From NCBI GenBank assembly GCA_035711805.1, contig DASTBV010000100.1, forward strand, positions 1,552 to 65,551: 64,000 nt of DNA. Direction: 5' to 3'. The position numbers and the translations under genes were made by a program. The stretch's first letter is position 1; each line of letters opens with the position of its first letter. This document shows positions 1 to 64,000 of the stretch, one piece after another. The stretch is from Vicinamibacterales bacterium. Its GTDB lineage: Bacteria > Acidobacteriota > Vicinamibacteria > Vicinamibacterales > UBA2999. The notes below the pieces were generated by a model. The model ran no database searches. It had not been told where the DNA came from and worked only from the letters and a program-made list of their open reading frames with translations.

Positions 1-2
1 AC

Positions 3-173
3 CTACGGCAATTGCGCGATCGTCCGCTGCAGCACGCCCTCGAGCTGATACAGCGTCTCGCGGAACCGGGGCGAATCGGTATGCGAAATCTCGCGCCGCA
101 AATCGATGAGTTTTGCTTCGAGGAATTCCTTCAGCGTTCGACCGTCATCCTCGGCGATGGAGATGGAAAGCAT
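3..173 (-). CDS. small hypothetical protein (56 aa)
   Basis: Below the 60-aa cut-off of the ORF track, so translated by hand. ATG at 173..171 and TAG at 5..3. Translation: MLSISIAEDDGRTLKEFLEAKLIDLRREISHTDSPRFRETLYQLEGVLQRTIAQLP. A GAAAGGGG Shine-Dalgarno-like run lies 6 nt upstream. It is co-directional and 37 nt downstream of the TIGR03435 gene. No family recognised. Confidence 0.3.
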   Translation of the reverse strand: MLSISIAEDDGRTLKEFLEAKLIDLRREISHTDSPRFRETLYQLEGVLQRTIAQLP

Positions 174-210
174 GGCCAGCCCCTTTCACGATCAGGATGA
201 CACAAGAACC

Positions 211-993
211 TTAGTCGGCGGTGGGCCGGTCCACGGAATCGACGACGAGCATTCTGATCGGACCCCTTCGCGCGTCCAGACGAAGTCCTAATTGTTCAGG
301 CAACGCCGTAAAGAGCGACGGCGCATCGGCAGTGGCCTCCTGCGATTCTGGCGTCCAACGCAAGTTGATCTCGAAGTTGCCGGCGAGGCCGGTCGCATCC
401 GTCACAGGTCGACCGGTGAGTTGCGACAGGAGTTCGGCGAGTAGCGGCAGCTCGACGTTGGGGGCGCGTAGCGTGCCCGATTTGATCTGCATTGCGCAGT
501 CGGTGCCGCACGGCTTGGCCGGGGCGAGTGCTTTCGCCGCGCGCTCCTTGTCGTCGACGACGAGCGCGTACACCTGCCCCGGGCGCTCTTCGAAATGCGC
601 GCGGAAGCTGAAGCGTTCGGCGAGGAGTGACTGCAACATCAACTGCACCAGCGCGTACTTATCGCCGGGCGCCCACGTGGTGTCCTCCCTCAGTTCACGA
701 TCGGTCACCGCCGTAATGTCGAAGCGTTCGGATTCCGTCCACGAGGGAGCATCGACGATCTGGTAGAGCTGCAGCGTGTATGCCGCGCGAATGAGCTGCT
801 TGAGCGGTATATCGGTCGCCGCGAATCGGCCGCCAGGTTGGATCGCGAACCGTATTACGCCTTCGCTGTTCTTGTTCGGTTTGACCGACGCCACGTCGAA
901 CCTGGGCCGCTCGGCATCCGCTGATTGCGCCCATCCCGTTGCCGCCGATACGAGGAGGACGAACGCGATGCCAGCTCGAATTCGCATATCCAT
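211..993 (-). CDS. TIGR03435-family secreted protein (Acidobacteria-type)
   Basis: Internal ATG at 993 of track ORF 211..1635. Signal peptide MDMRIRAGIAFVLLVSAATGWAQS. Family-typical blocks follow: FDVASVKPN, GGRFAATDIPLKQLIRAAY, SERFDI, LFTALPEQLGLRL. The upstream 214 codons of the track ORF are antisense to the + gene at 1099 and are rejected. Confidence 0.85.
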   Translation of the reverse strand: MDMRIRAGIAFVLLVSAATGWAQSADAERPRFDVASVKPNKNSEGVIRFAIQPGGRFAATDIPLKQLIRAAYTLQLYQIVDAPSWTESERFDITAVTDRELREDTTWAPGDKYALVQLMLQSLLAERFSFRAHFEERPGQVYALVVDDKERAAKALAPAKPCGTDCAMQIKSGTLRAPNVELPLLAELLSQLTGRPVTDATGLAGNFEINLRWTPESQEATADAPSLFTALPEQLGLRLDARRGPIRMLVVDSVDRPTAD

Positions 994-1009
994 GCCAGTA
1001 TTAAACGTA

Positions 1010-1024
1010 CTTACATTATGTAAG
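1010..1024. promoter_or_regulatory. perfect palindrome CTTACAT-T-ATGTAAG in an AT-rich divergent intergenic region (candidate operator)
   Basis: The 7-bp arms were read directly. It lies 17 nt from the TIGR03435 start. Confidence 0.35.
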
Positions 1025-1098
1025 ACTTGCGCACACGTTGCAATCGGGCGGCAAAGGTGATTCACGAATGCGTAACGAACGACTGGTATGGTGCGCGG

Positions 1099-1677
1099 AT
1101 GACAGGGAAACGCCTGGCCGTACTTGCCGGAGCAGCACTCGTCGCGATCGCTTCGCTGGAAGGCGCCTCCGCGCAGCGGCCTCCAAATACTCCGCGCACG
1201 TTTCCGCAGTTCGCCGGCACCTGGGTCCTCGATGAACAGGCCAGCACCGGCACCCTCGGCATGGCCCCGCGCATTCCGCGAACTCTCACGATTACCGCGA
1301 CGCCAGAGGTGCTCACGCTGACGGAGCGCCTCCGCCTGCGTCCAGGCGACAACATCAGCGAGCTGCAGGTGAGAGCCGTCCGCTTCGACGGCACACCGGC
1401 GATTCGGGATCGCGACAGCCAGGCCTACGAATACCAGGACACCTTCCTGCTCGTCGCGGACATGCTCGTGGTCAGCACCAAAAGCATCAGGCGGCGCGAC
1501 AGGAACGTGTTCGACCTGGCGACGGACGCGTTCTCGGTGGAGGGCGACGTCTTGACGATGCATCGGCAGCTCAGTCACGTCGAGCCGCCGGGTCACATCG
1601 CAACGATGGGATTCGCTCCCAACAACTTCAAGCACACCTACGTCTACAGACGCGCGACTGCGGAACCTTCTAAGTGA
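1099..1677 (+). CDS. hypothetical secreted protein
   Basis: ATG at 1099, in frame inside track ORF 1027..1677. Signal peptide MTGKRLAVLAGAALVAIASLEGASA. No family recognised. Its 3' end overlaps the convergent MFS gene by 8 nt. Confidence 0.6.
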   Translation: MTGKRLAVLAGAALVAIASLEGASAQRPPNTPRTFPQFAGTWVLDEQASTGTLGMAPRIPRTLTITATPEVLTLTERLRLRPGDNISELQVRAVRFDGTPAIRDRDSQAYEYQDTFLLVADMLVVSTKSIRRRDRNVFDLATDAFSVEGDVLTMHRQLSHVEPPGHIATMGFAPNNFKHTYVYRRATAEPSK

Positions 1678-2881
1678 CCTCCTCCGGCGCTTTCAGATGG
1701 CGGAACGATCTGTAGAGCGCGATGTCATAGAAGATTTTCAGCGTCGCGCCGATGACGATCGGCGCCGCCAGGGACACATGCTGCATGACGGTGCCGCCAA
1801 CCAACGGACCGACGGCCCAGCCCGCATTGCGCGTGACGTTCGTCATCCCGCTCGCGTAGGTTCGGGCCGACGGCGGCACGACCGCCATCACGTATGACTG
1901 CCGCGTCGGAACGTCCATCTCCACGAGCGCCTCACGGGCCAGGAACAGCGCGGCCGCGGCACCGGCTGTCGGAGCCGTGGGTGCGAGCATCATGAAGACG
2001 CTCGAGGGCAGGTGCGTCAGCACCATGGTGTTGACCAGGCCGATGCGCCTGGCCATCCACGCGGCCGCAAGATGCGAGACGACATTCAGGATTCGCGCGG
2101 CAAAGAACAGGTAGGCCAGCTGCACTTCAGTCGTGCCGTAACGCTCGAAGAACCAGTAGGCGACGAGCGCCGAGCTGAGGAAGCCGCCGCCAATGCTGTC
2201 GATCGCGAAGAGTCCGGCAATCCGGCGGACGACGGCGCGCGTACGCGGATCGACGGCGTCGTTCGTCATGAACCCCGGCGCAGGCACAGGCGCGACGTGC
2301 GGGCGCAGCAACAGATACGGAATGGTCGAGGCGCAAACCGCGATCCCGCAGAGCACGAACGTCAGCGCGCGGCCGTCGACCGCGCTCATGTCCAGTGCGC
2401 CGGCAAAGACAGTGGGCAGTGCGGCGCCCAGCGCGCCCAGCGCGTGGCCGGAATCGACGACGACGTTGTACCAGGCCATCGTCCAGGTACGCCGCTCGTC
2501 CGTGGTCGTCGCGGGCAGAAGCGCCTGTTCGAGCGCGGAGGCCGGGCCGCGGTCGCGGCCCAGACCGTTGAGCATGGCGACCGCCGCGATCAGCATCAGA
2601 ACAGGAACCGCGGCGGTGAATGCCAGGGCCGCGTAGCCAGCACCTGAGAGCAGGCTCAACACGACGAGCGTTCGCCGCGGACCCCATCGATCCGCGCGGA
2701 GCGCCGCGATGATGGTGCCTGCGGCGCTCGCGGCTATCCCAGTCCCGATGATCAGACCGATCGCGCCGACGGACAGACCGCGGCTGGCGAGGTGAATGAC
2801 GATGAGGACGCCGACAAGGCTGATCGCCGCGGCGCGCGTGCCGCCCGCGGCACAGATCAGCGCCGCATCGCGAGTGACTAT
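1670..2881 (-). CDS. MFS transporter (12 predicted TM segments); start codon unresolved
   Basis: About 12 hydrophobic segments. The MFS loop 2-3 motif ADRWGPRRTL is present. TM1 begins right after the stop of the upstream esterase. There is no in-frame ATG/GTG/TTG between 2881 and the first upstream ATG at 3022. AGGAGG lies at 2898..2893 (minus strand). Confidence 0.75.
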   Translation of the reverse strand: MVTRDAALICAAGGTRAAAISLVGVLIVIHLASRGLSVGAIGLIIGTGIAASAAGTIIAALRADRWGPRRTLVVLSLLSGAGYAALAFTAAVPVLMLIAAVAMLNGLGRDRGPASALEQALLPATTTDERRTWTMAWYNVVVDSGHALGALGAALPTVFAGALDMSAVDGRALTFVLCGIAVCASTIPYLLLRPHVAPVPAPGFMTNDAVDPRTRAVVRRIAGLFAIDSIGGGFLSSALVAYWFFERYGTTEVQLAYLFFAARILNVVSHLAAAWMARRIGLVNTMVLTHLPSSVFMMLAPTAPTAGAAAALFLAREALVEMDVPTRQSYVMAVVPPSARTYASGMTNVTRNAGWAVGPLVGGTVMQHVSLAAPIVIGATLKIFYDIALYRSFRHLKAPEEVT

Positions 2882-4488
2882 TTGCGTGCCTTTGCCTCCT
2901 CGCGGCGCCAGGCGAAGTAGGCATCCATCGCTTTGATCTGTGCCATGTTCGGCAGCGGCCGCGCGCTCGACTTGGCGTCGAAGTGCATCACCGTTTGCGA
3001 CGACTCGGTGAAGGCCGGCCATTTCGGCAGTCCGGGCCCGTTCGGGTCGCCAGTCCGGGCGAAGTTGACGAAATAACTGCTCATCAACTCGGACATTGCG
3101 TGATCGTCGGGCTGCGGTTTCCCGACGAGGGCAGCCGGACCGCTGAACATGCCAAGCGTCCGGAACACGTACGGGATTTCCGCGGCGTGACCGGCGCCGT
3201 TCCGTGACAGGGACGTGCGGTGATCGAAGTAGTAGACGAAGGCCTTGCCGCTGCCGTGCTTCGACTGCAGCATCGCCCACGCCCACGCCGGCCACCCGAA
3301 CGTCGTGTCGCGCATCACGTTGCGCATGCTCTGCGAGGCTTCCGCGTCGGTCGCGTGAGGATACACGGCAAGGAGCTTCTCGGCATGCTCCCCGTAACCC
3401 GCGCGAAGCGACTTTTCAAGTACCGCCGCCGAAGTGATCCCCGGAGAAAACGTGATGCCCTCGTCGGAATTCGAACCGATCAGCACCGGCGTGTCGTTGA
3501 ACCGTTTCGCCTGATACAGCTCGTACTGATCGCCAGGGAGGACGTCGCCGTCGAACACGGGCCAGAACGCGCCCTGCAGCCCTGGCCCCATGGCCGCCTG
3601 AATCTTTTCCGCCGGCACCTGCCTGGCCGATTGGATGTCCGCAGCGCCGAGCCTTTTCAGAAACGCCTGGCCGATTCCTTCCGCCACCTTCAATGGAGGC
3701 GACGTGGCGCCACCGATCGTGCCGGTCCGCGCCGGACCGAAATGACCACCGCTCTGTGAGATCGCGCGATGGAAGAGGCCGTTCGCGGCCGGCGACGCGG
3801 CCAGCATGCTGACCGACATCCCCCCGGCGGACTCGCCGAAGATCGTCACGGCGTTCGGATCGCCGCCGAACTTCGCGATGTTGTCCTTCACCCACCGCAG
3901 GGCGGCAATCTGATCCTGCAGACCGTAATTGCCCGACCCCTTGCCGCCTGCCCCGAGCGGAGGCGAAGCGCGCTCTTTCGTTAACTCGGGATGCGCGAGG
4001 AACCCGAACGGCCCGACGCGATACGCGATGCTGACGAGAACGACGCCTTTTCCGGCCAACGGCGCGCCGTCGTAGGCCGGAATGCTCGTCATGCCACTCG
4101 AGAACGCCCCGCCGTAGATCCACACCATCACCGGGCGGCGTTCCCGCGCCGCCTTGGCCGGCGTCCAGACGTTCAGGTAGAGGCAGTCCTCGCCCGTCGC
4201 CTCGGGCGCGCCGAACAACTTGCCGATCGACACGTCCTGAACGCAGCTCGGCGCAAACGTCGTTGCCGCCTTCACGCCACTCCAGCTGTTCACCGGCTGT
4301 GGAGACTTCCAGCGCAAATCGCCCACGGGCGGCGCGGCAAACGGAATGCCCTTGAACGCGGCGATTCCATTGGCCACCGCGCCCGACACGCGGCCACCGG
4401 TCACCTCGACCTCACGGATTTGCGCGCCGCCTGTTGCAGCAGCCAGCAACTGCGTCGCGGCGCACACGACGACGACTCGTTTCCTCAT
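2878..4488 (-). CDS. carboxylesterase/lipase, type B family, secreted
   Basis: ATG at 4488 inside track ORF 2878..5091. Signal peptide MRKRVVVVCAATQLLAAATGGAQ. Motifs: EDCLYLNVW, the oxyanion block IYGGAF, and the nucleophile elbow FGESAGG. Confidence 0.9.
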   Translation of the reverse strand: MRKRVVVVCAATQLLAAATGGAQIREVEVTGGRVSGAVANGIAAFKGIPFAAPPVGDLRWKSPQPVNSWSGVKAATTFAPSCVQDVSIGKLFGAPEATGEDCLYLNVWTPAKAARERRPVMVWIYGGAFSSGMTSIPAYDGAPLAGKGVVLVSIAYRVGPFGFLAHPELTKERASPPLGAGGKGSGNYGLQDQIAALRWVKDNIAKFGGDPNAVTIFGESAGGMSVSMLAASPAANGLFHRAISQSGGHFGPARTGTIGGATSPPLKVAEGIGQAFLKRLGAADIQSARQVPAEKIQAAMGPGLQGAFWPVFDGDVLPGDQYELYQAKRFNDTPVLIGSNSDEGITFSPGITSAAVLEKSLRAGYGEHAEKLLAVYPHATDAEASQSMRNVMRDTTFGWPAWAWAMLQSKHGSGKAFVYYFDHRTSLSRNGAGHAAEIPYVFRTLGMFSGPAALVGKPQPDDHAMSELMSSYFVNFARTGDPNGPGLPKWPAFTESSQTVMHFDAKSSARPLPNMAQIKAMDAYFAWRREEAKARK

Positions 4489-4527
4489 GGCGCGGATTAT
4501 CCCACCGGAATCGTATATCTTCGGTTC

Positions 4528-5316
4528 ATGGCCGACTTCACCGCGCATGCACCGGGCACGTTCTCCTGGGTCGAGCTCATGACCACCGACGCGAAAGCCG
4601 GCGTCGCGTTCTACCGCAACCTCTTCGGGTGGGACGTCGTCGAGCACGACATGGGCCCGGATGGCGTCTATACGATCTTCACGATGCGGGGGCGGGATGT
4701 CGCCGCCGGCGCCAGTCTGCCGCAGGACGAGCGACAGATGGGCATCCCCTCGCACTGGAACCTGTACGTCTCCGTTCCGAACGCGGACGACGCCGTGAAG
4801 CGCGCCGCCTCGCTCGACGCCACGGTTCTGTTCGGGCCATTCGATGTCATGACGCACGGGCGGATGGCCGTGATTCAGGATCCGAGCGGCGCCGTCTTTC
4901 ACGTCTGGGAGCCGAAGGCGCACATCGGCGTGAAGGTTCGCAACGAACCGGGCGCGCTCTGCTGGGCCGAGCTGACCACACGCGACCCGAAGAAGGCGGA
5001 GACGTTCTATACGCAGATGTTCGGGTGGAGCGCCAAGCACAGCGCACCGGCGGCGGTGATGGACTACACGGAGTTCAGCGTCAACGGACAACCCGGCGTC
5101 GGGATGATGGCGATGCCCGAGAGTATGCCGGCGCCGGTGCCGTCGTACTGGATGCCCTACTTCCAGGTCGCCGACCTGGACGCGTCAGCCGCTCAAGCGA
5201 AAAGCCTCGGCGCGTCGGTTATGGTGGGGCCGAACGCGATTCCGGACGGCGGACGGTTCGTCATCCTGCAGGACCCGCAGAAGGCGATGTTCGCGGTGTA
5301 CCAGGCGGCGCGATAG
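4528..5316 (+). CDS. VOC (glyoxalase/bleomycin-resistance) family protein, two tandem domains
   Basis: ATG at 4528 inside track ORF 3991..5316. Two repeats of the pattern F[YT]..[LM]FGW...... followed by G.[RM].....DP.....F.V[WY]. It is divergent from the esterase with only a 39-nt gap. Confidence 0.85.
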   Translation: MADFTAHAPGTFSWVELMTTDAKAGVAFYRNLFGWDVVEHDMGPDGVYTIFTMRGRDVAAGASLPQDERQMGIPSHWNLYVSVPNADDAVKRAASLDATVLFGPFDVMTHGRMAVIQDPSGAVFHVWEPKAHIGVKVRNEPGALCWAELTTRDPKKAETFYTQMFGWSAKHSAPAAVMDYTEFSVNGQPGVGMMAMPESMPAPVPSYWMPYFQVADLDASAAQAKSLGASVMVGPNAIPDGGRFVILQDPQKAMFAVYQAAR

Positions 5317-5344
5317 GTCCGCCTAAAGGCGGACACTACGACGG
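5317..5344 (+). repeat. REP-like hairpin element, canonical copy
   Basis: GTCCGCC-TAAA-GGCGGAC-ACTACGACGG. It directly abuts the VOC stop codon and lies between convergent genes. Confidence 0.9.
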
Positions 5345-5348
5345 CGGA

Positions 5349-6800
5349 TTACGACGGCTTCGACTTGATGTTCCTGACCATCTGATCAAACGGTTCGATG
5401 ACGCCGTGGACGGGGACGCTTCGCTCGATCTTCAACCCGCGGCGCTCGAGGTTCCGCAGCACGTTCTCGCCCCACGAGTGGCGCAGCCATGTGGCGTCGT
5501 AGAGGTCGGCCTGCACCAGGATCCGATCGCGCGGCACATAGGCGTAGATGTTCGTGCCTTCGCGCGGGTTGTCGAGCAGGTGATAGAGCTGCACTTCCAT
5601 CGACTCGTCCTTCAGCGTCAGCTGATCGTCGACGAGCTCGAAGGTCACCAGGCGGCGCACCTTCTCGAGTGTGTCCGGCGCGATGGTGTGCTGCCGCGCC
5701 ACCAGCGACGTGAAGAACGCTTCGTTGGACCTGTGCGTGACGATGGTCAGCCCCTCGGCGATCGCCACGCGCAGCCCGCCGGAGTGGTCGAAGTGGTGGT
5801 GCGACACGATCGCCTTCGTCAGCGGCTTGGGACTCAGCGTGCGCGCCTTGTCGATCACCGCCTTCGTCCGTGCCTCGTTGACCGGCGCCTCGAACAGAAC
5901 GAGGTGATCGTCGAACTCGAAGACGACGCTGCGGTGGTTGCCCGAACCGGCCAGCCACCAGATCCCTTTCGCCACCGGCTCAACCGTCACCACCACGGGC
6001 GACGGTTCCGGCGCCTTCGCCTGTCTGAGCGCGGCGGAGAGCGCCAGGTCCGACATATCGCCGTCGACGGCGTTCTTCGCCACCTGAAGATCGAGCTGGA
6101 GGTAATAGTCCATCTTCGTGGTGAGCCGCCGCGGCAGCTTCAGACCGCCGACCTCTTCGTAGTCTGAAAACCGCGTTTCGATTGCCACGTCGCCCATGTT
6201 CGGGTTGGCCGCCATCGACACCACGCGCGTCGGCAGATGCGTGGCGGCGTCGATACCCAGGGTCATGGTGCCGCCATCCGGCATGGCGATGTCCACGAGC
6301 CGTTCGCCGGCCCTGGCGCGGAGGTTCGACAAAGTGATGTCCGCGTCGACGATCGTTTTGAGGAACGTGACTGGATGATGCAGCAGCTCGCTGCGGCGAT
6401 CGCGCGCGGCAGCCGCACCGGCGCGGGAGACGGTTCCGCTGGCGGAGACGTTATAGGCGGCGTCGCCGTCGATTCCCTGCGTCTGCCGCTGCACCAGCTC
6501 ACCGGCGAAGAGGAACTGCGCTTCGCGCACCTGCTGCACGCGCGTTCGCCAGTTCACCAGGTCGATTCGCCGGGTGTACTCGGTGACCTTCCATACCGGC
6601 AGCTCGTCCTCCGGCGTGCGGTTCTGTCCCGCGTTCGGCGCCGTGCCGGTGCCTTGAATGGTCAGCGCCTTCACCTCCCTGATCCGGCCGGCGCCACCCA
6701 TCGCCTCGACGGCATCGTCGATGACCTGCTGTTCCTGGGTTGCCGGAGCGCAGGCGCACAGAAGGGATGCGACGAGAACGGTCGCGTATCGTGTGATCAC
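5349..6800 (-). CDS. MBL-fold metallo-hydrolase lipoprotein with N-terminal extra domain
   Basis: Lipobox-like N-terminus MITRYATVLVASLLCAC. The HHHFDHSGG (HxHxDH) motif is in the C-terminal half. Confidence 0.85.
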   Translation of the reverse strand: MITRYATVLVASLLCACAPATQEQQVIDDAVEAMGGAGRIREVKALTIQGTGTAPNAGQNRTPEDELPVWKVTEYTRRIDLVNWRTRVQQVREAQFLFAGELVQRQTQGIDGDAAYNVSASGTVSRAGAAAARDRRSELLHHPVTFLKTIVDADITLSNLRARAGERLVDIAMPDGGTMTLGIDAATHLPTRVVSMAANPNMGDVAIETRFSDYEEVGGLKLPRRLTTKMDYYLQLDLQVAKNAVDGDMSDLALSAALRQAKAPEPSPVVVTVEPVAKGIWWLAGSGNHRSVVFEFDDHLVLFEAPVNEARTKAVIDKARTLSPKPLTKAIVSHHHFDHSGGLRVAIAEGLTIVTHRSNEAFFTSLVARQHTIAPDTLEKVRRLVTFELVDDQLTLKDESMEVQLYHLLDNPREGTNIYAYVPRDRILVQADLYDATWLRHSWGENVLRNLERRGLKIERSVPVHGVIEPFDQMVRNIKSKPS

Positions 6801-6812
6801 TGGGACGTCACC

Positions 6813-7229
6813 TCAGCACCCGGCCGTTCCAACGGCTTCCGAGCCTTCGAACGCGCGGCCATCGATCGTTTTCCCAGTGACTCTGATGATCTGGTTCCCG
6901 CACGTAACCTGCATGTCGCGCACGCGCACCAGCAGCATCCGATCGACGTCCCCGTCCCGGTCGATATCCTCGAGCATCGACCGGAACACCGACGCTTCTT
7001 TCCCCTGTGGGCCGACGAGAATCGTCTCGGGATCGGCAGTCGCCGCGTCGAACTGCGGCGTCGTCAGAATCACGATCGGCAACATGCCTTCGCGTCCGGG
7101 CTCGATGGTCACCTTCTCGTCGCCGGGCTTCACGTCGATGGCGACCTTCAGCGGTGGCTGCATGGCGAGCGTCATCGACCCGGCGGCAACAATGGCGAAC
7201 AGTCCTCCTGCGAAGCAGTGCACGTGCAT
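6813..7229 (-). CDS. hypothetical secreted protein with Asp-rich Ca-binding-like loop
   Basis: ATG at 7229 inside track ORF 6813..8138. GGAGG lies 12 nt upstream. Hydrophobic N-terminus MHVHCFAGGLFAIVAAGSMTLA. A DIDRDGDVD loop is present. It sits 12 nt upstream of the MBL gene, so the two are probably co-transcribed. Confidence 0.55.
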   Translation of the reverse strand: MHVHCFAGGLFAIVAAGSMTLAMQPPLKVAIDVKPGDEKVTIEPGREGMLPIVILTTPQFDAATADPETILVGPQGKEASVFRSMLEDIDRDGDVDRMLLVRVRDMQVTCGNQIIRVTGKTIDGRAFEGSEAVGTAGC

Positions 7230-7282
7230 AGGTCGGCCTCCGGGCGAGATGATAACGCGCGCCGCCAACCCCGGTATGTGCT

Positions 7283-7298
7283 GGTTTCTTGACGAAAC
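7283..7298 (+). promoter_or_regulatory. partial copy of the shared upstream motif (GGTTTCTTGACGAAAC)
   Basis: It lies 43 nt upstream of the histidine-kinase ATG. It matches the core of the 11233 and 26355 copies at 15 of 16 positions and contains the -35-like TTGACG. Confidence 0.45.
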
Positions 7299-7340
7299 TC
7301 CGACAAATCTCCACGTCATCACACAATAGGGCTGCTTATA

Positions 7341-9428
7341 ATGCGCGCCCGACGCCCAGCTATGCACGTGCCCCAATGGCTCCGCCCGCCTCGATTGCTG
7401 CTGCTGGTTTTTGTCGGGACGATGCTGTCGTTTCTCGCCGGGCTGGGCTATTTCGGCTGGCAGTCGATTGAACAGAATCGGGCCTTGCAGGACGACAACG
7501 TGCGCGGAGCGGTCGAGCGGGCGGCAGACCTGATCACATCCGAAATCCGCCAGAAGCTGACCGAATTCGATAACGAGCTGGAACGTCTGGCCGCGGCTCC
7601 CGCCGGCGAACTCGACGCCGCGGCGGCAGCGCTGGGAAAGAAGCTCGGCGACGACGCGCTGCTCGTCGTGTTCGAGGCGGACACCGTTCGCGCCTACCCC
7701 ACGCAGCGGTTGCTGTACCGCCCTGCGGTCGCAGCGCCCGACGAACCGGACCCGCAGGTGTTTGCTCCCGGCGAGGTCTACGAGGAGCAGGGCGAGGATT
7801 ACCCGCGAGCGATCCTGTACTTCCGTGATCTGGCTGACAGCGAAGACTCGCCTGACATTCGCGCCGGCGCCCTCTACCGGCTTGCTCGCAACCAGAAGAA
7901 GCTCGGTCGCCCCACGGATGCTCTGGCGACCTATGCCGAATTGGAGCGCATTCCGTCCGCGTGGGTCGCCGACCGCCCCGCAGATCTCCTTGCGCGATCG
8001 CTTCGAGCGGGCCTGCTCGCGGAACTCGGCCGCCGCGAGGAGCTGCTGGAGGAAGCCCGGCGGCTCGATGTGGACCTGCATAGCGGCCGATGGCCGCTGA
8101 CCCGCCCCCAGTTTCTCGGCTACGCGAACCAGATACAAGAATGGCTCGGCCGCCGCGACCCGGGCCTGCCACCACAGGATCAGCCGGCGATGGCTCTGGC
8201 CACGTCAGTCGAAGACCTGTGGCGCGACTGGCAGCGCGATGCCATCAACCCAACCGGACGCGCCATGTTCATCGCCGAGGGACGTCCGCTGCTTCGTATC
8301 TGGCGGGGAAGAAGCGACCGCTTTCTGGCGCTGGTGGGAGGGGCGACGTTCCTCAAGGATCAACTGATTGACCCGTTGAACGCGATGCTGGACGAGCGCG
8401 AGGTGGGCATCGTGCTCTCGGACCCCGCCACGAAGTTCACCTTGTCGCACGCGCTCCGGACGGCCGGTCCGGCTGGGAGGACCACGCGCGAGCCTTTTCG
8501 GTCCGATCAGTTGATGGATGACACACAGCTGCCGTGGAATCTTCGCGTCATCAGCGCGAGCCCGGGGCCCGATGCCGCGGAATTCGCCAGGAGCCGCCAG
8601 CTCCTGATCGTCGCCATCGCCATTCTCGCGCTCCTGGTGGTGGCCGGCGGCTACTTCAGCGGCCGCGCCATCACGCGCGAGATGGAGGCGGCGCGGCTGC
8701 AATCCGATTTCGTCGCCGCCGTGTCACACGAGTTCCGGACACCGCTCACGCTGCTTCGTCAGTTCTCCGATCTGCTCGCGGACGGGCGCGTTTCGAACGA
8801 CGAGGAACGACACCAGTACTACGCAGCGATCCAACGCGGCACGCGGCGGCTGACGCGGCTCGTCGAAGATCTGCTGGACTTCGGGCGCATGGAGGCGGGG
8901 TCGCATGGATTCCGTTTCGCGAAACTCGACACGCAGGAATGGATCGCCCGCCTTGTCGCCGACTTCAAAGATCAGTTCCGCGGACAGGGATACGAGGTGA
9001 TGCTCGACTGGGCGGTCCCCGAGGGTGCCGTCGTCCACGCCGACGAAGCGGCGATCAGCCGCGCGCTGTGGAACCTGCTGGACAACGCCGTCAAGTATTC
9101 GCCCTCGTCGAAGACGATCTGGATCGGCGGAACGATCGGTGACGGCAAGCTGACGGTCAGCGTGCGCGACCGCGGCATCGGTGTGCCGCATGCAGATCGC
9201 CGCGCCATTTTTCGCAAGTTCGTACGCGGCTCCATGCCGGACGGAAGTGTGGTGAGGGGTACGGGCCTCGGACTCGCCCTCGTCGAACAAATCATGCACG
9301 CCCACGGCGGCGAAGTGCGTCTCGACAGCACCTCGCCGGACGGCAGCACGTTTTCGCTCGTGCTGCCTATCACGGTGCCGGCCAACGCCGTCGCCACTCG
9401 CGCACAGGCGCCGGCCGTTCAGAGGTAA
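7341..9428 (+). CDS. sensor histidine kinase
   Basis: Two TM segments. H-box VSHEFRTPLT, N-box NLLDNAVKYSP, G-box GTGLGLALV. An alternative ATG at 7362 is possible. Confidence 0.9.
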   Translation: MRARRPAMHVPQWLRPPRLLLLVFVGTMLSFLAGLGYFGWQSIEQNRALQDDNVRGAVERAADLITSEIRQKLTEFDNELERLAAAPAGELDAAAAALGKKLGDDALLVVFEADTVRAYPTQRLLYRPAVAAPDEPDPQVFAPGEVYEEQGEDYPRAILYFRDLADSEDSPDIRAGALYRLARNQKKLGRPTDALATYAELERIPSAWVADRPADLLARSLRAGLLAELGRREELLEEARRLDVDLHSGRWPLTRPQFLGYANQIQEWLGRRDPGLPPQDQPAMALATSVEDLWRDWQRDAINPTGRAMFIAEGRPLLRIWRGRSDRFLALVGGATFLKDQLIDPLNAMLDEREVGIVLSDPATKFTLSHALRTAGPAGRTTREPFRSDQLMDDTQLPWNLRVISASPGPDAAEFARSRQLLIVAIAILALLVVAGGYFSGRAITREMEAARLQSDFVAAVSHEFRTPLTLLRQFSDLLADGRVSNDEERHQYYAAIQRGTRRLTRLVEDLLDFGRMEAGSHGFRFAKLDTQEWIARLVADFKDQFRGQGYEVMLDWAVPEGAVVHADEAAISRALWNLLDNAVKYSPSSKTIWIGGTIGDGKLTVSVRDRGIGVPHADRRAIFRKFVRGSMPDGSVVRGTGLGLALVEQIMHAHGGEVRLDSTSPDGSTFSLVLPITVPANAVATRAQAPAVQR

Positions 9429-9431
9429 CGC

Positions 9432-10541
9432 ATGCCTCGCATTCTGATTGTCGAAGACGAGCCTGATATCGCGCTCGGTCTGAAGATTGACCTGACGCAC
9501 GAGGGCTATGACGTCGAGGTGGTCCAGGACGGCGAAGCGGCGCTCGAGCGCGCCGCCCGCGGCTCGCTCGACCTGATCCTCCTCGACGTGATGCTGCCGA
9601 AAAAGGATGGCTTCGCGGTGTGCCGCGAGCTGCGGCGGTGGGACAACCAGACGCCAATCGTGGTGCTGACGGCCCGGGCTCACGAACTGGAAAAGGCCAA
9701 AGGGCTCGAGCTCGGTGCCGACGACTATGTCACCAAGCCGTACAGCCCGGTCGAGCTGCGGGCGCGGATCAAGTCGATCTTCAGGCACCGGAACGCATGG
9801 CTCGGTGACAGCGCCCGTCTCGATCGTGAGCTGCGCACCGCTGCCGACGTGCAGCAGCGGCTGCTTCCGCAAACGCGCCCGGCGATCAGCTCGCTCGATT
9901 ACGTCGGTTATTGTCAGCCGGCGCAGCTCGTCGGCGGCGATTACTACGACTTTCTCGATCTGTCCGACGATCGGCTCGGCCTCGTCGTCGCCGATGTATC
10001 GGGCAAGGGTGCATCCGCAGCCCTGGTCATGGCGTCGCTGCACGGCTGTCTGCGCGCCCACGCCACCGGCGACGGCCGCCAGCTCGATGACATCGTCAAC
10101 GCAGCGAACACACTGCTCCACGCTGCAACCGACGCCAGCCGCTACGCGACACTCTTCTACGGCATGTATTCGGGAGAGTCCCGCGAACTGCTGTACGTGA
10201 ACGCGGGCCATCCGGGAGCGCTCGTCGCGCGCGGCCGCGAGATCCAGCGGCTCGACTCCGATTGCCCGCCGCTCGGCATGTTCGAACACATCGCCGCGGT
10301 CGTCAGACGCGTCGAGCTGCGAGCCGGCGATCGCCTGCTGATCTTCAGCGATGGGTTGTCCGAGGCAGCGGACGCGCAGGGCACAGAGTTTGGCAGCTCG
10401 AACGCAGCGGCGGTGCTGTCGAACGACAGCCTCCAGTCTGCCGAGGCGATCCGCGACGGGCTGCTTCGCGCGCTGAGCGGCCACACGGCGGGATGCCGGC
10501 CGGCAGACGACGTGACGGTGATCAGTGGTGTGGTGCGATAG
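9432..10541 (+). CDS. response regulator with PP2C/SpoIIE-type phosphatase output (REC-PP2C)
   Basis: REC domain (LILLDVMLP, TAR...GADDYVTKP) followed by SpoIIE/RsbU-like blocks GGDYYDF and LVVADVSGKGASAAL. It starts 3 nt after the kinase stop. Confidence 0.9.
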   Translation: MPRILIVEDEPDIALGLKIDLTHEGYDVEVVQDGEAALERAARGSLDLILLDVMLPKKDGFAVCRELRRWDNQTPIVVLTARAHELEKAKGLELGADDYVTKPYSPVELRARIKSIFRHRNAWLGDSARLDRELRTAADVQQRLLPQTRPAISSLDYVGYCQPAQLVGGDYYDFLDLSDDRLGLVVADVSGKGASAALVMASLHGCLRAHATGDGRQLDDIVNAANTLLHAATDASRYATLFYGMYSGESRELLYVNAGHPGALVARGREIQRLDSDCPPLGMFEHIAAVVRRVELRAGDRLLIFSDGLSEAADAQGTEFGSSNAAAVLSNDSLQSAEAIRDGLLRALSGHTAGCRPADDVTVISGVVR

Positions 10542-10550
10542 CGGGGACCT

Positions 10551-11225
10551 ATGAGCCGGATTCTTATTGTCGAAGACGATCCTGACATCGCCCTCGGCCT
10601 GCAGCACGACCTGCGGCTCGAGGGCTATGACGTCGAAGTCGCCGGCGATGGCCAGAAGGCGATCGACCGCGGGGAGACGGGCATTTTCGACCTGATCCTC
10701 CTGGACGTGATGCTGCCGATGAAGGACGGCTTCGAGGTCTGCCGTGAGCTGCGGCGGGCGCGCGTGCGCACGCCGATCATCCTGCTGACGGCGAAGAGCC
10801 ACGAGGCGGAAAAGATACTGGGGCTGGAACTGGGCGCCGACGATTACGTGACCAAGCCGTTCAGCCCGATGGAGCTGCGCGCCCGCATCAAGGCGGCCCT
10901 TCGACGCGGCGCGGGCGAACCGCGGCAGGTCTATGCCTTCGGTGATTTCGAACTGGACTTCGGACGCTTCGAGGTCCGTCGCGGCGGCCGATCGGTCGAT
11001 CTCACGCCGATCGAGTTCAAGCTGCTGGCGACGCTGGTGCAGAACCGCCGGCGCGTCTTGACCCGGCAGCAGCTGCTCGACCAGGTATGGGGCCGGGACG
11101 TCTACGTGACAGATCGCGTCGTGGACACCCATATCGGCAACCTGCGGAAAAAGATCGAAACCGACGCCGAGCAACCCTCGTATCTGGTGAGCGTCCGCGG
11201 CGTGGGCTACCGGTTCGAGGGGTAG
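10551..11225 (+). CDS. OmpR-family DNA-binding response regulator
   Basis: REC domain plus a winged-helix output (LTPIEFKLLATLV, VDTHIGNLRKKIE, VRGVGYRF). Its REC domain is about 70% identical to that of the preceding gene. Confidence 0.9.
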   Translation: MSRILIVEDDPDIALGLQHDLRLEGYDVEVAGDGQKAIDRGETGIFDLILLDVMLPMKDGFEVCRELRRARVRTPIILLTAKSHEAEKILGLELGADDYVTKPFSPMELRARIKAALRRGAGEPRQVYAFGDFELDFGRFEVRRGGRSVDLTPIEFKLLATLVQNRRRVLTRQQLLDQVWGRDVYVTDRVVDTHIGNLRKKIETDAEQPSYLVSVRGVGYRFEG

Positions 11226-11232
11226 ATTTCAT

Positions 11233-11266
11233 CTGTCAAGGTTTCTTGACAAAACCACACGGAATC
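11233..11266 (+). promoter_or_regulatory. shared upstream motif, full copy
   Basis: CTGTCAAGGTTTCTTGACAAAACCACAcggAATC. It contains the palindrome GTCAAG-GTTT-CTTGAC and TTGACA. It lies 95 nt upstream of the DUF1800-fusion ATG. Confidence 0.55.
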
Positions 11267-11360
11267 AGGCCCAAACGCTCATTCGCAGCCCGGGCGACTC
11301 GTTTATGCTGCGCGACAGACTGTTGGGCACCCTCTTTCGGGGGACCAGGAACGCGCAGCC

Positions 11361-14051
11361 ATGACATCAACTCCAACCCGCGCTCTCTTCATCCTGGCGA
11401 TCGTTGCTACGGCGCCGCTCTTCGTCAGCGCACAAAACGCCGACATGCCGGGCCTCCTGCTCGAAGCGGCCATTCAGAAGGAAGTCGCCTCCGGCTGCGC
11501 CACGGCCATCCCGGAGTTCGAAAACCTCTTGACCCGCTTCCCGGATGAACGAGCCGTCGTGCCGCAGGCGCTCTGGCGTCTGGGACAGTGCTACGACCGA
11601 CGGGGTGATTTACGGGCGCGACAGACGTTCGAGCGTCTGGTGCGCGACTATCCCGATCACAAGCTCGCGCAGCGCGCGCGGACGAAGCTCGCGGCGTACT
11701 TCGACGAAGGCAGCGCCGGTCCGTTAGAAGTCGCCGTGCGCGAAGTGTGGACGCGCGCCGACACCACCACGCAGTTCCTGGGCAACAACGGCAACGTCAA
11801 CCCGCGCGTCGTCATCTTCAACGACCTCGCCGTCTACGATGCACAGGCCAACGAGGGAAAAGGCGAGGTCAGGCGTCTCTCGTCGGGCGTGCGCGCGGCC
11901 GCCTATCCGGTCGTGTCGCCAACGGGCCAGGTCGCCTATCTGAGCTGGAGCGGCGACATCAAACAGCGGATCGACAGCCAGCGTGACCGCGGCGCCGGCC
12001 CGCGGCCTGTTACCGAGCTGCGCGTCGTGCGTCAGAACGGCCAGGGCGACCGCGTGCTGATCGCCGACCCGAAACTGCCGTGGCTGCGACCGTACGCATG
12101 GTCACCCGACGGCAAGCACATCCTGTCGGTGTTCGAGCGGAGCGATGGCACGCGGCAGATTGGTCTCGTTGACGAGCGGGATGGCGCGACGCGAGTCCTC
12201 ACGTCGCTGCCCTGGCTCTCGCCGCAAGGCATGGCCTTCTCACCGGACGGCAGCTACATCGCCTACGAGGTAGCGACACCACGAAACTCGCGGCAGCAGG
12301 ACTTCTACATCATGTCCGTCGACGGTGGTTCGTCCACGGTCGAGCGGCGCTACTCACTGAATCTGGCGATGCAGCGCGGGCCGGTCCTCACCGACGACCA
12401 GCTTGCCGTGCATCTGCTGAACCGGATCGGATTCGGGCCGCGGCCAGGCGATATCGAGAGAGTCAAAGCGCTCGGGATTGAGGGCTACCTCGAGCAGCAG
12501 CTCTACCCGGAGCGCCTTCCCGACCCTGTTGTGGACGCGAAGCTCGCCGGGTATACCTCGCTGACGATGGACATCCCGACGCTCTTGACGACCACCGGGC
12601 CGCCCGTGGCCGTTGGCAACAGACGACGGGCCACGATCTTCGATCGGGCAGACATGGCCCGTCAGCTGCCGATGCCCGCGACGCAGATGCCGGGGGACGA
12701 AACACGGGTCTTCCTGCACCCCGATCGCCCACGCGATCTGGAAGCGCACACGGCGCGGCTGATTCGCGGCGTCTTCAGCGAGCGCCAGCTGTTCGAGGTG
12801 GTCGTCGACTTCTGGATGAACCACTTCAACGTCAATCACGGCGATCACCAGCTGACGCCGCATTTCGAGGAGCAGGCGATCCGCAAACACGCCTTCGGAA
12901 AGTTCGAGGATCTGCTCCGCGCGACGGCGATGCACCCGCGGATGCTCTACTACCTCGACAACTGGAAAAGCTCGGCACCGGCGGAGATCGTCCAGAAGCG
13001 GATCGCCGCGCTGAAGGCGTCGTCGCAGGGCGACGCGCTGATTGCGCTGATGGAGCGGTTGCCGTTCCTCGAGGCCAACAAGGGACTGAACGAGAATTTC
13101 GCCCGAGAGCTGCTCGAACTCCACACCGTGGGCGTAGACGGCGGCTACACACAGAACGACGTGATCGAGATCGCGAAGGTGCTCACCGGCTGGACGATCT
13201 CGGGGAAAGGCGTTCCCAACGGACGCGAAGACGACGGCGTGTTCTTCTTCGACCCGCTGATGCACGTCGACGGCAGCAAGACCGTGCTCGGGCAGACGAT
13301 TCCCGGCGGAGGCGTTGACGAAGGCGAGAAGCTGCTGAAGATGCTCGCGACGCACCGCTCGACCGCGCGTTTCCTGTCAACGAAGCTGGCGCGCAGGTTC
13401 ATTGCCGACGAACCGCCGCAGGCGGTCATCGATGCCGCGGCACGAACGTTCGAGAAGACCGGCGGGGACATCCGGGAGGTGCTGCGGACGATTCTGACGT
13501 CACCGCACTTTCGTTCGCCCGATGCCTATCAGGCGAAGATCAAGAAACCGATCGAGCTGGTGTTCAGTTCGCTCCGCGCCGTGGGGGCTGATTTCCGCGA
13601 CCCGCTCTTTGCCGGCGCCGGTGGCCCGGTGCGAATTTCGGGCAACCAGAGCATCCTCGGCCGAATGGGCGAGCGCGTGTATGACTACCAGGCGCCTGAC
13701 GGCAACCCGGATGTCGGGCCTGCCTGGATCAACTCGAATGCGCTCCTTGCACGGCTCGATTTCGCCAACCGCCTGGCCACCGGCAAGCTGCCGGAGGTGC
13801 AGATGAACCTGCAATCAGCGCAGCGGCTCCTCGAGCAGATGGGCGTCACGCGGCCGACGCCTGCGCAGATCGAACAGACGCGCGCGATGCTGCAGGCGGC
13901 GGCAGCGGCGGATGCCGCGCGCACGACGAGTACACAGACCTCGATGATGATGGCCGGCGGCAGCACCGCCGCGGCAAAGACGGCGCCGATCGATGCGACT
14001 GCCGTCGCAGTAGCGGCAATGCTGGGTTCGCCCCAGTTCCAGAAGCGATAA
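11361..14051 (+). CDS. TPR + TolB-like (PD40) beta-propeller fused to a DUF1800 domain
   Basis: Signal peptide. TPR-like ALWRLGQCYDRRGDLRARQTFERLVRDYP. PD40 repeats VVSPTGQVAYLS, YAWSPDGKHILSV and MAFSPDGSYIAYEV. From about residue 340 come DUF1800 hallmarks: LLNRIGFGPRPGD, DFWMNHFNV, LELHTVGVDGGYTQNDVIEIAKVLTGW. Confidence 0.85.
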   Translation: MTSTPTRALFILAIVATAPLFVSAQNADMPGLLLEAAIQKEVASGCATAIPEFENLLTRFPDERAVVPQALWRLGQCYDRRGDLRARQTFERLVRDYPDHKLAQRARTKLAAYFDEGSAGPLEVAVREVWTRADTTTQFLGNNGNVNPRVVIFNDLAVYDAQANEGKGEVRRLSSGVRAAAYPVVSPTGQVAYLSWSGDIKQRIDSQRDRGAGPRPVTELRVVRQNGQGDRVLIADPKLPWLRPYAWSPDGKHILSVFERSDGTRQIGLVDERDGATRVLTSLPWLSPQGMAFSPDGSYIAYEVATPRNSRQQDFYIMSVDGGSSTVERRYSLNLAMQRGPVLTDDQLAVHLLNRIGFGPRPGDIERVKALGIEGYLEQQLYPERLPDPVVDAKLAGYTSLTMDIPTLLTTTGPPVAVGNRRRATIFDRADMARQLPMPATQMPGDETRVFLHPDRPRDLEAHTARLIRGVFSERQLFEVVVDFWMNHFNVNHGDHQLTPHFEEQAIRKHAFGKFEDLLRATAMHPRMLYYLDNWKSSAPAEIVQKRIAALKASSQGDALIALMERLPFLEANKGLNENFARELLELHTVGVDGGYTQNDVIEIAKVLTGWTISGKGVPNGREDDGVFFFDPLMHVDGSKTVLGQTIPGGGVDEGEKLLKMLATHRSTARFLSTKLARRFIADEPPQAVIDAAARTFEKTGGDIREVLRTILTSPHFRSPDAYQAKIKKPIELVFSSLRAVGADFRDPLFAGAGGPVRISGNQSILGRMGERVYDYQAPDGNPDVGPAWINSNALLARLDFANRLATGKLPEVQMNLQSAQRLLEQMGVTRPTPAQIEQTRAMLQAAAAADAARTTSTQTSMMMAGGSTAAAKTAPIDATAVAVAAMLGSPQFQKR

Positions 14052-14061
14052 GAAGGAGCGC

Positions 14062-15282
14062 GTGATGATATCCCGACGTGTATTCCTGCGGGACGGCGCC
14101 GCAACGGTGGTCGGGCTCTCGACAGTGCCCGGCTTCCTGACCAGAACACTCGCCGCCCAGCCGGGGCAGCGACGAAAAGTCCTCGTCGTCATCTTCCTGC
14201 GCGGCGCCGCCGACGGCCTCAACATCGTCGTGCCGTTCAAGGAAACGGCGTACTACGATTACCGGCCGACGATCGCGATCCCGCCGCCGGACAAGCCGGA
14301 CGGCGCCCTCGACCTTGACGGCTCCTTCGGCCTCAACCCGGCGCTGCGACCGCTGCTGCCGATCTACAAGCAGGGGCAGCTGGCGATCCTCAATGCCGTC
14401 GGCACGCCCGACACTGGTGGCCGCTCGCATTTCCAGGCGCAGGACTTCATGGAGTCCGCCGCGCCTGGCAACAAAACCGTCAGCACCGGGTGGCTGAACC
14501 GGTATCTGCAGCTCACGCCGCAAACTCCGCACAATCCGCTGCGCGCGACGGCGATCGGTGAATCGCTGCCGAAGGCGCTGCGCGGGCCGGCGTCGGCCAT
14601 GACGATCGGGCGCACGTCGATCGGTCCGAGCGGAATGGATCTGTATCAGTCGATGTACAGCAAGGACTCGAATACGCTGCTGAGCGGCACGGCGCGTGAG
14701 CTGTTCGAAGTGTCGAAACAGCTCGAGGCGTTGAAACCCGAAGACTACAGGCCTGCAGCCGGCGCCAACTACGGCGCCGCCAACGACCCGGTTGCCGGCG
14801 GGCTCCGCCAGGTGGCGCAGATGATCAAGGCGGACGTCGGTATGCAGGTCGCGTTTATCGACACGAGCAATGGCTGGGATACCCATCAGGATGAGGCCGG
14901 CCGGCTCCCGGCGCTCGTGCGCGGCCTCGGGCAGGCGCTGGCGGGGTTTCATGCCGATATGGGCGACCGGATGCAGGATGTGGTTGTCCTCACCATGTCG
15001 GAGTTCGGCCGCACGGCGCGGGAAAACGGCAACCGCGGAACGGATCACGGTCACGCCAACTTCATGTTCGCCGTGGGCGGCGCGGTGAAAGGCGGGAAGA
15101 TCTACGGCACGTGGCCCGGGCTGGCGAAGGAGCAGTTGAACGAGGACCGCGATCTGGCGTTGACGACGGATTTCCGCGACGTGCTCGCAGAAATCGTTGT
15201 GACCCACCTCCAGTGCAAGGATCCAGCGGCCGTGTTCCCGGGCTTCGCTGTCGATGCGAAGCGCTTCACAGGCATTCTCTAA
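14062..15282 (+). CDS. DUF1501 domain protein (sulfatase-like fold) with Tat signal
   Basis: Twin-arginine N-terminus SRRVFLRDGAATVVGL. Motifs GAADGLNIVVP and SEFGRTARENGNRGTDHG. It starts 10 nt after the DUF1800 gene, which is the known DUF1800/DUF1501 pairing. Confidence 0.9.
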   Translation: MMISRRVFLRDGAATVVGLSTVPGFLTRTLAAQPGQRRKVLVVIFLRGAADGLNIVVPFKETAYYDYRPTIAIPPPDKPDGALDLDGSFGLNPALRPLLPIYKQGQLAILNAVGTPDTGGRSHFQAQDFMESAAPGNKTVSTGWLNRYLQLTPQTPHNPLRATAIGESLPKALRGPASAMTIGRTSIGPSGMDLYQSMYSKDSNTLLSGTARELFEVSKQLEALKPEDYRPAAGANYGAANDPVAGGLRQVAQMIKADVGMQVAFIDTSNGWDTHQDEAGRLPALVRGLGQALAGFHADMGDRMQDVVVLTMSEFGRTARENGNRGTDHGHANFMFAVGGAVKGGKIYGTWPGLAKEQLNEDRDLALTTDFRDVLAEIVVTHLQCKDPAAVFPGFAVDAKRFTGIL

Positions 15283-15294
15283 TCGGAGCGAATC

Positions 15295-15750
15295 ATGAGG
15301 ATCGTCAGCACCCTGATCGTTGCCGCCGCCCTTGCCGCCGCGTTTCCACACGAAGCCCGGGCAGACGAGTTACCGCTTGGCAACTGGAACGGCTTCGCCG
15401 TTCGGTTGAACACGGGTAATCAGAATCGTCAGCCTCGTGTTCTGGTCGTCAGGAAGGTCGCGGACCCGCATGTCGCCTGGCGCGGCGGCAGCGGTGAGCT
15501 GCTCAGCGTGAGCTTCGGACAAAATCAGAACAACATGAACGAGGTGAGTGCGATTGCCCTCGCCGACGGGCGTTTGACGTTCACAGTACCCGTGGGCGAC
15601 CAGGTCCTGACGTGCATGCTCGTGCATCAGCCAAAGGAAAACGCGTATGTGGGCGACTGTTCCGGCGCGAACGACTTTCGCGTGACGCTGAACCCCCCGC
15701 CGCCTCCGGCACCGACGCCCGCCGCGGCCACACCGGCAGAGGCAAAATAG
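15295..15750 (+). CDS. hypothetical secreted protein with Pro/Ala-rich C-terminus
   Basis: Signal peptide MRIVSTLIVAAALAAAFPHEARA. It starts 12 nt after the DUF1501 gene. No family recognised. Confidence 0.6.
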   Translation: MRIVSTLIVAAALAAAFPHEARADELPLGNWNGFAVRLNTGNQNRQPRVLVVRKVADPHVAWRGGSGELLSVSFGQNQNNMNEVSAIALADGRLTFTVPVGDQVLTCMLVHQPKENAYVGDCSGANDFRVTLNPPPPPAPTPAAATPAEAK

Positions 15751-15774
15751 CCGCATCGCGAAACGGGGCGCTGC

Positions 15775-17031
15775 GTGCAGACCCTTTTTGCCTGCTCGAC
15801 ATTCGCTCTCGCGGTCACCCTGTCGGTCACACGGCCGCGCTTAGGTGTCCGCCTTCGCATCGGACCGGCGGTCGCCACGACGGCGGGCGCCGCGCTCCTG
15901 CTGGTGTCGAACACCGTCTCACCGGAGGACGTCGCGGCGGTCGGCCGGATGCTCTGGCGGCCACTCCTCACTATTCTCGCCATCATGATCACGACGGCGG
16001 CGGCGGCGCGTGTCGGCGCCATCGATCGCCTGGCCTACCTGGCCTTTGCGCGGACAGCCGGCAGCACCGGGCGGTTGTACGCCGGTGTGTTTCTCCTCGG
16101 CTTTGTCACCGCCGCACTTCTCAATAACGACGCCGCGATCCTGCTGCTGACGCCCCTCGTGCTCACGTTCGTGACAGTGCGCTACCCGGATCAGCCGCGT
16201 CTGCTGCTGGCGTTCGCGTTCGCGGTGTTCATGTCGGCCGGCGTCGCCCCGTTCGTCGTTTCGAATCCAATGAACGTGATCGTCGCCTCCTATGCCGGCC
16301 TCAACTTCAATGCCTATGCGTCGACGATGCTGCCGATCTCGGTGATCGGCTCACTGGTGACGTTCGGGGTGTTGCGCTGGGTGTTCCGCGCTGATCTGGC
16401 GGCGGCGAAGCCAGCAGACGATCGGTCACCCACGCCCGTTGCCACGACCGCACAGCGGCGGATGCTGTGCCTCCTCCTGATCGTGCTTGGCAGCTACCCG
16501 GTGGCGGCGGTCATCAGCGATTCGTCGACGTGGCTCGTCTCATGTCTCGGAGCCGCTGCCGCGCTGTGGGTGGCACATCGTGACGGGACCAGTCCTGCGC
16601 ATCTGCTGCGGCGCGGCATCGCATGGGAAGTCGCGATCTTCCTGCCGGCGATGCTGGTGCTCGCGACCGGGCTGCGAAACGTGGGCCTGGTCGACTACCT
16701 CGCTTCCTGGTATCGGAACGCAAGTGTGGCCCTGCTTGGCGCGACCGCAGCGGTAGGGTCGGCTGTCCTCAACAACCATCCGATGGCGTTGATGAACACG
16801 CTGGCGCTCGATCTACGGCCCGAGGCGGGAACGCGCGAGTTTCTCGCTGTCCTGGTCGGCGGCGACCTTGGGCCGCGGCTGCTCCCCGTCGGATCGCTGG
16901 CCGGTCTGCTGTGGCTTGACTGCTGCCGGCGGCGCGGCGTGGTCGTCGCGCTGCGTCAATTTGTTCGCGTCGGAGTCGTGGCGACCATACCCACGCTCGC
17001 CGTCTCGCTGCTGCTGCTCAGCCTCTGGTAG
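15775..17031 (+). CDS. ArsB/NhaD (CitMHS-like) superfamily permease
   Basis: GTG start. It is polytopic and carries the LLNNDAAILLLTPLVL block typical of this superfamily. It is the last gene of the + strand operon that starts at 11361. Confidence 0.75.
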   Translation: MQTLFACSTFALAVTLSVTRPRLGVRLRIGPAVATTAGAALLLVSNTVSPEDVAAVGRMLWRPLLTILAIMITTAAAARVGAIDRLAYLAFARTAGSTGRLYAGVFLLGFVTAALLNNDAAILLLTPLVLTFVTVRYPDQPRLLLAFAFAVFMSAGVAPFVVSNPMNVIVASYAGLNFNAYASTMLPISVIGSLVTFGVLRWVFRADLAAAKPADDRSPTPVATTAQRRMLCLLLIVLGSYPVAAVISDSSTWLVSCLGAAAALWVAHRDGTSPAHLLRRGIAWEVAIFLPAMLVLATGLRNVGLVDYLASWYRNASVALLGATAAVGSAVLNNHPMALMNTLALDLRPEAGTREFLAVLVGGDLGPRLLPVGSLAGLLWLDCCRRRGVVVALRQFVRVGVVATIPTLAVSLLLLSLW

Positions 17032-19836
17032 AGGACCCGACGCCCACAGGTCCTGCCCCTCCCTGCCGAACAGGTTTCGCTTGCTGATGGCTTCCGTGAG
17101 CGTCGCGGCGGAGGTAATCCGATCGTGATAGCGCACCGCCACGAGCTTCAGCTGCGGCAGGTCATTCTGCAGCGAGTTGACCCACACCGTCTCGACGTAC
17201 ATCAGGTCACCCCCGACGGGCAGCAGCAGCGTGCTGCCGCGCAGCACCTCCGACGCGTGCCGGATCCACATCGTCACCTGCTGGTGCACCGGCCGATCGT
17301 TGTCGACGTAGGCGTCGACCTGTTCGGGGCCCGGGACGAATGTTCCCTGCGGGATTTGCAGGCTGAGTAACCGTCCGTAGCCCTCGGGATCCTGCAGGGC
17401 GACGATCAGCGAGCGGAGGTTGCGCGCTGCCTCGGGCGTGAACGGCATCAGCATCGCGTACTGCAGCTGTCCCGGCCTGCCGATGTCGACGCCCTTCGGC
17501 ATGTCCGCGGGATCGAGCAGCACGTTATATCCCTCGTAGGAGAACGTCATCTGATCGCCCGTGCCGAAGCTGCTCAAGCCGCGGCCGAGCGAACCCAGCG
17601 TTTCATCGGCGTCGTCCCACAGATCCTCCACGTTGTAGAACTGGATCGGGTCGTGCTGGTGATACCGCTTGTAGATATCGTCGAACTGCACGTGGAACCA
17701 TTGCAGCGGGTACGTCAACTGCGCGGCCACCGAAGACGGCATGGCGCTGCGCGGTTCGAACAGCTCCGGATAGACGTGGGCCCAGGTGCGGGCGATCGGA
17801 TCGTCGGCAATCCGGAAGATGCGGACCCGGCCGCTGTATGCGTCGATCGTGATCTTCATCGAATCTTCGGCGTAGTTGATGACGCGTTCTGGAAATCTCT
17901 CGACAGCGCGCTCGTCGGCCTTGTCGCCAAGGACTTCCCGGAAGGAATACGGGTACTGATCGGTGGTCGTCAGGCCGTTGATCATCCAGACCACCCGGCC
18001 GTCCGCCACGAACGCATAGCTGTTGGTGTCGAGGAACAGAAACGGCGCCAGGGCGCGGGCGCGCGACACGGGCGTGCGACGGATGTGCACGCGCGTCGTG
18101 TTCATGTCGATATAGTTCGAGAACAGGAATGCGGTGAAGTCGCGTGTGTAGACGGCAAAGACGACACGCTTGAGCCACGAATCGAGCAGGATGCCGTTCT
18201 GCGCAGCCGCCGGCGCGCTGAACTCCTCGCGCGACTGGGAGGTCGCATAGTCGAACTCGCGCAGCCCGCGCGCGTTGGTCAGGACGTACTCATCCTTCAT
18301 CCCCTCGCCGATATAGATGCGCGGCTCGTGCGTCAACGCCGCGTCGCCGACGTCGGGTGGAACGTTCTTGGCCGCGTAGGTCGGCTCGCCGGTTTCCGTC
18401 ACCTGATGGACCGGACTCATGACCAGTCCCATGCCGTGCGTAAACTGCAGGGCGGAACTGCCCCAGTACTTCAGCCATTCTTTCTGGCCGACCAGTGCCA
18501 GCGATGGCAGCTCACGCACCGCGCTGGCAAACATCCGCTTCTCGCCGTTCACGGTGTAGCGGACGCCGTCGACCGACAGGAAGTCGTAGTACGGGCGGAG
18601 CTGCTGCTGCTGCTTGTAGATCTGCAGCAGCGGACCGAAGACCATCGTCGACTTCGACGTCCTGATCCGTTCGAAATGCTGCACGTCCGGCGGCTGCTCC
18701 AGCGACGAGACCCAGCTTGGGAGCAGCGGCGCGTTCTGCACCGTGCGGCTCGACAGCAGGGCGTCGGCCGTCAGCGGCTTGTCCGGAGGAGTCCATTCGT
18801 GCACTTCGACGCGTTCCAGACGGTATCCACGCCTGGTCGCGTCGATATGGCGGGCAATGAAGTCTCTCTGGATGTGTGGCTCGTTGGGCGTCACGAAAAT
18901 CCACTGGCGGACGATGACCGCGAGGGAGAAGACGACGGGCAGCGCGACCAGAGCCGCGGCCATCCAACAGGTCCGCACGAACGACCACTGCGGGCGGACG
19001 CGGCCGGGTTCCTCGGCAACCGCGCGGTACTCACGATGCAGCCGAAGGAGGGTGACAACGATCAGAACGGTGCCTGCGGTTGCGGCAAACGCCAGCACGT
19101 GAATGCGATTGAGGCTCGAGATGGCGCCGACGACATCCACGTAGGCGGGGCCGGTGCGAACGCCTGTTGCCGCGTTGTCTGTCACCAGCAGGGCGTACCG
19201 CTGCAGGACGATTTCCGCCGTCCGCACGAGTCCGGCCAGCAGCAGCAGAACAGTGACGTACGGAGTGGCGAACGCGCCAATGGTCATGCGCAGCGACAGG
19301 CGCCACACCTGCCGTTGGGAGGTAATCAGCGACGTCCAGCGTGCCGCGCACGCCGCGACGATGCCAAGTGCGAACGCGGACTCCAGCATCGTGAGCGACG
19401 TTCGAACCGCCGGCAGCGTGTACACATACAGCCCGATGTCGTTGCCGAACACCGGATCCGCCTGGCCGAATGGAACGCCGTGCGACGCAAGCAGGAACTG
19501 CTGATACGTGCCGGCCATGACCCATCCAGCGGCGACACCAGCCCACACACCGGTGTTCACCAGGATTCGTTTAGGCAGCCCGCTGATACGGAATATCCAC
19601 ACCGGCAGCACCGTCACCGCCGTGAAAAGAATGAGGCCGGCCGCAAACAGGCCCACCTCCATCTGCAGGTTGGTCCAGAACAGCGCGCGATAACCGAGGC
19701 TCTGATTGAACCAGTACTGCACGAACAAATGCGGCAGCGCGTCGACCGATACGATGACCACGAATACCCAGACCCAGAACGCCAGCGGCGTCCACAACGT
19801 CGAGGGGCGCGGGATCCGCGCCTGCAGGGGGCTCAT
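16813..19836 (-). CDS. UPF0182-family large polytopic membrane protein (paralogue A)
   Basis: 1007 aa. N-terminal multi-TM region (YWFNQSLGYRALFWTN) and a large soluble C-terminal part. It aligns along its length with the gene at 21077..23890. Its ATG overlaps the upstream stop (ATGA). The last ~70 codons overlap the convergent permease gene. Confidence 0.85.
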   Translation of the reverse strand: MSPLQARIPRPSTLWTPLAFWVWVFVVIVSVDALPHLFVQYWFNQSLGYRALFWTNLQMEVGLFAAGLILFTAVTVLPVWIFRISGLPKRILVNTGVWAGVAAGWVMAGTYQQFLLASHGVPFGQADPVFGNDIGLYVYTLPAVRTSLTMLESAFALGIVAACAARWTSLITSQRQVWRLSLRMTIGAFATPYVTVLLLLAGLVRTAEIVLQRYALLVTDNAATGVRTGPAYVDVVGAISSLNRIHVLAFAATAGTVLIVVTLLRLHREYRAVAEEPGRVRPQWSFVRTCWMAAALVALPVVFSLAVIVRQWIFVTPNEPHIQRDFIARHIDATRRGYRLERVEVHEWTPPDKPLTADALLSSRTVQNAPLLPSWVSSLEQPPDVQHFERIRTSKSTMVFGPLLQIYKQQQQLRPYYDFLSVDGVRYTVNGEKRMFASAVRELPSLALVGQKEWLKYWGSSALQFTHGMGLVMSPVHQVTETGEPTYAAKNVPPDVGDAALTHEPRIYIGEGMKDEYVLTNARGLREFDYATSQSREEFSAPAAAQNGILLDSWLKRVVFAVYTRDFTAFLFSNYIDMNTTRVHIRRTPVSRARALAPFLFLDTNSYAFVADGRVVWMINGLTTTDQYPYSFREVLGDKADERAVERFPERVINYAEDSMKITIDAYSGRVRIFRIADDPIARTWAHVYPELFEPRSAMPSSVAAQLTYPLQWFHVQFDDIYKRYHQHDPIQFYNVEDLWDDADETLGSLGRGLSSFGTGDQMTFSYEGYNVLLDPADMPKGVDIGRPGQLQYAMLMPFTPEAARNLRSLIVALQDPEGYGRLLSLQIPQGTFVPGPEQVDAYVDNDRPVHQQVTMWIRHASEVLRGSTLLLPVGGDLMYVETVWVNSLQNDLPQLKLVAVRYHDRITSAATLTEAISKRNLFGREGQDLWASGPLPEAEQQQRDGERGYGRHDSDANKLTQRDDHAAPPAAVKPQQTGQRSDGEQPRPKVAADQDSEKLARSRLGP

Positions 19837-21074
19837 GACCGCTCCGCCTCGACAATCCGGCTGAAGCCGGACTCCACGGGGAGTCCGCCTTCAGGCGGAT
19901 ATCCAGCAGCGACGCGCGACTGCTGGACGAACGCGCGCCACGTTTCGAACGCGCTCGGACAGCGTCCGAGCCAGAGGACGACGATGAAGGTCAGCGCGCT
20001 GATGCCGTTGATGAGCAGCGAATCCAGGAGCGCGACGCTCGTGCCCGCGAGGAACCCTTCGTCGAACACACGGAACATCGCCACGGAGACGACTTCGTAA
20101 ATGCCGATGCTCGCGAACGTAAACGGCAGCACACGCGTCGTGGCCGCAACGGCGATCGCGATTGCAAAGTGGACGAACGGCAGGTCTTTCATGAGGATGT
20201 AGTCGTCGAGCGGGGACGAAAACGCCTGCTTGATGCACCAGTACGCGAGCGTCTCCACCGCAAGCGCCACTACCGAGAGGATCGTCAGCCCGGCCAGCAA
20301 CCCCGGCGTGGCGGAAAACCGCCGCAGCGCCGCTGCGACCTCGCGGCCATTGAACACGCGCCACAGGTAACGAACAGGGCTTCCCGCGGGCGACGCGGCA
20401 TCACCAAGGGGCCGCGTCAAGGACACGACCGCGGCAACCAGAACCAGTGCGAGGCACAGCGGCCACACCGCTCCTTCCCAGCCGAGATACAGCACGCCGG
20501 CAGCCAGCACCAGCACGATGGCCATGAGTTCGAACAGACGGTTATGAAACACGACGGTTGCGGCAGTGTCCGGCGAAACGCCTCCGTCCGTCAGCGCCTG
20601 AGCCGACCCGAGCTCACCCGGTCCGAATGGAAAGAACAGGTTCAAGCCGCGGCCAAAGAAGTAGCCGACGATTGGGCCGCGCGACGGCTGGCCATGAAAG
20701 TGGCGCGCGAGAAAACGCTGGCGGATGCCGCGCAGAAGCAGCGAGACCAGCGCGAACACGATGGCGAGCACGAACGCGGAGCCGCCGAACCGGCGATCGG
20801 ACACGCCGATCAGATCGAGATCGACGTTGAGCCACCCGTCGCCGACATCGGCCACCTTCACGATGCCGAGATCCGCGAGCTCGTCCAGAATGCGGAAGTT
20901 GGCGGCCATCTCCAGCACGCCCGCGCGGAACGCCTGGCCATCCCACGGTGATGGGCCGTCCGCATCCGGCACGAGGATGGTGAAGACAAAGACCATCAGC
21001 AGGATCGCGAACGCGTACGACCAGGCGATGGAGACGCCCAGGTATGTCCCGCCAGTCGAACCTTGGTTGCTCAT
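19833..21074 (-). CDS. polytopic membrane protein, possibly UPF0104/LPG-synthase-TM (flippase-like) family
   Basis: ATG at 21074 (MSNQGSTGG...) inside track ORF 19833..21260. About 8 hydrophobic segments. The family assignment is from general resemblance only. It starts 2 nt after the upstream stop and overlaps the downstream start by 4 nt. Confidence 0.7.
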   Translation of the reverse strand: MSNQGSTGGTYLGVSIAWSYAFAILLMVFVFTILVPDADGPSPWDGQAFRAGVLEMAANFRILDELADLGIVKVADVGDGWLNVDLDLIGVSDRRFGGSAFVLAIVFALVSLLLRGIRQRFLARHFHGQPSRGPIVGYFFGRGLNLFFPFGPGELGSAQALTDGGVSPDTAATVVFHNRLFELMAIVLVLAAGVLYLGWEGAVWPLCLALVLVAAVVSLTRPLGDAASPAGSPVRYLWRVFNGREVAAALRRFSATPGLLAGLTILSVVALAVETLAYWCIKQAFSSPLDDYILMKDLPFVHFAIAIAVAATTRVLPFTFASIGIYEVVSVAMFRVFDEGFLAGTSVALLDSLLINGISALTFIVVLWLGRCPSAFETWRAFVQQSRVAAGYPPEGGLPVESGFSRIVEAERS

Positions 21075-21076
21075 GT

Positions 21077-23890
21077 TTACCGCCCCTTCGCCTGCGCGTC
21101 GTCGAACCACGGCAGCTCGCTGCCGCGCTGCTCGTCCGCCTCGGAGACGCCAAGCTGCCGCAGGGCACTCGCCAGCGTCGTTCCCATCGCCGTGCGGTTG
21201 CGATAGACAACGGACACGAGCTTGATCTGCGGCAGCTCGTTCTGCAGCGACGTGACCCACAGCGGCTCGATGTAGAGCACGTCGCCGCCGACCGGCAGCA
21301 GCAGCGTGTGCCCACGGACAACCTCGGACCCATGCCGAACCCAGAGCGTGATCTGCTGGTTCACCTGGGCGTCGTCATCGATCAGCGTGTCCGCCTGTTC
21401 CGGTCCGGTCAGGAAGACGCCCTGAGGGATGCGCAGATTCAACAGCCGTCCGTACTGACCGCGGTCCTGCAGCGCCACGACCAGCGAACGAAGATTGCGC
21501 GCACCTTCGGGAGTGAACGGCATCACCGTGGCGTACTGGAGCGCACCTGGCGGGCCGAGCCCGGCTGCCGCGGGCACGTCGGCCGGATCGAGCAGCATCT
21601 GATAACCCTCGTACGAAAAGGTCATCTGATCGCCCGTCCCGAACTCGACGAGACCGCGTCCGATGGAGCCGATGACCTCGTCGGCGTCGTCCCACAGGTC
21701 CTCGGCGTTGTAGAACTCGATCGGGTGTGTCTGGTGATACCGCTTGTAGATGTCGTCGAATTGGATGTGGAACCACTGCAACGGATACGTCAGCTGATCT
21801 TCGACCGCTGACGGCATCGCCGAGGCGGCTTCGAACAGTCCGGGATAGACGCGCGCCCAGGCGGCGACAATGGGATCGTCGCGCAGCTGATAGAAATGAA
21901 GCGCCCCTGTATACGCGTCCATCGTGACCTTGACGGAATCTTCCGCGTAGTTGACCCGCCGTTCCGGGAACGTCTCGACCGCGCGCTCGTCCGCCTTGTC
22001 GCCCAGCTGTTCGTGGAACGAGTACGGGTAGGCATCGCTGGTCGTCAGCGCGTTCACCATCCACAGCACCTGGCGGTCCGCCGCAAACGCGAAGACGTTG
22101 CTGTCGAGAAAGAGGAAAGGCGCCACCGTCGAGACCCGCTGCATCGGCGTGCGGAAGACGTGCGCGTGGCTCGTTCGGTAGTCGATGAAGGTCGAGAAGA
22201 GGAACTCGTTCACGTCTCCCGTGTAGAGCGCAAGCACGATGCGCTTGAACCACGAGTCGACGGCAATGCCGGTCTGCTGCGGCGGGTCGTACACGGACTC
22301 ACTGCGGAACTGCGTGGTGGCGTAATCGAGCTCGCGCAGGTGGCGCACGCCGGTCAGAATGTAATCGTCTTTCGCACCCTCGCCGAAGTAGATCCGCGGC
22401 TCGACGTCGAAGGCCGAATGGGTCGACTGCGGCGGCACACTCGCCGACGCGTAGGCCGGCCCGCCTTCCGCACGCATCTCGTTGACCGGGCTCATCACCA
22501 GCCCCAGGCCATGCGTGAGCATCATCGCCGCGCTGCCCCAGTGTGAGAGCCACTGTTTGGGGCCGGCGAATCCGCGTGAGGGCAGCTCGCGCACCGCGCT
22601 GACGAACATCTGCTTCCTGCCGTCCAGCGCATAACGAACGTTGTCCACGGAAATGAACTTGTAGTAGGGGCGCAGTTGCTGCTCCTGCTCGAACACCTGC
22701 AGCATCGGCCCGTACACCATGGTCGATTCACTCGTGCGGATTCGCTCGAAGTGCTGGATGTCCGGAGGCTCCTCGAGCGAGCTGACCCAGCCGGGGAGCA
22801 GCGGCGCGTTGCGCACCGTCGCGCTGGCCATCAGCCGCTCGACACTCAGCGGCCTCTCCGGCGGCCGCCAGTCGACGGTCTCGATCCGATCGAGCCGATA
22901 GCCGCGAGTCGTCGCCGCAATGTGGCGCGCGATATAGGGCACCTGAATAGTCGGTTCGTTCGGGGCGACGAAGACGTGGGTTCGGACAGTGACCGCCAGA
23001 AAGAATGTGAGGTCGACGGCCAGCAGCGTGGCGATGGCGCCGGCGATCGGGCGAACATGAAGACGGCCGGACAGGTGGTAGCGGGCGATCTGCTGCAGGG
23101 CGTAGCCGCCGATGCCCATGATGGCCAGTTCAACGACCGTCGAGGTGTAGATGAAGTTCAACGTCGAAAACAACCCCTCGACGTCGACGTACGACGCACC
23201 GGTCCGAACGCCCGTCAGTCCGTTGTCCTTGACCAGCAGCGCGTAACGCGCAAGGAACGTCTGCGCCACCAGCGACAAGCCGACAACGGTCAGCGCACCG
23301 TTGACCCAGCCGGTGACGAGACGCGTCAGCCTCGACAGCGCGGGTGCTTCTCGATCGGCGAACACGCCGCGTGATTGCAGTTCGTCGAACCTGCCGATGA
23401 GGGCTCCAATACACGCCACGATCCCCCACCATAGAATCGCCAGCCGCGTCGTCTGCACGGCTGGCATGACGAAGACGTAGAAGCCCACGTCCTTGCCGAA
23501 TACCGGATCGACCTCGCCGAACGATCCGCCGTGCCAGGCGAGCAGGTAGTCCTGATAGCGGTCGGCCCACAACCATCCGGCGAACAGGCCTATCCAGATT
23601 CCTGCGTGAAGCGCTCCGCGCCGAAGCGATGGAGATACGGCGTAGGTGCGGAGGGGCCAAACGAACCCCGTGGCGAAGACGATGACGCCGAGGGCGAACA
23701 AGGCCGCCTGGGCCGAAAAGTTCGTCCAGAAGACGGCAGCATGACCGACGCCGTCCATGAACCAGTAGCGGACGATCAGCGGCGGCACAGCGGCAGCGAG
23801 CAGCCACAGGCCCGCGACGTTGATCCAGAAGCGGAGCGAGCGCCACACCCGGTGCGGCGCCGGCACGATCGGCATGTGCGAAGGGGTCAT
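21077..23890 (-). CDS. UPF0182-family large polytopic membrane protein (paralogue B)
   Basis: 937 aa. It has the same architecture as 16813..19836, with long near-identical blocks such as NAPLLPGWVSSLEEPPDIQHFERIRTSESTMVYGP. It starts 8 nt after the RTX-protein stop. Confidence 0.85.
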   Translation of the reverse strand: MTPSHMPIVPAPHRVWRSLRFWINVAGLWLLAAAVPPLIVRYWFMDGVGHAAVFWTNFSAQAALFALGVIVFATGFVWPLRTYAVSPSLRRGALHAGIWIGLFAGWLWADRYQDYLLAWHGGSFGEVDPVFGKDVGFYVFVMPAVQTTRLAILWWGIVACIGALIGRFDELQSRGVFADREAPALSRLTRLVTGWVNGALTVVGLSLVAQTFLARYALLVKDNGLTGVRTGASYVDVEGLFSTLNFIYTSTVVELAIMGIGGYALQQIARYHLSGRLHVRPIAGAIATLLAVDLTFFLAVTVRTHVFVAPNEPTIQVPYIARHIAATTRGYRLDRIETVDWRPPERPLSVERLMASATVRNAPLLPGWVSSLEEPPDIQHFERIRTSESTMVYGPMLQVFEQEQQLRPYYKFISVDNVRYALDGRKQMFVSAVRELPSRGFAGPKQWLSHWGSAAMMLTHGLGLVMSPVNEMRAEGGPAYASASVPPQSTHSAFDVEPRIYFGEGAKDDYILTGVRHLRELDYATTQFRSESVYDPPQQTGIAVDSWFKRIVLALYTGDVNEFLFSTFIDYRTSHAHVFRTPMQRVSTVAPFLFLDSNVFAFAADRQVLWMVNALTTSDAYPYSFHEQLGDKADERAVETFPERRVNYAEDSVKVTMDAYTGALHFYQLRDDPIVAAWARVYPGLFEAASAMPSAVEDQLTYPLQWFHIQFDDIYKRYHQTHPIEFYNAEDLWDDADEVIGSIGRGLVEFGTGDQMTFSYEGYQMLLDPADVPAAAGLGPPGALQYATVMPFTPEGARNLRSLVVALQDRGQYGRLLNLRIPQGVFLTGPEQADTLIDDDAQVNQQITLWVRHGSEVVRGHTLLLPVGGDVLYIEPLWVTSLQNELPQIKLVSVVYRNRTAMGTTLASALRQLGVSEADEQRGSELPWFDDAQAKGR

Positions 23891-23898
23891 TGGCTTTG

Positions 23899-26259
23899 TC
23901 AGCGCGTCGGCACCACGGGGAGCGCCGCTCGCGCACCAGGTGCTGTTCGAATGGCTGTGACGGCTACTTGCTGATCGCTCGTTGCCGCGATCGTCCCCTG
24001 CAGCGTCTGCACCTTGGCGTTCGGGAACAGGTCGTCGAACGTTCTCACCACCTGGCCGTTCGCCGGCACGCGAATCTGCGCGGCCCCGCCCGGCACCGGC
24101 GCACCCGCCTGATCGTGCAGGGCGACCTGGACGCTCGCCGCCTGTCCACTCGACGTCACGGCCAGTTCGGTGGCGATGCCAGCCGCACGGTCACGCACCA
24201 CGGCGGCGACGAAGGCGGTCGCCGGCGTCGCCGCCGGGGTGTCCACAACCGAGGCACCACTAACGACTCGCAGCACAGCGCCGACGTTCCCCTCGTTCGC
24301 TTCGACGTGCGCAAAACCGGTCTGAACCGGGCCTCCAGCCACTGTCGTGAGGACCAGGGTTGCTAACGGTGCAAGGTCGAATGGCGTCGTCGGCGCTGCC
24401 GGCTGCTTGTTGAGCGAGATCGGCCACGGGCGGCCCTGTTGATCCGCCAATGCCACCGTGCCGCGCGCACGGGCCGTGAAGGATGGATTCATCAGGATCA
24501 GACTCGAGCCGGAATCCCCGCCAGCAGTCACCGAACTGAACACGATCGGACCGCCCGCCACGCCGGGCGTGATACGCACCGCAGGTGTCGCTGTCACGAC
24601 GGTCCCGCGGCGCTGCAACGCCACGATGGCAAGGGGACCGCCCTCCTGCGGCCGGTCGCTGCCGACTTCGACGGTGAGCGCCCCCTGGAAGTCACCGAGG
24701 CGCGGAAACAGCTCACGAACCCACACGGTTCGCTGGGCGTAGGGCGCCAGCTCCACGGTGGCGCTGCAACACTCCAATTCGGCGCCGACGGCACTCCGTA
24801 CCGTCAGCTTGACGCGGCTGCGGAGAAGGCTGTTCGTGATGAGGACGCCGCTGCCGCCGGTCGCATCGTCGTTGACCGGCACGATTGCGCCATCCAGCAA
24901 GGCAGACTCAGAGGCGCCGAATGTGCCCAATGCCGCCGACGACGTCCGCGCGGTGAGGCCGAGCGGTACACTCGAAAACAGCTGCGCGGACGCGACGATC
25001 GCCGCTTCCGGCGCAAAGGTCTCGATGACCACTGCGCCCAGCGGCGGAACGCTGAAGGCTCCGGCCTTGAGCGCCTCCGCCCGTGGCGTCACACGCGCAC
25101 CATCCTCGCCGTAGAACACGAGCCGGCCGCTACTCGCTTCCGTTGCAGACGGATTGACGAGCAGGAAGGATGTGGAGCGCGTGGGATCGAGGCCGACGTG
25201 CGGGACAACGTGCGTGTGCTGGACGCGCTCGACGTTGGCGGCGAGGTATGTGCCGGATGTCAGCGGATCCATGAAACGTCCCGGCGCGAGGTCGCGCGGC
25301 GTGAAGCCGCTTAACGTGAGCAGATCCTCGCCCGGTCCGCCGTCCACGATTTCCGTGCCATCGCGGACAACATCGCCGGTTCGAATCACGATGATGTCGT
25401 CGCCGTCGCCGCCGTTTACGACATCCGTGCCGGCGCCGCCGAGCAGCAGGTCGGCGCCGCTGCCGCCGTTGACGAAATCGCGGCCATCGCCGCCGAACAG
25501 CGTGTCCTGATCGTTTCCGCCATCGACGAAGTCGCCGCCGGCGCTGCCCGTCAGAGTGTCGTTGCCAGGCCCGCCTTTGAGCGTGTCGTCGCCCTGACCG
25601 CCATCGATGGTGTCGTCGCCGGCCTCACCGAGGGCCGTGTCATCGCCGTCCCCGCCGGCGATGATGTCGTTGCCGGCACCGCCGGCGATCGAATCGATCC
25701 CGTCGTTGCCGGACAGCCGGTCGTTGTCGGCGCCGCCGGACAGTGAATCGTCTCCGTCGCCGCCGGCGAGCACGTCGTTGCCGGCGGCGCCGCGGAGCAC
25801 GTCAGTGCCGTCACCACCGTCGGCATCGTCAACACCGGGCCCGCCCTCGATCACATCGTCGTCGTCGTTGCCTTCGATCGTGTCGTTGCCGTCGCCGCCG
25901 CGAAGCGTATCGTTCCCAGCGCCGCCATCGATAATGTCGTTTTCGGCGCCACCGTCGACGGTGTCCTCGCCCTCGCCGGCGTCGATTACGTCTCGACCTC
26001 TCCCCCCGGCGATGATGTCCTGCCCCTTCCGGCCGAAGATCCAATCCTCAGCGTCGGTACCGGTCAGGCGGTCGTCTTCGTCCTTGCCTTCAATGACGTT
26101 CTTGGGGCCGGATCCGCGACCCGCTTCGGCAACGGCGTCCGGACGTGGCTTCCCCTGGGCACCTTCCTGCGCCGTCGGCCACTCGGGAACGAACACGACG
26201 CCGAAGATCAGTGCGGCAGCGGCCACCGCATCGCGAGCCGTGAGGTGTAGTTGGATCAT
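23899..26259 (-). CDS. Ca-binding RTX (hemolysin-type GGxGxD nonapeptide) repeat protein with N-terminal signal/anchor and four C-terminal beta-sandwich-like repeats
   Basis: ATG at 26259 (MIQLHLTARDAVAAAALIFGVVFV). About 25 consecutive GGxGxDx(L/I/F)x nonapeptides occupy residues ~62-307. Four ~100-aa repeats follow, each opening with a hydrophobic-x-NPS/NS strand: FLLVNPSATE, VLITNSLLRS, LILMNPSFTA, ELAVTSSGQA. Confidence 0.85.
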   Translation of the reverse strand: MIQLHLTARDAVAAAALIFGVVFVPEWPTAQEGAQGKPRPDAVAEAGRGSGPKNVIEGKDEDDRLTGTDAEDWIFGRKGQDIIAGGRGRDVIDAGEGEDTVDGGAENDIIDGGAGNDTLRGGDGNDTIEGNDDDDVIEGGPGVDDADGGDGTDVLRGAAGNDVLAGGDGDDSLSGGADNDRLSGNDGIDSIAGGAGNDIIAGGDGDDTALGEAGDDTIDGGQGDDTLKGGPGNDTLTGSAGGDFVDGGNDQDTLFGGDGRDFVNGGSGADLLLGGAGTDVVNGGDGDDIIVIRTGDVVRDGTEIVDGGPGEDLLTLSGFTPRDLAPGRFMDPLTSGTYLAANVERVQHTHVVPHVGLDPTRSTSFLLVNPSATEASSGRLVFYGEDGARVTPRAEALKAGAFSVPPLGAVVIETFAPEAAIVASAQLFSSVPLGLTARTSSAALGTFGASESALLDGAIVPVNDDATGGSGVLITNSLLRSRVKLTVRSAVGAELECCSATVELAPYAQRTVWVRELFPRLGDFQGALTVEVGSDRPQEGGPLAIVALQRRGTVVTATPAVRITPGVAGGPIVFSSVTAGGDSGSSLILMNPSFTARARGTVALADQQGRPWPISLNKQPAAPTTPFDLAPLATLVLTTVAGGPVQTGFAHVEANEGNVGAVLRVVSGASVVDTPAATPATAFVAAVVRDRAAGIATELAVTSSGQAASVQVALHDQAGAPVPGGAAQIRVPANGQVVRTFDDLFPNAKVQTLQGTIAATSDQQVAVTAIRTAPGARAALPVVPTR
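25340..26080 (-). repeat. coding tandem repeats (27-nt period) encoding the RTX nonapeptides
   Basis: Repeated GGCGGCGACGGCGACGAC-like codon blocks on the minus strand. Coordinates are approximate and derived from residue numbers. Confidence 0.7.
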
Positions 26260-26321
26260 GACGCGTCTCTGACCGCGCACATTAGTGGTAGCGTGTCGGC
26301 CCGCCTTGCGAATCACGCGCG

Positions 26322-26355
26322 GATTGTATGTGGTTTTGTCAAGAAACCTTGACAG
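26322..26355 (-). promoter_or_regulatory. shared upstream motif, full copy
   Basis: The reverse strand reads CTGTCAAGGTTTCTTGACAAAACCACAtacAATC. 27 of 27 nt are identical to the 11233 copy. It lies 63 nt upstream of the RTX-protein ATG and overlaps the last codons and stop of the hydrolase gene. Confidence 0.55.
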
Positions 26356-27325
26356 GCTCGGCGAGAAACATCTGCACCTCGTTGAACATCTGCGTTCGAT
26401 TCCGTTCGAGCATCAGATGGTGCGTTCCCTCGCCCACGATCACCAGCCGCTTGCGCGGCGAGTTCGTCAGCCGCGCCAGGATCGCCTGCGCCATGTAGGC
26501 CGGCGTGTCCACGTCCCAGTCGCCCACCACCAGCAGCACCGGCGCTCGGATCGCTGACGGATCGTAGTAGCGTGTGTCCGCTTCCCAGTACTTGAACGCG
26601 TCGACGAGCAGGCCGTTTGGCGCGCGCACGGCGGGCGGGTTCATCTTCGCGCCAACGGGGTCGGCTTCCATGTTGGCCGCCCACCACGATTCGATCACAC
26701 CCGGTGGAATCAGGTCTTTCTGCCGGTCGTGAGCGACACCGGTCAGCCACCGCTGCGTCGCCGCCTCCAGCGTGACGGTGCGATAGGCTCCCATCGGACC
26801 GCTCACGCGCAAGCCGCCCGGAATCCGCCTGACCCAGAGCGGCGCATACATCACGAGCCGCTCCACGTTGTCCGGGTTGTTCGCCGCGTACGCGCCGGCA
26901 ATGACCGTTCCCCATGACCAGCCCATCACGTTCAGCCGCGGCACGCTCCGTCGCTGACGAATGTGATCGACCACGGCTCCGAAATCCGACACGGCATCGT
27001 CCGTCGTCACGACTGGCGCGTTCTCGGCGGCCGGACGATCCATCGCTGGTGGCCGCGTCGATCGGCCGAAGCCGCGGACGTCCATCGAGTACACGTCGTA
27101 GCCGCGGCCGGCGATTGAGTCCATCCACGATGCGCCGTCGATCTTCAGATCGAACATCGTGTCCGACGGGTATGTGGCGCCGTGGACGAACAGGAGCGTG
27201 CGCTCGCCGCTGAACGCGTTCACGCCGTCGGGCCGCGTGTTGCGGACGTACAGGCGAATGTCGGGGTCCGTCGATGGTACGTGATAGCTCTCCGAGATGA
27301 GCCGTTTGCATTTTGCATTTTGCAT
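26339..27325 (-). CDS. alpha/beta hydrolase
   Basis: HG oxyanion block LLFVHGA and nucleophile elbow GWSWG. No signal peptide. The only in-frame ATG (27325) lies inside the TGCAAAA heptamer array. Confidence 0.85.
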   Translation of the reverse strand: MQNAKCKRLISESYHVPSTDPDIRLYVRNTRPDGVNAFSGERTLLFVHGATYPSDTMFDLKIDGASWMDSIAGRGYDVYSMDVRGFGRSTRPPAMDRPAAENAPVVTTDDAVSDFGAVVDHIRQRRSVPRLNVMGWSWGTVIAGAYAANNPDNVERLVMYAPLWVRRIPGGLRVSGPMGAYRTVTLEAATQRWLTGVAHDRQKDLIPPGVIESWWAANMEADPVGAKMNPPAVRAPNGLLVDAFKYWEADTRYYDPSAIRAPVLLVVGDWDVDTPAYMAQAILARLTNSPRKRLVIVGEGTHHLMLERNRTQMFNEVQMFLAEPVKVS

Positions 27326-27334
27326 TTTGCATTG
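27305..27334. repeat. TTTTGCA/TGCAAAA heptamer tandem array (about 4 units)
   Basis: tttgca ttttgca ttttgca ttttgca ttg. On the minus strand this gives ATGs at 27332, 27325, 27318 and 27311. Confidence 0.9.
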
Positions 27335-27340
27335 ACGTGG

Positions 27341-27366
27341 CTTCTGCCTTAAGGCGGAAGCTACGG
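27341..27366 (+). repeat. REP-like element, variant subfamily
   Basis: CTTCTGCC-TTAA-GGCGGAAG-CTACGG. The CTA of CTACGG is the stop codon (reverse strand) of the cyclase gene. Confidence 0.7.
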
Positions 27367-28173
27367 AGAAGACGGCAGGATCGCCACAGCGCGAAGCGGA
27401 GCGCCCGTGCCGCCGGCGATCTTCATCGGCAGCGCGACGATGAAGGCGCCGCGGGACGGAAGGCGATCGAGCGCCGTCAGATTCTCGAAGGCGGGCAGGT
27501 TCGCCTCATAGAGGATCCGGTGCGACTCGAAGAGCGTCGACTGGCCGTAGTCGATGCTGGCCGTGTCGATCCCGACGGCGCGAACGTCTTTCGTGACGAG
27601 CCATTTCGCGGCATCGGGATGGAGACCCGGGAAGTGCAACTTCGGCACCGCCGCGGCTCCCCGTTCAGCAGTGCCAAGATAGCGTGCCGCATCGGGCCAC
27701 CGGCTCGAGAATCCCGTTCGCAGCAGAACGATGGAGTCGGCCGTGATCGGACCGTGTTCGGTCTCGGCACGCGTCAGATCGTCAACGGTCACCTGATAGT
27801 CGGCGCTTCCCTCGCTCGCCTTCGACACGTCCACCACCACGGCGGGGCCGAAGAACCGCTGGAGCGGAATCTGGTCGACAGTCTGCCGGCCCTGAGCGAA
27901 ATGCACTGGTGCATCCAGGTGCGTCCCACCGTGCTCGGAGGTGAAGAAACTGTTCGAGGAGTAGTAGAAGCCTGCCGGCGTCACACCGTCCGCGTCCTTC
28001 CTCAGCCGGAACTGTTCGGCCGTTGGCCAGAAAATGCTCTGCGCGTCGTATGCGTGCGACAGATCGACGAGCTGGCCGGCACGGAACGGCAGTGGTGATT
28101 GCGCGGGCGGTGCCTCGCGGGCGCAGCTGGCGAAGACTGTCACAAGCAGCAGGCAAACAGGTAGGCTTTTCAT
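27361..28173 (-). CDS. cyclase-family protein (kynurenine-formamidase-like), lipoprotein
   Basis: N-terminus MKSLPVCLLLVTVFASC. Canonical HxGTHxDxPxH motif (EHGGTHLDAPVHF). Confidence 0.85.
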   Translation of the reverse strand: MKSLPVCLLLVTVFASCAREAPPAQSPLPFRAGQLVDLSHAYDAQSIFWPTAEQFRLRKDADGVTPAGFYYSSNSFFTSEHGGTHLDAPVHFAQGRQTVDQIPLQRFFGPAVVVDVSKASEGSADYQVTVDDLTRAETEHGPITADSIVLLRTGFSSRWPDAARYLGTAERGAAAVPKLHFPGLHPDAAKWLVTKDVRAVGIDTASIDYGQSTLFESHRILYEANLPAFENLTALDRLPSRGAFIVALPMKIAGGTGAPLRAVAILPSSP

Positions 28174-28199
28174 CGGCCGAATCGTAACGGGAGGGCCCC

Positions 28200-29552
28200 A
28201 TGTCTCTCAACCGAATCGCGATCGTTGCGCTGGTGGTGGTGACCGCCGGGCAGCCTGCCGCTCAGCAGTCAACGACCCCGCAGCCGCCTGTTCTGTTCGA
28301 CGGGGTGACGTATCTCCCGATGGACGGCGAGACCTCGACCACCGTGAACCGTGACCGAAGCGTGCTCGTCTCGAACGGACTCATCACTCAGATCGGAGCA
28401 GCTGGAGCAAAGATCCCCGAAGGAGGAATTCGTGTCGATGGCCGCGGCAAGTTCCTCATGCCGGCGCTCGCTGAAATGCATGCGCACATTCCAAACGATC
28501 CGGCCGAGGCCGAGCGCGTGTTGTTCATGTACGTGGCAAACGGGATCGGCACGATCCGCAGCATGCTCGGTGATCCCTCGCACTTCCGGCTGCGCGAACG
28601 GGTCAGGCGTGGCGAGATAGCCGGACCCGCCATGATCCTGTCGGGACCGTCGTTCAATGCACAGACGGCTTCAACGCCACAGGCCGCGACGTCCAGAGTC
28701 GCGGATCAGGTGAAAGCCGGCTACGACTTTCTCAAGATTCATCCCGGCATTCCGCTCACGGCCTTCAACGCGCTGGCCGCTGCGGCGGGCAAGGCGGCCA
28801 TTCGATTTGCCGGACACGTGCCCGCCGACGTCGGCCTGCGACGGGCGCTGCAACTGAAGTTCTGGACCGTCGATCACCTCGACGGCTACGTGGAGGCGCT
28901 CGCCGGCTCAGGCGCGCCCGCGTCCCAGAACTTCGGCGTCAATCTGATGTCGCACGTCGATGAGTCACGCATCGCCGCGCTTGCCGCCGACACGAAAACA
29001 GCCGGCGTCTGGAACGTGCCGACGCAGATCCTCCTCGAAAACTGGTACGGCCCCGAGTCCGCGGAGACGATGCAGGCACGCCCGGAGATGCAGTACGTGC
29101 GGCCCGCGGAAGCTGCCCAATGGATGGCGACCAAGCGGGACAACGACCGCACCGTGTCGGCGAAGGAGCGGGCGCGGTTCATCGCGGTGCGTCGGCGAAT
29201 GATCAAGGCCCTGCAGGACGCCGGCGCAGGGTTGCTTCTCGGATCGGACGCGCCGCAGGTCTGGAACGTCCCCGGCTTCTCCATTCACCGGGAGCTTGCC
29301 TCGTATGTTGCCGCCGGACTGACGCCCTATCAGGCGCTCGCGACGGGAACCCGCAACATCGCCGCCCATCTGGGCGGATCGGGTCCCCGCTTCGCCGTTC
29401 GGGATATCGACCGGGCGAACCTCGTGCTGCTGGACGCGAACCCGCTCGAGAACATCGCGAATAGTTCGCGAATCGCCGGTGTGATGATCGGCGGTCGCTG
29501 GATCCCCAAAGCGGAAATAGACCGGCGACTGTCAGAACTAAGACCGCGATAA
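28200..29552 (+). CDS. amidohydrolase-family protein, secreted
   Basis: Signal peptide. Metal-binding EMHAHIP block. GGGAGGG SD lies upstream. It is divergent from the cyclase gene with a 26-nt gap. Confidence 0.85.
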   Translation: MSLNRIAIVALVVVTAGQPAAQQSTTPQPPVLFDGVTYLPMDGETSTTVNRDRSVLVSNGLITQIGAAGAKIPEGGIRVDGRGKFLMPALAEMHAHIPNDPAEAERVLFMYVANGIGTIRSMLGDPSHFRLRERVRRGEIAGPAMILSGPSFNAQTASTPQAATSRVADQVKAGYDFLKIHPGIPLTAFNALAAAAGKAAIRFAGHVPADVGLRRALQLKFWTVDHLDGYVEALAGSGAPASQNFGVNLMSHVDESRIAALAADTKTAGVWNVPTQILLENWYGPESAETMQARPEMQYVRPAEAAQWMATKRDNDRTVSAKERARFIAVRRRMIKALQDAGAGLLLGSDAPQVWNVPGFSIHRELASYVAAGLTPYQALATGTRNIAAHLGGSGPRFAVRDIDRANLVLLDANPLENIANSSRIAGVMIGGRWIPKAEIDRRLSELRPR

Positions 29553-29580
29553 TGCAGGATTCAAAATGCAGGATGCAAAA
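29553..29580. repeat. degenerate TGCAAAA heptamer array (4 units)
   Basis: tgcagga ttcaaaa tgcagga tgcaaaa. It starts immediately after the amidohydrolase stop. Confidence 0.85.
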
Positions 29581-29604
29581 CGGCCGCGGAGCCTGTGCTC
29601 TGGC

Positions 29605-29630
29605 TTGCATTTTGAATTTTGCATTTTGCA
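29605..29630. repeat. degenerate TTTTGCA heptamer array, inverted relative to 29553..29580
   Basis: ttgca ttttgaa ttttgca ttttgca. A 24-nt spacer separates it from the preceding array. Confidence 0.85.
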
Positions 29631-29649
29631 CTGCGCACTCTCGTATAAT
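29619..29649 (+). promoter_or_regulatory. candidate sigma70-like promoter (TTGCAT - 19 nt - TATAAT)
   Basis: A perfect TATAAT lies at 29644..29649, 19 nt upstream of the ATG at 29669. The -35-like hexamer comes from the heptamer array. The spacer is longer than optimal. Confidence 0.3.
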
Positions 29650-29668
29650 TCGCGCGCGAGGAGCATTC

Positions 29669-31135
29669 ATGAAGTCGATGTACAAGGCAGGATTGACGGT
29701 TGGCGCCGTCGTGATCGTGGCGGCGCTCTTCACCACTGAATCGCTGTTCGGACAGGGCGGCGGCCAGGCGCCAGCCGCGGGCAGAGCCGGCGGCCAGGGA
29801 CGCGGCGGGCAGGGGCCGGGCGGACCCGGTGGCCCGGGCGGTGGCCGCGGTGCGGTTCAGCAGAACCTTCCCGCTTCTCCAACGGCGGTGACGCTGCCGA
29901 CGATGACGGAAGTCACCGGCCCGGGGCCGATGTACGACTCCGCGCCATCGCAGCCGGCAGGCAAGGGCCTCGACTTCTACAAGTACCAGGCGAAGGAATA
30001 CTTCATCAGTGGCACGGCCAACGGCCAGCCGTACAAGACCCGCATGGTCGTCCGTATGCCCGCCGATCGCAGCCGCTTCAGCGGTCTCGTGCTCGTCGAA
30101 TCGATGCACGGCAGTGGCGCCGCGCACATGTTCGAGTACACCTCGATGTACACGATGGCCTCGGGCCACGCCGCCGTCGAGATCGTCACCACCCCGAACA
30201 CGCCGGGCGAGCTGACGAAGATGAACGAGGCACGCTACAAGGAGATGGCGCTCGTCGCCGGCCAGAACACCGACATCCTCGCCCAGGCCGGCGCGCTGAT
30301 TAAGAGCGGCAGTCCGCTTGGCGGCGCGGTGCCGCGCAAGATGGTCCTCGCGGGAACCTCGCAGACCGCCGGCATCCTGATCAACTACCTGCCGGGGCAC
30401 GTCGTCTACCGCACACCGAAGATGGAACGCATCTACGACGGCTTCATGCCGACGTCCAACGGCTCCAACATCACACAGGACGTTGACGTCCCGATCGTCC
30501 ACGTGCCGACGATGCACGAGGTGAGCGGACAGACCATTACGTGGCGGCAGGACAGCGACGAAGCCGGGAAGCAGTATCGCCTCTATGAGTTCTCGGGCAT
30601 GGCGCACGTGGACACTCGCGACGCCGCGCGCATGATGCCGAACCCGTGCGCGCAGCCGCTCAGCACCTACCCGCTGCAGGCCTACATGTCGGTGGCGCTC
30701 AACCACCTGTTCAACTGGGTGGACAAGGGTGTGGCGCCGCCGCGCGCCGACCGTATCTGGCTCGATCGCAACGAGGCTGACGGCTCGACGATGGCACTCG
30801 ACGATGCCGGCAATCCGCGCGGCGGCATTCGCAGTCCGTACGTGGACGTTCCGGTCGTCAAGTACCGGATTCGCCCGCCGGTGGCAAACCCGTTCCCGGC
30901 AAATCCGAGCGCCTGGATGAAAGCGAACGGCAACGAAAAGGGCGGAGCGCTGATGTGCAACCTCAGCGCCTCTCAGCTGGCCCTTTCGAAAGACGAGTTG
31001 AAGAAGCGCTACAAGAACAAGAAGAACTACGCGGGCATGGTCGAGCGGCGCGTCAACGAGCTCGAGAAGGCCGGGTGGTCGCTGCCGGTGTATCGCGAGC
31101 TGATTCTCAGCGACGCAGCGAAGGTTGATTTCTAG
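29669..31135 (+). CDS. secreted protein with alpha/beta-hydrolase-like domain and Gly/Arg/Pro-rich N-terminal linker
   Basis: ATG at 29669 inside track ORF 29552..31135. GAGGAG lies 6 nt upstream. Signal/anchor MKSMYKAGLTVGAVVIVAALF. Low-complexity stretch GGGQAPAAGRAGGQGRGGQGPGGPGGPGGGRG. The family call is weak. Confidence 0.7.
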   Translation: MKSMYKAGLTVGAVVIVAALFTTESLFGQGGGQAPAAGRAGGQGRGGQGPGGPGGPGGGRGAVQQNLPASPTAVTLPTMTEVTGPGPMYDSAPSQPAGKGLDFYKYQAKEYFISGTANGQPYKTRMVVRMPADRSRFSGLVLVESMHGSGAAHMFEYTSMYTMASGHAAVEIVTTPNTPGELTKMNEARYKEMALVAGQNTDILAQAGALIKSGSPLGGAVPRKMVLAGTSQTAGILINYLPGHVVYRTPKMERIYDGFMPTSNGSNITQDVDVPIVHVPTMHEVSGQTITWRQDSDEAGKQYRLYEFSGMAHVDTRDAARMMPNPCAQPLSTYPLQAYMSVALNHLFNWVDKGVAPPRADRIWLDRNEADGSTMALDDAGNPRGGIRSPYVDVPVVKYRIRPPVANPFPANPSAWMKANGNEKGGALMCNLSASQLALSKDELKKRYKNKKNYAGMVERRVNELEKAGWSLPVYRELILSDAAKVDF

Positions 31136-31146
31136 AGAGACGAAAC

Positions 31147-31211
31147 GACACACCGAGGCAGTGAGGCAGCGAGGATGACCGTTCAAGGGTTACTCGGTGT
31201 CTCGGTGTGTC
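31147..31211 (+). repeat. hairpin with 11-bp perfect arms enclosing the RBS and ATG
   Basis: GACACACCGAG (31147..31157) pairs with CTCGGTGTGTC (31201..31211). An extra CTCGGTGT direct copy lies at 31193..31200. Confidence 0.7.
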
Positions 31212-32242
31212 GCCTTCGGCGTCGCCTGCATGTCGTCGGGTGCGCAGCCGTGATCGCGTTCTGCGCCGTCACCGTTCTCGGCCAGACGACGGCCCCGTCG
31301 AAACCTTACACCGCTCCGCGAACGCCCTGGGGTGACCCCGATCTCCAGGGCATGTGGCCGGGCAACGTCAGCGCGCCGCTGCAGCGTCCGGCCAACTTCG
31401 GCGAGCGCGGCACACTGACCGACGACGAGTTCGCGCAGCGTCAGGCGCAGGCCCGCGCACAGGCGGAGGCGGACTCACAGCAGTTCGTGGCGACCGGGCG
31501 TGGCGGACGCGGGGGCCGTGGGGGCGGCGGCATCGGCCCGCCGGATCACTGGCTCGAACGCGGCTCACCCATCCGCCAGACATCGCTGATCGTCGACCCG
31601 CCCAACGGACGCCTGCCCGCGTTGGCGGCAGGAGCTGAAGAGCGGCGGAAAGCCGCGCGCGGCGGACGTGGGCTGCCGGGCGAATGGCGCGGCACCGCCG
31701 ATTCGTACGACGACCTGAACATCTACTACCGCTGTGTCACGCGCGGACTCCTCGGTTCGGTGATCCCGGTCATTTACGGCAACGGCAACGAGATCGTGCA
31801 GGCGCCCGGCTCCGTGGTGTTTCGCAACGAGATGATCCACGAGAGCCGCGTGATCCCGCTCGACGGCCGGTCGCACGTGCCGGCGTCGATCCGTATGTAC
31901 ATGGGCGATTCGCGGGGACGCTGGGACGGCGACACGCTGGTGGTCGAGACGACGAACTTCACCGACAGAGTGGCCATCGGATCGAACGGCGCGGGCTATC
32001 CCGGCGACCCCGGTTACCACAGCCCGGCGCTGCGCGTCGTCGAGCGCTTCACGCGCACAGGCGCCGACACCCTCGTCTACGAAGCCACCGTTGACGATCC
32101 GCAGACCTGGGTCAGGCCCTGGACCCTGCGCATCCCGTTGGCGCGCGGCCAGGACCCGCACCTGTTCGAGTACGCCTGCCATGAAGGCAACTACGCGATG
32201 CGCAACATCCTGAGCGCCGCGCGCACCGAGGATAAAAAATAG
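31175..32242 (+). CDS. hypothetical secreted protein
   Basis: Long ORF with an N-terminal hydrophobic segment and a GRGGRGGRGGGG tract. No family recognised. An alternative GTG start at 31205 is possible. The ATG lies inside a hairpin. Confidence 0.7.
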   Translation: MTVQGLLGVSVCRLRRRLHVVGCAAVIAFCAVTVLGQTTAPSKPYTAPRTPWGDPDLQGMWPGNVSAPLQRPANFGERGTLTDDEFAQRQAQARAQAEADSQQFVATGRGGRGGRGGGGIGPPDHWLERGSPIRQTSLIVDPPNGRLPALAAGAEERRKAARGGRGLPGEWRGTADSYDDLNIYYRCVTRGLLGSVIPVIYGNGNEIVQAPGSVVFRNEMIHESRVIPLDGRSHVPASIRMYMGDSRGRWDGDTLVVETTNFTDRVAIGSNGAGYPGDPGYHSPALRVVERFTRTGADTLVYEATVDDPQTWVRPWTLRIPLARGQDPHLFEYACHEGNYAMRNILSAARTEDKK

Positions 32243-32538
32243 TGGGATCCCCAGACACAGTTACCCCTCCTTCTTCGTGGCTTTTCATCAAGAACAACGA
32301 GTCCATCTGGGTCGAGCGGCCGCACGGCCGCCTGCTCGTGGTCGCCGGCCCGGGCGCGGCGCACGAGGAACGCGACTTCATCAGCGACGAGGCGCTCGAT
32401 CAGTTCCAGATCGCGCTCGCCGAGAAGCTGGCCGGCGACGGCTGGTTTCTGTGGGGCGTGAACCGCGAACGGCGCGAGGGCGATCGCCGCCAGACGGCTC
32501 GCGGGACGCCGGATCGCCGCGCGTTGCGGCGATCCTGA
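32242..32538 (+). CDS. small hypothetical protein
   Basis: GTG start overlapping the upstream TAG (TAGTG). Globular-looking translation (SIWVERPHGRLLVVAGPG...LDQFQIALAEKLAGDGWFLWG). No family recognised. Confidence 0.4.
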   Translation: MGSPDTVTPPSSWLFIKNNESIWVERPHGRLLVVAGPGAAHEERDFISDEALDQFQIALAEKLAGDGWFLWGVNRERREGDRRQTARGTPDRRALRRS

Positions 32539-32611
32539 AGACCTCAGGATTCAGGCCCGGGCGAGACGACCAGATAGCGCGCGAGGCAAGAGGTCAATGT
32601 AGACTCGCCCG

Positions 32612-34480
32612 ATGCGCGCACGACTGCTGGTCGCTGTTGCCCTGCTGACGGCAGGCCTCTCCTTTTCCAGCGGCGCCCAGGAACCGCGAACCGCTCAGCG
32701 TGACGCCGACTGGCCGACGTACCGCCGCGATCTTGCCGGCACCGGGTATTCGCCGCTCCGCCAGATCACTCCGCAGAACGTCGCGACTCTCACCCCGGCC
32801 TGGACGTTTCGCATCCAGAGCAATGCGCCCGCCGCCGCGGGCCGCGGCGGCGTGGCTGGTGCAAACGTCAATTCGCAGGCGACGCCGATCGTCGTCGATG
32901 GTGTGATGTATTTCCCCGGCCGCGACCGCGTGGAGGCGCTGGAGGCGGACACAGGCAAGGAGATCTGGCACGCGCCAGTCACCGGTGGTGCGCCTTCGAG
33001 GCGCGGCGTCGCGTACTGGCCCGGCGAAGGCAGCACGCCACCACGGATCTTCTTCATGGCTGGCCGGCGCTTGATCGCGCTCGACGCCAGGACTGGCGCG
33101 ACGGCCTCTGCCTTCGGGCAGAACGGAGAGATTGATATTGGAGTCCCGTACAACTCGGTGCCCGGCATCTTCAGGAACGTGGTCGTCGTAGGTGCCAACA
33201 CCCCTCCGGGTGCGAGCGGCGGCATTGGCAATGCCCGCGCGTTCGACGCGCGCACCGGCGTCAAGCTGTGGGAGTTCAGCTCCGTGCCCCAGCCTGGAGC
33301 CGTCGGGCACGACACCTGGGACGGTGACAGCTGGAAGGGCCGACTTGGCGTGAATGCCTGGCCGTTCTACTTCACCTTCGACGAGTCGCGCGGTCTGGTC
33401 TATCTGCCGCTCGCGTCACCGATTCCGGGTGCCTTCGGCGGTGACCGGAAGGGCGCGAACCTGTTCGGAAACTCGGTCGTTGCGGTTGATGTTCAGACGG
33501 GACAGTACAAGTGGCACTTCCAGACGATCCATCACGACCTGTGGGATCACGATCCCCCGGCGCCGCCGGGATTGTTTGACGTCGTGCAGAATGGACGCCG
33601 GATTCCTGCGCTTGGACTCACGACGAAGTCGGGCTACGTCTACATCCTGAACCGCGAGACTGGCCGGCCGCTCTTCGGAGTCGAAGAACGTCCGGTGCCA
33701 AGGAGCGACGTCCCGGGCGAGTTGGCGTTTCCAACACAGCCGATCCCGGTGAAGCCGCCGGCACTCGCACGAGTGTCGTACACCGCCGCGGATCTTGTCA
33801 CTGCCGCCGATACCAACGCCGAACACGCGAAAGCGTGCGCCGACTTGATCGCGCAGATCGGCGGTGTCTACAACGCCGGACCGTTCACGCCATGGCGGTA
33901 CAAGGCGGAGGGCGGCGCACCTGGAGTCACGGTCGGATTCCCTGGCGGACTTGGCGGCGCGAACTGGGGCGGCATCGCCTTCGATCCCAACTCGCGATTT
34001 ATCTTCGTCGCGACACAGGACGTCGGGGCGTTGGGATCGATGGAAAAGACGAGAGAGGGATCGCCGGTTCCGTATAACAAGACAACTCCGGGACGAGGCA
34101 CGTTCGACGTCAGGATGGGCGACACAGACTGGCCGTGCCAGAAACCACCGTGGGGTCGTCTGACGGCAATCAACACGTCGACGGGAGACATCGCATGGCA
34201 GATTCCGCTGGGAATCACCGAGCAGCTTCCAACCGACAGGCAGAACACCGGCCGGCCTGCTCTGGCCGGTCCTATCGCGACGGCAAGCGGACTCGTCTTC
34301 ATCGCCTCGACGGACGACAACCGCTTCCGCGCCCTGGACGTGAAAAACGGGAGACAGCTGTGGGTCACGAGGCTGGAGCGGCGCGGCAACGCCGACCCCA
34401 TCACCTATCTGGGTCGGAATGGCAAGCAGCACGTTGCCGTGGTGGCCACCGACACGCTGATGGTCTATTCGCTGCCCTGA
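32612..34480 (+). CDS. PQQ-dependent dehydrogenase (8-bladed beta-propeller quinoprotein)
   Basis: Signal peptide. N-terminal signature DWPTYRRDLAGTGYSPLRQITPQNV..L..AW and repeated W-containing propeller blades. Confidence 0.9.
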   Translation: MRARLLVAVALLTAGLSFSSGAQEPRTAQRDADWPTYRRDLAGTGYSPLRQITPQNVATLTPAWTFRIQSNAPAAAGRGGVAGANVNSQATPIVVDGVMYFPGRDRVEALEADTGKEIWHAPVTGGAPSRRGVAYWPGEGSTPPRIFFMAGRRLIALDARTGATASAFGQNGEIDIGVPYNSVPGIFRNVVVVGANTPPGASGGIGNARAFDARTGVKLWEFSSVPQPGAVGHDTWDGDSWKGRLGVNAWPFYFTFDESRGLVYLPLASPIPGAFGGDRKGANLFGNSVVAVDVQTGQYKWHFQTIHHDLWDHDPPAPPGLFDVVQNGRRIPALGLTTKSGYVYILNRETGRPLFGVEERPVPRSDVPGELAFPTQPIPVKPPALARVSYTAADLVTAADTNAEHAKACADLIAQIGGVYNAGPFTPWRYKAEGGAPGVTVGFPGGLGGANWGGIAFDPNSRFIFVATQDVGALGSMEKTREGSPVPYNKTTPGRGTFDVRMGDTDWPCQKPPWGRLTAINTSTGDIAWQIPLGITEQLPTDRQNTGRPALAGPIATASGLVFIASTDDNRFRALDVKNGRQLWVTRLERRGNADPITYLGRNGKQHVAVVATDTLMVYSLP

Positions 34481-34510
34481 CTTTAGCGTCACCGCCCGGA
34501 CGCTGCGGCT

Positions 34511-34969
34511 TTACTTCTTCTCGGCCGGGATCGACGTAGCGGGGCCCATGCCCCACACCTGGATCACGGCCGGCTCCTTCTTGGCGCCGTCGTAGTGCAC
34601 CTGCTTGGCTTTGTGGATCACGTAGCTCCCGGCGGGCGCCGGAACCGTGCTGTCCGGGTCGAACTTCTCGCCCGTACCCAGCCACCAGGTTCCGGAAATC
34701 ACGACGAAGAACCGGTCGTTCTGGTGATAGTGCGGCCGGCTCATGTTGCCCGGCAGCCATCGCAGTCGGATCACGTACGGCCCCGGCTTCTCGGGATCGC
34801 CGAAGAGGACCGCGGTCTCGTTGGTCCCGGCCGCGTTCCTGACCCACTTGATGTTCTCGGGGGTGATGAACTCCACGGCCTTGCTGTCGATTTGTGCCGC
34901 GGAACCCGTGATGGCGGCGAGCATCATGCTGCAGAGAGTAAGGGCGGCCGCGCGCGTCACTCTGGTCAT
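34511..34969 (-). CDS. cupin-domain protein, secreted
   Basis: Signal peptide. Cupin motif PHYHQNDRFFVVISGTW. Confidence 0.75.
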   Translation of the reverse strand: MTRVTRAAALTLCSMMLAAITGSAAQIDSKAVEFITPENIKWVRNAAGTNETAVLFGDPEKPGPYVIRLRWLPGNMSRPHYHQNDRFFVVISGTWWLGTGEKFDPDSTVPAPAGSYVIHKAKQVHYDGAKKEPAVIQVWGMGPATSIPAEKK

Positions 34970-34995
34970 GGTTCCTCCTCAGCCTACCAACGGAG

Positions 34996-35019
34996 GTCCG
35001 CCTGAAGGCGGACACTACG
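34996..35019 (+). repeat. REP-like hairpin element, canonical copy
   Basis: GTCCGCC-TGAA-GGCGGAC-ACTACG. It lies between the RND permease stop and the cupin gene start. Confidence 0.9.
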
Positions 35020-35020
35020 T

Positions 35021-38000
35021 TCAGGTGGTGGCCGGAAGCGGCACGGACCGCCGTTTCGCAGCCCGGCGGCGCGCGAAACGCTCGCGTATCGCTTCAATGT
35101 ACACGTAGTACACCGGCGTGATGTAGAGCGTCAGCAGCTGCGAGACGAGCAGGCCGCCGACGACCGCCAGGCCGAGCGGACGGCGCGACTCCGCGCCCGC
35201 GCCGAGCGCCAGCGCGATCGGCAGAGTTCCGACCAGCGCCGCCATCGTCGTCATCATGATCGGACGGAAGCGGACGAGGCAGGCTTCGTGGATCGCCTCG
35301 ACCGCCGTCTTCCCCTGGCGCTGCGCGTCGACGGCGAAGTCCACCATCATGATCCCGTTCTTCTTCACCAGACCCACCAGCATGATCACGCCGACGAACG
35401 CGTAGAGGTTCAGGTCGACGTCGAAGATGAGCAGCGTCAGCAGGGCGCCGAGACCGGCGGCCGGGAGGCCCGAGAGGATCGTCAGCGGGTGCGTGAAGCT
35501 CTCATACAGCACGCCCAGCACGATGTAGATGACGACGATGGCCATCAGCAGCACGAGGCCAAGCCCGCGCAGCGAGTCCTGGAATGCCTGCGCCGCTCCC
35601 TGGAACGTCAGCGTGACCGTGGCAGGAATCGTCTGCGCCGCGGCCGCCTGAATCTGCGTGACCGCGTCGCCCAGCGCGACCCCGGGAGCCAGGTTGAACG
35701 AGATGTTCACCGACGGCAGCTGGCCGAAGTGGTTGACCTGGAACGGTCCAACGGTCGTCTCCATGCGCGCGACGGATTCGAGCGGAATCAGCCGCCCGCT
35801 GTTCGACCGCACGTACAGGAGCGACATCGCCGACGGGTCGCTCTGGAACTGGGGCGCCACGCGCAGCACGACCGGATACTGATTACTCGGCGCGAAGATC
35901 TGCGTGACCTGCCGCTGCGCGTAGGCGTTGCGGAGCGCATCCTCGACCTGGTTCGCCGTGAGCCCGAGCGCCGACACCTTGTCGCGGTCCATTTCGACCG
36001 ACACCTGCGGCGTGTTGAGGCGCAGATCGCTGTTGACGTCCAGCAGGCCCGGAATGCTGCGGATGCGCTCCTCGAGCACCGGTGCCCACCGGTACAGCTC
36101 CGCGGTGTCGGCGTCCTGCAGCGTGAACTGATAAATCGGACGACCGCCTCCGCCGCCCAGGTTGATTGGCGGCGGGTTCGTGGGGAACGCTCGGATGCCG
36201 GGAACCTGCGCCAGCTTCGGCCGCAGCGAGGCGATCACTTCGTCCACCGAGCGGGCTCGCTGTTCACGCGGGTCCATCTCGACGAACAGCCGGCCGGTAT
36301 TCACGCCGCCGGCGGCGTTGTTGCCGACGAGCCCGACGTTGTGCGACACGGAGAACACGTCCGGCTCGGCCATCACGATGTCGGCGATCTGCAGCTGGTG
36401 CCGGACCATGTCGTCGAAGCTGATGCCTTCCGCCGCCTCGGTGTTGACCACGAACCGGCCCTGATCTTCGTTCGGCAGGAATCCCTTCGGCACGATGGTG
36501 AAGAGATAGACCGTCACGCCGAGCAGAACGATCGACAGCGCCATGGTGGCCGCGCGGAAGCGCAGGCAGACGCCCAGCGTCGTGCCATACGCGCCGCGCC
36601 AGGCGTCGAACACGCGTTCGAAGGCGTTGTAGAGCGAGCCGTGACGCGTGCTGTGCGGTGGCCGCAGGAAGCGGCTCGCCAGCATCGGTGTCAGGCTGAT
36701 CGACACGAAGCCTGAAATCAGGATCGCGGCGCCGATCGTGATCGCGAACTCGTGCAGCAGCCGTCCGACGACGCCGCTCATGAAGAAGACCGGGATGAAC
36801 ACCGCCACGAGCGATACGGTCATGGACACGATGGTGAAGCCGATCTCCTTCGACCCGTCGAGCGCGGCCTGCATCGGCGGCTTCCCCATCTCCATGTGCC
36901 GCACGATGTTCTCCAGCATCACGATCGCATCGTCGACGACGAAGCCGACCGAGAGCGTCAGCGCCATCAGCGAGAGGTTGTCGAGGCTGAAGCCGAGCAC
37001 GTACATGATCGCGAACGTGCCAACGATCGAACCGGGCAGCGCCAGGCTCGGAATCACCGTCGCCGACAGGTTGCGCAGGAAGAGGAAGATCACGAGCACG
37101 ACCAGCACGACGGTCGCCACGAGCGTGAGCTTCACGTCGTGCACCGACTCGCGAATCGTCGCCGAGCGGTCGCTGCGCACGTCGAGCTTCACGGACGCCG
37201 GCAGCTGCGCCAGGATGCCGGGCAGCAGCTCCTTGATGGCGTCGACGATCTGCACCACGTTGGTTCCGGGCTGCTTCTGGACCGCGAGGTAAATGCAGCG
37301 ATCGTGGTTCTGCCAGCTCGCCGTGCGATCGTTCTCGACGCCGTCGTAGACGCGCGCCACTTCGTCCAGCCGGACCGGATAGCCGTTGCGGTAGGCGATG
37401 ATCGACGGACCGTACGCCGATGCGCGCATCAGCTGGCCGTTGGTCGTGACGACAAACGTCCGGTCGCCGAAGATCGTGCCCGTCGGCATGTTGACGTTGG
37501 CGTTCTCAACGGCGTTGGCGAGCTCGTCGATGCCCAGGCCGCGCGCCGCAAGCTGCCGCGGATCGACGTCGATGCGGACCGCGTACTTCTGCGAGCCGAA
37601 AATGTTCACCTGCGCCACGCCGCTCACCGTCGAGATGCGCTGCGCCACGTTCGTCTGCGCGAGCTCGTCCAGGGCCGAGAGGCTCAGCGTGCTCGAACGC
37701 ATGACGATGAAGAAGATCGACTGATCGGCCGGATTGACCTTCTGGTACGACGGCGGCGCCGGCATCTCCCCCGGCAGCTGACGCGAGGCGCGGCCGATCA
37801 TCGACTGCACGTCCTGCGCGGCGGCGTCGATGTTGCGATCGAGGTCGAACTGCAGCGTGATCTCGGTGCCGCCCTGCGTGCTCGTCGAGTTCATGCTGGT
37901 CAGGCCGGCAATCGCCGAGAACTGCTTCTCGAGCGGCAGCGCCACCGACGAGGCCATCGTTTCCGGGCTGGCGCCGGGCAGTCCGGCCTGGACGCGGATC

Positions 38001-38131
38001 GTCGGGAAATCAACGCTTGGCAGGTCGGCGACCGGCAGCTGCTGGTAGGCGAGGCCGCCGAAGACGAGGAGCCCCGCAATCAGCAGCGTGGTCGCAACGG
38101 GGCGGCGAATGAAGATGGACGACAGGTTCAC
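35021..38131 (-). CDS. RND efflux transporter permease (AcrB/HAE1-like)
   Basis: 1036 aa. N-terminus NLSSIFIRRPVATTLL. Duplicated 6-TM plus periplasmic loop architecture. Its GTG start overlaps the adaptor stop (GTGA). Confidence 0.95.
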   Translation of the reverse strand: MNLSSIFIRRPVATTLLIAGLLVFGGLAYQQLPVADLPSVDFPTIRVQAGLPGASPETMASSVALPLEKQFSAIAGLTSMNSTSTQGGTEITLQFDLDRNIDAAAQDVQSMIGRASRQLPGEMPAPPSYQKVNPADQSIFFIVMRSSTLSLSALDELAQTNVAQRISTVSGVAQVNIFGSQKYAVRIDVDPRQLAARGLGIDELANAVENANVNMPTGTIFGDRTFVVTTNGQLMRASAYGPSIIAYRNGYPVRLDEVARVYDGVENDRTASWQNHDRCIYLAVQKQPGTNVVQIVDAIKELLPGILAQLPASVKLDVRSDRSATIRESVHDVKLTLVATVVLVVLVIFLFLRNLSATVIPSLALPGSIVGTFAIMYVLGFSLDNLSLMALTLSVGFVVDDAIVMLENIVRHMEMGKPPMQAALDGSKEIGFTIVSMTVSLVAVFIPVFFMSGVVGRLLHEFAITIGAAILISGFVSISLTPMLASRFLRPPHSTRHGSLYNAFERVFDAWRGAYGTTLGVCLRFRAATMALSIVLLGVTVYLFTIVPKGFLPNEDQGRFVVNTEAAEGISFDDMVRHQLQIADIVMAEPDVFSVSHNVGLVGNNAAGGVNTGRLFVEMDPREQRARSVDEVIASLRPKLAQVPGIRAFPTNPPPINLGGGGGRPIYQFTLQDADTAELYRWAPVLEERIRSIPGLLDVNSDLRLNTPQVSVEMDRDKVSALGLTANQVEDALRNAYAQRQVTQIFAPSNQYPVVLRVAPQFQSDPSAMSLLYVRSNSGRLIPLESVARMETTVGPFQVNHFGQLPSVNISFNLAPGVALGDAVTQIQAAAAQTIPATVTLTFQGAAQAFQDSLRGLGLVLLMAIVVIYIVLGVLYESFTHPLTILSGLPAAGLGALLTLLIFDVDLNLYAFVGVIMLVGLVKKNGIMMVDFAVDAQRQGKTAVEAIHEACLVRFRPIMMTTMAALVGTLPIALALGAGAESRRPLGLAVVGGLLVSQLLTLYITPVYYVYIEAIRERFARRRAAKRRSVPLPATT

Positions 38132-39300
38132 GGCTTGCCCTCCGGCCTGCCCTGAGCCGGGCCGAGGGCCTTGCCCCGAGCGGAGTCGAGGGGCTGCTTC
38201 ACGCTGATGCGGCCACCTGGCACCAGACGGAGGTGACCGTCGGTGACGACCGTTTCACCTGGCCGTACGCCGCTGGCAATCACACTTTCGGCGCCGCGGA
38301 TACGGGCGACGGTGATCGGACGCATCTCCACCGACTGATCGGGCTTCACCGCAAAGACGTAGGTTCCCTCCTGCCCCGCCTGCACGGCGGCCGACGGGAC
38401 CACGATCGCGGTCGGGTCGGTGGACAGCGTGACGACCACGGTGACGAACTGCCCCGGCCACAGCCGGCCGTCGGTGTTCGGGAACGTTCCCTTGATGCGA
38501 ATGGTGCCGGTGTTCTGATCGACCGCGTTGTCGATGAAGGCGATTCGCCCGTTTGCCGGAGTCCCGGTGCCCTGCGGAGTCGCCGCCACCGTGAGGGAGC
38601 CGCGCGACATGTAGTGCCGCAGGTCCGCGAGACGCGCTTCAGGAATGGTGAACGCGACCGAAATCGGTGCGACCTCGTTGATGACGACCAGCGGCGTCTG
38701 ATCGTTGGCGCGAACGAGGTTGCCCTGGTGAACCATCAGCGCTCCGGTGCGGCCGGAAATCGGCGCCGTGATCGTCGCGTATTGCAGCTGGATCTTGGCG
38801 TTCTCCAGCGCCGCGCGGTCCGCCTCGACCGTCGCGTTCAGCGCCGCCACCGACGTCCGCGCCGTGTCGCCCTGCTCGCGGGGGGCGATGCCCCGATCCA
38901 CGAGCTGCTGGAACCGCGTGGCCTGCACTTCCGCGTTGGCCGCCTGCGCCATGTCGCGCGTGAGGTTCGCCTGCGCCTGGCCGAGCGCGGCCTCGAGCGG
39001 ACGGCGATCCAGCTCGAACAGCACCTGGCCGCGCTGGACGATGTCGCCTTCGCGGAAGTTGACGGATATCAGCTGCCCGGTAATCTGCGAGCGGATGGCC
39101 ACCGACGAGTACGGCTCGACCGAGCCGATCACCTGAATCTCAATCGGCATCGGCTTCTGGACGACGGTCGCCGTGGTCACCGGGACGGCCGGCAGACCGC
39201 CGCCCCGGCCGTCGGCGGTGTCCCCGGCGGTGCCGTCTGCCGTGCAGGAGGCGCTGGCGCCCAGTAAGAGTGCGACGAGGATGATCCGGACGAGTTTCAT
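38128..39300 (-). CDS. RND efflux periplasmic adaptor (MFP) lipoprotein
   Basis: ATG at 39300 (MKLVRIILVALLLGASASC) inside track ORF 38128..39429. Biotinyl-lipoyl, coiled-coil and beta-barrel pattern. The upstream part of the track ORF is REP-derived (VRLKADTTT, GGHYD). Confidence 0.9.
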   Translation of the reverse strand: MKLVRIILVALLLGASASCTADGTAGDTADGRGGGLPAVPVTTATVVQKPMPIEIQVIGSVEPYSSVAIRSQITGQLISVNFREGDIVQRGQVLFELDRRPLEAALGQAQANLTRDMAQAANAEVQATRFQQLVDRGIAPREQGDTARTSVAALNATVEADRAALENAKIQLQYATITAPISGRTGALMVHQGNLVRANDQTPLVVINEVAPISVAFTIPEARLADLRHYMSRGSLTVAATPQGTGTPANGRIAFIDNAVDQNTGTIRIKGTFPNTDGRLWPGQFVTVVVTLSTDPTAIVVPSAAVQAGQEGTYVFAVKPDQSVEMRPITVARIRGAESVIASGVRPGETVVTDGHLRLVPGGRISVKQPLDSARGKALGPAQGRPEGKP

Positions 39301-39362
39301 GAGGGGTCCCAGGTTCGTATTAAGCCTGCTGATCTTAATCGACCGCCGACGTCTCCCGGGAT

Positions 39363-39386
39363 CGTAGTGTCCGCCTCTAGGCCGAC
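39363..39386 (-). repeat. REP-like element, degenerate copy
   Basis: The reverse strand reads GTCGGCC-TAGA-GGCGGAC-ACTACG, with one stem mismatch. It is in tandem with the next copy. Confidence 0.7.
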
Positions 39387-39390
39387 CCGC

Positions 39391-39417
39391 CGTCGTAGTG
39401 TCCGCCTTCAGGCGGAC
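39391..39417 (-). repeat. REP-like hairpin element, canonical copy
   Basis: The reverse strand reads GTCCGCC-TGAA-GGCGGAC-ACTACGACG. It lies upstream of the efflux adaptor gene. Confidence 0.9.
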
Positions 39418-39550
39418 CTGAAGGCCCAAGGGATCGGGCTCAGGGGCTGGTCAAGGAATCTGGGTTCCAGGAATCAGCCGATGGTGGCCAGGTCGTGGAG
39501 CCGTGCGAACCTTGGACGACACCGATGGTGTTGAATCGGGTGCGCATGAA

Positions 39551-39841
39551 TCAGGTCCAACCGCCGGGCGGCACGTAGCGGAAGCGAATCAGGAAGACTT
39601 TCCGGCCTTGCCCGTGCTGTGCCATCTCGAGGAGTTCCTTGACCGTGTCGAAGCCGGACTCGCGGGCCAGATCCCGCGTGATATCCGCCCGCCTGATCGG
39701 TTCAATCGACTCGACGAGGATGTGGCCCTCGTCCATCGGGTAGCGGCCGCCGACCTTGACGTGCGCTTTCGTCCAGATGCGAATGCTGCAGCGGATGCGC
39801 CCGCGCCGGACGCCTTCGCGGAGGCGCTTGGTGAAAACCAC
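39551..39841 (-). CDS. ASCH (PUA-like) domain protein
   Basis: GTG start, 96 aa. The pattern FTKRLREGVRRGRIRCSIRIW...VKVGGRY...ITRDLARESGF resembles ASCH-domain proteins. A competing + strand ORF 39503..39925 looks non-protein-like. Confidence 0.5.
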   Translation of the reverse strand: MVFTKRLREGVRRGRIRCSIRIWTKAHVKVGGRYPMDEGHILVESIEPIRRADITRDLARESGFDTVKELLEMAQHGQGRKVFLIRFRYVPPGGWT

Positions 39842-39943
39842 ACGTCGAGCATAGATCGTCCGGAACTACGTCGATCGCGAACCGATCGACCTGGATTGGT
39901 CACTCGTTCCCGGGTCACGCGTTGAACGGTGGTTGACCCCCGT

Positions 39944-40330
39944 TTACCAGAGCGTGCGGACGGGGTACTGAGTAATCAGCGGGTCCGGCGTCACGATCGC
40001 CAGGCCGTGCGCGACGGCCTGCGCAATCAGCATGCGATCGAACGGATCGCGGTGCAGCGGCGGCAGACGCGTGCCGTAGAGTGCCGACTCTTCGTCGAAG
40101 GGCAGCGCGTCGACACCACGCAGCTCTCGCTCGGTTGGAACGAGCGTCTGCGGCGGTTCGGGAAGAGGCAATTTGCCGGCGCGGTGCTTCGTGACGACTT
40201 CCCACACCGACACCGCGCTCAGAAACACTTCGTTGCCGGGATCCGCGATCGCCCGCCCGGCGGCGGCCGACAGGGCCGCGCCACCGCCCGCCAGCCACAG
40301 GAAGGTGCAGGTATCGAGGAGGAGCTTCAT
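39944..40330 (-). CDS. vapC: PIN-domain toxin, VapC family
   Basis: LLLDTCTFLW with the first acidic residue near the N-terminus, then DPFDRMLIAQA and IVTPD. It starts 6 nt downstream of the antitoxin gene. Confidence 0.85.
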   Translation of the reverse strand: MKLLLDTCTFLWLAGGGAALSAAAGRAIADPGNEVFLSAVSVWEVVTKHRAGKLPLPEPPQTLVPTERELRGVDALPFDEESALYGTRLPPLHRDPFDRMLIAQAVAHGLAIVTPDPLITQYPVRTLW

Positions 40331-40336
40331 TCGGCG

Positions 40337-40699
40337 TTATGAGCGGCCGCGGCCCTTCTTACGGGTGCGCGCGCGAGCCTTCACGTCCGCTCCCCGTTCG
40401 GCCGCCCGGGTCGGCTGTGCTGCCGATGAGCGGCTAGGCGTTGCAGACGGGGGCATGGCTCCCTCCCACGATTCGAGCTCCTCGTCGGACATCGGATCGA
40501 AGAACGACGGCGTCACGTCGAAGACCGGCCGCCCGGGGAGAGGTCCCACCGGGCGCGGCTCAGTCCGAACCGCCGCCACGTGACGCAGTTCCGCGACCGG
40601 CGTGTTGTGCCGGCAGACGACGATGCGCTCTCCCCTTGCGGCGCGGTCGAGATATTCGGAAAGCCGGGCTTTGGCTTCGAATATGTTGACCTTTATCAT
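40337..40699 (-). CDS. Phd/YefM-type antitoxin with basic C-terminal tail
   Basis: N-terminus MIKVNIFEAKARLSEYLDRAARGERIVVCRHNTPVAEL, typical of the Phd/YefM fold. The C-terminus is Arg/Lys-rich. Confidence 0.8.
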   Translation of the reverse strand: MIKVNIFEAKARLSEYLDRAARGERIVVCRHNTPVAELRHVAAVRTEPRPVGPLPGRPVFDVTPSFFDPMSDEELESWEGAMPPSATPSRSSAAQPTRAAERGADVKARARTRKKGRGRS

Positions 40700-40704
40700 G
40701 ACTA

Positions 40705-40733
40705 TATTCTGAACTAAAGTTGGACCGGGTCAA
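40705..40733 (-). promoter_or_regulatory. candidate promoter of the antitoxin-toxin operon (TTGACC - 17 nt - AGAATA), possibly giving a leaderless mRNA
   Basis: Read on the reverse strand. The -10 element ends 5 nt before the antitoxin ATG. No SD is present. Confidence 0.3.
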
Positions 40734-40799
40734 CCGCCTTTACCGCGGCGCCGGGCGCCTCTGGCGCGTCGGGAGGCCGGGTCGCCGCGTCGGGATCGG

Positions 40800-42350
40800 T
40801 TACTTCGAAGCCGCAGCCTGCAGGATCGTCAGGATCGCGCTCATGTCCCTGTTGCCGCGATTCTTCGCGAGCATGAGCGGAGTCTGACCGCGCTTGTTCT
40901 GGACGTCCAGCCTTGCGCCGCGCGCGACAAGCGCCCTGACGATCTCCGGAGAGGCGCGGCCTGAAACCGCGGCATGCAACGGAGTGTCGCCGGTGTTGTT
41001 CGTCGCGTTGATGTCGAGGCCGCGCGCGAGGAGCAGGTCGATCGTGGCCACGGCTTCCTCCGCCGATCCCTGATCGTAGGACGGCGCCGCGGGACTGCCG
41101 TCGCGCCAGCCGAGGCCGGAGGCGAACAGCAGCGCGTTGTTGCCATTCGCCAGCGTGGCCGCCGGGTCGGCGCCGGCGTCGAGCAGCAGCCGGACGATTG
41201 CGGCGTCACCCGACTTCGCCGCCCGCATCAGCGGCGTCGCGCCGGCGGCCAGCGTCGCGTCGCCGATGGTGTGCTGGCGCTGGATGATCGCGGCCTTCAG
41301 CTTCGCGTTCGGATCCGCCTTCTTCTCGAGCAGCCGTCTGGTGAGCTCGACGGCGTCGAGCGCGCCGGACGGCTTTGGATTCGGCCGCCCGTGACCGACG
41401 GCGAGGCGATGCATGTCGGCGGTGGCATAAAGCGGACCCATGCCGGCATCCTTGTCGGCAACATTCGGATCGGCGCCGGCGTCGAGAAGCATCGCCGCGA
41501 AATCGTAGTGGGCGTTGATGATCGCGATCACCAGCGCCGTGGCGCCGTCGGGATCGACCAGATCGAGCTTCGCGCCGAGGGACGCGAGCGCGCGACCGGC
41601 CTCGATGGCGTTGCCACGCGCCGCGTACATCAGCGGCGTCCAGCTGCCGAGCGGCAGGATCGACTGACCGCTCCGCCGCCGGTACGTCTGCGTCGCCGAG
41701 CGCACATCGACGTCGGCGCCGCGCGACGCCAGCAGCCGGACGGCATCGCCGTGGTTCTCGGCCGCCGCCCAATGCAGCGCCGTCTCCCCGTGCCACTTCT
41801 CGACCGCATTCACGTGCGCCCCTGCGCCGAGCAGGATTTCGAGCGCCTCGGGCCGTCCGGTGCGTGCCGCCGTCATCAGGATCGTCTCGCCTTCCGGGAG
41901 CACCGCGTTGACGTCCGCGCCCGCCGCAACGAGGCGTGTGATGACCGGCGCGCTGCCGTTCACTGCCGCCAGTTGCAATGCGGTGACGCCGTAGCGATTC
42001 GCCAGCTTCGCGTTCCCGCCCGCGCGCAGCAGCGTTCGCACCATGTCCACATCATCCGCGCGGGCTGCCCAGTGCAGCGCGGTCGTACCATCCGCTTCCG
42101 GTGCGTTCACGTCCACACGCTGCTTGATGAGGGATTGGACGGCGACACTGTTGCCGGCTTTGACGGCGGCGACAATCGGCGGCGTGGAGTCGGCGATTAC
42201 TACCGAGCCGAGTACAAGCGCAGCTGCAAGCGTGACAGATCGTGGGGCGAGCCGCGCCACCCCATCGCGCTCGCGCGACGGGGACCCCGGGGTCAGGCTC
42301 GCCCGCGCGGACGTGACAACGTCCGCGCCACGATCACTGGAAAGCAGCAT
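40800..42350 (-). CDS. ankyrin-repeat protein with N-terminal signal/anchor
   Basis: ATG at 42350 overlaps the DUF1552 stop (TAATG). It carries about 10 or more ANK repeats (e.g. TALHWAARADDVDMVRTLLRAGGN). The track ORF 40800..43697 is over-extended. Confidence 0.85.
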   Translation of the reverse strand: MLLSSDRGADVVTSARASLTPGSPSRERDGVARLAPRSVTLAAALVLGSVVIADSTPPIVAAVKAGNSVAVQSLIKQRVDVNAPEADGTTALHWAARADDVDMVRTLLRAGGNAKLANRYGVTALQLAAVNGSAPVITRLVAAGADVNAVLPEGETILMTAARTGRPEALEILLGAGAHVNAVEKWHGETALHWAAAENHGDAVRLLASRGADVDVRSATQTYRRRSGQSILPLGSWTPLMYAARGNAIEAGRALASLGAKLDLVDPDGATALVIAIINAHYDFAAMLLDAGADPNVADKDAGMGPLYATADMHRLAVGHGRPNPKPSGALDAVELTRRLLEKKADPNAKLKAAIIQRQHTIGDATLAAGATPLMRAAKSGDAAIVRLLLDAGADPAATLANGNNALLFASGLGWRDGSPAAPSYDQGSAEEAVATIDLLLARGLDINATNNTGDTPLHAAVSGRASPEIVRALVARGARLDVQNKRGQTPLMLAKNRGNRDMSAILTILQAAASK

Positions 42351-43684
42351 TAGAGTTGCAGCCGGCCGGTGCTTTCGCCGAACTTCTCGAGCGGCGTGCC
42401 GAACATGTCCGCCACACTGAGCCACACGTTCGCCACCGACGTCCATTCCGGCGCGACGATGAAGCGGTTGCCCCTGAGGCGGCCGCCGGCACCGCCCACC
42501 AGCGAGAACGGGAGCGGATAGGCGTTGTGCGCCTGGCCGTCGCTCATGCCGGTGCCGAAGGCGATCAGCGCGTGATCGAGCACGCTGCCGTCGCCCTCGG
42601 GCGCCGCCTTGAGCCGCTCGACGAACCTCGCGAAGAGCGCCGTGAAGTGCGTCGTGATCGTGGCGTGCTGCGCCATCTTGGCCGCCGCGTTGCCGTGGTG
42701 CGAGATGTCGTGGTGCGCCTCGCTGATGCCGAGCGCCGGGAACGTCCGCATGCTCGCCTCGCGCGCCGTCATGTAGGTGAAGACGCGCGTCAGGTCCGCC
42801 TGCCAGGCCACGGCCAGCAGGTCGAACATCAGCGCCGCGTGGTCGTCGAACGCTTCCGGAATGCCGACCGGGGCCGCCACCGCCGTGACGCTGGCCGAGT
42901 TCCGCGACTCGGTCAGCTGAATCCGCCGCTCGATCTCGCGCACGTCGTCCAGGTAATCGTCCAGCCGCGCGCGGTCCTGCGCTCCCACGCGCTTCTGCAG
43001 CCGGCGCGCTTCCTCGGCGATGGAGTCGAGGATGCTGCGGTTCTCCTGCATGCGCCGCAGACGGCTGGCCGCGTCGCCGGCGCGGCCGAACATCCGCTCG
43101 AAGGCGACGCGCGGGTTGATCTCCATCGGCAGCGGCGATGCCTCGCCGGCCCAGGAGATCGTGTTCATGTAGGTGCAGCTGTAGCCGGGAACGCAGCCGC
43201 CGATGTAGCCGGAGAAATCCTCGGTCGCGAACTCGAGCGACGGGAACGGCGACTCCTGGCCGATCTGCTTCGCGAGCACCTGGTCGATGGTGATCCCGAG
43301 GCTGATGTCCTGGGCTTCCGTCTGCTTGGCAACGACGCCGCTCAACCAGCCGGCGGAGCTGACCGCGTGGTCGGTGGCGTTCTTGCCGCCGGCACGTGAG
43401 AGGTTCCCGATGACGGTGACGTAGTCGCGATGCGGCGCCAGCGGCGTCAGGATCGGCGTGATCTCGAGTTCGCCCGCCGCCTTGGGCATCCAGCTCGTCG
43501 TTGGCGAGTTGCCCATCGGCGCGCCGTTGGGGACATAGACGGCGCCGAATCGCAGCGGCGCACCGGCGCGCTGCCGGCCGCGGGCGAACGCCGGTGTCAT
43601 GGCGTCCAGAAACGGCAGCGCCAGCGCGGTGCCGAGGCCGCGCAGGACGGTGCGACGGGACAACGCGGTCTTCGTTACGAACAT
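42350..43684 (-). CDS. DUF1552 domain protein with Tat-like signal
   Basis: ATG at 43684 (MFVTKTALSRRTVLRGLGTALALPFLDAM). FGAVYVPNG block. The pairing with an upstream DUF1592-type gene is the known arrangement. Confidence 0.9.
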   Translation of the reverse strand: MFVTKTALSRRTVLRGLGTALALPFLDAMTPAFARGRQRAGAPLRFGAVYVPNGAPMGNSPTTSWMPKAAGELEITPILTPLAPHRDYVTVIGNLSRAGGKNATDHAVSSAGWLSGVVAKQTEAQDISLGITIDQVLAKQIGQESPFPSLEFATEDFSGYIGGCVPGYSCTYMNTISWAGEASPLPMEINPRVAFERMFGRAGDAASRLRRMQENRSILDSIAEEARRLQKRVGAQDRARLDDYLDDVREIERRIQLTESRNSASVTAVAAPVGIPEAFDDHAALMFDLLAVAWQADLTRVFTYMTAREASMRTFPALGISEAHHDISHHGNAAAKMAQHATITTHFTALFARFVERLKAAPEGDGSVLDHALIAFGTGMSDGQAHNAYPLPFSLVGGAGGRLRGNRFIVAPEWTSVANVWLSVADMFGTPLEKFGESTGRLQL

Positions 43685-43700
43685 CCTTCGCTCCCACGAA

Positions 43701-43764
43701 CCACGGAGGCGCGGAAACACGGAGATTTCACCCTTCAAACCTCCGTGTCTTCGTGTCTCCGTGG
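43701..43764. repeat. nested inverted repeat (CACGGAG-type hairpin)
   Basis: CCACGGAG-gcgcggaa-ACACGGAG-(16 nt)-CTCCGTGT-cttcgtgt-CTCCGTGG. It fills the DUF1592-type/DUF1552 intergenic gap. Confidence 0.85.
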
Positions 43765-43767
43765 CCC

Positions 43768-46215
43768 TCATTCCGTCGACGCACGGCGCATCCGGAACGG
43801 CACGCTCTTCACGATGCCCACGAACAGCGACGAGAACCGGTAGTTCTGCCGGCTGGCGTCGCGAACGATTTGCCGGACGACAGGCATATCGTACGACTCC
43901 AGCCCCCGCCCGAGCGCGTAAATCATCAGCTTCTCGGTCAGCGTGAAAACGAATGCATCCTGGTGCCTGAGCAGGGCCTGCCGCAACTCGACGACGCCGT
44001 TGATCGCCGTCCCATCCGGGGCGAGGCCTGTCGCGTCGATCGGCGCGCCGGCCTCGCGAACCCGCCAGGCGCCGACGGCGTCGAAGTTTTCCAGCACGAA
44101 CCCGAGAGGATCGGTCACCCGATGACAGCCGGCGCACGCGGGACTCTCCCGATGAATCGCCATCCGTTCACGCATGGTCTTCGCGACGCGTCCCGGCGTC
44201 GGCTCCAGCGCCGGCACGTCGGCCGGTGGCGGAGGCGGCGGCGTCCCCAACAGGTTCTCGAGGATCCATTTGCCGCGCAGCACCGGCGCCGTGCGATCGG
44301 CGTGCGATGTGGCGAGGAGGATGCTGCCCTTGCCGAGGAGCCCGCGCCGCGCCTCGTCTGTCAGCGTCACGCGGCGGAATTGACTGCCGTAGACGTACGG
44401 GATGCCGTAGTGCTTCGCCAGCCGCTCGTTGACGAAGGTGTCGTCGGCGGTGAGCAGATCGAGAACCGGGCGGTCCTCGCGGAGCACGGCGCCGAAAAAC
44501 AGCTCGACCTCCCGCCGCAGGCCATCGCGCAGATCGTTGTCGAAGTCGGGGAACTCGTCGGTGTTCGGCGCCGCGTTCTGCAGGTTGCGCACGTGCAGCC
44601 ACTGGCCGGCGAAGTTCTGCAGCAACGCGTCGGCGCGCGGGTCTGCAATCATCCGCCGCACCTGCGCCTCGAGAACGGCCGGCCTGCGCAGCTGGCCCTG
44701 CTCGGCGAGCCGGAACAACGTGTCATCCGGCATGCTGCTCCAGAGGAAGAACGAGAGCCGCGTCGCCATCTCGTGGTCGTTCACCTGGAAGGCAACGCCC
44801 GGCTTCGCATCCGCACGGTCGTCCTCAACGCGGAACACGAACGACGGGCTCGCCAGCAGGCGGCGCAGCGCGAGCTGGATGCCGGTCTCGAACGTGCCCT
44901 TCCTGCGGCCGTCGCGGTAGAAGCCAAGCAGCGTGTCGAGTTCACCCGCGCGCAGCGGCCGCCGGTATGCCCTTCGCGCAAGGTTTGTCAGGATGCGCCG
45001 CGCGCAAGCCTCTTCCGATGTGGGGCGGGTTCCGTCGAGTCCTAATGCCACACGAGACGGACCCGCCGGATGACACATGAAGATCCGCCGACGGCTCAGG
45101 GTGTCGCCGGGGCCGGTCGGATTGAACGGACCGGCAATCGTCAGCGATTTCACATGCGGGCGGCCGGTTGAGTCGTAGGTGCCGGCGTTGCTGCGCAGGA
45201 ACGGCTGGAGACGGTTGGTCCCCTCACCAATCTTCCTGATCCACGCCGCCGCAACCAGCCGTGAGCCGGCCTTCACGGGCACGCGGACCCGCAGTCGCGC
45301 GTCGGTTGCATCGGACCGGTCCGTGACGACGCCACCCTGCGCGGTCTCCGCATCGCCGCCGACGGCGCCAAGGAACACGCGCGCACCGTCCACGGTGATC
45401 TCAAGCTGGTGCTTGTGCTCGAGTCCGCGGATGCCCTCCGTGTTGGTGCGGATCAGCGCCACCTGGAACTGATACTCGCCGTCGAGCGGAAAGTAGTGCC
45501 GGACACCGATGCCGCCAACGGTTCCAAGGGGCAGGCCGTCCTGATGCTGGCTCTGCGACTGATCGCCGCGCGTGAAGTAGTTCTCCGCCGCCGGCACGGT
45601 AGCGGGATCGCCGATCGCCAGCGCGCTGACCTTGTCCGCGGCGGTCAGATACCGCTCGAGCAGTGCCGGCGAGGGTGCCTGGAGGTCGGCGTTGTTGTCG
45701 AAACCGAACGCCGCGTCATCGGCAGGCAGCAGTGACCGGACGTCGACGTCGAGTGCGAGCAGGTCGCGGATGAGGTTGCCGTATTCCGCGCGATTCAGCC
45801 GGCGCAGCAGGGGACGGCCCGGATCGCGCGGCGCGCGATCGAGCTCCGCGGCGAACGTACCGATCAAAGCGGCAGTACCGGGAGCGTCGGGCCGTGGCAT
45901 GCCGGGCGGCGGCATGGCGCCCGCCCGCAGCTTCCGCAGCACCTCTTCCCACACCGGCGCATGGTCGCGGACGGAATCGCGAGAGACGACGTCGAGCGCC
46001 AGTCCGCCGGTCTTCGTCTTCTCGTTATGGCAGGAGACGCAGTACCGCGCGACGAGGCCATCGCGATCCAGATCCGCGGCGGTGCTGGCCCCGCTGAGGC
46101 GGGGTCCTACGTTCGATTGCGCCGCAGCGAACGGACTCACGCACCAGACGAGCGCGGCCACCGCGATCGCCGTCGTAGTGTCCGCCTCGAGGCGGACCTT
46201 CAGCGAAGGTTGCAT
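43768..46215 (-). CDS. PSCyt/DUF1587-DUF1592-DUF1595-DUF1588-DUF1585 multi-domain cytochrome-c-motif protein
   Basis: CVSCH near the N-terminus and CAGCH near the C-terminus. The length and block order are typical of the planctomycete-type family. The first 15 codons are REP-derived, and an alternative GTG start lies at 46161. Confidence 0.9.
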   Translation of the reverse strand: MQPSLKVRLEADTTTAIAVAALVWCVSPFAAAQSNVGPRLSGASTAADLDRDGLVARYCVSCHNEKTKTGGLALDVVSRDSVRDHAPVWEEVLRKLRAGAMPPPGMPRPDAPGTAALIGTFAAELDRAPRDPGRPLLRRLNRAEYGNLIRDLLALDVDVRSLLPADDAAFGFDNNADLQAPSPALLERYLTAADKVSALAIGDPATVPAAENYFTRGDQSQSQHQDGLPLGTVGGIGVRHYFPLDGEYQFQVALIRTNTEGIRGLEHKHQLEITVDGARVFLGAVGGDAETAQGGVVTDRSDATDARLRVRVPVKAGSRLVAAAWIRKIGEGTNRLQPFLRSNAGTYDSTGRPHVKSLTIAGPFNPTGPGDTLSRRRIFMCHPAGPSRVALGLDGTRPTSEEACARRILTNLARRAYRRPLRAGELDTLLGFYRDGRRKGTFETGIQLALRRLLASPSFVFRVEDDRADAKPGVAFQVNDHEMATRLSFFLWSSMPDDTLFRLAEQGQLRRPAVLEAQVRRMIADPRADALLQNFAGQWLHVRNLQNAAPNTDEFPDFDNDLRDGLRREVELFFGAVLREDRPVLDLLTADDTFVNERLAKHYGIPYVYGSQFRRVTLTDEARRGLLGKGSILLATSHADRTAPVLRGKWILENLLGTPPPPPPADVPALEPTPGRVAKTMRERMAIHRESPACAGCHRVTDPLGFVLENFDAVGAWRVREAGAPIDATGLAPDGTAINGVVELRQALLRHQDAFVFTLTEKLMIYALGRGLESYDMPVVRQIVRDASRQNYRFSSLFVGIVKSVPFRMRRASTE
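46171..46197 (-). repeat. REP-like hairpin element inside the first codons of the DUF1592-type ORF
   Basis: The reverse strand reads GTCCGCC-TCGA-GGCGGAC-ACTACGACG. It translates as KVRLEADTTT. Confidence 0.9.
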
Positions 46216-46353
46216 CAGAATTCCAGAAACCCGCGCTGCCGCGCGCGTGTGCCGGGGTACGAAGTGCCCGAATTTTACACCCGACCTTCGGGGACAAACC
46301 TGCGTCCTACCCTACAATTACGGGCGCCAGCCCTCATCCCCTGGAGGTCGTGA

Positions 46354-47229
46354 ATGTCGTTCAGGTGGTTCGTCCCTGTCCTGGTTGTTCTGAGCCTCTG
46401 CGCGGCCGGCGTCCGCGCGCAGGAACAGTTCACCCTGCTCGCCACCGTCCTCGACCCGGAGAAAGGCACTCCGGTCGAATCGCTGACGCCAGCGGACGTC
46501 CGCGTCACCGAAGACGGCCAGCCGGCCAAGGTTACGAAAGTGGACGCCGTCGTCCGTCAGGTCAAAGTCCAGATCCTCATCGACAACGGCGTCGGCATCG
46601 GCTCGAACCTGGCCGAGTTCCGCAGCGGTGTGCGCAACCTGCTCAGTAGCCTGCCGCCGGACGTCGAAACGACGGTGGTGACGACATCGCCCCAGGGGCG
46701 CTTTCTCGTGCGGGCGACCAAGAACCGCGACGAGCTGCTCAAGGGCGTTGACCGCCTCGCGCCCGACTCCGCAACGGGACGATTCACCGAGTCGCTCAGC
46801 GAAGCGATCGAGCGGGCCAACAAGGAGAAGGACACCTTCACGGTCATCATCTGCGCCGCCACGACGAGCGGCGACGGCCAGGTTATGGCCGCCCACATGC
46901 AGCGCGTCATCAACGCGCTGGGCGGCCGCCCGATCATCGTTCATGTGCTGATGTACTCAGGCGAACGATCGGCGACCGGGGGCGACGCGCAGATCGATCT
47001 CGGGCAGCGCGTCACGAAGATGACCGGCGGGCGCTACGAGAACATCAACAACATGACCCGCTACGTGACCCTGCTTCCGGAGCTCGGCGCCGATGTCGCC
47101 AAACAGGCGACGGGCAACACGCGGCAGTTCCGGATTACGGCACAGCGGCCGGACGGCAAGAAGGGCGAGTTCGGCAAGCTGGCAATGAGCTCCGGGCCGC
47201 GCGCCGTGACGAGCGTAAGGCTGGAATAG
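46354..47229 (+). CDS. VWA-domain protein (TIGR03436-like acidobacterial VWFA-related)
   Basis: Signal peptide. N-terminal strand FTLLATVLDPEKGTPVESLTPADVRVTEDGQPAKV, followed by a VWA-like alternating pattern. GGAGG SD lies upstream. Confidence 0.8.
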   Translation: MSFRWFVPVLVVLSLCAAGVRAQEQFTLLATVLDPEKGTPVESLTPADVRVTEDGQPAKVTKVDAVVRQVKVQILIDNGVGIGSNLAEFRSGVRNLLSSLPPDVETTVVTTSPQGRFLVRATKNRDELLKGVDRLAPDSATGRFTESLSEAIERANKEKDTFTVIICAATTSGDGQVMAAHMQRVINALGGRPIIVHVLMYSGERSATGGDAQIDLGQRVTKMTGGRYENINNMTRYVTLLPELGADVAKQATGNTRQFRITAQRPDGKKGEFGKLAMSSGPRAVTSVRLE

Positions 47230-47232
47230 GAA

Positions 47233-47299
47233 CAGGGATCAGGGATCAGGGATCGGGGATCAGGGATCGGGGATTAGGGATCGGGGATTAGGGATCAGG
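47233..47299 (+). repeat. heptamer tandem array (YRGGGAT) x9 with nine G3-4 tracts
   Basis: cagggat x3, cggggat, cagggat, cggggat, tagggat, cggggat, tagggat, cagg. It lies between the VWA stop and the sugar-dehydrogenase RBS. Confidence 0.95.
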
Positions 47300-47340
47300 C
47301 GGCAAGGCTCGGACGTCTGATAGCTGGAAGGAGCAGGCGT

Positions 47341-48534
47341 ATGTTTCGAGTGATCAGCAGGCTGGCCGCGGTTGCCCTCGTCGTCGCGGGGACGGCCACG
47401 CTGTCCGGTAACACCATGTTCACCTCCGCCGTGCACGACTACCGCGTCGTCACCGTGGTGGACGGCCTGGTGCAACCCTGGTCGATCGCCTTTCTGCCAG
47501 GCGGCCCCTCGACTGGGCTCGGGGCCGGTGACATGCTGATCACCGAGCGCCCAGGCCGCTTGCGCATCGTCAGGAACGGCAAGCTCCTGCCGCAGGCGGT
47601 CGACGGTGTGCCCAAGGTATTCCATTCCTCCCAGGGCGGCCTGCTCGAGGTGATGCCGCATCCGAACTTCGCATCGAATCGTCTTCTCTATCTGACGTAC
47701 TCGAAGCCGGGGGCGACCGACGCACAGGCGACGACCACACTCATTCGCGGGCGCTTTGAAAACGACCGCCTGACGAACGTGCAGCAGCTCTTCGAGGCTG
47801 TCGCGCAGGGACGCAATCACTTCAGCGGCAAGATTGCCTTCGACGGCAAGGGCTACCTGTTCCTGTCGGCCGGCGATCGGCAGGCGCCGCCGGAAGGCAA
47901 CCTCGAGGCGCATCCGGCGCAGAACGTCGCGAACCATCAGGGCAAAATCATCCGGCTGCACGACGACGGGCGCGTGCCGGCGGACAATCCGCTGTCGAAG
48001 CAGGCGGGGGCACGGCCGGAGATCTGGAGCTACGGTCACCGCAACGTGCAGGGCCTGGCGATCCACCCGACCACGGGCGAACTGTGGGCCAACGAACATG
48101 GACCGCAGGGCGGCGACGAGTTGAATCGCGTCCAGCCGGGCCAGAACTACGGCTGGCCGGTGATCGGCTACGGCGTCAACTACAACACCGGCGCCGCCAT
48201 CCATGCCGGGACGCACCGCGACGGGATGCAGCAGCCGGTCAACATCTGGGTGCCGTCGATCGGCATCTCCGGGCTGATGATCTACACCGGCGATCGATTC
48301 CCGAAGTGGCGCGGCAATATTTTCGTCGGCGGCATGGCGGCGCAGCAGCTCTCGCGCCTCACCGTCGAGGGATCGCGCGTCGTCAGTCAGGAACTGCTGG
48401 TGCAGCGGATGGGCCGGATCCGTGACGTACGGCAGGGCCCCGATGGCTACATCTACCTGGTCACCGACGACCGCGATGGCAAACCGACTCCGGTGTACCG
48501 CATGGAGCCGGTCGAGCGGGCGCCGATCAAATAA
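47341..48534 (+). CDS. PQQ-dependent sugar dehydrogenase (GSDH/sorbosone dehydrogenase family)
   Basis: Motifs PWSIAFLPGG...MLITERPGRLRIV, HFSGKIAFD, HRNVQGLAIHPTTGELWANEHGPQGGDELN and NYGWP. Confidence 0.9.
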   Translation: MFRVISRLAAVALVVAGTATLSGNTMFTSAVHDYRVVTVVDGLVQPWSIAFLPGGPSTGLGAGDMLITERPGRLRIVRNGKLLPQAVDGVPKVFHSSQGGLLEVMPHPNFASNRLLYLTYSKPGATDAQATTTLIRGRFENDRLTNVQQLFEAVAQGRNHFSGKIAFDGKGYLFLSAGDRQAPPEGNLEAHPAQNVANHQGKIIRLHDDGRVPADNPLSKQAGARPEIWSYGHRNVQGLAIHPTTGELWANEHGPQGGDELNRVQPGQNYGWPVIGYGVNYNTGAAIHAGTHRDGMQQPVNIWVPSIGISGLMIYTGDRFPKWRGNIFVGGMAAQQLSRLTVEGSRVVSQELLVQRMGRIRDVRQGPDGYIYLVTDDRDGKPTPVYRMEPVERAPIK

Positions 48535-48536
48535 AC

Positions 48537-48631
48537 CGTTCGAATCGTTCGAATCGTTCGAATCGTTCGAGTCGTTCGAGTCGTTCGAGTCGTTCGAGTC
48601 GTTCGAGTCGTTCGAGTCGTTCGAGTCGTTC
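48537..48631. repeat. nonamer tandem array, 10.5 units of CGTTCGA(A/G)T
   Basis: 3 x CGTTCGAAT, then 7 x CGTTCGAGT, then CGTTC. I counted it base by base. Confidence 0.95.
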
Positions 48632-48992
48632 AGCGGGTCGCGCGAACCTCCGCCGCTCTCGCCTTGATCAGCCGCTTGACCAGCGCCACTGGCAACGGCT
48701 GGTCGAGCGGAAACTGAATCGTCCCCTTCGACGTCTTGTAGCCCTTCAGACTGGCGGCGTACGCGCGCCTGATTCGATCGCCCATCGGATACAGGCTGGT
48801 GTGCTCCCGGAACGCCGCGTAATAGACGAACACTTTCCCGTCCAACCGGAAACCGGGAATCCGATAGGAAAAGGTTTCGACTGCCGACGGGGCGATAGAT
48901 TTGACGATCGCGCGCATCTCCTTCATCCGCCGGCGTGACGGCGGCGGCAGCGCGGCGAAATACTCGCGAACCAGCTCTGCGGGAGTTGCCAT
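48630..48992 (-). CDS. DUF1801 (YdhG-like) domain protein
   Basis: AAGGAG lies 7 nt upstream of the ATG at 48992. Family-like pattern: IAPSAVETFSYRIPGFRLDGKVFVYYAAFREHTSLYP...GTIQFPLDQPLP. The gene is bracketed by inverted nonamer arrays. Confidence 0.8.
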   Translation of the reverse strand: MATPAELVREYFAALPPPSRRRMKEMRAIVKSIAPSAVETFSYRIPGFRLDGKVFVYYAAFREHTSLYPMGDRIRRAYAASLKGYKTSKGTIQFPLDQPLPVALVKRLIKARAAEVRATR

Positions 48993-49011
48993 TGCGCAGC
49001 TCCTTGTTGCG

Positions 49012-49107
49012 ACGATTCGAACGAACCGAACGACTCGAACGACTCGAACGACTCGAACGACTCGAACGACTCGAACGACTCGAACGACTCGAACGACTCG
49101 AACGATT
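49012..49107. repeat. nonamer tandem array, reverse complement of the 48537 array
   Basis: ACG, then ATTCGAACG, then AACCGAACG, then 8 x ACTCGAACG, then ATT. Confidence 0.95.
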
Positions 49108-49546
49108 AAGACGTCGACAGACTCTGAATACTGCGGCGGAACTCGAGCGGGTTGGCGATGTTGTGGAACGTTTCGCGCACGCCGCCGGTGCCGGTCAGCG
49201 TGATCGTGCCGAAGTTGAAGATGCGTCCGGTGAGGCTCTGGTCGACGGAGATCGCTTCCACCTGCCGAATCAGCAACTCGAGCGTGCGCCGCTGAATGAG
49301 ACCGACCTTGATGATCACGCGCTTGCTCGTGACGCCGAACTCCGACGTGGTGCGTTCCAGCCAGGGCGGCACTGCCATCAACAGGCCCACCCCACCGATG
49401 ATCGCCCCAACCATCGGCTGTAAGACGGTCAGCACGACCAGGCCGACGACGACCACCGCGATCGCCTTGAGAAACACGATCCAGTGCAGACGCGCACGCT
49501 GGACCACAGCCTCACCGGGCAACAGATTCGCTTCGATGTATCCCAT
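49106..49546 (-). CDS. bacterial PH-domain (bPH_2, YdbS/YdbT-like) membrane protein
   Basis: ATG at 49546 overlaps the upstream stop (TAATG). LLPGEAVVQRARLHW, then two TM segments, then a PH-like C-terminal part. Confidence 0.8.
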   Translation of the reverse strand: MGYIEANLLPGEAVVQRARLHWIVFLKAIAVVVVGLVVLTVLQPMVGAIIGGVGLLMAVPPWLERTTSEFGVTSKRVIIKVGLIQRRTLELLIRQVEAISVDQSLTGRIFNFGTITLTGTGGVRETFHNIANPLEFRRSIQSLSTS

Positions 49547-50394
49547 TACTGCTTCCTGTGGAGATTGAGCGTCACGTGGTTGGTCCCTTCCTTCGAAACG
49601 AACGACTGCTGCAGAAATTCGCCGCTGAATCCGGCCGGCACCCATCCTTCAGTCGCGTAACGGAAGAGCGTGGCGAGATAGACGCCCTGCAGCGTCGAGA
49701 AGAACACCGTCAGCGCGATCGCACCGGCCACGAACAGCCCAATCCCCGCCGGGCGTCCGGCGAACAGGGCCACCGCGGCCGCAATCGCCATCAACGCCAC
49801 CCACATGACGAGCGCGGCGAGACCGACGGTCACTGGGACCGCGATGCTCTCGCCCCACGTCTCCTTGAAGACGCTCACGGATCGAGTGAACGAATCGCGA
49901 ATCGATCGCTCCTCCAGCACGAGCACCGGCACGATGAAGAACGTCGCCAGCGACCACGCGATGCCGAGCACCCTCGTGAGCAGTTGGCCGAGAAAACCGG
50001 CCTTGTCGTGGATCGCGCGGATGACAGTGCCGACCGTCGCGGCAACGAGCGCCCACGCGACGATCGACCCGATTCGCCGTCCGGCAGCCGACAACGCCGA
50101 TCCCACAGTCGGATCACCACCGCGCATCCGCTCGGTCGCACCAGCGACTACGGCTGCCTGGAAGAAGATGCCGACCGTATAGACGACGACGAACAGCAGA
50201 AAGAGGGGGGCGTAGGTGTCGAAGCCGCCAGCCCGCACAACTGACGGCGTCAGACCGAAGCCGAAAGCGAAGCTCAGGGCCACGCTGATATTGATGACAC
50301 CCGCGATTAACGGCAACACCATCAGCTCCTTGTCGTGCAGGAGAATCCGGTACGACTGCGTGACGATGTCGAAGCTTCGGCTGAGACGTTCCAT
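49546..50394 (-). CDS. polytopic membrane protein (DUF6159-like)
   Basis: N-terminus MERLSRSFDIVTQSYRILLHDKELMVLPLIAGV and about 6 TM segments. The family call is from memory of this N-terminal pattern. Confidence 0.7.
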   Translation of the reverse strand: MERLSRSFDIVTQSYRILLHDKELMVLPLIAGVINISVALSFAFGFGLTPSVVRAGGFDTYAPLFLLFVVVYTVGIFFQAAVVAGATERMRGGDPTVGSALSAAGRRIGSIVAWALVAATVGTVIRAIHDKAGFLGQLLTRVLGIAWSLATFFIVPVLVLEERSIRDSFTRSVSVFKETWGESIAVPVTVGLAALVMWVALMAIAAAVALFAGRPAGIGLFVAGAIALTVFFSTLQGVYLATLFRYATEGWVPAGFSGEFLQQSFVSKEGTNHVTLNLHRKQ

Positions 50395-50417
50395 CGCGCT
50401 CCCCAGACATCCGGCGG

Positions 50418-50445
50418 GTCCGCCTGAAGGCGGACACTACGACGG
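50418..50445 (+). repeat. REP-like hairpin element, canonical copy
   Basis: GTCCGCC-TGAA-GGCGGAC-ACTACGACGG. It lies between the CPBP stop and the DUF6159-like gene start. Confidence 0.9.
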
Positions 50446-50454
50446 TGGGCGGTA

Positions 50455-51300
50455 TTATGCCTGCGCCGCAAGCCGCAGACGACGGACGGCTCGATACCCG
50501 GCAACCGTCAGGCCCGTGAGCATGGCCAGCGACGCAATCGCGACTAGAAAGCCTCCGTCCACGCCTGTTTCGCGAATCAGCGCCGGTGGCGATGACGACA
50601 GCTGCCATTCGGGACGGCCCGTCATCCAGAGTCGCCCGAGCGACCAGATGTCGCCGCCAACATGAAGGACGAGCGAAGGCAGGATGGAGTTCGCCGCCCA
50701 CGTCAGCCCGCCGTATACCGCCGCGACGGCGATGTAATACGGCAGCATCACCAGGACGCTGTCCGGATGATTCGGGAAGTGCAGCAGCCCGAACATCGTA
50801 CCGTTGACGAGAATCGCCAGCGGCAGGCCGTAGCGCTCTTCGATCGGCGTCTGCATGTAGCCGCGAAAGGCTGCTTCCTCCGTCACCCCCGCAACCACGG
50901 ACGCCATCGTCAACAGCACGAGCATCGTAACGGCCGGCATGCCTGCGGGCGTAGGAATCTGCGCTGATTGCGGGAGCGGCACCAGCCGCGCCATGACGGT
51001 AATCAGGGCGAAGAGCGCGCCGAAGCCGACCAGACCAGCAACGAGCGCCACCGGCCAGAGATCGCCGGAGAGCGCGTTCGCCCGAAGGTCGTGACGACGT
51101 GTGGCCGCGTGTTCCGGCGATCCCCAGTCGCCGCGGATGAATGTCCAGTAGCCCCAGAGATACGCGGCCATCGGCAACGCAGCCCACGGCACGCTCACGC
51201 CGACGCGCAGGTTCAACGGCGCCAGCATGAACCCCCACGGCAGGCTGCCCGCGAAGAGGACCGCGACACCGACCATCACCGCAGTGACGATCGTCGTCAC
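50455..51300 (-). CDS. CPBP-family intramembrane glutamic endopeptidase (CAAX protease-like)
   Basis: Motif 1 EEAAFRGY (EExxxR) and motif 2 FGLLH. GTG start at 51300, with an alternative ATG at 51276. Confidence 0.85.
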   Translation of the reverse strand: MTTIVTAVMVGVAVLFAGSLPWGFMLAPLNLRVGVSVPWAALPMAAYLWGYWTFIRGDWGSPEHAATRRHDLRANALSGDLWPVALVAGLVGFGALFALITVMARLVPLPQSAQIPTPAGMPAVTMLVLLTMASVVAGVTEEAAFRGYMQTPIEERYGLPLAILVNGTMFGLLHFPNHPDSVLVMLPYYIAVAAVYGGLTWAANSILPSLVLHVGGDIWSLGRLWMTGRPEWQLSSSPPALIRETGVDGGFLVAIASLAMLTGLTVAGYRAVRRLRLAAQA

Positions 51301-51381
51301 AGGGCCTGCAGCAGTGCGAGCGCAAGTGCGGCGCGATCATGTCCGGCCGGCGGCGCTACGGCGGTCAGGCCGAGGATCGCC

Positions 51382-52914
51382 TCAGATGATGGCAGGACGC
51401 CTCTTGCCGTGCTGCGTGGTCTGTTCGAAGACGTGCGCGAGCTGCAGAACGCTCCATTCGTCGCGATGGCGGCCGACGATCTGCAGCCCGACCGGGAGTC
51501 CGGCCTTCGTAAAGCCTGCGGGCACGGAGATCGCCGGGTTCGACATGAAGCTCACATACCAGCACGAGCGCATCCAGTCGATGTAGGTAGTCATCGCCGT
51601 GCCGGCGATGCTCGTCGGATACGGGATGCTGACGTCGAAGGGCACGACTTGCGTGACGGGAAGGATGAAGTAGTCGTACTTCTCGAACAACTGACGGCTC
51701 TGGTCGTACATCTGCGTCTGGCGCGCGATCGCGCGGCCGACATCTGCGGCCGTGAGACGCTCGGCCTGGGCGACCTCGAACTTGATCGTGTCCTTCACCC
51801 ATTCCGGCCGCTCGCGAACCAGCGCGGAGTTCTGCGCGTAGCTCGATGTGTATCGCAGCGTGGCAAACGCGTCCGCCACGCCCGTGAAGTCTGGTTCCGC
51901 TTCCTCGACAGCACACCCGAGCGCCTCGAACACGCGCCGTGTTGAATCGACCACCGTACGGATCTCCGGTTCGAACGGAACCCCGCCGAGGCCCTTCCAC
52001 CACGCCACGCGCACACCCTTGAAATCGCGGCCCAGCGGCGCACGGAAGCGGGCGCCGTCTTCCCCGTTCGTCAGCGGGCCACGCGAATCCGGGCCTGCGA
52101 GCGCGCTGAGAAACAGCGCCGCGTCCGCAACGGAGCGAGCCATCGGGCCCGACACCGACAGCGGCGACCAGCTATTGGTTTCGGTCGGGACTCGACCGGG
52201 CGACGGACGCAGACCCACGACGTTGCAGAACGCGGCAGGGTTCCGCAGCGAGCCGCCGACGTCCGTACCGTCGGCGATTGGGACCATCCCGCACGCCAGC
52301 GCGACCGCGGCACCGCCGCTGCTGCCACCACAGGTCCTGGTCAGGTCATACGGATTCAGGGTTGCCCCAAATACCTCGTTGAACGTCTGGGAGCCGGCGC
52401 CGAGCTCCGGCGTATTCGTCTTGCCGACGGTGATGGCGCCCGCCGCGCGCATGCGAGTCACGATCAGCGCGTCGCGGGTGGGAACGGTGTCGCGATAGAA
52501 CCGCGAACCCCTGGTGGTCCTGATGCCGGCGGTATCGACGAGATCCTTGTGCGCGACCGGCAGGCCGTGCAGCGGACCGGGCGTGCCACCTTTCGCCACG
52601 AGGTCGTCCGCGCGCGCGGCGTCGGCCATCGCGCGATCGGCCACGAGGGTGACGATCGCGTTCACCTTCGGATTGACCCGTTCAATGCGAGCCAGGTGGG
52701 CGCTCATGACGTCGCGGGCGGACAGGTCCTTGCGGCGAACGCGCGCAGTCAACTCGATCGCGCTCAGGTCGCACAGCTCGTCGCGTCCGGCAGGGGACTG
52801 GCTCACACCGCTCCCCTGAGCGCTCGCTGCCGCCGGCAGGGCGTGCAGCGCGCCGGCGACTGCCGCAATGCCAATGCGCTGCCCGAACGTCCGGCGATCG
52901 ATGCTGTCAGCCAT
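51382..52914 (-). CDS. amidase (amidase-signature family) with Tat-like signal
   Basis: DRRTFGQRIGIAAVAGAL N-terminus and the GGSSGG signature block. Confidence 0.9.
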   Translation of the reverse strand: MADSIDRRTFGQRIGIAAVAGALHALPAAASAQGSGVSQSPAGRDELCDLSAIELTARVRRKDLSARDVMSAHLARIERVNPKVNAIVTLVADRAMADAARADDLVAKGGTPGPLHGLPVAHKDLVDTAGIRTTRGSRFYRDTVPTRDALIVTRMRAAGAITVGKTNTPELGAGSQTFNEVFGATLNPYDLTRTCGGSSGGAAVALACGMVPIADGTDVGGSLRNPAAFCNVVGLRPSPGRVPTETNSWSPLSVSGPMARSVADAALFLSALAGPDSRGPLTNGEDGARFRAPLGRDFKGVRVAWWKGLGGVPFEPEIRTVVDSTRRVFEALGCAVEEAEPDFTGVADAFATLRYTSSYAQNSALVRERPEWVKDTIKFEVAQAERLTAADVGRAIARQTQMYDQSRQLFEKYDYFILPVTQVVPFDVSIPYPTSIAGTAMTTYIDWMRSCWYVSFMSNPAISVPAGFTKAGLPVGLQIVGRHRDEWSVLQLAHVFEQTTQHGKRRPAII

Positions 52915-52932
52915 TCACTGCCGCACTGAAGG

Positions 52933-52956
52933 CGTAGCTTCCGCCGCGAGGGGAAG
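52933..52956 (-). repeat. REP-like element, variant subfamily, degenerate
   Basis: The reverse strand reads CTTCCCC-TCGC-GGCGGAAG-CTACG. It shares GGCGGAAGCTACG with the 27341 copy. Confidence 0.55.
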
Positions 52957-52977
52957 TCTGAACCGACCACGACCACG

Positions 52978-53661
52978 TCACTCGACCCGTCGATAGACCC
53001 GCTCGTCGAGAGGGCTGCCGGAGACCGGCTGCACCTCGTCGCGGTACTGCTTCGTGTGAGCGGCCGCCGCATGGCGATCGAGCGCCTGCTGATCCGCCCA
53101 CACTTCGACAACCGTGAAGTGGTTGGCGCGGGCGGTGTGCTGGGTGACGTCGAAGCGGAGACACCCCGGCTCGGCGCGGCTCGCCTCCGCCAGTTTTGTG
53201 AGCATCGAAGGGACGTCTACCTTCCCACCCCCGCCGATGTCGACGTGGCTGACGACGATGACGGCGTTGCGGCCGGCGGCGCCGCGCGGCGGCGCGACGC
53301 TCACGGTCCTGTACGGTCGCTGGTCGTAGCCACTCGTGCGAATCGATTGCAATGAGTCTTTCAGCGCCAGGATCGACGCGTTCGACTGGTGGACGTCGAG
53401 GGCCGCCTGGTCGCGCCACGTTTCGACGACGGCAAAGTGGCCGGGCCGGCCGATCTGCTCGAACATCTCGGCCGCTACAAAGCCTGCCTCTCGCCCCGAT
53501 GCCTCCCGATACGCGTGAAACGCCTTTGCCGCGTGCGCCGCGCTGGACGGCGTCACTTCGAAATACGCGACGGCGTAGCGGGTTGCGTCGGCTGCCTGAG
53601 CCATCCCGACGGCCGACACGGATATAACGACGGCCAACGCGCGCAGTAGTTGGCGAATCAT
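52978..53661 (-). CDS. secreted protein with two ABM (antibiotic-biosynthesis-monooxygenase-like) domains
   Basis: ATG at 53661 inside track ORF 52978..54390. Signal peptide. Two repeats ending ETWRDQAALDVH and EVWADQQALDRH. Confidence 0.75.
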   Translation of the reverse strand: MIRQLLRALAVVISVSAVGMAQAADATRYAVAYFEVTPSSAAHAAKAFHAYREASGREAGFVAAEMFEQIGRPGHFAVVETWRDQAALDVHQSNASILALKDSLQSIRTSGYDQRPYRTVSVAPPRGAAGRNAVIVVSHVDIGGGGKVDVPSMLTKLAEASRAEPGCLRFDVTQHTARANHFTVVEVWADQQALDRHAAAAHTKQYRDEVQPVSGSPLDERVYRRVE

Positions 53662-53718
53662 CTGACTTCCATGAAACCGGCTGAATCCTAGCATGCGCCG
53701 GGCTATCCTCCGTCTGCG

Positions 53719-54930
53719 ATGAGCGCATCCCGCACGGCGGAGGCGGTGATCGCAGGCGCCGGGATCGGCGGAGTTGCCGCCGCGTACCAGCTTGCGGTGC
53801 GCGCCGGCGTCTCCCGCGTGGTGATTGTCGATCCGCGGGAGCCGCTCTCGCTCACTACCAGCAGAGGCTTCGAAGGCTATCGTAACTTCTGGCCGGGGCC
53901 GGACGACACAATGATGCGCTTCATGGACCGCAGCATCGATCTGCTGGAGGCGCTCGACCACGAGAGCGGACACGCGTTCGCCCTGAACCGCCGCGGCTAC
54001 GTATTTCTCACCGCCGACCCGGCGGAGGCGGAACGTCTCCGGGCAACGGCCACTCCCACCACGGAGTTTCTCGCGCACGGGCCGGGAATCCGCGCGCGCT
54101 ATCCCTTCGTCACCGATCGCGTCGTCGCGATGCTGCACGCACGCCGCGCCGGATATATGAACGCACTCGCCCTTGGCCGCTGGCTGCTGGAGCGAGCGGT
54201 TCGGCACGGCGTCGATATCGTTCGAGACGAAGTGAGCGACGTGATCGTCGAACACGGTGGGTTTATTGGCGTGCGGCTCGCATCCGGCGGCCGCATCGAC
54301 GCGCGGTCGTTCGTGCTGGCCGCAGGGCCGCGGCTGCCGGAGTGGGTCCAGAGGCTCGATCTCAACCTGCCGGTCGTCAACGAATTGCACGGCAAGATCT
54401 CATTCGAAGACGACTCCGGCGTCGTCCCGAGGGACGCGCCGATGATGATCTGGAACGACCCCGTGGAGATTGCCGGGCTCGGCACCTTTCCCGCGGGCGT
54501 TCATCTGCGCCCGCGCGGGGAGCGCTCGGTGCTCGGCATCTGGACCTACGACACGCGCATAGAGGAGGCGCGCGCTGATCCGGTCTTTCCGCCGCAGTAC
54601 GCCGAAATCGTGCTTGCCGGCCTGGCGGTGATGATTCCCGGGCTCGCCGCCTACCGCGGCGCCAGAGCAACGGTTGACGGCGGCTACTACTGCAAGACGC
54701 CCGACAACCGGCCCCTCGTCGGGCCCACGACAATCGCCGGCGTCTTTCTGCTCGGCGCGCTGTCCGGCTTCGGCGTTATGGCCTCGCAGGCCGCGGCTGA
54801 ACTCGTCGCCGGGCACGTCCTCGAACAGCCGCTCCCTGGTTATGCGGCGGCGTTTCTCCCGGGACGATTCGCCGATGCGGCGTATCGGCGAGGGCTCGCG
54901 GGCGCCGACGCGAGACACGGACAGCTATAG
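53719..54930 (+). CDS. FAD-dependent oxidoreductase (DAO family)
   Basis: N-terminal dinucleotide-binding motif VIAGAGIGGVAAAYQLA. Length and C-terminal pattern are typical of the DAO family. Confidence 0.85.
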   Translation: MSASRTAEAVIAGAGIGGVAAAYQLAVRAGVSRVVIVDPREPLSLTTSRGFEGYRNFWPGPDDTMMRFMDRSIDLLEALDHESGHAFALNRRGYVFLTADPAEAERLRATATPTTEFLAHGPGIRARYPFVTDRVVAMLHARRAGYMNALALGRWLLERAVRHGVDIVRDEVSDVIVEHGGFIGVRLASGGRIDARSFVLAAGPRLPEWVQRLDLNLPVVNELHGKISFEDDSGVVPRDAPMMIWNDPVEIAGLGTFPAGVHLRPRGERSVLGIWTYDTRIEEARADPVFPPQYAEIVLAGLAVMIPGLAAYRGARATVDGGYYCKTPDNRPLVGPTTIAGVFLLGALSGFGVMASQAAAELVAGHVLEQPLPGYAAAFLPGRFADAAYRRGLAGADARHGQL

Positions 54931-54976
54931 GGTGAACGGCGTTCCAGTGTCTGCCGGAACGCCTTGACGGCGTTCC

Positions 54977-55927
54977 TTAGCGCACGGCGATCGGCGCGAC
55001 CGTTGAGCCCGTGCCGCCCTGAATCTTCAGCGGCTCGACGATCAGCGCGAACTCGTAGGCGCGGCGCGCGGCGAGCTCGTCGAGCCGGAGGTTCTCGAGC
55101 AGGTGGATGCCGTTGACGACGAGCAGAATCTGGTGTCCCGGACCTGCCAGCTGCTTGTCGGGATTCGGCGAGATCTCGACGGCGGTGTTGTCCGCTCCGA
55201 CCAGCATCGGGTCCTGCCTCGCCAGCCACTCAGCGGCCGCGGTGCCAACGCCGGGACTGGCGCGCTGGTAGCGTGCGTTGTCCTTGCCCCACAGCGTCCC
55301 CCATCCGGTGTGGATCAGAATGGCATCGCCTGGCGCGATCGTCAGCTTCTGGCGCGCCAACGCGGCCTCGAGATCGGCCGGCGTGATTTCGTAGTTCTCC
55401 GCGAGCGCCGGAACGCCCTTCAGCGCCGCGACGTCCACGAGCACACCACGCGTCATCAGCGCCCCGACCTGTTCCACCCCCAGCTTCGAGAACCCTGTGC
55501 GCGTCGCCGCGTCCTCCAGCGTGACGCAGTTGTACATGCTGTTGCCGATCATCTGGTGGCTGAACGTGTCGAACTGCGTGCCCACCTGTCCGATCTCGGC
55601 GACGACCAGTTCCTCGTTCGAGCCGCGGCGGTTGATCCCGGGATCGTTCCTGGTGCGTTTGGTGAACAGATCGAACTGCCGGCCCGCAGGCATCGGCATC
55701 GATGGAGAGAGCACGCGCCCGAGCTCGAACACCTCACCGGTCTGGATCAGGCGGGCGGCCTTCAGCACCGTTGCCGGTTTCATGTGGTTGGCCGATCCGC
55801 GCTGGTCGCCGGCTCCCCATTTCGACGGACAGCGCTCGGTGTCCGCGGGCGGCTTCCACGCCTGCGCGGACGCAGAGCCGCTGTCGAACGCGATCAGGAG
55901 TGCCGCCAAAACGAAGATGCCGCGCAT
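54977..55927 (-). CDS. cyclase-family protein, secreted (Gln-variant metal motif)
   Basis: ATG at 55927 with GGAGGA upstream. Signal peptide MRGIFVLAALLIAFDSGSASA. The motif reads GQVGTQFDTFSH instead of HxGTHxDxPxH, which I believe is a known subfamily variant. Confidence 0.85.
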   Translation of the reverse strand: MRGIFVLAALLIAFDSGSASAQAWKPPADTERCPSKWGAGDQRGSANHMKPATVLKAARLIQTGEVFELGRVLSPSMPMPAGRQFDLFTKRTRNDPGINRRGSNEELVVAEIGQVGTQFDTFSHQMIGNSMYNCVTLEDAATRTGFSKLGVEQVGALMTRGVLVDVAALKGVPALAENYEITPADLEAALARQKLTIAPGDAILIHTGWGTLWGKDNARYQRASPGVGTAAAEWLARQDPMLVGADNTAVEISPNPDKQLAGPGHQILLVVNGIHLLENLRLDELAARRAYEFALIVEPLKIQGGTGSTVAPIAVR

Positions 55928-55947
55928 TGAAATCCTCCGCACACGCG

Positions 55948-55972
55948 AAAAAGGCCGACGTAAACGTCGGCC
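55948..55972 (-). terminator. rho-independent terminator downstream of the cytochrome c' gene
   Basis: The minus strand reads GGCCGACG-TTTA-CGTCGGCC followed by TTTTT. A second GC hairpin, GCGGACCC-GACG-GGGTCCGC, lies at 55994..56013. Confidence 0.6.
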
Positions 55973-56041
55973 TCTCCCACCCGTCGCGTGCACGCGGACC
56001 CGACGGGGTCCGCGCCACTAAAACGCAATCGAATCAGCCGC

Positions 56042-56482
56042 CTAGAGCACCCCGGCCTTGAAGGAGTACGGCGTGGCCTTGCCGTCGCCCTCGCGATAGA
56101 GCTTGTGGCACGCGCCGCACGTCGCGCCCTGGAACTCCTTCACCGCACCCTGCACCGCCATCTGATCGACCGTCGCGGCAGAGAGCATCTTGTCGATCGC
56201 GTCAAGCCGGCTCAAACCATCCTTGACGATCGCGACCGCATCGTCTTTCTTCACGCTCGCCCACATGCCCTGAAGCGTCATGAAGTTCGTGCGGAGCGCA
56301 GCCACCTGTGTGCGTGCGTCCGCGTAACTCGCCGAGGCGATGGCTTTGTTCATCGGCCCGAACGCCGACACGTTCGCTTTCATGATCTTGGCGTGTTCTT
56401 CCAACGTCATCTTGGCCTGAGCCGCCACGCCGACGGCGAAGACGAACAGGAGCGCCGATGTCCACATGAGGAATCGCTTCAT
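56042..56482 (-). CDS. cytochrome c' (class II, four-helix-bundle) like protein
   Basis: Signal peptide. About 125-aa helical mature part. A single CGACH heme motif lies near the C-terminus. AAGGAGGG SD is present. Confidence 0.8.
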   Translation of the reverse strand: MKRFLMWTSALLFVFAVGVAAQAKMTLEEHAKIMKANVSAFGPMNKAIASASYADARTQVAALRTNFMTLQGMWASVKKDDAVAIVKDGLSRLDAIDKMLSAATVDQMAVQGAVKEFQGATCGACHKLYREGDGKATPYSFKAGVL

Positions 56483-56577
56483 ATTGCCCTCCTTGGGAGC
56501 AAAAATCGCCGACAGGCGGGCGAATACTACGTCAGCGACATGAAGGAATCAACGAAGGAGCGCGATACGATCGGCGC

Positions 56578-56967
56578 ATGAAAAAGCCGGCCGCGAGCCA
56601 CGGTCCGTCAGCGTCGGACCTGATCTCGAACAGAATCGCCGACCTCGGCGACTGGCGCGGCGACACGCTCGCCAGAATGCGCAAGCTCATCAAGGATGCG
56701 GACCCGGACGTCGTCGAGGAGTGGAAGTGGATGAATCCGGTGTGGTCGCACGACGGCATCATCTGCACGGGCGAGGCGTACAAAAAGGCCGTGAAGCTGA
56801 CGTTCGCCAACGGCGCCGCGTTGAAGGATCCGGCCCGGCTGTTCAACTCGAGCCTCGAGGGAAACGTCCGCCGCGCGATCGACATCCACGAAGGAGTGCA
56901 GCTTGACGAGTCGGCTTTCAAGGCGCTCGTTCGCGAGGCCGTCGCTTTCAACAGGCAGGCAACCTGA
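56578..56967 (+). CDS. DUF1801 domain protein
   Basis: Pattern GDWRGDTLARMRKLIKDADPDVVEEWKWMNPVWSHDGIICTGEAYKKAVKLTF, typical of a YdhG-like subgroup. Confidence 0.8.
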   Translation: MKKPAASHGPSASDLISNRIADLGDWRGDTLARMRKLIKDADPDVVEEWKWMNPVWSHDGIICTGEAYKKAVKLTFANGAALKDPARLFNSSLEGNVRRAIDIHEGVQLDESAFKALVREAVAFNRQAT

Positions 56968-57014
56968 GTCGCGCTCCCTTCGTCCAAGCATCATCCGGCG
57001 CAGGGAGAACACTC

Positions 57015-57743
57015 ATGCGATATCTGGCCGTTCTGGCCGCCACAGTGCTGATCGTGCCGTTGCAGGCGCAGTCGTCCACGACCTTCGATGTGGTGTCGAT
57101 CAAGCCGAACAAGAGCGGAGCCGCCGCCTCGGAGACCGAGACGACCCCCGGACGACTGAATCTGATCAACGTGACGCCGCTGTCGCTGCTGCTCCGGGCG
57201 TTTGGCGTGCTGACGCCCCAGATCGTCGGCGCACCGGGCTGGCTCGCGACGGAGCGTTACGACGTGGTGGCGTCGGTGCCCGGCGGCGCCGTGCTGACTG
57301 ATCAGACCCGGCAGGCGTACATGGAGCGGATGCTGACCGATCGCTGGCGGCTTCGATACCACCGGGAGACACGGGACATTCCCGTCTATTCACTCGTGAC
57401 CGCGAACGAAGGGTCCAAGATGGTCACCCACACGGGCCCGGGTGAATACGGAATGAAGGTCGAGCGGGCTGGCCCGCGCGTGATTCTTCGGAGTACGCGA
57501 GGCAACATGCCGCGGCTGGTCGAGATTCTGAGCGGCTTTAGCGGCCGCGTGGTGAGCAACGACACCGGGCTCGGCGGCGAGTACGACTTCACGCTCGAAT
57601 GGATCCAGGATGCCAACGCCACTGATTCCGGCCCGTCGCTCTTTACGGCGCTGCGCGAGCAGCTTGGCCTCCGGCTGGTGTCCGCCGAGAGGCCCGCACC
57701 GGTGATCGTCATCGACCAGATCGAGCGGCCGTCTGAGAATTGA
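57015..57743 (+). CDS. TIGR03435-family secreted protein
   Basis: Signal peptide. Motifs FDVVSIKPNK, LLLRAFGV, ERYDV, LFTALREQLGLRL. It is the second family member in the window. Confidence 0.85.
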   Translation: MRYLAVLAATVLIVPLQAQSSTTFDVVSIKPNKSGAAASETETTPGRLNLINVTPLSLLLRAFGVLTPQIVGAPGWLATERYDVVASVPGGAVLTDQTRQAYMERMLTDRWRLRYHRETRDIPVYSLVTANEGSKMVTHTGPGEYGMKVERAGPRVILRSTRGNMPRLVEILSGFSGRVVSNDTGLGGEYDFTLEWIQDANATDSGPSLFTALREQLGLRLVSAERPAPVIVIDQIERPSEN

Positions 57744-57750
57744 GCCGCCG

Positions 57751-58608
57751 CTACTGCGGTACGCCGGCGAATGACCGGTTATCGAGCTTCGCCGCGAGCT
57801 CCACGAATTCGGGCCGCGGGCCATCCCACCGCAGCGACTCCACGTCGTCGAACAACGGCAGATGCGTGCGCAGCGTGGCCAGGTTGCGGAACAGCAGCGC
57901 CAGCTCCAGATCCCGTGCGAGCGTCTTCGCGAGCGCTCCTGAACTGGTGGCGTTCACGGACCACAGGGCGGGATCCATCGGGATCGCCTCGAGGTGAGCG
58001 AATCGCGCAAGCACTGCCGCCGTCGACTTGGCGCCCCAGCCGCGCAGGCCGGGATACCCGTCCGCGGCATCGCCTACCAGCGCGAGATAGTCGGGAATCG
58101 ACGCCGGTGAAACGCCGAATTTGCCTCGAATCCCGGCTTCGTCGAACGTCGTGCGCGTCCGCCGATTCATCTGTACGACGCGCGTTCCCTGCACGCACTG
58201 CGCCAGATCCTTGTCCGGCGTGCAGATGACGACGCGATCGACACGGGCGTCGCGAGCGGCGATCGCCGCCGCAGAGGCCAGCGCATCATCAGCCTCGAAC
58301 TCCGTCATCGGCCAGACGGCGATGCCCGCCGCCGCCAGCGCCTCTTCGAGAAGCGGGAACTGCGCGTAGAGCTCCGGCTCGATCCCTGCGCCTGTCTTGT
58401 ATCCCGGCCAGAGATCGTTGCGGAACGATTCGATGACATGGTCGGTCGCGACGCCGACGTATCGTGCTCCACCCGTGATCATCGCCAGGACCGACTGGAC
58501 GACGCCGCGCACCGCGGCGACTTCACGTCCGTCAGCGTCCTTCGCCGGCGGCAGCGCGTAGTAGTGGCGGAACAATTCGTAGGTGCCGTCGATGAGAACG
58601 ACGTCCAT
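57751..58608 (-). CDS. stand-alone 5'-3' exonuclease / flap endonuclease (Pol I N-terminal-domain-like)
   Basis: Motifs VATDHVIESFRNDLWPGYK, EFEADDALAS, TPDKDLAQ and the H3TH block LVGDAADGYPGLRGWGAKSTA. Its ATG overlaps the upstream stop (TAATG). Confidence 0.9.
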   Translation of the reverse strand: MDVVLIDGTYELFRHYYALPPAKDADGREVAAVRGVVQSVLAMITGGARYVGVATDHVIESFRNDLWPGYKTGAGIEPELYAQFPLLEEALAAAGIAVWPMTEFEADDALASAAAIAARDARVDRVVICTPDKDLAQCVQGTRVVQMNRRTRTTFDEAGIRGKFGVSPASIPDYLALVGDAADGYPGLRGWGAKSTAAVLARFAHLEAIPMDPALWSVNATSSGALAKTLARDLELALLFRNLATLRTHLPLFDDVESLRWDGPRPEFVELAAKLDNRSFAGVPQ

Positions 58609-59006
58609 TATCTGGCGCTCCGCGGCGGCCGCACGATCCGCGGCGACGACGAGAGCTGTTCGTAGCGGAAGCCGTCGGCGGGCCGATCGAGCTCGCGTAC
58701 GTAGAGAATCGCTTTCTGATCGCGTCCAGGCCTGCCGGACACGAGCAGCTGCTCGCCGGGTTTCAACGTGCTCGCGGTCATCCCGATCTGCACCAGCTCG
58801 AATCGATTATCCAGTTCCAGGCGCCACACGCTCGACAGCGAACCCGCCCTGGCCTCTGCGATCAGGTATGGGTGCGGATTCACGAAGTGAAACTCGCGGA
58901 CGACGACCGTCAGTGAAAGTTCGCGGGCGGCATCATACTCGGACAACGAGTGATGTCCATAGACGGGCGCCGCGGACAACAGGACGACGAACGCGAGAAT
59001 CTTCAT
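58608..59006 (-). CDS. secreted DUF6152-like protein
   Basis: ATG at 59006 (MKILAFVVLLSAAPVYGHHS) overlaps the upstream stop (ATGA). The pattern HHS...F.FVNPHPYL...W.LE resembles DUF6152. Confidence 0.65.
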   Translation of the reverse strand: MKILAFVVLLSAAPVYGHHSLSEYDAARELSLTVVVREFHFVNPHPYLIAEARAGSLSSVWRLELDNRFELVQIGMTASTLKPGEQLLVSGRPGRDQKAILYVRELDRPADGFRYEQLSSSPRIVRPPRSAR

Positions 59007-59935
59007 GTCGTGACCCGGCGAAATGCCGAGGTGCGCGGTATCCAGCATCGCACGTGCTGCGAGTATGTCTCGAACTCATCGCCAAAGGCGTCACGAAGAT
59101 CGCGTTCCTCGGCCGGGCGGACCAGGTACTCCCAAATAAGTCCGCCCACGATCACATACGCCAGGACCGCCCACGAGCCGAGCCACAGCGCAACCGCGAG
59201 CCCCTGGCCCAGCCCGGCAACGACCATTGGATTCCGCAGATAGCTGTACGGTCCGGTCGTCACCAGGCGGTTGGTGGCGATAAACGGCAACGGCGTGCCG
59301 GCGCCCCGGCCGGCCATCGTCACGCCGCTGGCGAGACCGAGGCTGCTGAATACCACAAACAGGACAGCGGCGAGCAGACGCTGCGAGGTGAACGCGAAGG
59401 ACGGCCACCGCAGCTGCCGCTCGACGAACACGATCGCCGACGGCACGACGAACAGGAAGAACGACCAGAACACGACGATCTGAGCGAGAGTGGCGGCAAC
59501 GTGGCGCACCGCGTGTCCAGGTGCGGCCCGGCGGAAGATCGGGATGCTGCCCGCACTGACGTCGAGTGCACCGATCGTCGAGAACAGGGCTGCCGGCGCC
59601 ATCAGCGCGACGTTGAGCCACCCGCCGCCGCGCCACATCGACCACCCGACACAGTAGATGAAGGCGTAGACCATCGCGCCGGCTGCGAACCACGCCAACG
59701 GCATCGCCCAGCGCAGCGACAGGAGTATCGACACGGCGGCTGCCAGAGACACCGGTACGGCTACGAGGAGGTCTGGCATCTGAAACGCGCGGAGGTCGGC
59801 TTCGGCCGCACCGCGAGGCAGAAACAGCGGCACGGCGGACGGCTCGGCGGACAGGTATACCCACCAGCCCGCAATTCCCAGCGCCTGCACGAGAAAATAC
59901 CAGCCGCCGAAGCGACTGCCCGAAAAAGAATTCAT
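59003..59935 (-). CDS. membrane methyltransferase, ICMT/PEMT family, with extra N-terminal TM domain
   Basis: ATG at 59935 overlaps the upstream stop (ATGA). The C-terminal block LVTTGPYSYLRNPMVVAG...EERDLRDAFGDEFETY is typical of isoprenylcysteine carboxyl methyltransferase-like proteins. Confidence 0.8.
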   Translation of the reverse strand: MNSFSGSRFGGWYFLVQALGIAGWWVYLSAEPSAVPLFLPRGAAEADLRAFQMPDLLVAVPVSLAAAVSILLSLRWAMPLAWFAAGAMVYAFIYCVGWSMWRGGGWLNVALMAPAALFSTIGALDVSAGSIPIFRRAAPGHAVRHVAATLAQIVVFWSFFLFVVPSAIVFVERQLRWPSFAFTSQRLLAAVLFVVFSSLGLASGVTMAGRGAGTPLPFIATNRLVTTGPYSYLRNPMVVAGLGQGLAVALWLGSWAVLAYVIVGGLIWEYLVRPAEERDLRDAFGDEFETYSQHVRCWIPRTSAFRRVTT

Positions 59936-60855
59936 CGGCCGGAGAGGCGATCCGCGGATGGCGAGGGAGACGTCAGGTTCGCCGGCGACGCGAGGTTTCT
60001 CGCGAAGAACGGCAGCACGCTCCATTCGATCCGCTCGCGGATCCGATTTGAACGGTCGCCGTCGTACTCCTCGTAGGCGTGGGGAATGCGGAGCTTGGTC
60101 ATCGCGGCGTGCAGTTGCCGGGTCGTCTGCAATGACGGATCGCCGGTGCCAACGTCAATCGAGATCGCGTAGTACACATCGAGATTGGATGCGTACTTTG
60201 CGAGCTCCGTCGTGACGGCATCCACAGCGGACGGACTCATCGCATACAGATTCGCGAACACTTCCGGCCGCTTCATGCCGATCCGCAGCGCGGCCTCGGC
60301 ACCCGCGTCGTGGCCGGCGATGCCACGGCTCATTCGATGCGTCAGCGTCCGGAAACGAGCATCGATAGACGAGACCAGATCATCGGCAATGAACCGTTCC
60401 CAGTCGCCGGTCGCCGCCGAGCTGACGTACGTGTTCCCCTTCTTGAGCATCGCGGCGTTCGGCGTGACGACGATGAACTCGCTGAAGCCCTGGGCGGCGG
60501 CGAGACGATCGGCGCTCTGCTGGAGCGCGAATGTCTGATCGACGAATGTGTTCTCGCTTCCGCCGTCGCCGTGAAGCAGGTAGACCGTCGGAAAGCGTCT
60601 CTTCTCGTCGCCGGCGTAGCCGGGCGGGAGGTACACCGTGACTGCGCGCTCAGGCGATTCGCCCTCCCGATTTCCTTCGAGCGCCTTGCCACGTACCGTG
60701 ATTCGTTCAACCGTGCCCGTCGTCGCGCGCGCGCCGCGCCCGGGGCCCGCAGGGCCGCCTGGCGCACCACCCCGCCGCTGGGCCTCGGGTATGGCGCCCG
60801 CGGCGATCACGAGCGCGATCGACACGGCGAGCGAAAACGTGCGCCCTGGCTTCAT
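59932..60855 (-). CDS. secreted esterase-family (esterase D / PF00756-like) alpha/beta-fold protein with Asp in the nucleophile position
   Basis: Signal peptide. Motifs YLPPGY...FPTVYLLHG. The nucleophile elbow reads IAGHDAGA where GHSMGG is expected. Confidence 0.8.
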   Translation of the reverse strand: MKPGRTFSLAVSIALVIAAGAIPEAQRRGGAPGGPAGPGRGARATTGTVERITVRGKALEGNREGESPERAVTVYLPPGYAGDEKRRFPTVYLLHGDGGSENTFVDQTFALQQSADRLAAAQGFSEFIVVTPNAAMLKKGNTYVSSAATGDWERFIADDLVSSIDARFRTLTHRMSRGIAGHDAGAEAALRIGMKRPEVFANLYAMSPSAVDAVTTELAKYASNLDVYYAISIDVGTGDPSLQTTRQLHAAMTKLRIPHAYEEYDGDRSNRIRERIEWSVLPFFARNLASPANLTSPSPSADRLSGR

Positions 60856-60890
60856 GGCGTCTTCACGCGCCTAGTGTAGCCGGGAATCTG

Positions 60891-61898
60891 TCAACGGTAG
60901 CCCAACTGAATCACCTCGAAGTCGTCGCCTGTCAGGTTTCGGAATGCCGGGTTCAGCTCGCTGTTGTTCCAGCGCGAATCCATCGCGCCGGTCACGTAGA
61001 GGTCGCTCCCGTTGTCGGCCACGATGAGGCCGTGCGTCTGCATGCCGCGGAAGATGTTGCGGATATAGGCAGGATAGGTCGCCAGGTCCTTCGACGCTTT
61101 CAGCCGCAGTCTGGCTCCCATCGGCAGCGCGCCCGGCGACGATCCGGCACGGTGCGACGCGGGCCAGACGTAGCCATTGGTGGCGCGGACGGTGACACGA
61201 AGGGCGTGGCGGATCGGTCCGCGCACGGCTTCGTCGTAGCGAACGAGGCCCGGAAGGATCGCCAGCCCCGCGGCATCGGCGGACGTCCAGCCCTCGGGGC
61301 GGCGCGCATTCGATGCGAGGTTGAACACCGCGCCCGAGCCGGCTTCCCACCGCTGGGCGCCGGCGTTCCACCGCGTGGCAAACAGTTCGAACAGCAACCA
61401 TCGATCCCGATCGACGACGATCAGGTGACGATCGCCGCTCGAGCCGCCGCCTGGCACTCCACCTTCGATGTAGTTCGGCTGCGTCGCCGCCTCGGGCGGA
61501 ATGGGATATCCGGCTTCGCCACCAAACCCGGTGTCACTTTCGCTGCCGTAGGCAGTGAAGGTGATCGGTACGCGCGGCTGACCGCTGCCGACGCCAACGT
61601 ACGGGATGCCGTACGGCGGCGGCCCGAAGTCGGGGTGGGACGAGCGCGTCCGGCCGATGAAGTCGATGTACGCGCTCGACTGCGGATCGACCGGAGCGTT
61701 CGAGATATCGAGATTCCACCAGTTGTCGTCGGGGAACAGCCGCCGGCCGCCAAAGTCGTCCGACAACTGGACGCCGGTCGAAGAACCGCCCGGACCGGGA
61801 CCGGGCGACTCGGACGGGCTCGTGGGCGCGCCGCCGCAGGCCATGGACACGAGCGCGATCACGATTCCCGCGCGTGAATTACGGATTCGCTTCGTCAT
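60891..61898 (-). CDS. hypothetical lipoprotein
   Basis: ATG at 61898 (MTKRIRNSRAGIVIALVSMACGG, lipobox). Conserved-looking globular body. No family name recalled. It overlaps the upstream gene by 20 nt. Confidence 0.7.
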   Translation of the reverse strand: MTKRIRNSRAGIVIALVSMACGGAPTSPSESPGPGPGGSSTGVQLSDDFGGRRLFPDDNWWNLDISNAPVDPQSSAYIDFIGRTRSSHPDFGPPPYGIPYVGVGSGQPRVPITFTAYGSESDTGFGGEAGYPIPPEAATQPNYIEGGVPGGGSSGDRHLIVVDRDRWLLFELFATRWNAGAQRWEAGSGAVFNLASNARRPEGWTSADAAGLAILPGLVRYDEAVRGPIRHALRVTVRATNGYVWPASHRAGSSPGALPMGARLRLKASKDLATYPAYIRNIFRGMQTHGLIVADNGSDLYVTGAMDSRWNNSELNPAFRNLTGDDFEVIQLGYR

Positions 61899-62559
61899 CC
61901 TGTGCTGCCGCGCGATCGGCCGCCGCGGCAGCACGGACGGAATCAAGAGTCATTCCTCTGCCCGTCAGGTATGACGCCGCGACACCGCCATCGCGCAGCA
62001 GCGCGAGCACGACGTGTACGGTCGCAATCTTCTCGTGGCCAAGTCGATCCGCCTCTTCAGCGGCGAGCAGGAACAGCGTTTTTGTCGACTGTTGAAACGG
62101 CACCTGCACCGGCTCGATCACCTCCTGGCGAGGCGCGTTCGCCGACGCAATCACCGCATGCGCGTCGTCGTGGTCGATTCCCGCGGTCTGAAACATCGCG
62201 CGCGCAGCATCACCGGCGCCGCGAATCACGCCAAGCAGCACGTGCTCCGGTGCAATCTCGAGACGCCCGAGCGAGGCCGCCTCGTACCGCGAAAAGAACA
62301 GCGTCCTCTTGGCGGCTTCGGTAAATCGCGGGAACAATGGCGCCGGCGACGACGACGATGCAGCCGGCGGCGGCGATGGCGCCGCCTCGACGTGCGCTTT
62401 CAGCTTCGGCCAGCTGGCGAAGCCGTAGTCGCGCGCGAGCGCGTGCAGGGCGTCGGCGAGCGTGGCGTGGGCATCGCGCTCACGCATCGAGCGCAGCAGC
62501 GCCTTCGCTTGCTTCTTCAGGTGTTCGAGATCGGGGCGACGCGGAAGATCGCGAGACAT
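61879..62559 (-). CDS. Clp N-terminal (Clp_N / Clp R) repeat-domain protein
   Basis: AAGGAGGAG SD. A helical N-terminal module, then a Pro/Ser linker, then two Clp_N repeats (FTEAAKRTLFFSRYEAASLG...PEHVLLGVIR and TKTLFLLAAEEADRLGHEKIATVHVVLALLRD). Confidence 0.8.
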   Translation of the reverse strand: MSRDLPRRPDLEHLKKQAKALLRSMRERDAHATLADALHALARDYGFASWPKLKAHVEAAPSPPPAASSSSPAPLFPRFTEAAKRTLFFSRYEAASLGRLEIAPEHVLLGVIRGAGDAARAMFQTAGIDHDDAHAVIASANAPRQEVIEPVQVPFQQSTKTLFLLAAEEADRLGHEKIATVHVVLALLRDGGVAASYLTGRGMTLDSVRAAAAADRAAAQDDEANP

Positions 62560-62690
62560 GACTCCTCCTTGATGCCCGGTGTCCGCCGGTGGGGCAAGGG
62601 GGTCAGACTCGGATCACGGATGCAGCAGGTGGGATGATCCCTCTCCGCGGACGGGGTGCAACCTGGATTGCAGGAGGGATCTTAACGCGG

Positions 62691-63080
62691 CTACCGCGAG
62701 TAGTTCAAATAGAGCTCCGCGCCGTCGGGATCGGTGATCGTCAGCGTGCGCGACGGGTACTGCGCATCCCGGAGAAGCCGGAGGACATCAGGCAGGCCGG
62801 CCGATCGCCGTCCGACGATCATTGCCGCGCCGCGTCGACCACGGATCAGCCCGGCGGCGGCCAGCTCGTCGTACGCGGTCAGCACGGTGTTGCGCGACAC
62901 ACCGAGCAGCTTCGCCAGCATGCGGCTCGACGGCAGCCGGGCCCCTTCGTCTGCACCACCGCGAAAAGCCCGCGCGATCTGCGTGCTGATCTGGCGATGC
63001 AGCGGAATCGACGCTTCGCGATCGAGCTCGATCGGCGGCAGGAAGAACTGACGTGTACGGCGCACAACTGGCCCCTCCAA
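62691..63080 (-). CDS. short GntR/MocR-type winged-helix transcription regulator (no effector domain)
   Basis: The sequence IPLHRQISTQIARAF....GARLPSSRMLAKLLGVSRNTVLTAYDELAAAGLI is the MocR/GntR HTH. Only about 45 aa follow it. The start is TTG at 63080, with GTG at 63065 as an alternative. Confidence 0.7.
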   Translation of the reverse strand: MEGPVVRRTRQFFLPPIELDREASIPLHRQISTQIARAFRGGADEGARLPSSRMLAKLLGVSRNTVLTAYDELAAAGLIRGRRGAAMIVGRRSAGLPDVLRLLRDAQYPSRTLTITDPDGAELYLNYSR

Positions 63081-63095
63081 GTGGATCTTTTCCAG

Positions 63096-63121
63096 GTCCG
63101 CCTAAAGGCGGACACTACGAC
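63096..63121 (+). repeat. REP-like hairpin element, canonical copy
   Basis: GTCCGCC-TAAA-GGCGGAC-ACTACGAC. It is the first member of an inverted pair in the GntR/VOC divergent region. Confidence 0.9.
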
Positions 63122-63139
63122 AGTCCGACGTCACCCGTA

Positions 63140-63162
63140 CGTAGTGTCCGCCTTCAGGGGAC
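63140..63162 (-). repeat. REP-like element, degenerate copy (one-base deletion in stem)
   Basis: The + strand reads CGTAGT-GTCCGCC-TTCA-GGGGAC. It is inverted relative to the 63096 copy. Confidence 0.7.
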
Positions 63163-63199
63163 CAAAAAAAGAATACTCTGCCAAGGAGGCCTGTCAGCG

Positions 63200-64000
63200 A
63201 TGATTTCCAGCGGCAACGCGACCGTCTACGTCTCCAACCTCGACGAAGCGATCCAGTTCTACACGCGGCAGCTGGGGCTGAAGCTCACGAATCGCATCGG
63301 CGATCGCTGGGCGACCGTCGACGCGGGATCCAGCTATTGGACGAGTAAAGGAACCGCTGCCGGCCTGACTCTCGGATTGCGACCTGCGTCTCCGCGCTAC
63401 CCGTCGCCGGGTACAACCGGCGGGGTCGGATTCGGGTTTGAAACCTACAGGCGGATCGAGGATGTCGCCGCAGAGCTGAAAGGACGCGGCGTGCGCGTCA
63501 CCGGCGACGTCATCACCTTTGAGGCTGGCAAGGTCGTGCCCTTCACCGACCTCGATGGCGTTCCGACCTACGCCTGGGAATTCTCCGACGAGATGCTGGC
63601 CGAGGTGGACCGGGCGTCGGTACCTGACGCGCTTCTTTCAGGCGGCCTCGCCATCGTCTACGTGTCGGACATGGACGCCGCAATCCGTTTCTATGCCGAC
63701 ACGCTGGGGCTGAAGTTGACGTACCGTTTCGAAGACAAGTTCGCCACGATCGAGGCTGGACGAAATCTGCTGCTCGCGCTGCACCCGAAAACGCCGAACA
63801 CGCCCGACCCTGGCACGAAGGGTTCAGTGACGCTCGGCCTGGTTGTCGACGAGCCGATCGATACAGTCGTCGCGCGGCTGGCGCGGCGTGGCGTGCGGGT
63901 TACGGGGCGTTCGGAACCGGACCGCTCCGTGGACATCGAGGATCTGGACGGCAACGTCATCACGTTGTGGGACGCGCACACACTCAGTGCTGAATTCTGG
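63200..64000 (+). CDS. VOC (glyoxalase-like) family protein, two domains; runs off the window end
   Basis: Not in the ORF track because there is no stop before the window end. ATG at 63200 with AAGGAGG 10 nt upstream. Hand translation of 267 codons shows no stop. Two repeats of V.......A..FY...LGLKLT. Confidence 0.8.
   Translation, partial: MISSGNATVYVSNLDEAIQFYTRQLGLKLTNRIGDRWATVDAGSSYWTSKGTAAGLTLGLRPASPRYPSPGTTGGVGFGFETYRRIEDVAAELKGRGVRVTGDVITFEAGKVVPFTDLDGVPTYAWEFSDEMLAEVDRASVPDALLSGGLAIVYVSDMDAAIRFYADTLGLKLTYRFEDKFATIEAGRNLLLALHPKTPNTPDPGTKGSVTLGLVVDEPIDTVVARLARRGVRVTGRSEPDRSVDIEDLDGNVITLWDAHTLSAEFW

What the first reader, a model, noticed from the sequence alone, without database searches (positions are those of the whole stretch)
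7283..26355. A 27-nt identical motif (core GGTTTCTTGACRAAAC) lies upstream of three operons, including the two-component system
Copy 1 is 11233..11266 on the + strand: CTGTCAAGGTTTCTTGACAAAACCACAcggAATC. Copy 2 is 26355..26322 on the - strand: CTGTCAAGGTTTCTTGACAAAACCACAtacAATC. They are identical over 27 consecutive nt plus the final AATC. Each points towards the first gene of an operon. Copy 1 lies 95 nt upstream of the TPR/TolB-DUF1800 gene. Copy 2 lies 63 nt upstream of the RTX-UPF0182 operon. A partial copy, GGTTTCTTGACGAAAC (7283..7298), lies 43 nt upstream of the histidine-kinase gene. The motif contains the palindrome GTCAAG-GTTT-CTTGAC and a TTGACA hexamer. However, no TATAAT-like -10 element sits at 17 nt, so it is not a plain sigma70 promoter. 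The two full copies bracket a ~15-kb block made of two convergent operons. A simple hypothesis is that this is the operator of the adjacent OmpR-type regulator (10551..11225). That would define an autoregulated regulon: the two-component system, the DUF1800/DUF1501 operon and the RTX/UPF0182 operon. Copy 2 also encodes the last residues (PVKVS-stop) of the upstream hydrolase. That fits a constrained DNA or RNA element, or a small inserted element.
Basis: partly seen in the sequence, partly recalled or inferred. Interest (0 to 1): 0.65.

Follow-up and report, generated by a model that had tools for sequence, protein, structure and literature searches.

The report
Response-regulator operator shared by three promoters
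The repeated motif is the core of a conserved 34-bp docking site, most likely for the neighbouring two-component response regulator, which ties the sensor genes and two operons of uncharacterised envelope proteins into one small regulon in soil Acidobacteria; the mechanism is ordinary and the regulon is new.

Summary
GGTTTCTTGACRAAAC occurs three times in the window and nowhere else in the 5.9-Mb genome.

It is the core of a 34-bp block. Across 18 orthologous sites in eight genomes or metagenome contigs of Vicinamibacterales, that block alone is conserved. It lies at three promoters:
- the histidine kinase/OmpR operon, shared with a divergent small secreted-protein gene;
- the DUF1800-DUF1501-ArsB-like operon;
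- the (RTX)-UPF0182-LPG_synthase_TM-UPF0182 operon.

A -10-like hexamer follows at a fixed distance: TATAAT at +48 to +54, or TAnnnT at +58 to +60. No -35 is present. The regulator's recognition helix is nearly invariant in all orthologues.

Paralogous kinase-regulator cassettes carry TGAC repeats at an exact 11-bp period in the same two places, and each cassette's two sites co-vary.

The best reading is the operator of the adjacent OmpR/PhoB-family regulator, acting as an upstream activator site (confidence about 0.8).

It is not a dispersed repeat, an RNA element or a plain sigma-70 promoter. The whole 19.6-kb module is absent from a close congener. This is a new member of a known kind, of moderate interest.

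The parts
7276..7310 (+). Operator A (finding's copy 3): ATGTGCTGGTTTC-TTGACGAAAC-TCCGACAAATC. It lies in the divergent region between the small secreted-protein gene and the histidine kinase gene.
   Evidence: It is conserved in 7 of 7 orthologous modules. A PWM built only from paralogous cassettes in other genomes ranks it 24th of about 1.2e7 genome positions.
7337..7342 (+). TATAAT, the candidate -10 of the kinase operon promoter, 48 nt after the first T of TTGAC. No -35 is present.
   Evidence: TATAAT is present at +48 to +54 in all 7 orthologues. The sigma-70 consensus scan finds no -35/-10 pair.
6813..7229 (-). Small secreted protein gene (138 aa) transcribed divergently from operator A. 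It is a possible fourth regulon member.
   Evidence: It is called at this position in conspecific contigs. It is 46% identical to the gene at the same position in L154, L156 and L158.
7362..9428 (+). Histidine kinase: about 440-aa N-terminal sensor region, then HisKA and HATPase_c. The longest ORF starts at ATG 7341, inside the TATAAT. The likely start is 7362 or 7377.
   Evidence: Pfam. Homology with the G015 kinase begins at residue 8. Both ATGs are conserved in G015.
9432..10541 (+). Second response regulator: receiver plus PP2C/SpoIIE phosphatase, with no DNA-binding domain. It is absent from the G122 and G330 modules, which keep the operator.
   Evidence: Its receiver is 74-77% nt-identical to that of the OmpR-type gene.
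10551..11225 (+). OmpR/PhoB-family response regulator (receiver plus Trans_reg_C winged helix). This is the proposed binder of the operators.
   Evidence: Pfam. Closest solved relatives are MtrA, RegX3, BaeR and KdpE. The recognition helix VTDRVVDTH(I/V)GNLR(K/R)KIE is nearly invariant in 7 orthologues.
11233..11267 (+). Operator B (finding's copy 1): CTGTCAAGGTTTC-TTGACAAAAC-CACACGGAATC. It starts 8 nt after the regulator's stop codon and lies upstream of the DUF1800 operon.
   Evidence: Conserved in 8 of 8 orthologous modules.
11304..11309 (+). TATGCT, the candidate -10 of the DUF1800 operon promoter, at +58 from TTGAC.
   Evidence: A TAnnnT hexamer (TATGCT, TAGGCT, TAGTCT or TAGGAT) lies at +58 to +60 in 8 of 8 orthologues, while the sequence between is not conserved.
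11361..17031 (+). Target operon 1: TPR/beta-propeller-DUF1800 fusion (11361-14051), DUF1501 (14062-15282), hypothetical protein (15295-15750), ArsB/CitMHS-like permease (15775-17031).
   Evidence: Pfam. The gene order is conserved in all orthologous modules.
26321..26355 (-). Operator C (finding's copy 2): CTGTCAAGGTTTC-TTGACAAAAC-CACATACAATC. It overlaps the last 5 codons and the stop of the upstream hydrolase gene. It marks the right edge of the 19.6-kb module.
   Evidence: Equivalent sites lie before the RTX-like gene in G122 and directly before UPF0182 in G330. Junction with G008.
26279..26284 (-). TAATGT, the candidate -10 of the RTX/UPF0182 operon promoter, at +58 from TTGAC.
   Evidence: TAGCGT (G122) and TACGCT (G330) lie at the same +58.
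16813..26259 (-). Target operon 2: RTX-repeat protein (23899-26259), UPF0182 (21077-23890), LPG_synthase_TM protein (19833-21260), UPF0182 (16813-19836).
   Evidence: Pfam. UPF0182-LPG_synthase_TM-UPF0182 is conserved in the orthologous modules, and an RTX-like gene is also present in G122.
6757..26372 (.). The 19.6-kb module holding all three operators, the two-component system and both target operons. The congener G008 has 71 nt in its place.
   Evidence: blastn of G008 contig C304 against the window: 91-94% identical flanks end at 6756 and 26373. Junction alignments.

Best explanation
The motif is the core of a 34-bp operator for the OmpR/PhoB-family response regulator encoded at 10551-11225. 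The operator has three helically phased units: TGTCAAGGTTTC, TTGACRAAAC and CACACGGAATC. Each is a 5-nt specific part followed by a G-W-W-W tract, and the tracts repeat every 11 bp. It lies upstream of three promoters that have a -10-like hexamer but no -35. When the kinase phosphorylates the regulator, the regulator is inferred to bind these units in tandem. It would then recruit RNA polymerase from an upstream position, at about -72 to -39 at the kinase promoter and -82 to -49 at the other two. This would switch on its own operon (positive autoregulation), probably the divergent small secreted-protein gene, the DUF1800/DUF1501/ArsB-like operon and the RTX/UPF0182/LPG_synthase_TM operon. Shown: uniqueness of the motif, its position, sharply bounded conservation, co-conservation with the regulator, and phased repeats in paralogues. 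Inferred: binding by this regulator, activation rather than repression, and the exact assignment of half-sites.
For: (1) There are only three copies in 5.9 Mb, all in this locus.
(2) Eighteen orthologous sites from W, G015, G077, G122, G330, L154, L156 and L158 align without gaps. Information content is high only from -12 to +21 relative to TTGAC and about 0.2 bit in the flanks. A/T tracts recur at -5 to -3, +6 to +8 and +17 to +19.
(3) The -10-like hexamers keep their distance while the sequence between them and the operator drifts. TATAAT lies at +48 to +54 in 7 of 7 kinase promoters. TAnnnT lies at +58 to +60 in 8 of 8 DUF1800 promoters and at +58 in 3 of 3 RTX/UPF0182 promoters.
(4) The regulator is the only protein in the module with a DNA-binding domain. 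Its recognition helix is nearly invariant in 7 orthologues and differs from that of paralogues.
(5) In 30-odd paralogous kinase-regulator-TPR/propeller cassettes, both the kinase-upstream and regulator-downstream regions carry nTGACn repeats. The TGAC-to-TGAC distance of exactly 11 bp occurs 18 times against 0.07 expected. TAnnnT lies exactly 48 nt after the first unit in 13 of 34 sites.
(6) The two sites of one cassette resemble each other more than sites of other cassettes, 7.5 against 5.8 of 14 variable positions; 0 of 5000 permutations reached this.
(7) A PWM built only from those foreign paralogues ranks operator A 24th of about 1.2e7 positions in this genome.
(8) The G122 and G330 modules lack the PP2C regulator but keep the operator.
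Against: The half-site parse is uncertain. Operators B and C score poorly with the paralogue PWM (ranks of about 360-770), because their second unit is CACAC rather than TGAC and lies 10 nt away. The block also contains an inverted repeat, TGTCAAG-N4-CTTGACA. Its conservation is asymmetric, which argues against symmetric recognition but does not exclude it. A 34-bp footprint is longer than one regulator dimer needs, so a second factor could share it. The operator-to-TATAAT distance at the kinase promoter varies by 6 nt among orthologues (48-54), which is loose for strict face-of-helix activation.
Confidence: 0.8

Rival explanations
1. The block is the binding site of another transcription factor encoded elsewhere in the genome, such as a global regulator, and only happens to sit next to the two-component system.
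For: Binding was not tested. The block contains an inverted repeat (TGTCAAG-N4-CTTGACA) of the kind used by many dimeric helix-turn-helix regulators. At 34 bp it is long for one response-regulator dimer.
Against: The site occurs only inside the module. It travels with the module through different genomic neighbourhoods and GTDB families. It is missing together with the module in G008. A factor encoded elsewhere would have to be co-transferred or universally present with just three targets. The conservation pattern across the palindrome is asymmetric. Paralogous cassettes each have their own variant at the same two places, tracking their own regulator.
Confidence: 0.1
2. The block is itself a core promoter element: the TTGACA is a sigma-70 -35 box, or the block is the recognition element of an alternative (for example ECF) sigma factor.
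For: TTGACA is a perfect -35 consensus. U2 contains GGAATC, which resembles an ECF-type -35 (GGAAC). This resemblance is from my own knowledge and was not tested.
Against: There is no -10 at 16-18 nt in any copy, and the consensus scan finds no promoter. The TTGAC itself is replaced by TTGTA, TTGGA, TTGAT, TTGCA, TTCAC or CCGAC in orthologues, while TGT, G and TCTTG upstream of it stay fixed. Conserved -10-like hexamers lie 43-55 nt beyond TTGAC. No sigma factor gene belongs to the module. Nothing conserved follows GGAATC at 16-17 nt.
Confidence: 0.05
3. The block is a small mobile or recombination-related repeat, or a structured RNA (terminator or leader), whose copies mark the ends of a 15-kb invertible or inserted segment.
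For: Copies B and C are inverted repeats 15 kb apart. Copy C lies exactly at the edge of a 19.6-kb insertion/deletion relative to G008 and overlaps the end of a gene. A 7-bp hairpin can form.
Against: There are only three copies in the genome. No transposase or recombinase is present. Ten conspecific contigs from different soils show one orientation only. In G330 the genes and sites are all co-directional. The indel ends do not coincide with B, and its left end has no copy. Fold energies are not better than shuffles (z -0.9, -0.1, 0.0) and there is no Rfam match. The hairpin's right arm is not conserved in orthologues.
Confidence: 0.03

Closest known systems
OmpR/PhoB-family response-regulator operators (E. 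coli Pho box CTGTCAT-AAAA-CTGTCAC; OmpR F/C boxes). Recalled from established knowledge, not fetched here.
   Same: The adjacent regulator has a receiver plus Trans_reg_C winged helix. The units are about 11 bp, each a 5-7-nt specific part plus an A/T tract, and they are helically phased. The first unit, CTGTCAA, even resembles the Pho-box heptamer. The promoters lack a -35 and keep a -10. The system regulates its own operon.
   Different: There are three units of unequal sequence (TGTCA, TTGAC, CACAC) rather than two near-identical repeats. The operator ends 26-37 nt upstream of the -10 instead of about 10 nt, so it does not replace the -35 as a Pho box does. In that respect it is closer to OmpR-type or class I upstream positioning. 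The kinase is not PhoR-like, and no pst or pho genes are in the regulon.
MtrA, RegX3 and PhoP of Actinobacteria (closest solved structures: 2gwr, 2oqr, 3r0j)
   Same: They give the best sequence matches to the regulator (E 2e-56, 5e-53 and 3e-44). MtrA is reported to recognise a GTCACAgcg motif (cited in PMC2945938). That is the same GTCAC/TGAC-type word found in the paralogue family here.
   Different: The phylum differs (Acidobacteriota, Vicinamibacterales). The kinase sensor differs. The targets differ: DUF1800/DUF1501 and UPF0182/LPG_synthase_TM rather than dnaA, cell-wall or phosphate genes. The recognition helix has its own signature, HIGNLR.
Paralogous kinase-OmpR-TPR/beta-propeller cassettes of Vicinamibacterales
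   Same: The kinase is homologous over its full length (32-52% identity) and the regulator is 55-70% identical. The downstream gene is homologous to the N-terminal 300 aa of the DUF1800 fusion. Operators sit at the same two places, and the -10 follows at a fixed distance.
   Different: The paralogues use clean nTGAC(A/C)(C/G)AA(A/T)C repeats at an exact 11-bp period, or TCAC/TCGAC variants that track their recognition helix. They have a -10 at +48. They have no PP2C regulator, no DUF1800 fusion and no UPF0182 operon.

Membership tests
OmpR/PhoB-family response-regulator operator | A cognate regulator with a receiver and a winged-helix (Trans_reg_C) domain is encoded next to the sites | tested here: met
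   Pfam: Response_reg 1.1e-28 and Trans_reg_C 1e-28 for 10551-11225. PDB relatives are MtrA, RegX3, BaeR and KdpE.
OmpR/PhoB-family response-regulator operator | The site is built of two or more units phased at 10-11 bp | tested here: met
   In orthologues, conserved G-W-W-W tracts lie at -6 to -3, +5 to +8 and +16 to +19. In paralogues, the TGAC-TGAC distance of 11 bp occurs 18 times against 0.07 expected. The identity of the specific half-sites in operators B and C remains uncertain.
OmpR/PhoB-family response-regulator operator | A site upstream of the regulator's own operon (autoregulation) and of linked target operons | tested here: met
   Operator A lies 52-86 nt upstream of the kinase start. 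Operators B and C lie 94 and 62 nt upstream of the first genes of the two operons.
OmpR/PhoB-family response-regulator operator | The site co-occurs and co-varies with the regulator across genomes | tested here: met
   The block is present in all 8 orthologous modules and absent where the module is absent. The recognition helix is nearly invariant in orthologues. Within-cassette covariation is seen in paralogues; 0 of 5000 permutations matched it.
OmpR/PhoB-family response-regulator operator | Direct, phosphorylation-enhanced binding of the regulator to the site | not testable with these tools
   This needs EMSA, footprinting or DAP-seq.
Pho box / Pho regulon (PhoR-PhoB) | The box lies about 10 bp upstream of the -10 and replaces the -35; the kinase is PhoR-type; pst/pho genes are targets | tested here: not met
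   The operator ends 26 nt (A) or 36-37 nt (B, C) upstream of the -10 candidates. The kinase has a 440-aa N-terminal sensor without PhoR features. No pst or pho genes are in the module.
Canonical sigma-70 promoter | -35 and -10 hexamers separated by 16-18 nt | tested here: not met
   The consensus scan of 7100-11500 gives 0 hits. No TAnnnT lies 16-18 nt after TTGACA in any copy.
Dispersed intergenic repeat (REP/MITE-like) | Many copies scattered through the genome irrespective of gene starts | tested here: not met
   There are three copies in 5.89 Mb, all promoter-proximal in one module. One-mismatch hits in 80 relatives are as frequent as hits of the reversed control pattern.
Structured RNA element (Rfam family, terminator) | A stable or covarying secondary structure, or a match to a known model | tested here: not met
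   Fold z-scores are -0.93, -0.13 and 0.00. There are no Rfam hits in 6500-27500. The terminator scan is at background level.

The most novel reading that the evidence does not exclude
The 19.6-kb unit is a self-contained, horizontally mobile or readily lost regulon of Vicinamibacterales. In it, one kinase-regulator pair with a private 34-bp operator co-controls DUF1800/DUF1501, an ArsB-like permease, two UPF0182 proteins and an LPG_synthase_TM protein. That would be the first regulatory, and therefore functional, link between these uncharacterised envelope families. It would also be one branch of a large undescribed family of kinase-regulator-TPR/propeller cassettes, with up to six per genome, that keep their signalling apart through co-evolving recognition helices and operator variants.
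Probability: 0.45. Interest if true: 0.55.

Novelty: new member of a known kind. Interest (0 to 1): 0.4.

Why it matters
The mechanism is textbook: a response regulator with phased binding sites that activates its own operon and neighbouring operons. Three things have some value.

- It gives a concrete, testable regulon for an uncultured soil Acidobacteria lineage in which almost no regulation is known.
- It links protein families of unknown function (DUF1800, DUF1501, UPF0182, an LPG_synthase_TM protein and a small secreted protein) into one co-regulated set conserved across families. This is a useful lead to what they do.
- The paralogous cassettes are a natural series for studying how response regulators and their operators diverge to avoid cross-talk. 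They have clean 11-bp TGAC repeats and a -10 exactly 48 nt downstream.

Tried and rejected
- **Whole-promoter duplication of B and C.** I asked whether the regions flanking copies B and C are diverged duplicates. They are not: alignments beyond the block are no better than shuffles (z 1.3 and 0.2).
- **Copy C as a recent species-specific duplicate.** I first thought so, because the RTX gene is absent from 80 relatives. I dropped the idea after finding equivalent sites before an RTX-like gene in G122 and before UPF0182 in G330. Identity between W and G330 at that site (29 of 34) is nearly as high as B to C within W (31 of 34).
- **Extra regulon members.** Genome scans with relaxed patterns and with the paralogue PWM gave no further convincing site.
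- **Exact 48-nt spacing rule.** It holds in paralogues but only loosely in orthologous kinase promoters (48-54).
- **Collection scans.** The search for related loci on genome contigs with the kinase returned only unrelated Verrucomicrobiota kinases. On metagenome contigs it picked generic receiver patterns, so it gave paralogues rather than orthologues.
- **Literature.** Searches found nothing on DUF1800/DUF1501 regulation or on this cassette.
- **Indel polarity.** Whether the 19.6-kb difference is an insertion in W or a loss in G008 could not be settled. G015 shares the left junction, yet G008 has an intact hydrolase stop and an MBL ribosome-binding site with no counterpart in W.
Full report
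**Observation**

The 16-mer GGTTTCTTGACRAAAC is at 7283-7298 (+), 11240-11255 (+) and 26333-26348 (-). Shuffles of the window give 0.02 matches on average. Copies at 11233-11266 and 26355-26322 are identical over 27 nt plus AATC. The window is C100:1552-65551 of a 5.89-Mb, 65.6%-GC assembly. In that whole genome these are the only matches with up to 1 mismatch, and the 27-mer has no other match with up to 6 mismatches. It is therefore not a dispersed repeat.

In 80 related genomes, one-mismatch hits outside orthologous loci number 6. The reversed control pattern also gives 6.

**Genes**

Pfam assigns the following.
- Plus strand: histidine kinase (HisKA, HATPase_c; a long N-terminal sensor); a receiver-PP2C/SpoIIE regulator; an OmpR-type regulator (Response_reg plus Trans_reg_C); a TPR/beta-propeller-DUF1800 fusion; DUF1501; a hypothetical protein; an ArsB/CitMHS-like permease.
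- Minus strand, convergent: an RTX-repeat protein; UPF0182; an LPG_synthase_TM protein; UPF0182.

The ORF upstream of copy 2 is an alpha/beta hydrolase. Its TGA stop is the TGA of TTGAC.

Names attached to homologues place the lineage in Acidobacteriota, order Vicinamibacterales. Conspecific contigs come from Chinese farmland and forest soils and from JGI samples. They keep all three copies unchanged.

**Orthologous modules**

The same gene set was found in:
- G015, same genus, a frameshift-ridden assembly;
- G077;
- three metagenome or MAG contigs, L154, L156 and L158;
- G122, same family but another genus, and G330, another family.

The gene set is the small secreted protein gene, then divergently kinase-(PP2C regulator)-OmpR-DUF1800 fusion-DUF1501-hypothetical-ArsB-like, plus UPF0182-LPG_synthase_TM-UPF0182. 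The flanking genes differ between these genomes.

I anchored 18 sites on the first T of TTGAC and aligned them without gaps. Information content is about 0.2 bit per column upstream of -13 and downstream of +22. It is high inside:
- TGT at -12 to -10 (1.7 bit);
- G at -6 (2.0);
- TC at -2 and -1 (2.0);
- TTG at 0 to +2 (1.5-1.7);
- AA at +6 and +7 (1.2-1.3);
- AA at +17 and +18 (1.2-1.5).

The conserved unit is thus a 34-bp block that reads TGTCAAGGTTTC / TTGACRAAAC / CACACGGAATC. It has three units whose G-W-W-W tracts recur every 11 bp. The finding's 'partial' copy is a full-length version of this block.

The block occupies three places:
- type A, between the small secreted-protein gene and the kinase, in 7 genomes;
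- type B, right after the OmpR gene and before the DUF1800 gene, in 8 genomes;
- type C, before the RTX-like gene (W, G122) or directly before UPF0182 (G330).

**Promoter architecture**

None of the copies has a -10 at 16-18 nt from TTGACA, and the consensus scan finds no sigma-70 promoter. Instead:
- a perfect TATAAT lies at +48 to +54 in all 7 type-A sites (7337-7342 in the window);
- TAnnnT (TATGCT, TAGGCT, TAGTCT or TAGGAT) lies at +58 to +60 in all 8 type-B sites (11304-11309);
- TAnnnT lies at +58 in all 3 type-C sites (26284-26279).

The sequence between the block and the hexamer is not conserved, and no -35-like hexamer is present. If those hexamers are the -10 elements, the operator spans about -72 to -39 at the kinase promoter and about -82 to -49 at the other two. 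That is an upstream activator position. It resembles OmpR or class I sites more than a Pho box, which replaces the -35.

The longest kinase ORF starts at an ATG inside the TATAAT (7341). Homology and conservation point to 7362 or 7377 as the real start.

**Link to the regulator**

The OmpR-type protein is the only one in the module with a DNA-binding domain. Its recognition helix VTDRVVDTH(I/V)GNLR(K/R)KIE is nearly invariant in seven orthologues. G122 and G330 lack the PP2C regulator but keep the operator. Its closest solved relatives are MtrA, RegX3, BaeR, KdpE and M. tuberculosis PhoP. MtrA is reported to recognise GTCACAgcg (PMC2945938).

**Independent support from paralogues**

The kinase belongs to a family of kinase-OmpR-TPR/propeller cassettes. 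The family is present in many genomes of the order, with up to six copies in G067. The third gene is homologous to the N-terminal 300 residues of the DUF1800 fusion.

- In these cassettes the regions upstream of the kinase and downstream of the regulator carry nTGAC(A/C/G) repeats. TGAC-to-TGAC distances of exactly 11 bp occur 18 times against 0.07 expected from shuffles. The repeats are mostly in the gene's orientation.
- The unit consensus is (C/G/T)TGAC(A/C/G)(C/G)AA(n)C.
- TAnnnT starts exactly 48 nt after the first unit in 13 of 34 sites, and at 59-60 in 6 more.
- The two sites of one cassette agree at 7.5 of 14 non-core positions, against 5.8 for sites of different cassettes. None of 5000 permutations reached this.
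- Cassettes whose helix reads DRAVD(T/A)HIVNLRRK use TCAC units. Those with GDRVVDTH(I/V)LNLRKK use TCGAC units.
- A PWM built only from these foreign sites ranks operator A 24th among about 1.2e7 positions of this genome. Operators B and C rank only about 360-770, because their second unit is CACAC at a 10-nt distance.

**Rivals**

- RNA: the 7-bp hairpin of copies B and C folds no better than shuffles (z -0.93, -0.13; copy A 0.00). There is no Rfam hit in 6500-27500. The hairpin's right arm is not conserved in orthologues.
- Mobile or recombination repeat: the genome has only three copies, and no recombinase is present. Ten conspecific contigs show one orientation, and G330 has a co-directional arrangement.
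- Recent duplication: the flanks of B and C are unrelated. Identity between families at type C (29 of 34, W against G330) is almost as high as B against C within W (31 of 34). Selection on a long operator therefore suffices to explain the similarity.
- Another factor, or a sigma element: not excluded by experiment, but hard to reconcile with the module-bound distribution and with the replaceable TTGAC.

**Context**

In the congener G008, cyclase, hydrolase and the MBL-fold gene are adjacent. The flanks are 91-94% identical to the window. Positions 6757-26372, that is the whole module with all three operators, are replaced by 71 nt. The right end of this difference is the outer edge of operator C. 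The G008 hydrolase ends ...FLDE*. The window's hydrolase reads on through the operator (...FLAE-PVKVS*) and stops at the TGA of TTGAC.

G015 shares the left junction. GC content is flat across the region. Whether this is an insertion or a loss is open. Either way, the module behaves as a self-contained accessory unit. Only 2 of 401 sampled genomes of the order had the PP2C-regulator orthologue.

Overlap of an operator with the end of the upstream gene is common in the paralogues, where the regulator's own TGA stop often lies inside a TGAC unit.

**Limits**

The records behind the metagenome loci are not held, so type-C sites are known from only three genomes. The division of the block into half-sites, and activation rather than repression, are inferences.

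**Verdict**

This is a new member of a known kind, with a newly defined regulon of uncharacterised envelope proteins. Interest is moderate.

Noticed in passing
window 6757-26372; G008 contig C304 (L153): The whole 19.6-kb module is replaced by 71 nt in a congener whose flanks are 91-94% identical. Both flanking genes have remodelled ends: the hydrolase C-terminus and the MBL signal peptide. Whether this is an insertion or a loss is unresolved.
   Followed up: partly
L036-L049, L062-L080 (related genomes and metagenomes): There is a large, apparently undescribed family of kinase-OmpR-TPR/beta-propeller cassettes, with up to six copies in one genome (G067). They have clean 11-bp TGAC repeat operators and a -10 exactly 48 nt after the first unit. 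Operator variants (TGAC, TCAC, TCGAC) track recognition-helix variants.
   Followed up: partly
L044, L046, L047, L048, L064, L067, L069, L080 (regulator 3' ends): In many paralogous cassettes the regulator gene runs into its own operator, and its TGA stop codon lies inside a TGAC unit. The hydrolase stop sits inside operator C in the window in the same way.
   Followed up: no
window 9421-9776 versus 10540-10895: The receiver domains of the PP2C regulator and the OmpR-type regulator are 74-77% identical at the DNA level, which indicates a tandem duplication. The PP2C regulator is absent from the G122 and G330 modules, so it is a later addition to the module.
   Followed up: partly
window 7337-7343: The longest kinase ORF starts at an ATG that overlaps the conserved TATAAT (TATAATG). 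The conserved in-frame ATGs at 7362 and 7377 are more likely starts, and they would leave a very short leader without an obvious Shine-Dalgarno sequence.
   Followed up: partly
window 6813-7229 (-): A small secreted protein of 138 aa with no Pfam match is conserved (46% identity) and is always divergent from the kinase across the orthologous modules. It shares operator A's intergenic region.
   Followed up: partly
L170 3419-5917 (G122) versus window 23899-26259: An RTX-like protein (38% identity over residues 72-805) precedes UPF0182 in G122 too. The RTX gene is therefore an old but patchy member of the operon: it is absent from G330 and from 80 closer relatives.
   Followed up: partly
L156 17863-19388: In one orthologous module, a propeller-protein gene and a ParE-toxin pair are inserted between the ArsB-like gene and the UPF0182 gene.
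   Followed up: no
L012/L013 (G015:C20): The G015 assembly carries many frameshifts in this locus: the kinase, regulators and DUF1800 are split over frames. Its UPF0182 paralogue is cut at about residue 285 and abuts a GH106-like fragment, which may be a misassembly or a rearrangement.
   Followed up: no
genome G000, e.g. C90:14028, C172:1214, C24:8482: Several other positions in the genome score higher than operator A with the paralogue TGAC-N7-TGAC PWM. They may be sites of other OmpR-family regulators or chance matches.
   Followed up: no

Follow-up and report, generated by a model that had tools for sequence, protein, structure and literature searches.

Inverted nine-nucleotide tandem-repeat arrays around a DUF1801 gene as likely members of an intergenic repeat family of Vicinamibacterales

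The REP, BIME and REPIN elements of enterobacteria and pseudomonads are extragenic hairpins, which form inverted doublets and lie at gene 3' ends or between convergent genes. Each REP unit forms one imperfect palindrome, some 20-40 nt long, and REPINs are tied to RAYT (IS200/IS605-like) transposases. Roles in the stabilisation or termination of transcripts are ascribed to REP elements, which also serve as insertion targets of some mobile elements. In mycobacteria, MIRU-VNTR loci are built of units of 40-100 bp, repeated in direct orientation only, in the intercistronic spacers of operons. Intervening sequences of 23S rRNA, which are excised by RNase III, may carry an ORF of PF05635; from its Pfam family name we take PF05635 to be the 23S rRNA intervening-sequence protein. 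Dispersed tandem repeats of short units include the heptameric STRRs of cyanobacteria and the long simple sequence repeats (LSSRs), with units of 5-11 nt (Mrazek et al. 2007, as summarised in PMC4679880 and PMC4060949). Intergenic direct repeats of TAACTGA occur in marine Beggiatoaceae, cyanobacteria and Bacteroidetes, in sets of 2-6 copies that are mostly forward and placed just 5' of start codons, with 1 of about 170 being indirect (PMC4679880).

Here we analyzed a stretch of 64,000 nucleotides from a Vicinamibacterales bacterium (the window), in which a DUF1801 gene is bracketed by two inverted arrays of the 9-nt unit CGTTCGNNT. The core of this unit is palindromic (TTCGAA/TCGA), and the palindromic part is limited to 6-10 nt (TTCGAA, CGTTCGAACG). 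The locus contains the following features.

47229 to 47299, plus strand: array of GGATCAG x 10, from the stop of a 291-aa gene toward the Shine-Dalgarno (SD) sequence of GSDH
47341 to 48534, plus strand: glucose/sorbosone dehydrogenase gene GSDH, convergent with DUF1801 (Pfam PF07995, E 7.7e-126)
48537 to 48631, plus strand: array B (left), 10.6 units of CGTTCGA(A/G)T, filling the spacer between the convergent stops of GSDH and DUF1801
48630 to 48992, minus strand: DUF1801 (YdhG-like) gene, 120 aa (Pfam PF08818, E 1.8e-13)
48993 to 49011, minus strand: DUF1801 leader, with the SD sequence AAGGAG at 49000-49005
49012 to 49107, minus strand: array A (right), read on the minus strand as 8 x CGTTCGAGT, CGTTCGGTT, CGTTCGAAT
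49106 to 49645, minus strand: bacterial PH-domain gene bPH_2 (Pfam PF03703, E 6.8e-13)

The eight genes within about 5 kb encode an amidase, an Rce1-like protein, DUF6159, bPH_2, DUF1801, GSDH, an unknown protein and a PSD/cytochrome protein; for bPH_2, gene callers on relatives take a 146-aa start, which would correspond to 49106-49546 in the window. On the plus strand, the left array consists of 3 x CGTTCGAAT, 7 x CGTTCGAGT and CGTTC, while the right array consists of ACG, ATTCGAACG, AACCGAACG, 8 x ACTCGAACG and ATT. Tandem Repeats Finder (TRF) reported a period of 9 for both, with 10.6 copies (98% matches) in the left array and 10.4 copies (95% matches) in the right one. The two arms extend over 96 nt with 93% complementarity, and the longest perfectly complementary run is 71 nt (48561-48631 against 49037-49107). 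A two-unit pattern with at most 2 mismatches gave 18 matches in the window, all 18 within the arrays, where shuffled sequences predict 0.01. Both arrays keep close to the coding boundaries: array B lies 2 nt from the GSDH stop (48532-48534), reads CGTTCGART in the sense of GSDH, and its end overlaps the DUF1801 stop (48630-48632), while array A begins at the stop codon of the PH gene, which it overlaps, and reaches to 19 nt from the DUF1801 ATG. A preliminary description, made from the sequence alone, had proposed this pair of arrays; its coordinates and unit composition were reproduced by direct reading and by TRF, its stop-codon overlaps, 19-nt gap and AAGGAG SD are present in the sequence, its gene identities agree with the Pfam matches, and its estimate of at least 63 nt of perfect complementarity is exceeded by the 71 nt found. 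Since the arrays occur in independent assemblies, with long contigs among them, they are not an assembly artefact.

Neither Rfam families (rRNA included) nor tRNAs were found anywhere in the window, and the PF05635 profile had no match in it. No sigma-70-type promoter or canonical terminator was predicted between the PH gene and DUF1801; the promoter and terminator scans gave nothing at either array, and no promoter match spans the arrays. Other 7-9-nt arrays and tandem-arm hairpins are present in neighbouring spacers of both the window and its relatives. For example, the GGATCAG array has 10 copies in the window, 6 in L001 and 11 in L075/L076 (L numbers denote the loci compared), and the equivalent spacer of L088 carries CGAACGACT x 3.8 instead (L088 5634-5667). 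The window spacer 43701-43764 and its matching spacer in L001 (2859-2978) also hold different unit families.

A search for DUF1801 homologues found 895. The order PH...DUF1801-GSDH is kept at 72-100% DUF1801 identity, and homologues at 59-67% identity lie in other operons. Both array positions are kept in relatives down to 72% DUF1801 identity. Array A stands directly 3' of the PH stop in all 10 relatives whose contigs cover this junction (L075, L078, L079, L083, L081, L082, L085, L086, L087 and L088), with 6-12 units and differing variants, and the contig of L084 begins within an array upstream of the zinc-ribbon SD. The orthologous array B has 12.6 units in L075, 8.6 in L078, 6.6 in L083, 3.6 in L001, 3.5 in L085, 4.5 in L086, 4.6 in L087 and 6.6 in L088; it is reduced to about 2 units in L081 and absent in L082 and L084. 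Instead of array B, L082 has an ordinary terminator hairpin, GGTCCGCC-CAAA-GGCGGAC and then a T-run. Variation in unit number, which the preliminary description had named as a check, was thus seen between assemblies, although most of these differences come from short-read assemblies, which are prone to collapsing repeats; Logan k=31 contigs clearly do so, with both arms reduced to about 3 units. The difference in array B between the window and L001 is exactly 7 units (63 nt). L085 and L086, two samples with identical DUF1801 proteins, differ in array A (8-9 against 6-7 units) and in array B (3.5 against 4.5), all four of these arrays being under about 85 nt. The lengths of arrays A and B seem to vary together within the window's own lineage (A/B of 10/10.6 in the window, 8.4/12.6 in L075 and 7.8/8.6 in L078), but this fails in deeper relatives, where they are uncorrelated (9.2/2, 7.2/0 and 11.6/4.6), and the comparison is confounded by assembly, so co-variation of the arms was rejected.

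The genes enclosed by the arrays differ more widely. Among relatives the interval between A and B measures 0.38 to 3.8 kb and encloses 1 to 6 genes, and DUF1801 is the sole gene between the arrays in the window lineage. L081-L086 have a zinc-ribbon gene and DUF1801 in this interval, L087 has VapBC and DUF1801, and L088 has two toxin-antitoxin pairs, a 201-aa gene and DUF1801, together with a third array 3' of a PIN gene. DUF1801 itself is present in every syntenic relative, with or without array B (L082 and L084 being without). The zinc-ribbon gene of the relatives encodes 58-73 aa with a CPRC...CPRC pattern and overlaps the DUF1801 start; where the relatives read CGTTCGAAAGGAGCTGTGCCGTTG..., containing its SD and start, the window lineage has ...AAGGAGCTGCGCAATG. 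The DUF1801 leader with AAGGAG is thus inherited from a deleted zinc-ribbon gene, and the single-gene bracket is the outcome of that recent deletion, not a purpose-built cassette. On this view the bracket came about by chance, from two arrays close together and the loss of one gene, and no special mechanism has to be assumed for DUF1801.

We then searched for arrays of the same unit beyond this locus. It turned out that a three-unit CGTTCGNNT pattern matched 74 genome DNA stretches, 55 of them in Vicinamibacterales/Acidobacteriota MAGs, and more than 120 metagenome stretches. In three Vicinamibacterales MAGs, loci of three or more perfect units number 21, 12 and 7, and genomes of other phyla contain at most 2 loci of CGTTCGNNT arrays each. 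Our literature search returned no paper on Vicinamibacter and tandem repeats or on Acidobacteria and nonanucleotide repeats, and the CGTTCGNNT family is undescribed there. By the gene calls of a home-made codon-usage caller, the arrays are mainly intergenic and take up the space between one stop codon and the following stop or SD. With these calls, in loci selected for containing an array, the spacers that hold an array number 68 between co-directional, 31 between convergent and 9 between divergent genes, against 458, 102 and 113 of the spacers without one, so that arrays are enriched in convergent spacers (OR 2.25, p 0.0013) and depleted in divergent ones (OR 0.45, p 0.02).

Most often in the family, two arrays stand next to each other as an inverted pair and so make up a long hairpin. 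Where both neighbouring genes were called, 21 of 22 adjacent hairpins adjoin a gene 3' end and 9 of 22 lie between convergent genes. All adjacent inverted pairs from genome and metagenome loci (30 of 30, a few metagenome loci being one site sampled more than once) have one polarity, with the CGTTCG arm first, and the A/B pair of the window shares it. Arrays elsewhere, for which the preliminary description had proposed a search, thus occur at many loci, usually as adjacent inverted pairs. Gene-spaced pairs, apart from those that bracket PF05635 genes (see below), comprise 5 '+-', 3 '-+' and 11 direct pairs, which fit the 1:1:2 expected of independent arrays. Single arrays between co-directional genes run in either direction (8 sense and 6 antisense to transcription), and a rule that every array lies behind a stop codon in the CGTTCGAGT sense was rejected, as the sharp ends comprise 25 sense stops and 13 antisense starts. 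Among the flanks and loops of 27 pairs we found no MITE-type conserved termini, loops or target-site duplications; the flanks share only a stop-codon-like TA(A/G) adjoining the outer unit, and the TA richness of the outer flanks comes from stop codons that lie within a mutated outer unit (TAGT/TAAT for GAGT/GAAT, TGAACG for CGAACG). Arrays of the same unit also cluster locally beyond what slippage or a REP-like model accounts for.

Compared with the described systems, the arrays of this family are less isolated than the preliminary description suggested: its statement that no element class of this kind is described was too strong, as STRR/LSSR tandem repeats and REP-like extragenic hairpins are known kinds. 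Like STRRs and LSSRs, they are short units arranged head to tail at many intergenic loci per genome, restricted to a lineage and variable in copy number, presumably by slippage; unlike them, they have a 9-nt unit with a palindromic core, lie mostly in inverted pairs of fixed polarity with a 3'-end bias, and belong to Acidobacteriota. They share with the TAACTGA repeats the dominance of one short unit among the intergenic repeats of a genome, the contact with coding boundaries and a manner of spread that is unexplained, but they are longer, favour 3' ends and often stand in inverted orientation. As with REP, BIME and REPIN elements, they are extragenic, concentrated at 3' ends, rare between divergent genes and found as inverted doublets (the 30 pairs), whereas they consist of tandem 9-mers, not of a palindrome of about 20-40 nt, and show no conserved loops or flanks. 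Like MIRU-VNTRs, they are variable-number tandem repeats in operon spacers that abut the flanking stop or start codons, while MIRU units are longer, direct only and not arranged as hairpins.

Taken together, we favour, with a probability of roughly 0.6, the reading that A and B are separate members of a Vicinamibacterales repeat family of REP/STRR-like, slippage-prone hairpin elements at 3' ends. Replication slippage would lengthen and shorten such arrays, which may persist because, in the manner of REP elements, their hairpins at 3' ends would terminate, insulate or stabilise transcripts. A single array is predicted to fold unaided (RNA of the CGUUCGAGU strand, -53 kcal/mol; DNA, z of about -5). 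Array A lies within an apparent operon with no room for a promoter before DUF1801, so it is not an efficient terminator here. Under the same reading, in a transcript that covers the PH gene, DUF1801 and B the arms would pair as a duplex of about 71-96 bp, an expected target of RNase III; this A:B duplex is regarded as a probable by-product of two arrays that lie close together and are inverted by chance, and not as something selected for DUF1801. Purely neutral microsatellites, that is, functionless slippage filler tolerated where coding sequence and promoters are unharmed, are an unlikely alternative, which agrees with the fast turnover of unit number and variants, with the two spacers that hold different unit families by lineage (47229-47299 and L088 5634-5667; 43701-43764 and L001 2859-2978), and with the sharp boundaries at stop codons and SDs, as expected from purifying selection alone. 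It sits poorly with the positions of A and B being kept to 72% protein identity, the enrichment in convergent spacers, the canonical terminator in the place of B in L082 and the strict 30:0 polarity of the pairs. This polarity is unexplained by the slippage/REP-like model too, and may point to common descent or to some directed process. Fold-back priming by the more self-complementary strand was rejected as its cause, because the two strands differ only modestly in DNA folding with the AGT variant (-24.1 against -17.9 kcal/mol) and not with AAT. The preliminary description had proposed an RNA stem with the ORF as its loop, and predicted folding bears out the stem: in the minus-strand RNA of 49150-48500 the two arrays pair with each other in a single stem (-363.8 kcal/mol for the whole region, z = -14), and the arm-arm duplex by itself gives -174 kcal/mol. 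That selection has made the arrays pair in the operon mRNA, with RNase III then cutting out the DUF1801 message or silencing it, is quite improbable in our view. The 71-nt perfect run within 96 nt at 93%, the folding energies, the lack of a predicted promoter or terminator between the PH gene and DUF1801, and the long arms throughout the window's own lineage speak for such a device. Yet array B is lost, vestigial or replaced in L082, L084 and L081 though A stays long, the spacing and the cargo vary, arm lengths are uncorrelated in deeper relatives, and family arrays also occur singly in either orientation to transcription; a long RNA duplex is predicted if A and B are co-transcribed, but it is not a conserved device.

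The preliminary description also likened the locus to the processing stalks around rRNAs. This holds in so far as the same kind of arrays bracket PF05635 genes at eight other loci (L029, L051, L065 twice, L172, L186, L200 and L206), with the CGTTCGNNT family in seven of them, a 7-mer in L051 and a spacing of 0.45-0.57 kb where measured, but the window locus is neither rRNA nor a carrier of PF05635. Among same-polarity inverted pairs at gene-sized spacing, 6 of 11 bracket a PF05635 gene, the pair of the window being among the 11. The array-PF05635-array segment of L051 has a matching site in L044 without both arms and gene, and L201, compared with the L065 bracket L065b, lacks the gene and one arm; a short remnant of one arm is retained. 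PF05635 remnants were not found in the spacers of L015 and L182; the L182 spacer contains a 195-aa lipoprotein-like ORF, and that of L015 no convincing ORF. The resemblance to a 23S intervening sequence lies in the long stem of inverted flanks around a small ORF (window arms of 96 nt, 71 perfect), and the difference is that the window element is flanked by protein-coding genes, not placed in rRNA, and carries PF08818, not PF05635. From these loci it might be supposed that A and B are arms of one ancestral hairpin between the convergent PH and GSDH genes, into whose loop small, often mobile genes (DUF1801, zinc-ribbon, toxin-antitoxin) were inserted, in parallel with PF05635 inside array pairs and with intervening sequences in rRNA loops. 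We hold such a split hairpin to be rather unlikely. The polarity that the window pair shares with the 30 adjacent pairs and the PF05635 brackets, the 9 of 22 adjacent pairs between convergent genes, the gain and loss of toxin-antitoxin and small genes between A and B with the third array in L088, and whole PF05635 brackets filled or empty between genomes (L051/L044, L065b/L201) are consistent with it. However, none of the relatives found has PH and GSDH convergent across an empty hairpin, DUF1801 stands at the site in every syntenic relative even without array B, gene-spaced orientations outside the PF05635 cases look random (5:3:11), and the unit variants and lengths of the arms evolve independently. 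The broader form of this idea, in which inverted tandem-repeat arms are an intervening-sequence-like element outside rRNA and hairpins of 7-9-nt arrays are landing pads or termini for small genes, we likewise find doubtful. It would have PF05635 as the main cargo, with toxin-antitoxin, zinc-ribbon and DUF1801 genes as further cargo and the DUF1801 locus as cargo-swapped; RNase III would cut the arm duplex and thereby excise or regulate the enclosed message, and the 30:0 polarity would reflect the way the element is made or copied. Inversion of the cassette, the other proposal of the preliminary description, found no support: recombination between the inverted arrays would flip the 380-nt segment as an invertible cassette or cruciform switch, and inverted repeats do flank the DUF1801 segment as in invertible DNA switches. 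By general knowledge, 71 nt of perfect inverted homology suffices for occasional RecA-mediated inversion, and the SD would move with DUF1801, so that either orientation could be expressed. Every contig joining the gene to a flanking gene shows a single orientation, though assemblies report the majority form, no recombinase or invertase is present among the eight flanking genes, and the architecture is not conserved among relatives, all of which makes such a switch extremely improbable. Other element classes were rejected, namely a MITE or terminal-inverted-repeat transposon at the DUF1801 locus (the arrays stay while the enclosed genes change, and DUF1801 is present with or without B), a phase-variable contingency repeat (the unit is 9 nt, the arrays lie between a stop and an SD or stop, and no promoter spans them) and a CRISPR array (the units are contiguous, with no spacers).

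In conclusion, the arrays around DUF1801 probably belong to an extensive and quickly evolving stock of intergenic tandem-repeat hairpins in which a single 9-nt unit predominates, in a soil lineage that is abundant yet poorly studied. The family accounts for contig breaks and collapsed repeats in short-read assemblies and could give VNTR markers for strain typing in metagenomes. The association of PF05635 with the arrays offers a handle on the spread of intervening-sequence proteins and on their stem-forming flanks, and within Acidobacteriota the family itself is a candidate for a counterpart of REP elements in function.

The DUF1801 gene is flanked by two arrays of a 9-nt unit, array B (48537-48631) and array A (49012-49107, with the reverse complement of the unit), whose composition matches the preliminary description unit for unit. 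TRF detects a 9-nt period, with 98% matches over 10.6 copies in B and 95% over 10.4 copies in A. The arms are complementary at 93% across 96 nt, with a longest perfect stretch of 71 nt (at least 63 nt had been claimed), and all the matches to a two-unit pattern in the window fall within the two arrays (18 of 18; 0.01 expected from shuffles). The gene identities were upheld by Pfam.

Features at the DUF1801 locus (genes by Pfam)
48537-48631: array B
48630-48992, minus strand: DUF1801 gene
49012-49107: array A
Upstream of DUF1801, same strand: bacterial PH-domain gene
Convergent with DUF1801: glucose/sorbosone dehydrogenase (GSDH) gene
Beyond these three genes: DUF6159, Rce1-like protease and amidase genes

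As claimed, each spacer is taken up by its array: B begins 2 nt past the end of the GSDH gene and extends to the DUF1801 stop, and A stretches from the stop codon of the PH gene to a point 19 nt short of the DUF1801 ATG, where only AAGGAG remains. The proposed RNA stem is also predicted by folding, in which the minus-strand RNA puts both arrays in one stem (-363.8 kcal/mol, z = -14); the arm duplex by itself is predicted at -174 kcal/mol. No Rfam family or tRNA was found in the window.

The copy-number variation raised earlier was found in assemblies of loci fetched from genomes and metagenomes (L-numbers). In L001, a syntenic MAG locus with ~91.5% DNA identity to the window, array B has 3.6 units, a difference of exactly 63 nt, and both counts differ among contigs with an identical DUF1801 protein (A and B with 8.4 and 12.6 units in L075, 7.8 and 8.6 in L078, about 7 and 6.6 in L083). 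Logan contigs (k=31), in which the arrays are collapsed, were left out of the counts. In three of these (L077, L079, L080), set against the window and L075, both arrays have ~3 units or the contig ends inside an array, and short-read contigs of the metagenome scan often start or stop inside an array; copy numbers from either source should not be trusted. L085 and L086 share the same DUF1801 protein in two samples and differ in both arrays, all four of which are short enough for one read to span.

Relatives with 85-89% protein identity (L081, L082, L084-L086) all carry array A after the PH stop, then AAAGGAG and a 58-73-aa zinc-ribbon gene overlapping the DUF1801 start. The window lineage has lost the zinc-ribbon gene by a clean deletion and DUF1801 now uses its SD, which accounts for the lone SD between array A and the ATG. 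Array B has 3.5 units in L085, 4.5 in L086 and about 2 in L081; an ordinary GC hairpin with a T-run takes its place in L082, and in L084 it is absent and the two genes overlap. Both positions are also kept on two contigs, 410 kb and 5.6 Mb in length, with DUF1801 at 74% and 72% identity: A, with 11.6 and 6.9 units, immediately follows the PH stop codon, and B, with 4.6 and 6.6 units, separates the stop codons of DUF1801 and GSDH. The A-B interval holds VapBC and DUF1801 on one of them (L087, about 1.1 kb); on the other (L088, about 3.8 kb), DUF1801 shares it with two toxin-antitoxin pairs, a 201-aa gene and a third array. DUF1801 homologues at 59-67% identity are located in unrelated operons. 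The PH-DUF1801 junction is a hotspot of small genes whose content differs by relative.

Small genes at the PH-DUF1801 junction
L081:2783-3004 and L085:731-907: CPRC...CPRC zinc-ribbon gene
L087:3314-3966: VapB/VapC pair
L088:623-3785: two toxin-antitoxin pairs, 201-aa gene and extra inverted array (2299-2339)

Since the arrays keep their positions while the genes between them vary, comparison of these loci indicates that A and B are old fixtures, each of its own spacer, between which genes turn over, and that the single-gene bracket around DUF1801 is a recent product of deletion.

The unit is not peculiar to the DUF1801 gene and belongs to a dispersed family at many loci per genome. A genome scan for three consecutive units, with one genome per species, gave 74 stretches, 55 of them in Vicinamibacterales or other Acidobacteriota MAGs; the three richest MAGs have 21, 12 and 7 loci, and genomes of other phyla have at most two matches each. 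At least 120 stretches with the unit came from the metagenome scan. TRF on all fetched loci revealed that intergenic 7-9-nt arrays of many units are abundant in these genomes, and an array is very often directly followed by its own inverted copy, giving a long hairpin with tandem-repeat arms; in two cases (L029 and L001) a T-run follows, resembling an intrinsic terminator. Genes were called by a codon-usage method trained on the fetched loci; relative to these genes, an array usually begins within 0-4 nt of a stop codon and leaves 11-19 nt ahead of the next start. Array-bearing spacers are co-directional, convergent and divergent in 68, 31 and 9 cases, and array-free ones in 458, 102 and 113, so that arrays are enriched in convergent spacers (OR 2.25, p 0.0013) and depleted in divergent ones (OR 0.45, p 0.02). 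Where both neighbour genes were called, 21 of 22 adjacent hairpins abut a gene 3' end. Single arrays lie sense to transcription in 8 cases and antisense in 6, and each array is predicted to be able to fold on itself via a TCGA/TTCGAA core. Among the family loci, no conserved loops, conserved outer flanks or target-site duplication were found. This profile is that of REP-like 3'-end elements made of slippage-prone repeats.

Array pairs were counted over the genome loci and 120 metagenome loci among the matches listed. Adjacent pairs (up to 150 nt), for example L041:542-693, L095:3180-3360 and L131:7432-7725, have the CGTTCG arm first in 30 cases and the opposite polarity in none (direct pairs not relevant here; binomial p about 1e-8, computed on the first 27 pairs). 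All 30 read 5'-(CGTTCGNNT)n-loop-(ANNCGAACG)n-3', and the reverse would form the same stem. Gene-sized pairs (150-1500 nt) comprise 11 CGTTCG-first, 3 opposite and 11 direct. Six of the 11 CGTTCG-first pairs bracket a PF05635 gene (L029, L065b, L172, L186, L200, L206), and without them the ratio is 5:3:11. Independent neighbouring arrays expect 1:1:2, which fits, so the window pair needs no cause beyond coincidence; its orientation is a coincidence with about a one-in-four chance.

The dedicated device around DUF1801 that had been envisaged is therefore unsupported, as the arrays belong to their own spacers and the enclosed genes vary. Inversion of the cassette on DNA, the other earlier reading, is supported by no assembly; rare RecA-mediated inversion through the 71 nt of perfect homology is possible. 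As spacer elements, the arrays would expand and contract via replication slippage and may serve as transcript 3'-end hairpins, a role supported by the terminator-type hairpin that replaces array B in L082. A strong terminator at array A is counter-indicated, since the array immediately precedes DUF1801 and leaves no space for a promoter. Read-through from the PH gene to B in the window lineage would yield a 71-96-bp RNA duplex and RNase III cleavage.

Other arrays occur in the window and in other loci. GGATCAG x 10 (47229-47299) fills the spacer from the stop of a 291-aa gene to the GSDH SD, so that with A and B three consecutive spacers carry arrays; it has 6 copies in L001, 11 in L075/L076 and none in L087, and the orthologous spacer of L088 has an array of CGAACGACT x 3.8. 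After the 815-aa PSD/cytochrome gene lies a hairpin with 8-mer arms of the CTCCGTGT type (43701-43764; -48 to -53 kcal/mol, z -4 to -5). In the 91.5%-identical relative, the hairpin of the orthologous spacer (L001:2859-2978) is built on 9-mer arms of quite another sequence, GCCTGGGTN, and a T-run comes after it; the hairpin is thus retained here with its arm sequence swapped. A hairpin with AAAATGC-type 7-mer arms (29547-29643) closely precedes a TATAAT-like box and an ATG at 29650, separate from a TTTGCAT x 4 array (27305-27333); the 7-mer recurs in L010:6420-6449. Overlapping GC-rich repeats of 27- and 54-nt period (25396-25894; 63-88% matches) are probably a repeat-containing coding region. 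In L036 (620-778, 3494-3598, 6275-6361) and L148 (1400-1570, 4301-4462), hairpin-type array pairs have loops and flanks in common within the contig, and each immediately precedes an ATGAA... start that has no evident SD; the pairs seem to have been duplicated together with paralogous genes.

In the fetched loci, inverted tandem arrays enclose genes of PF05635, the four-helix-bundle 23S rRNA intervening-sequence protein.

PF05635 genes and their arrays
L029:137-858, L172:435-1084, L186:552-1209, L200:282-902, L206:4266-5064: brackets
L065a 3298-3791: bracket with short arms
L065b 6844-7544: bracket
L051:6603-7179: bracket with 7-mer arms, AAGGACC x 14
L017:7498-7924, L117:7-388: one-sided array

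Most bracket arms are of the CGTTCGNNT unit, the spacing is 0.45-0.57 kb where measured, and the ORFs extend into the downstream array. In the fetched loci, which had been selected for arrays, 10 of 10 PF05635 genes touch an array. The bracket of L051 is missing from L044, where the 75%-identical flanks are joined by 62 nt with no array (5056-5117), and that of L065b is replaced in L201 (flanks 87-93% identical) by 46 nt (1087-1132) in which just two units of one arm survive. In L206 the flank to the left of L065a is joined to the one to the right of L065b, which looks like a ~3 kb deletion between two brackets. Given this presence and absence at orthologous sites, the bracket architecture of the preliminary description does exist as a recurrent unit, with PF05635 and not DUF1801 as its cargo, and the array-PF05635-array unit is possibly mobile. 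In rRNA intervening sequences, stems cut by RNase III carry the PF05635 ORF in the loop. The brackets may be likened to them, with a stem and the same ORF in its loop, and rRNA intervening sequences are the closest kind for the PF05635 cases.

Our literature search found no published description of the 9-mer array family. Its closest kinds are STRR/LSSR dispersed short-unit tandem repeats, among them the TAACTGA repeats (PMC4679880), as well as REP/BIME/REPIN elements and MIRU-type intercistronic VNTRs; from each closest kind it differs in at least one of tandem 9-mer hairpin arms, fixed polarity, host phylum and the PF05635 link. The significance comes mainly from the array family and its association with PF05635.
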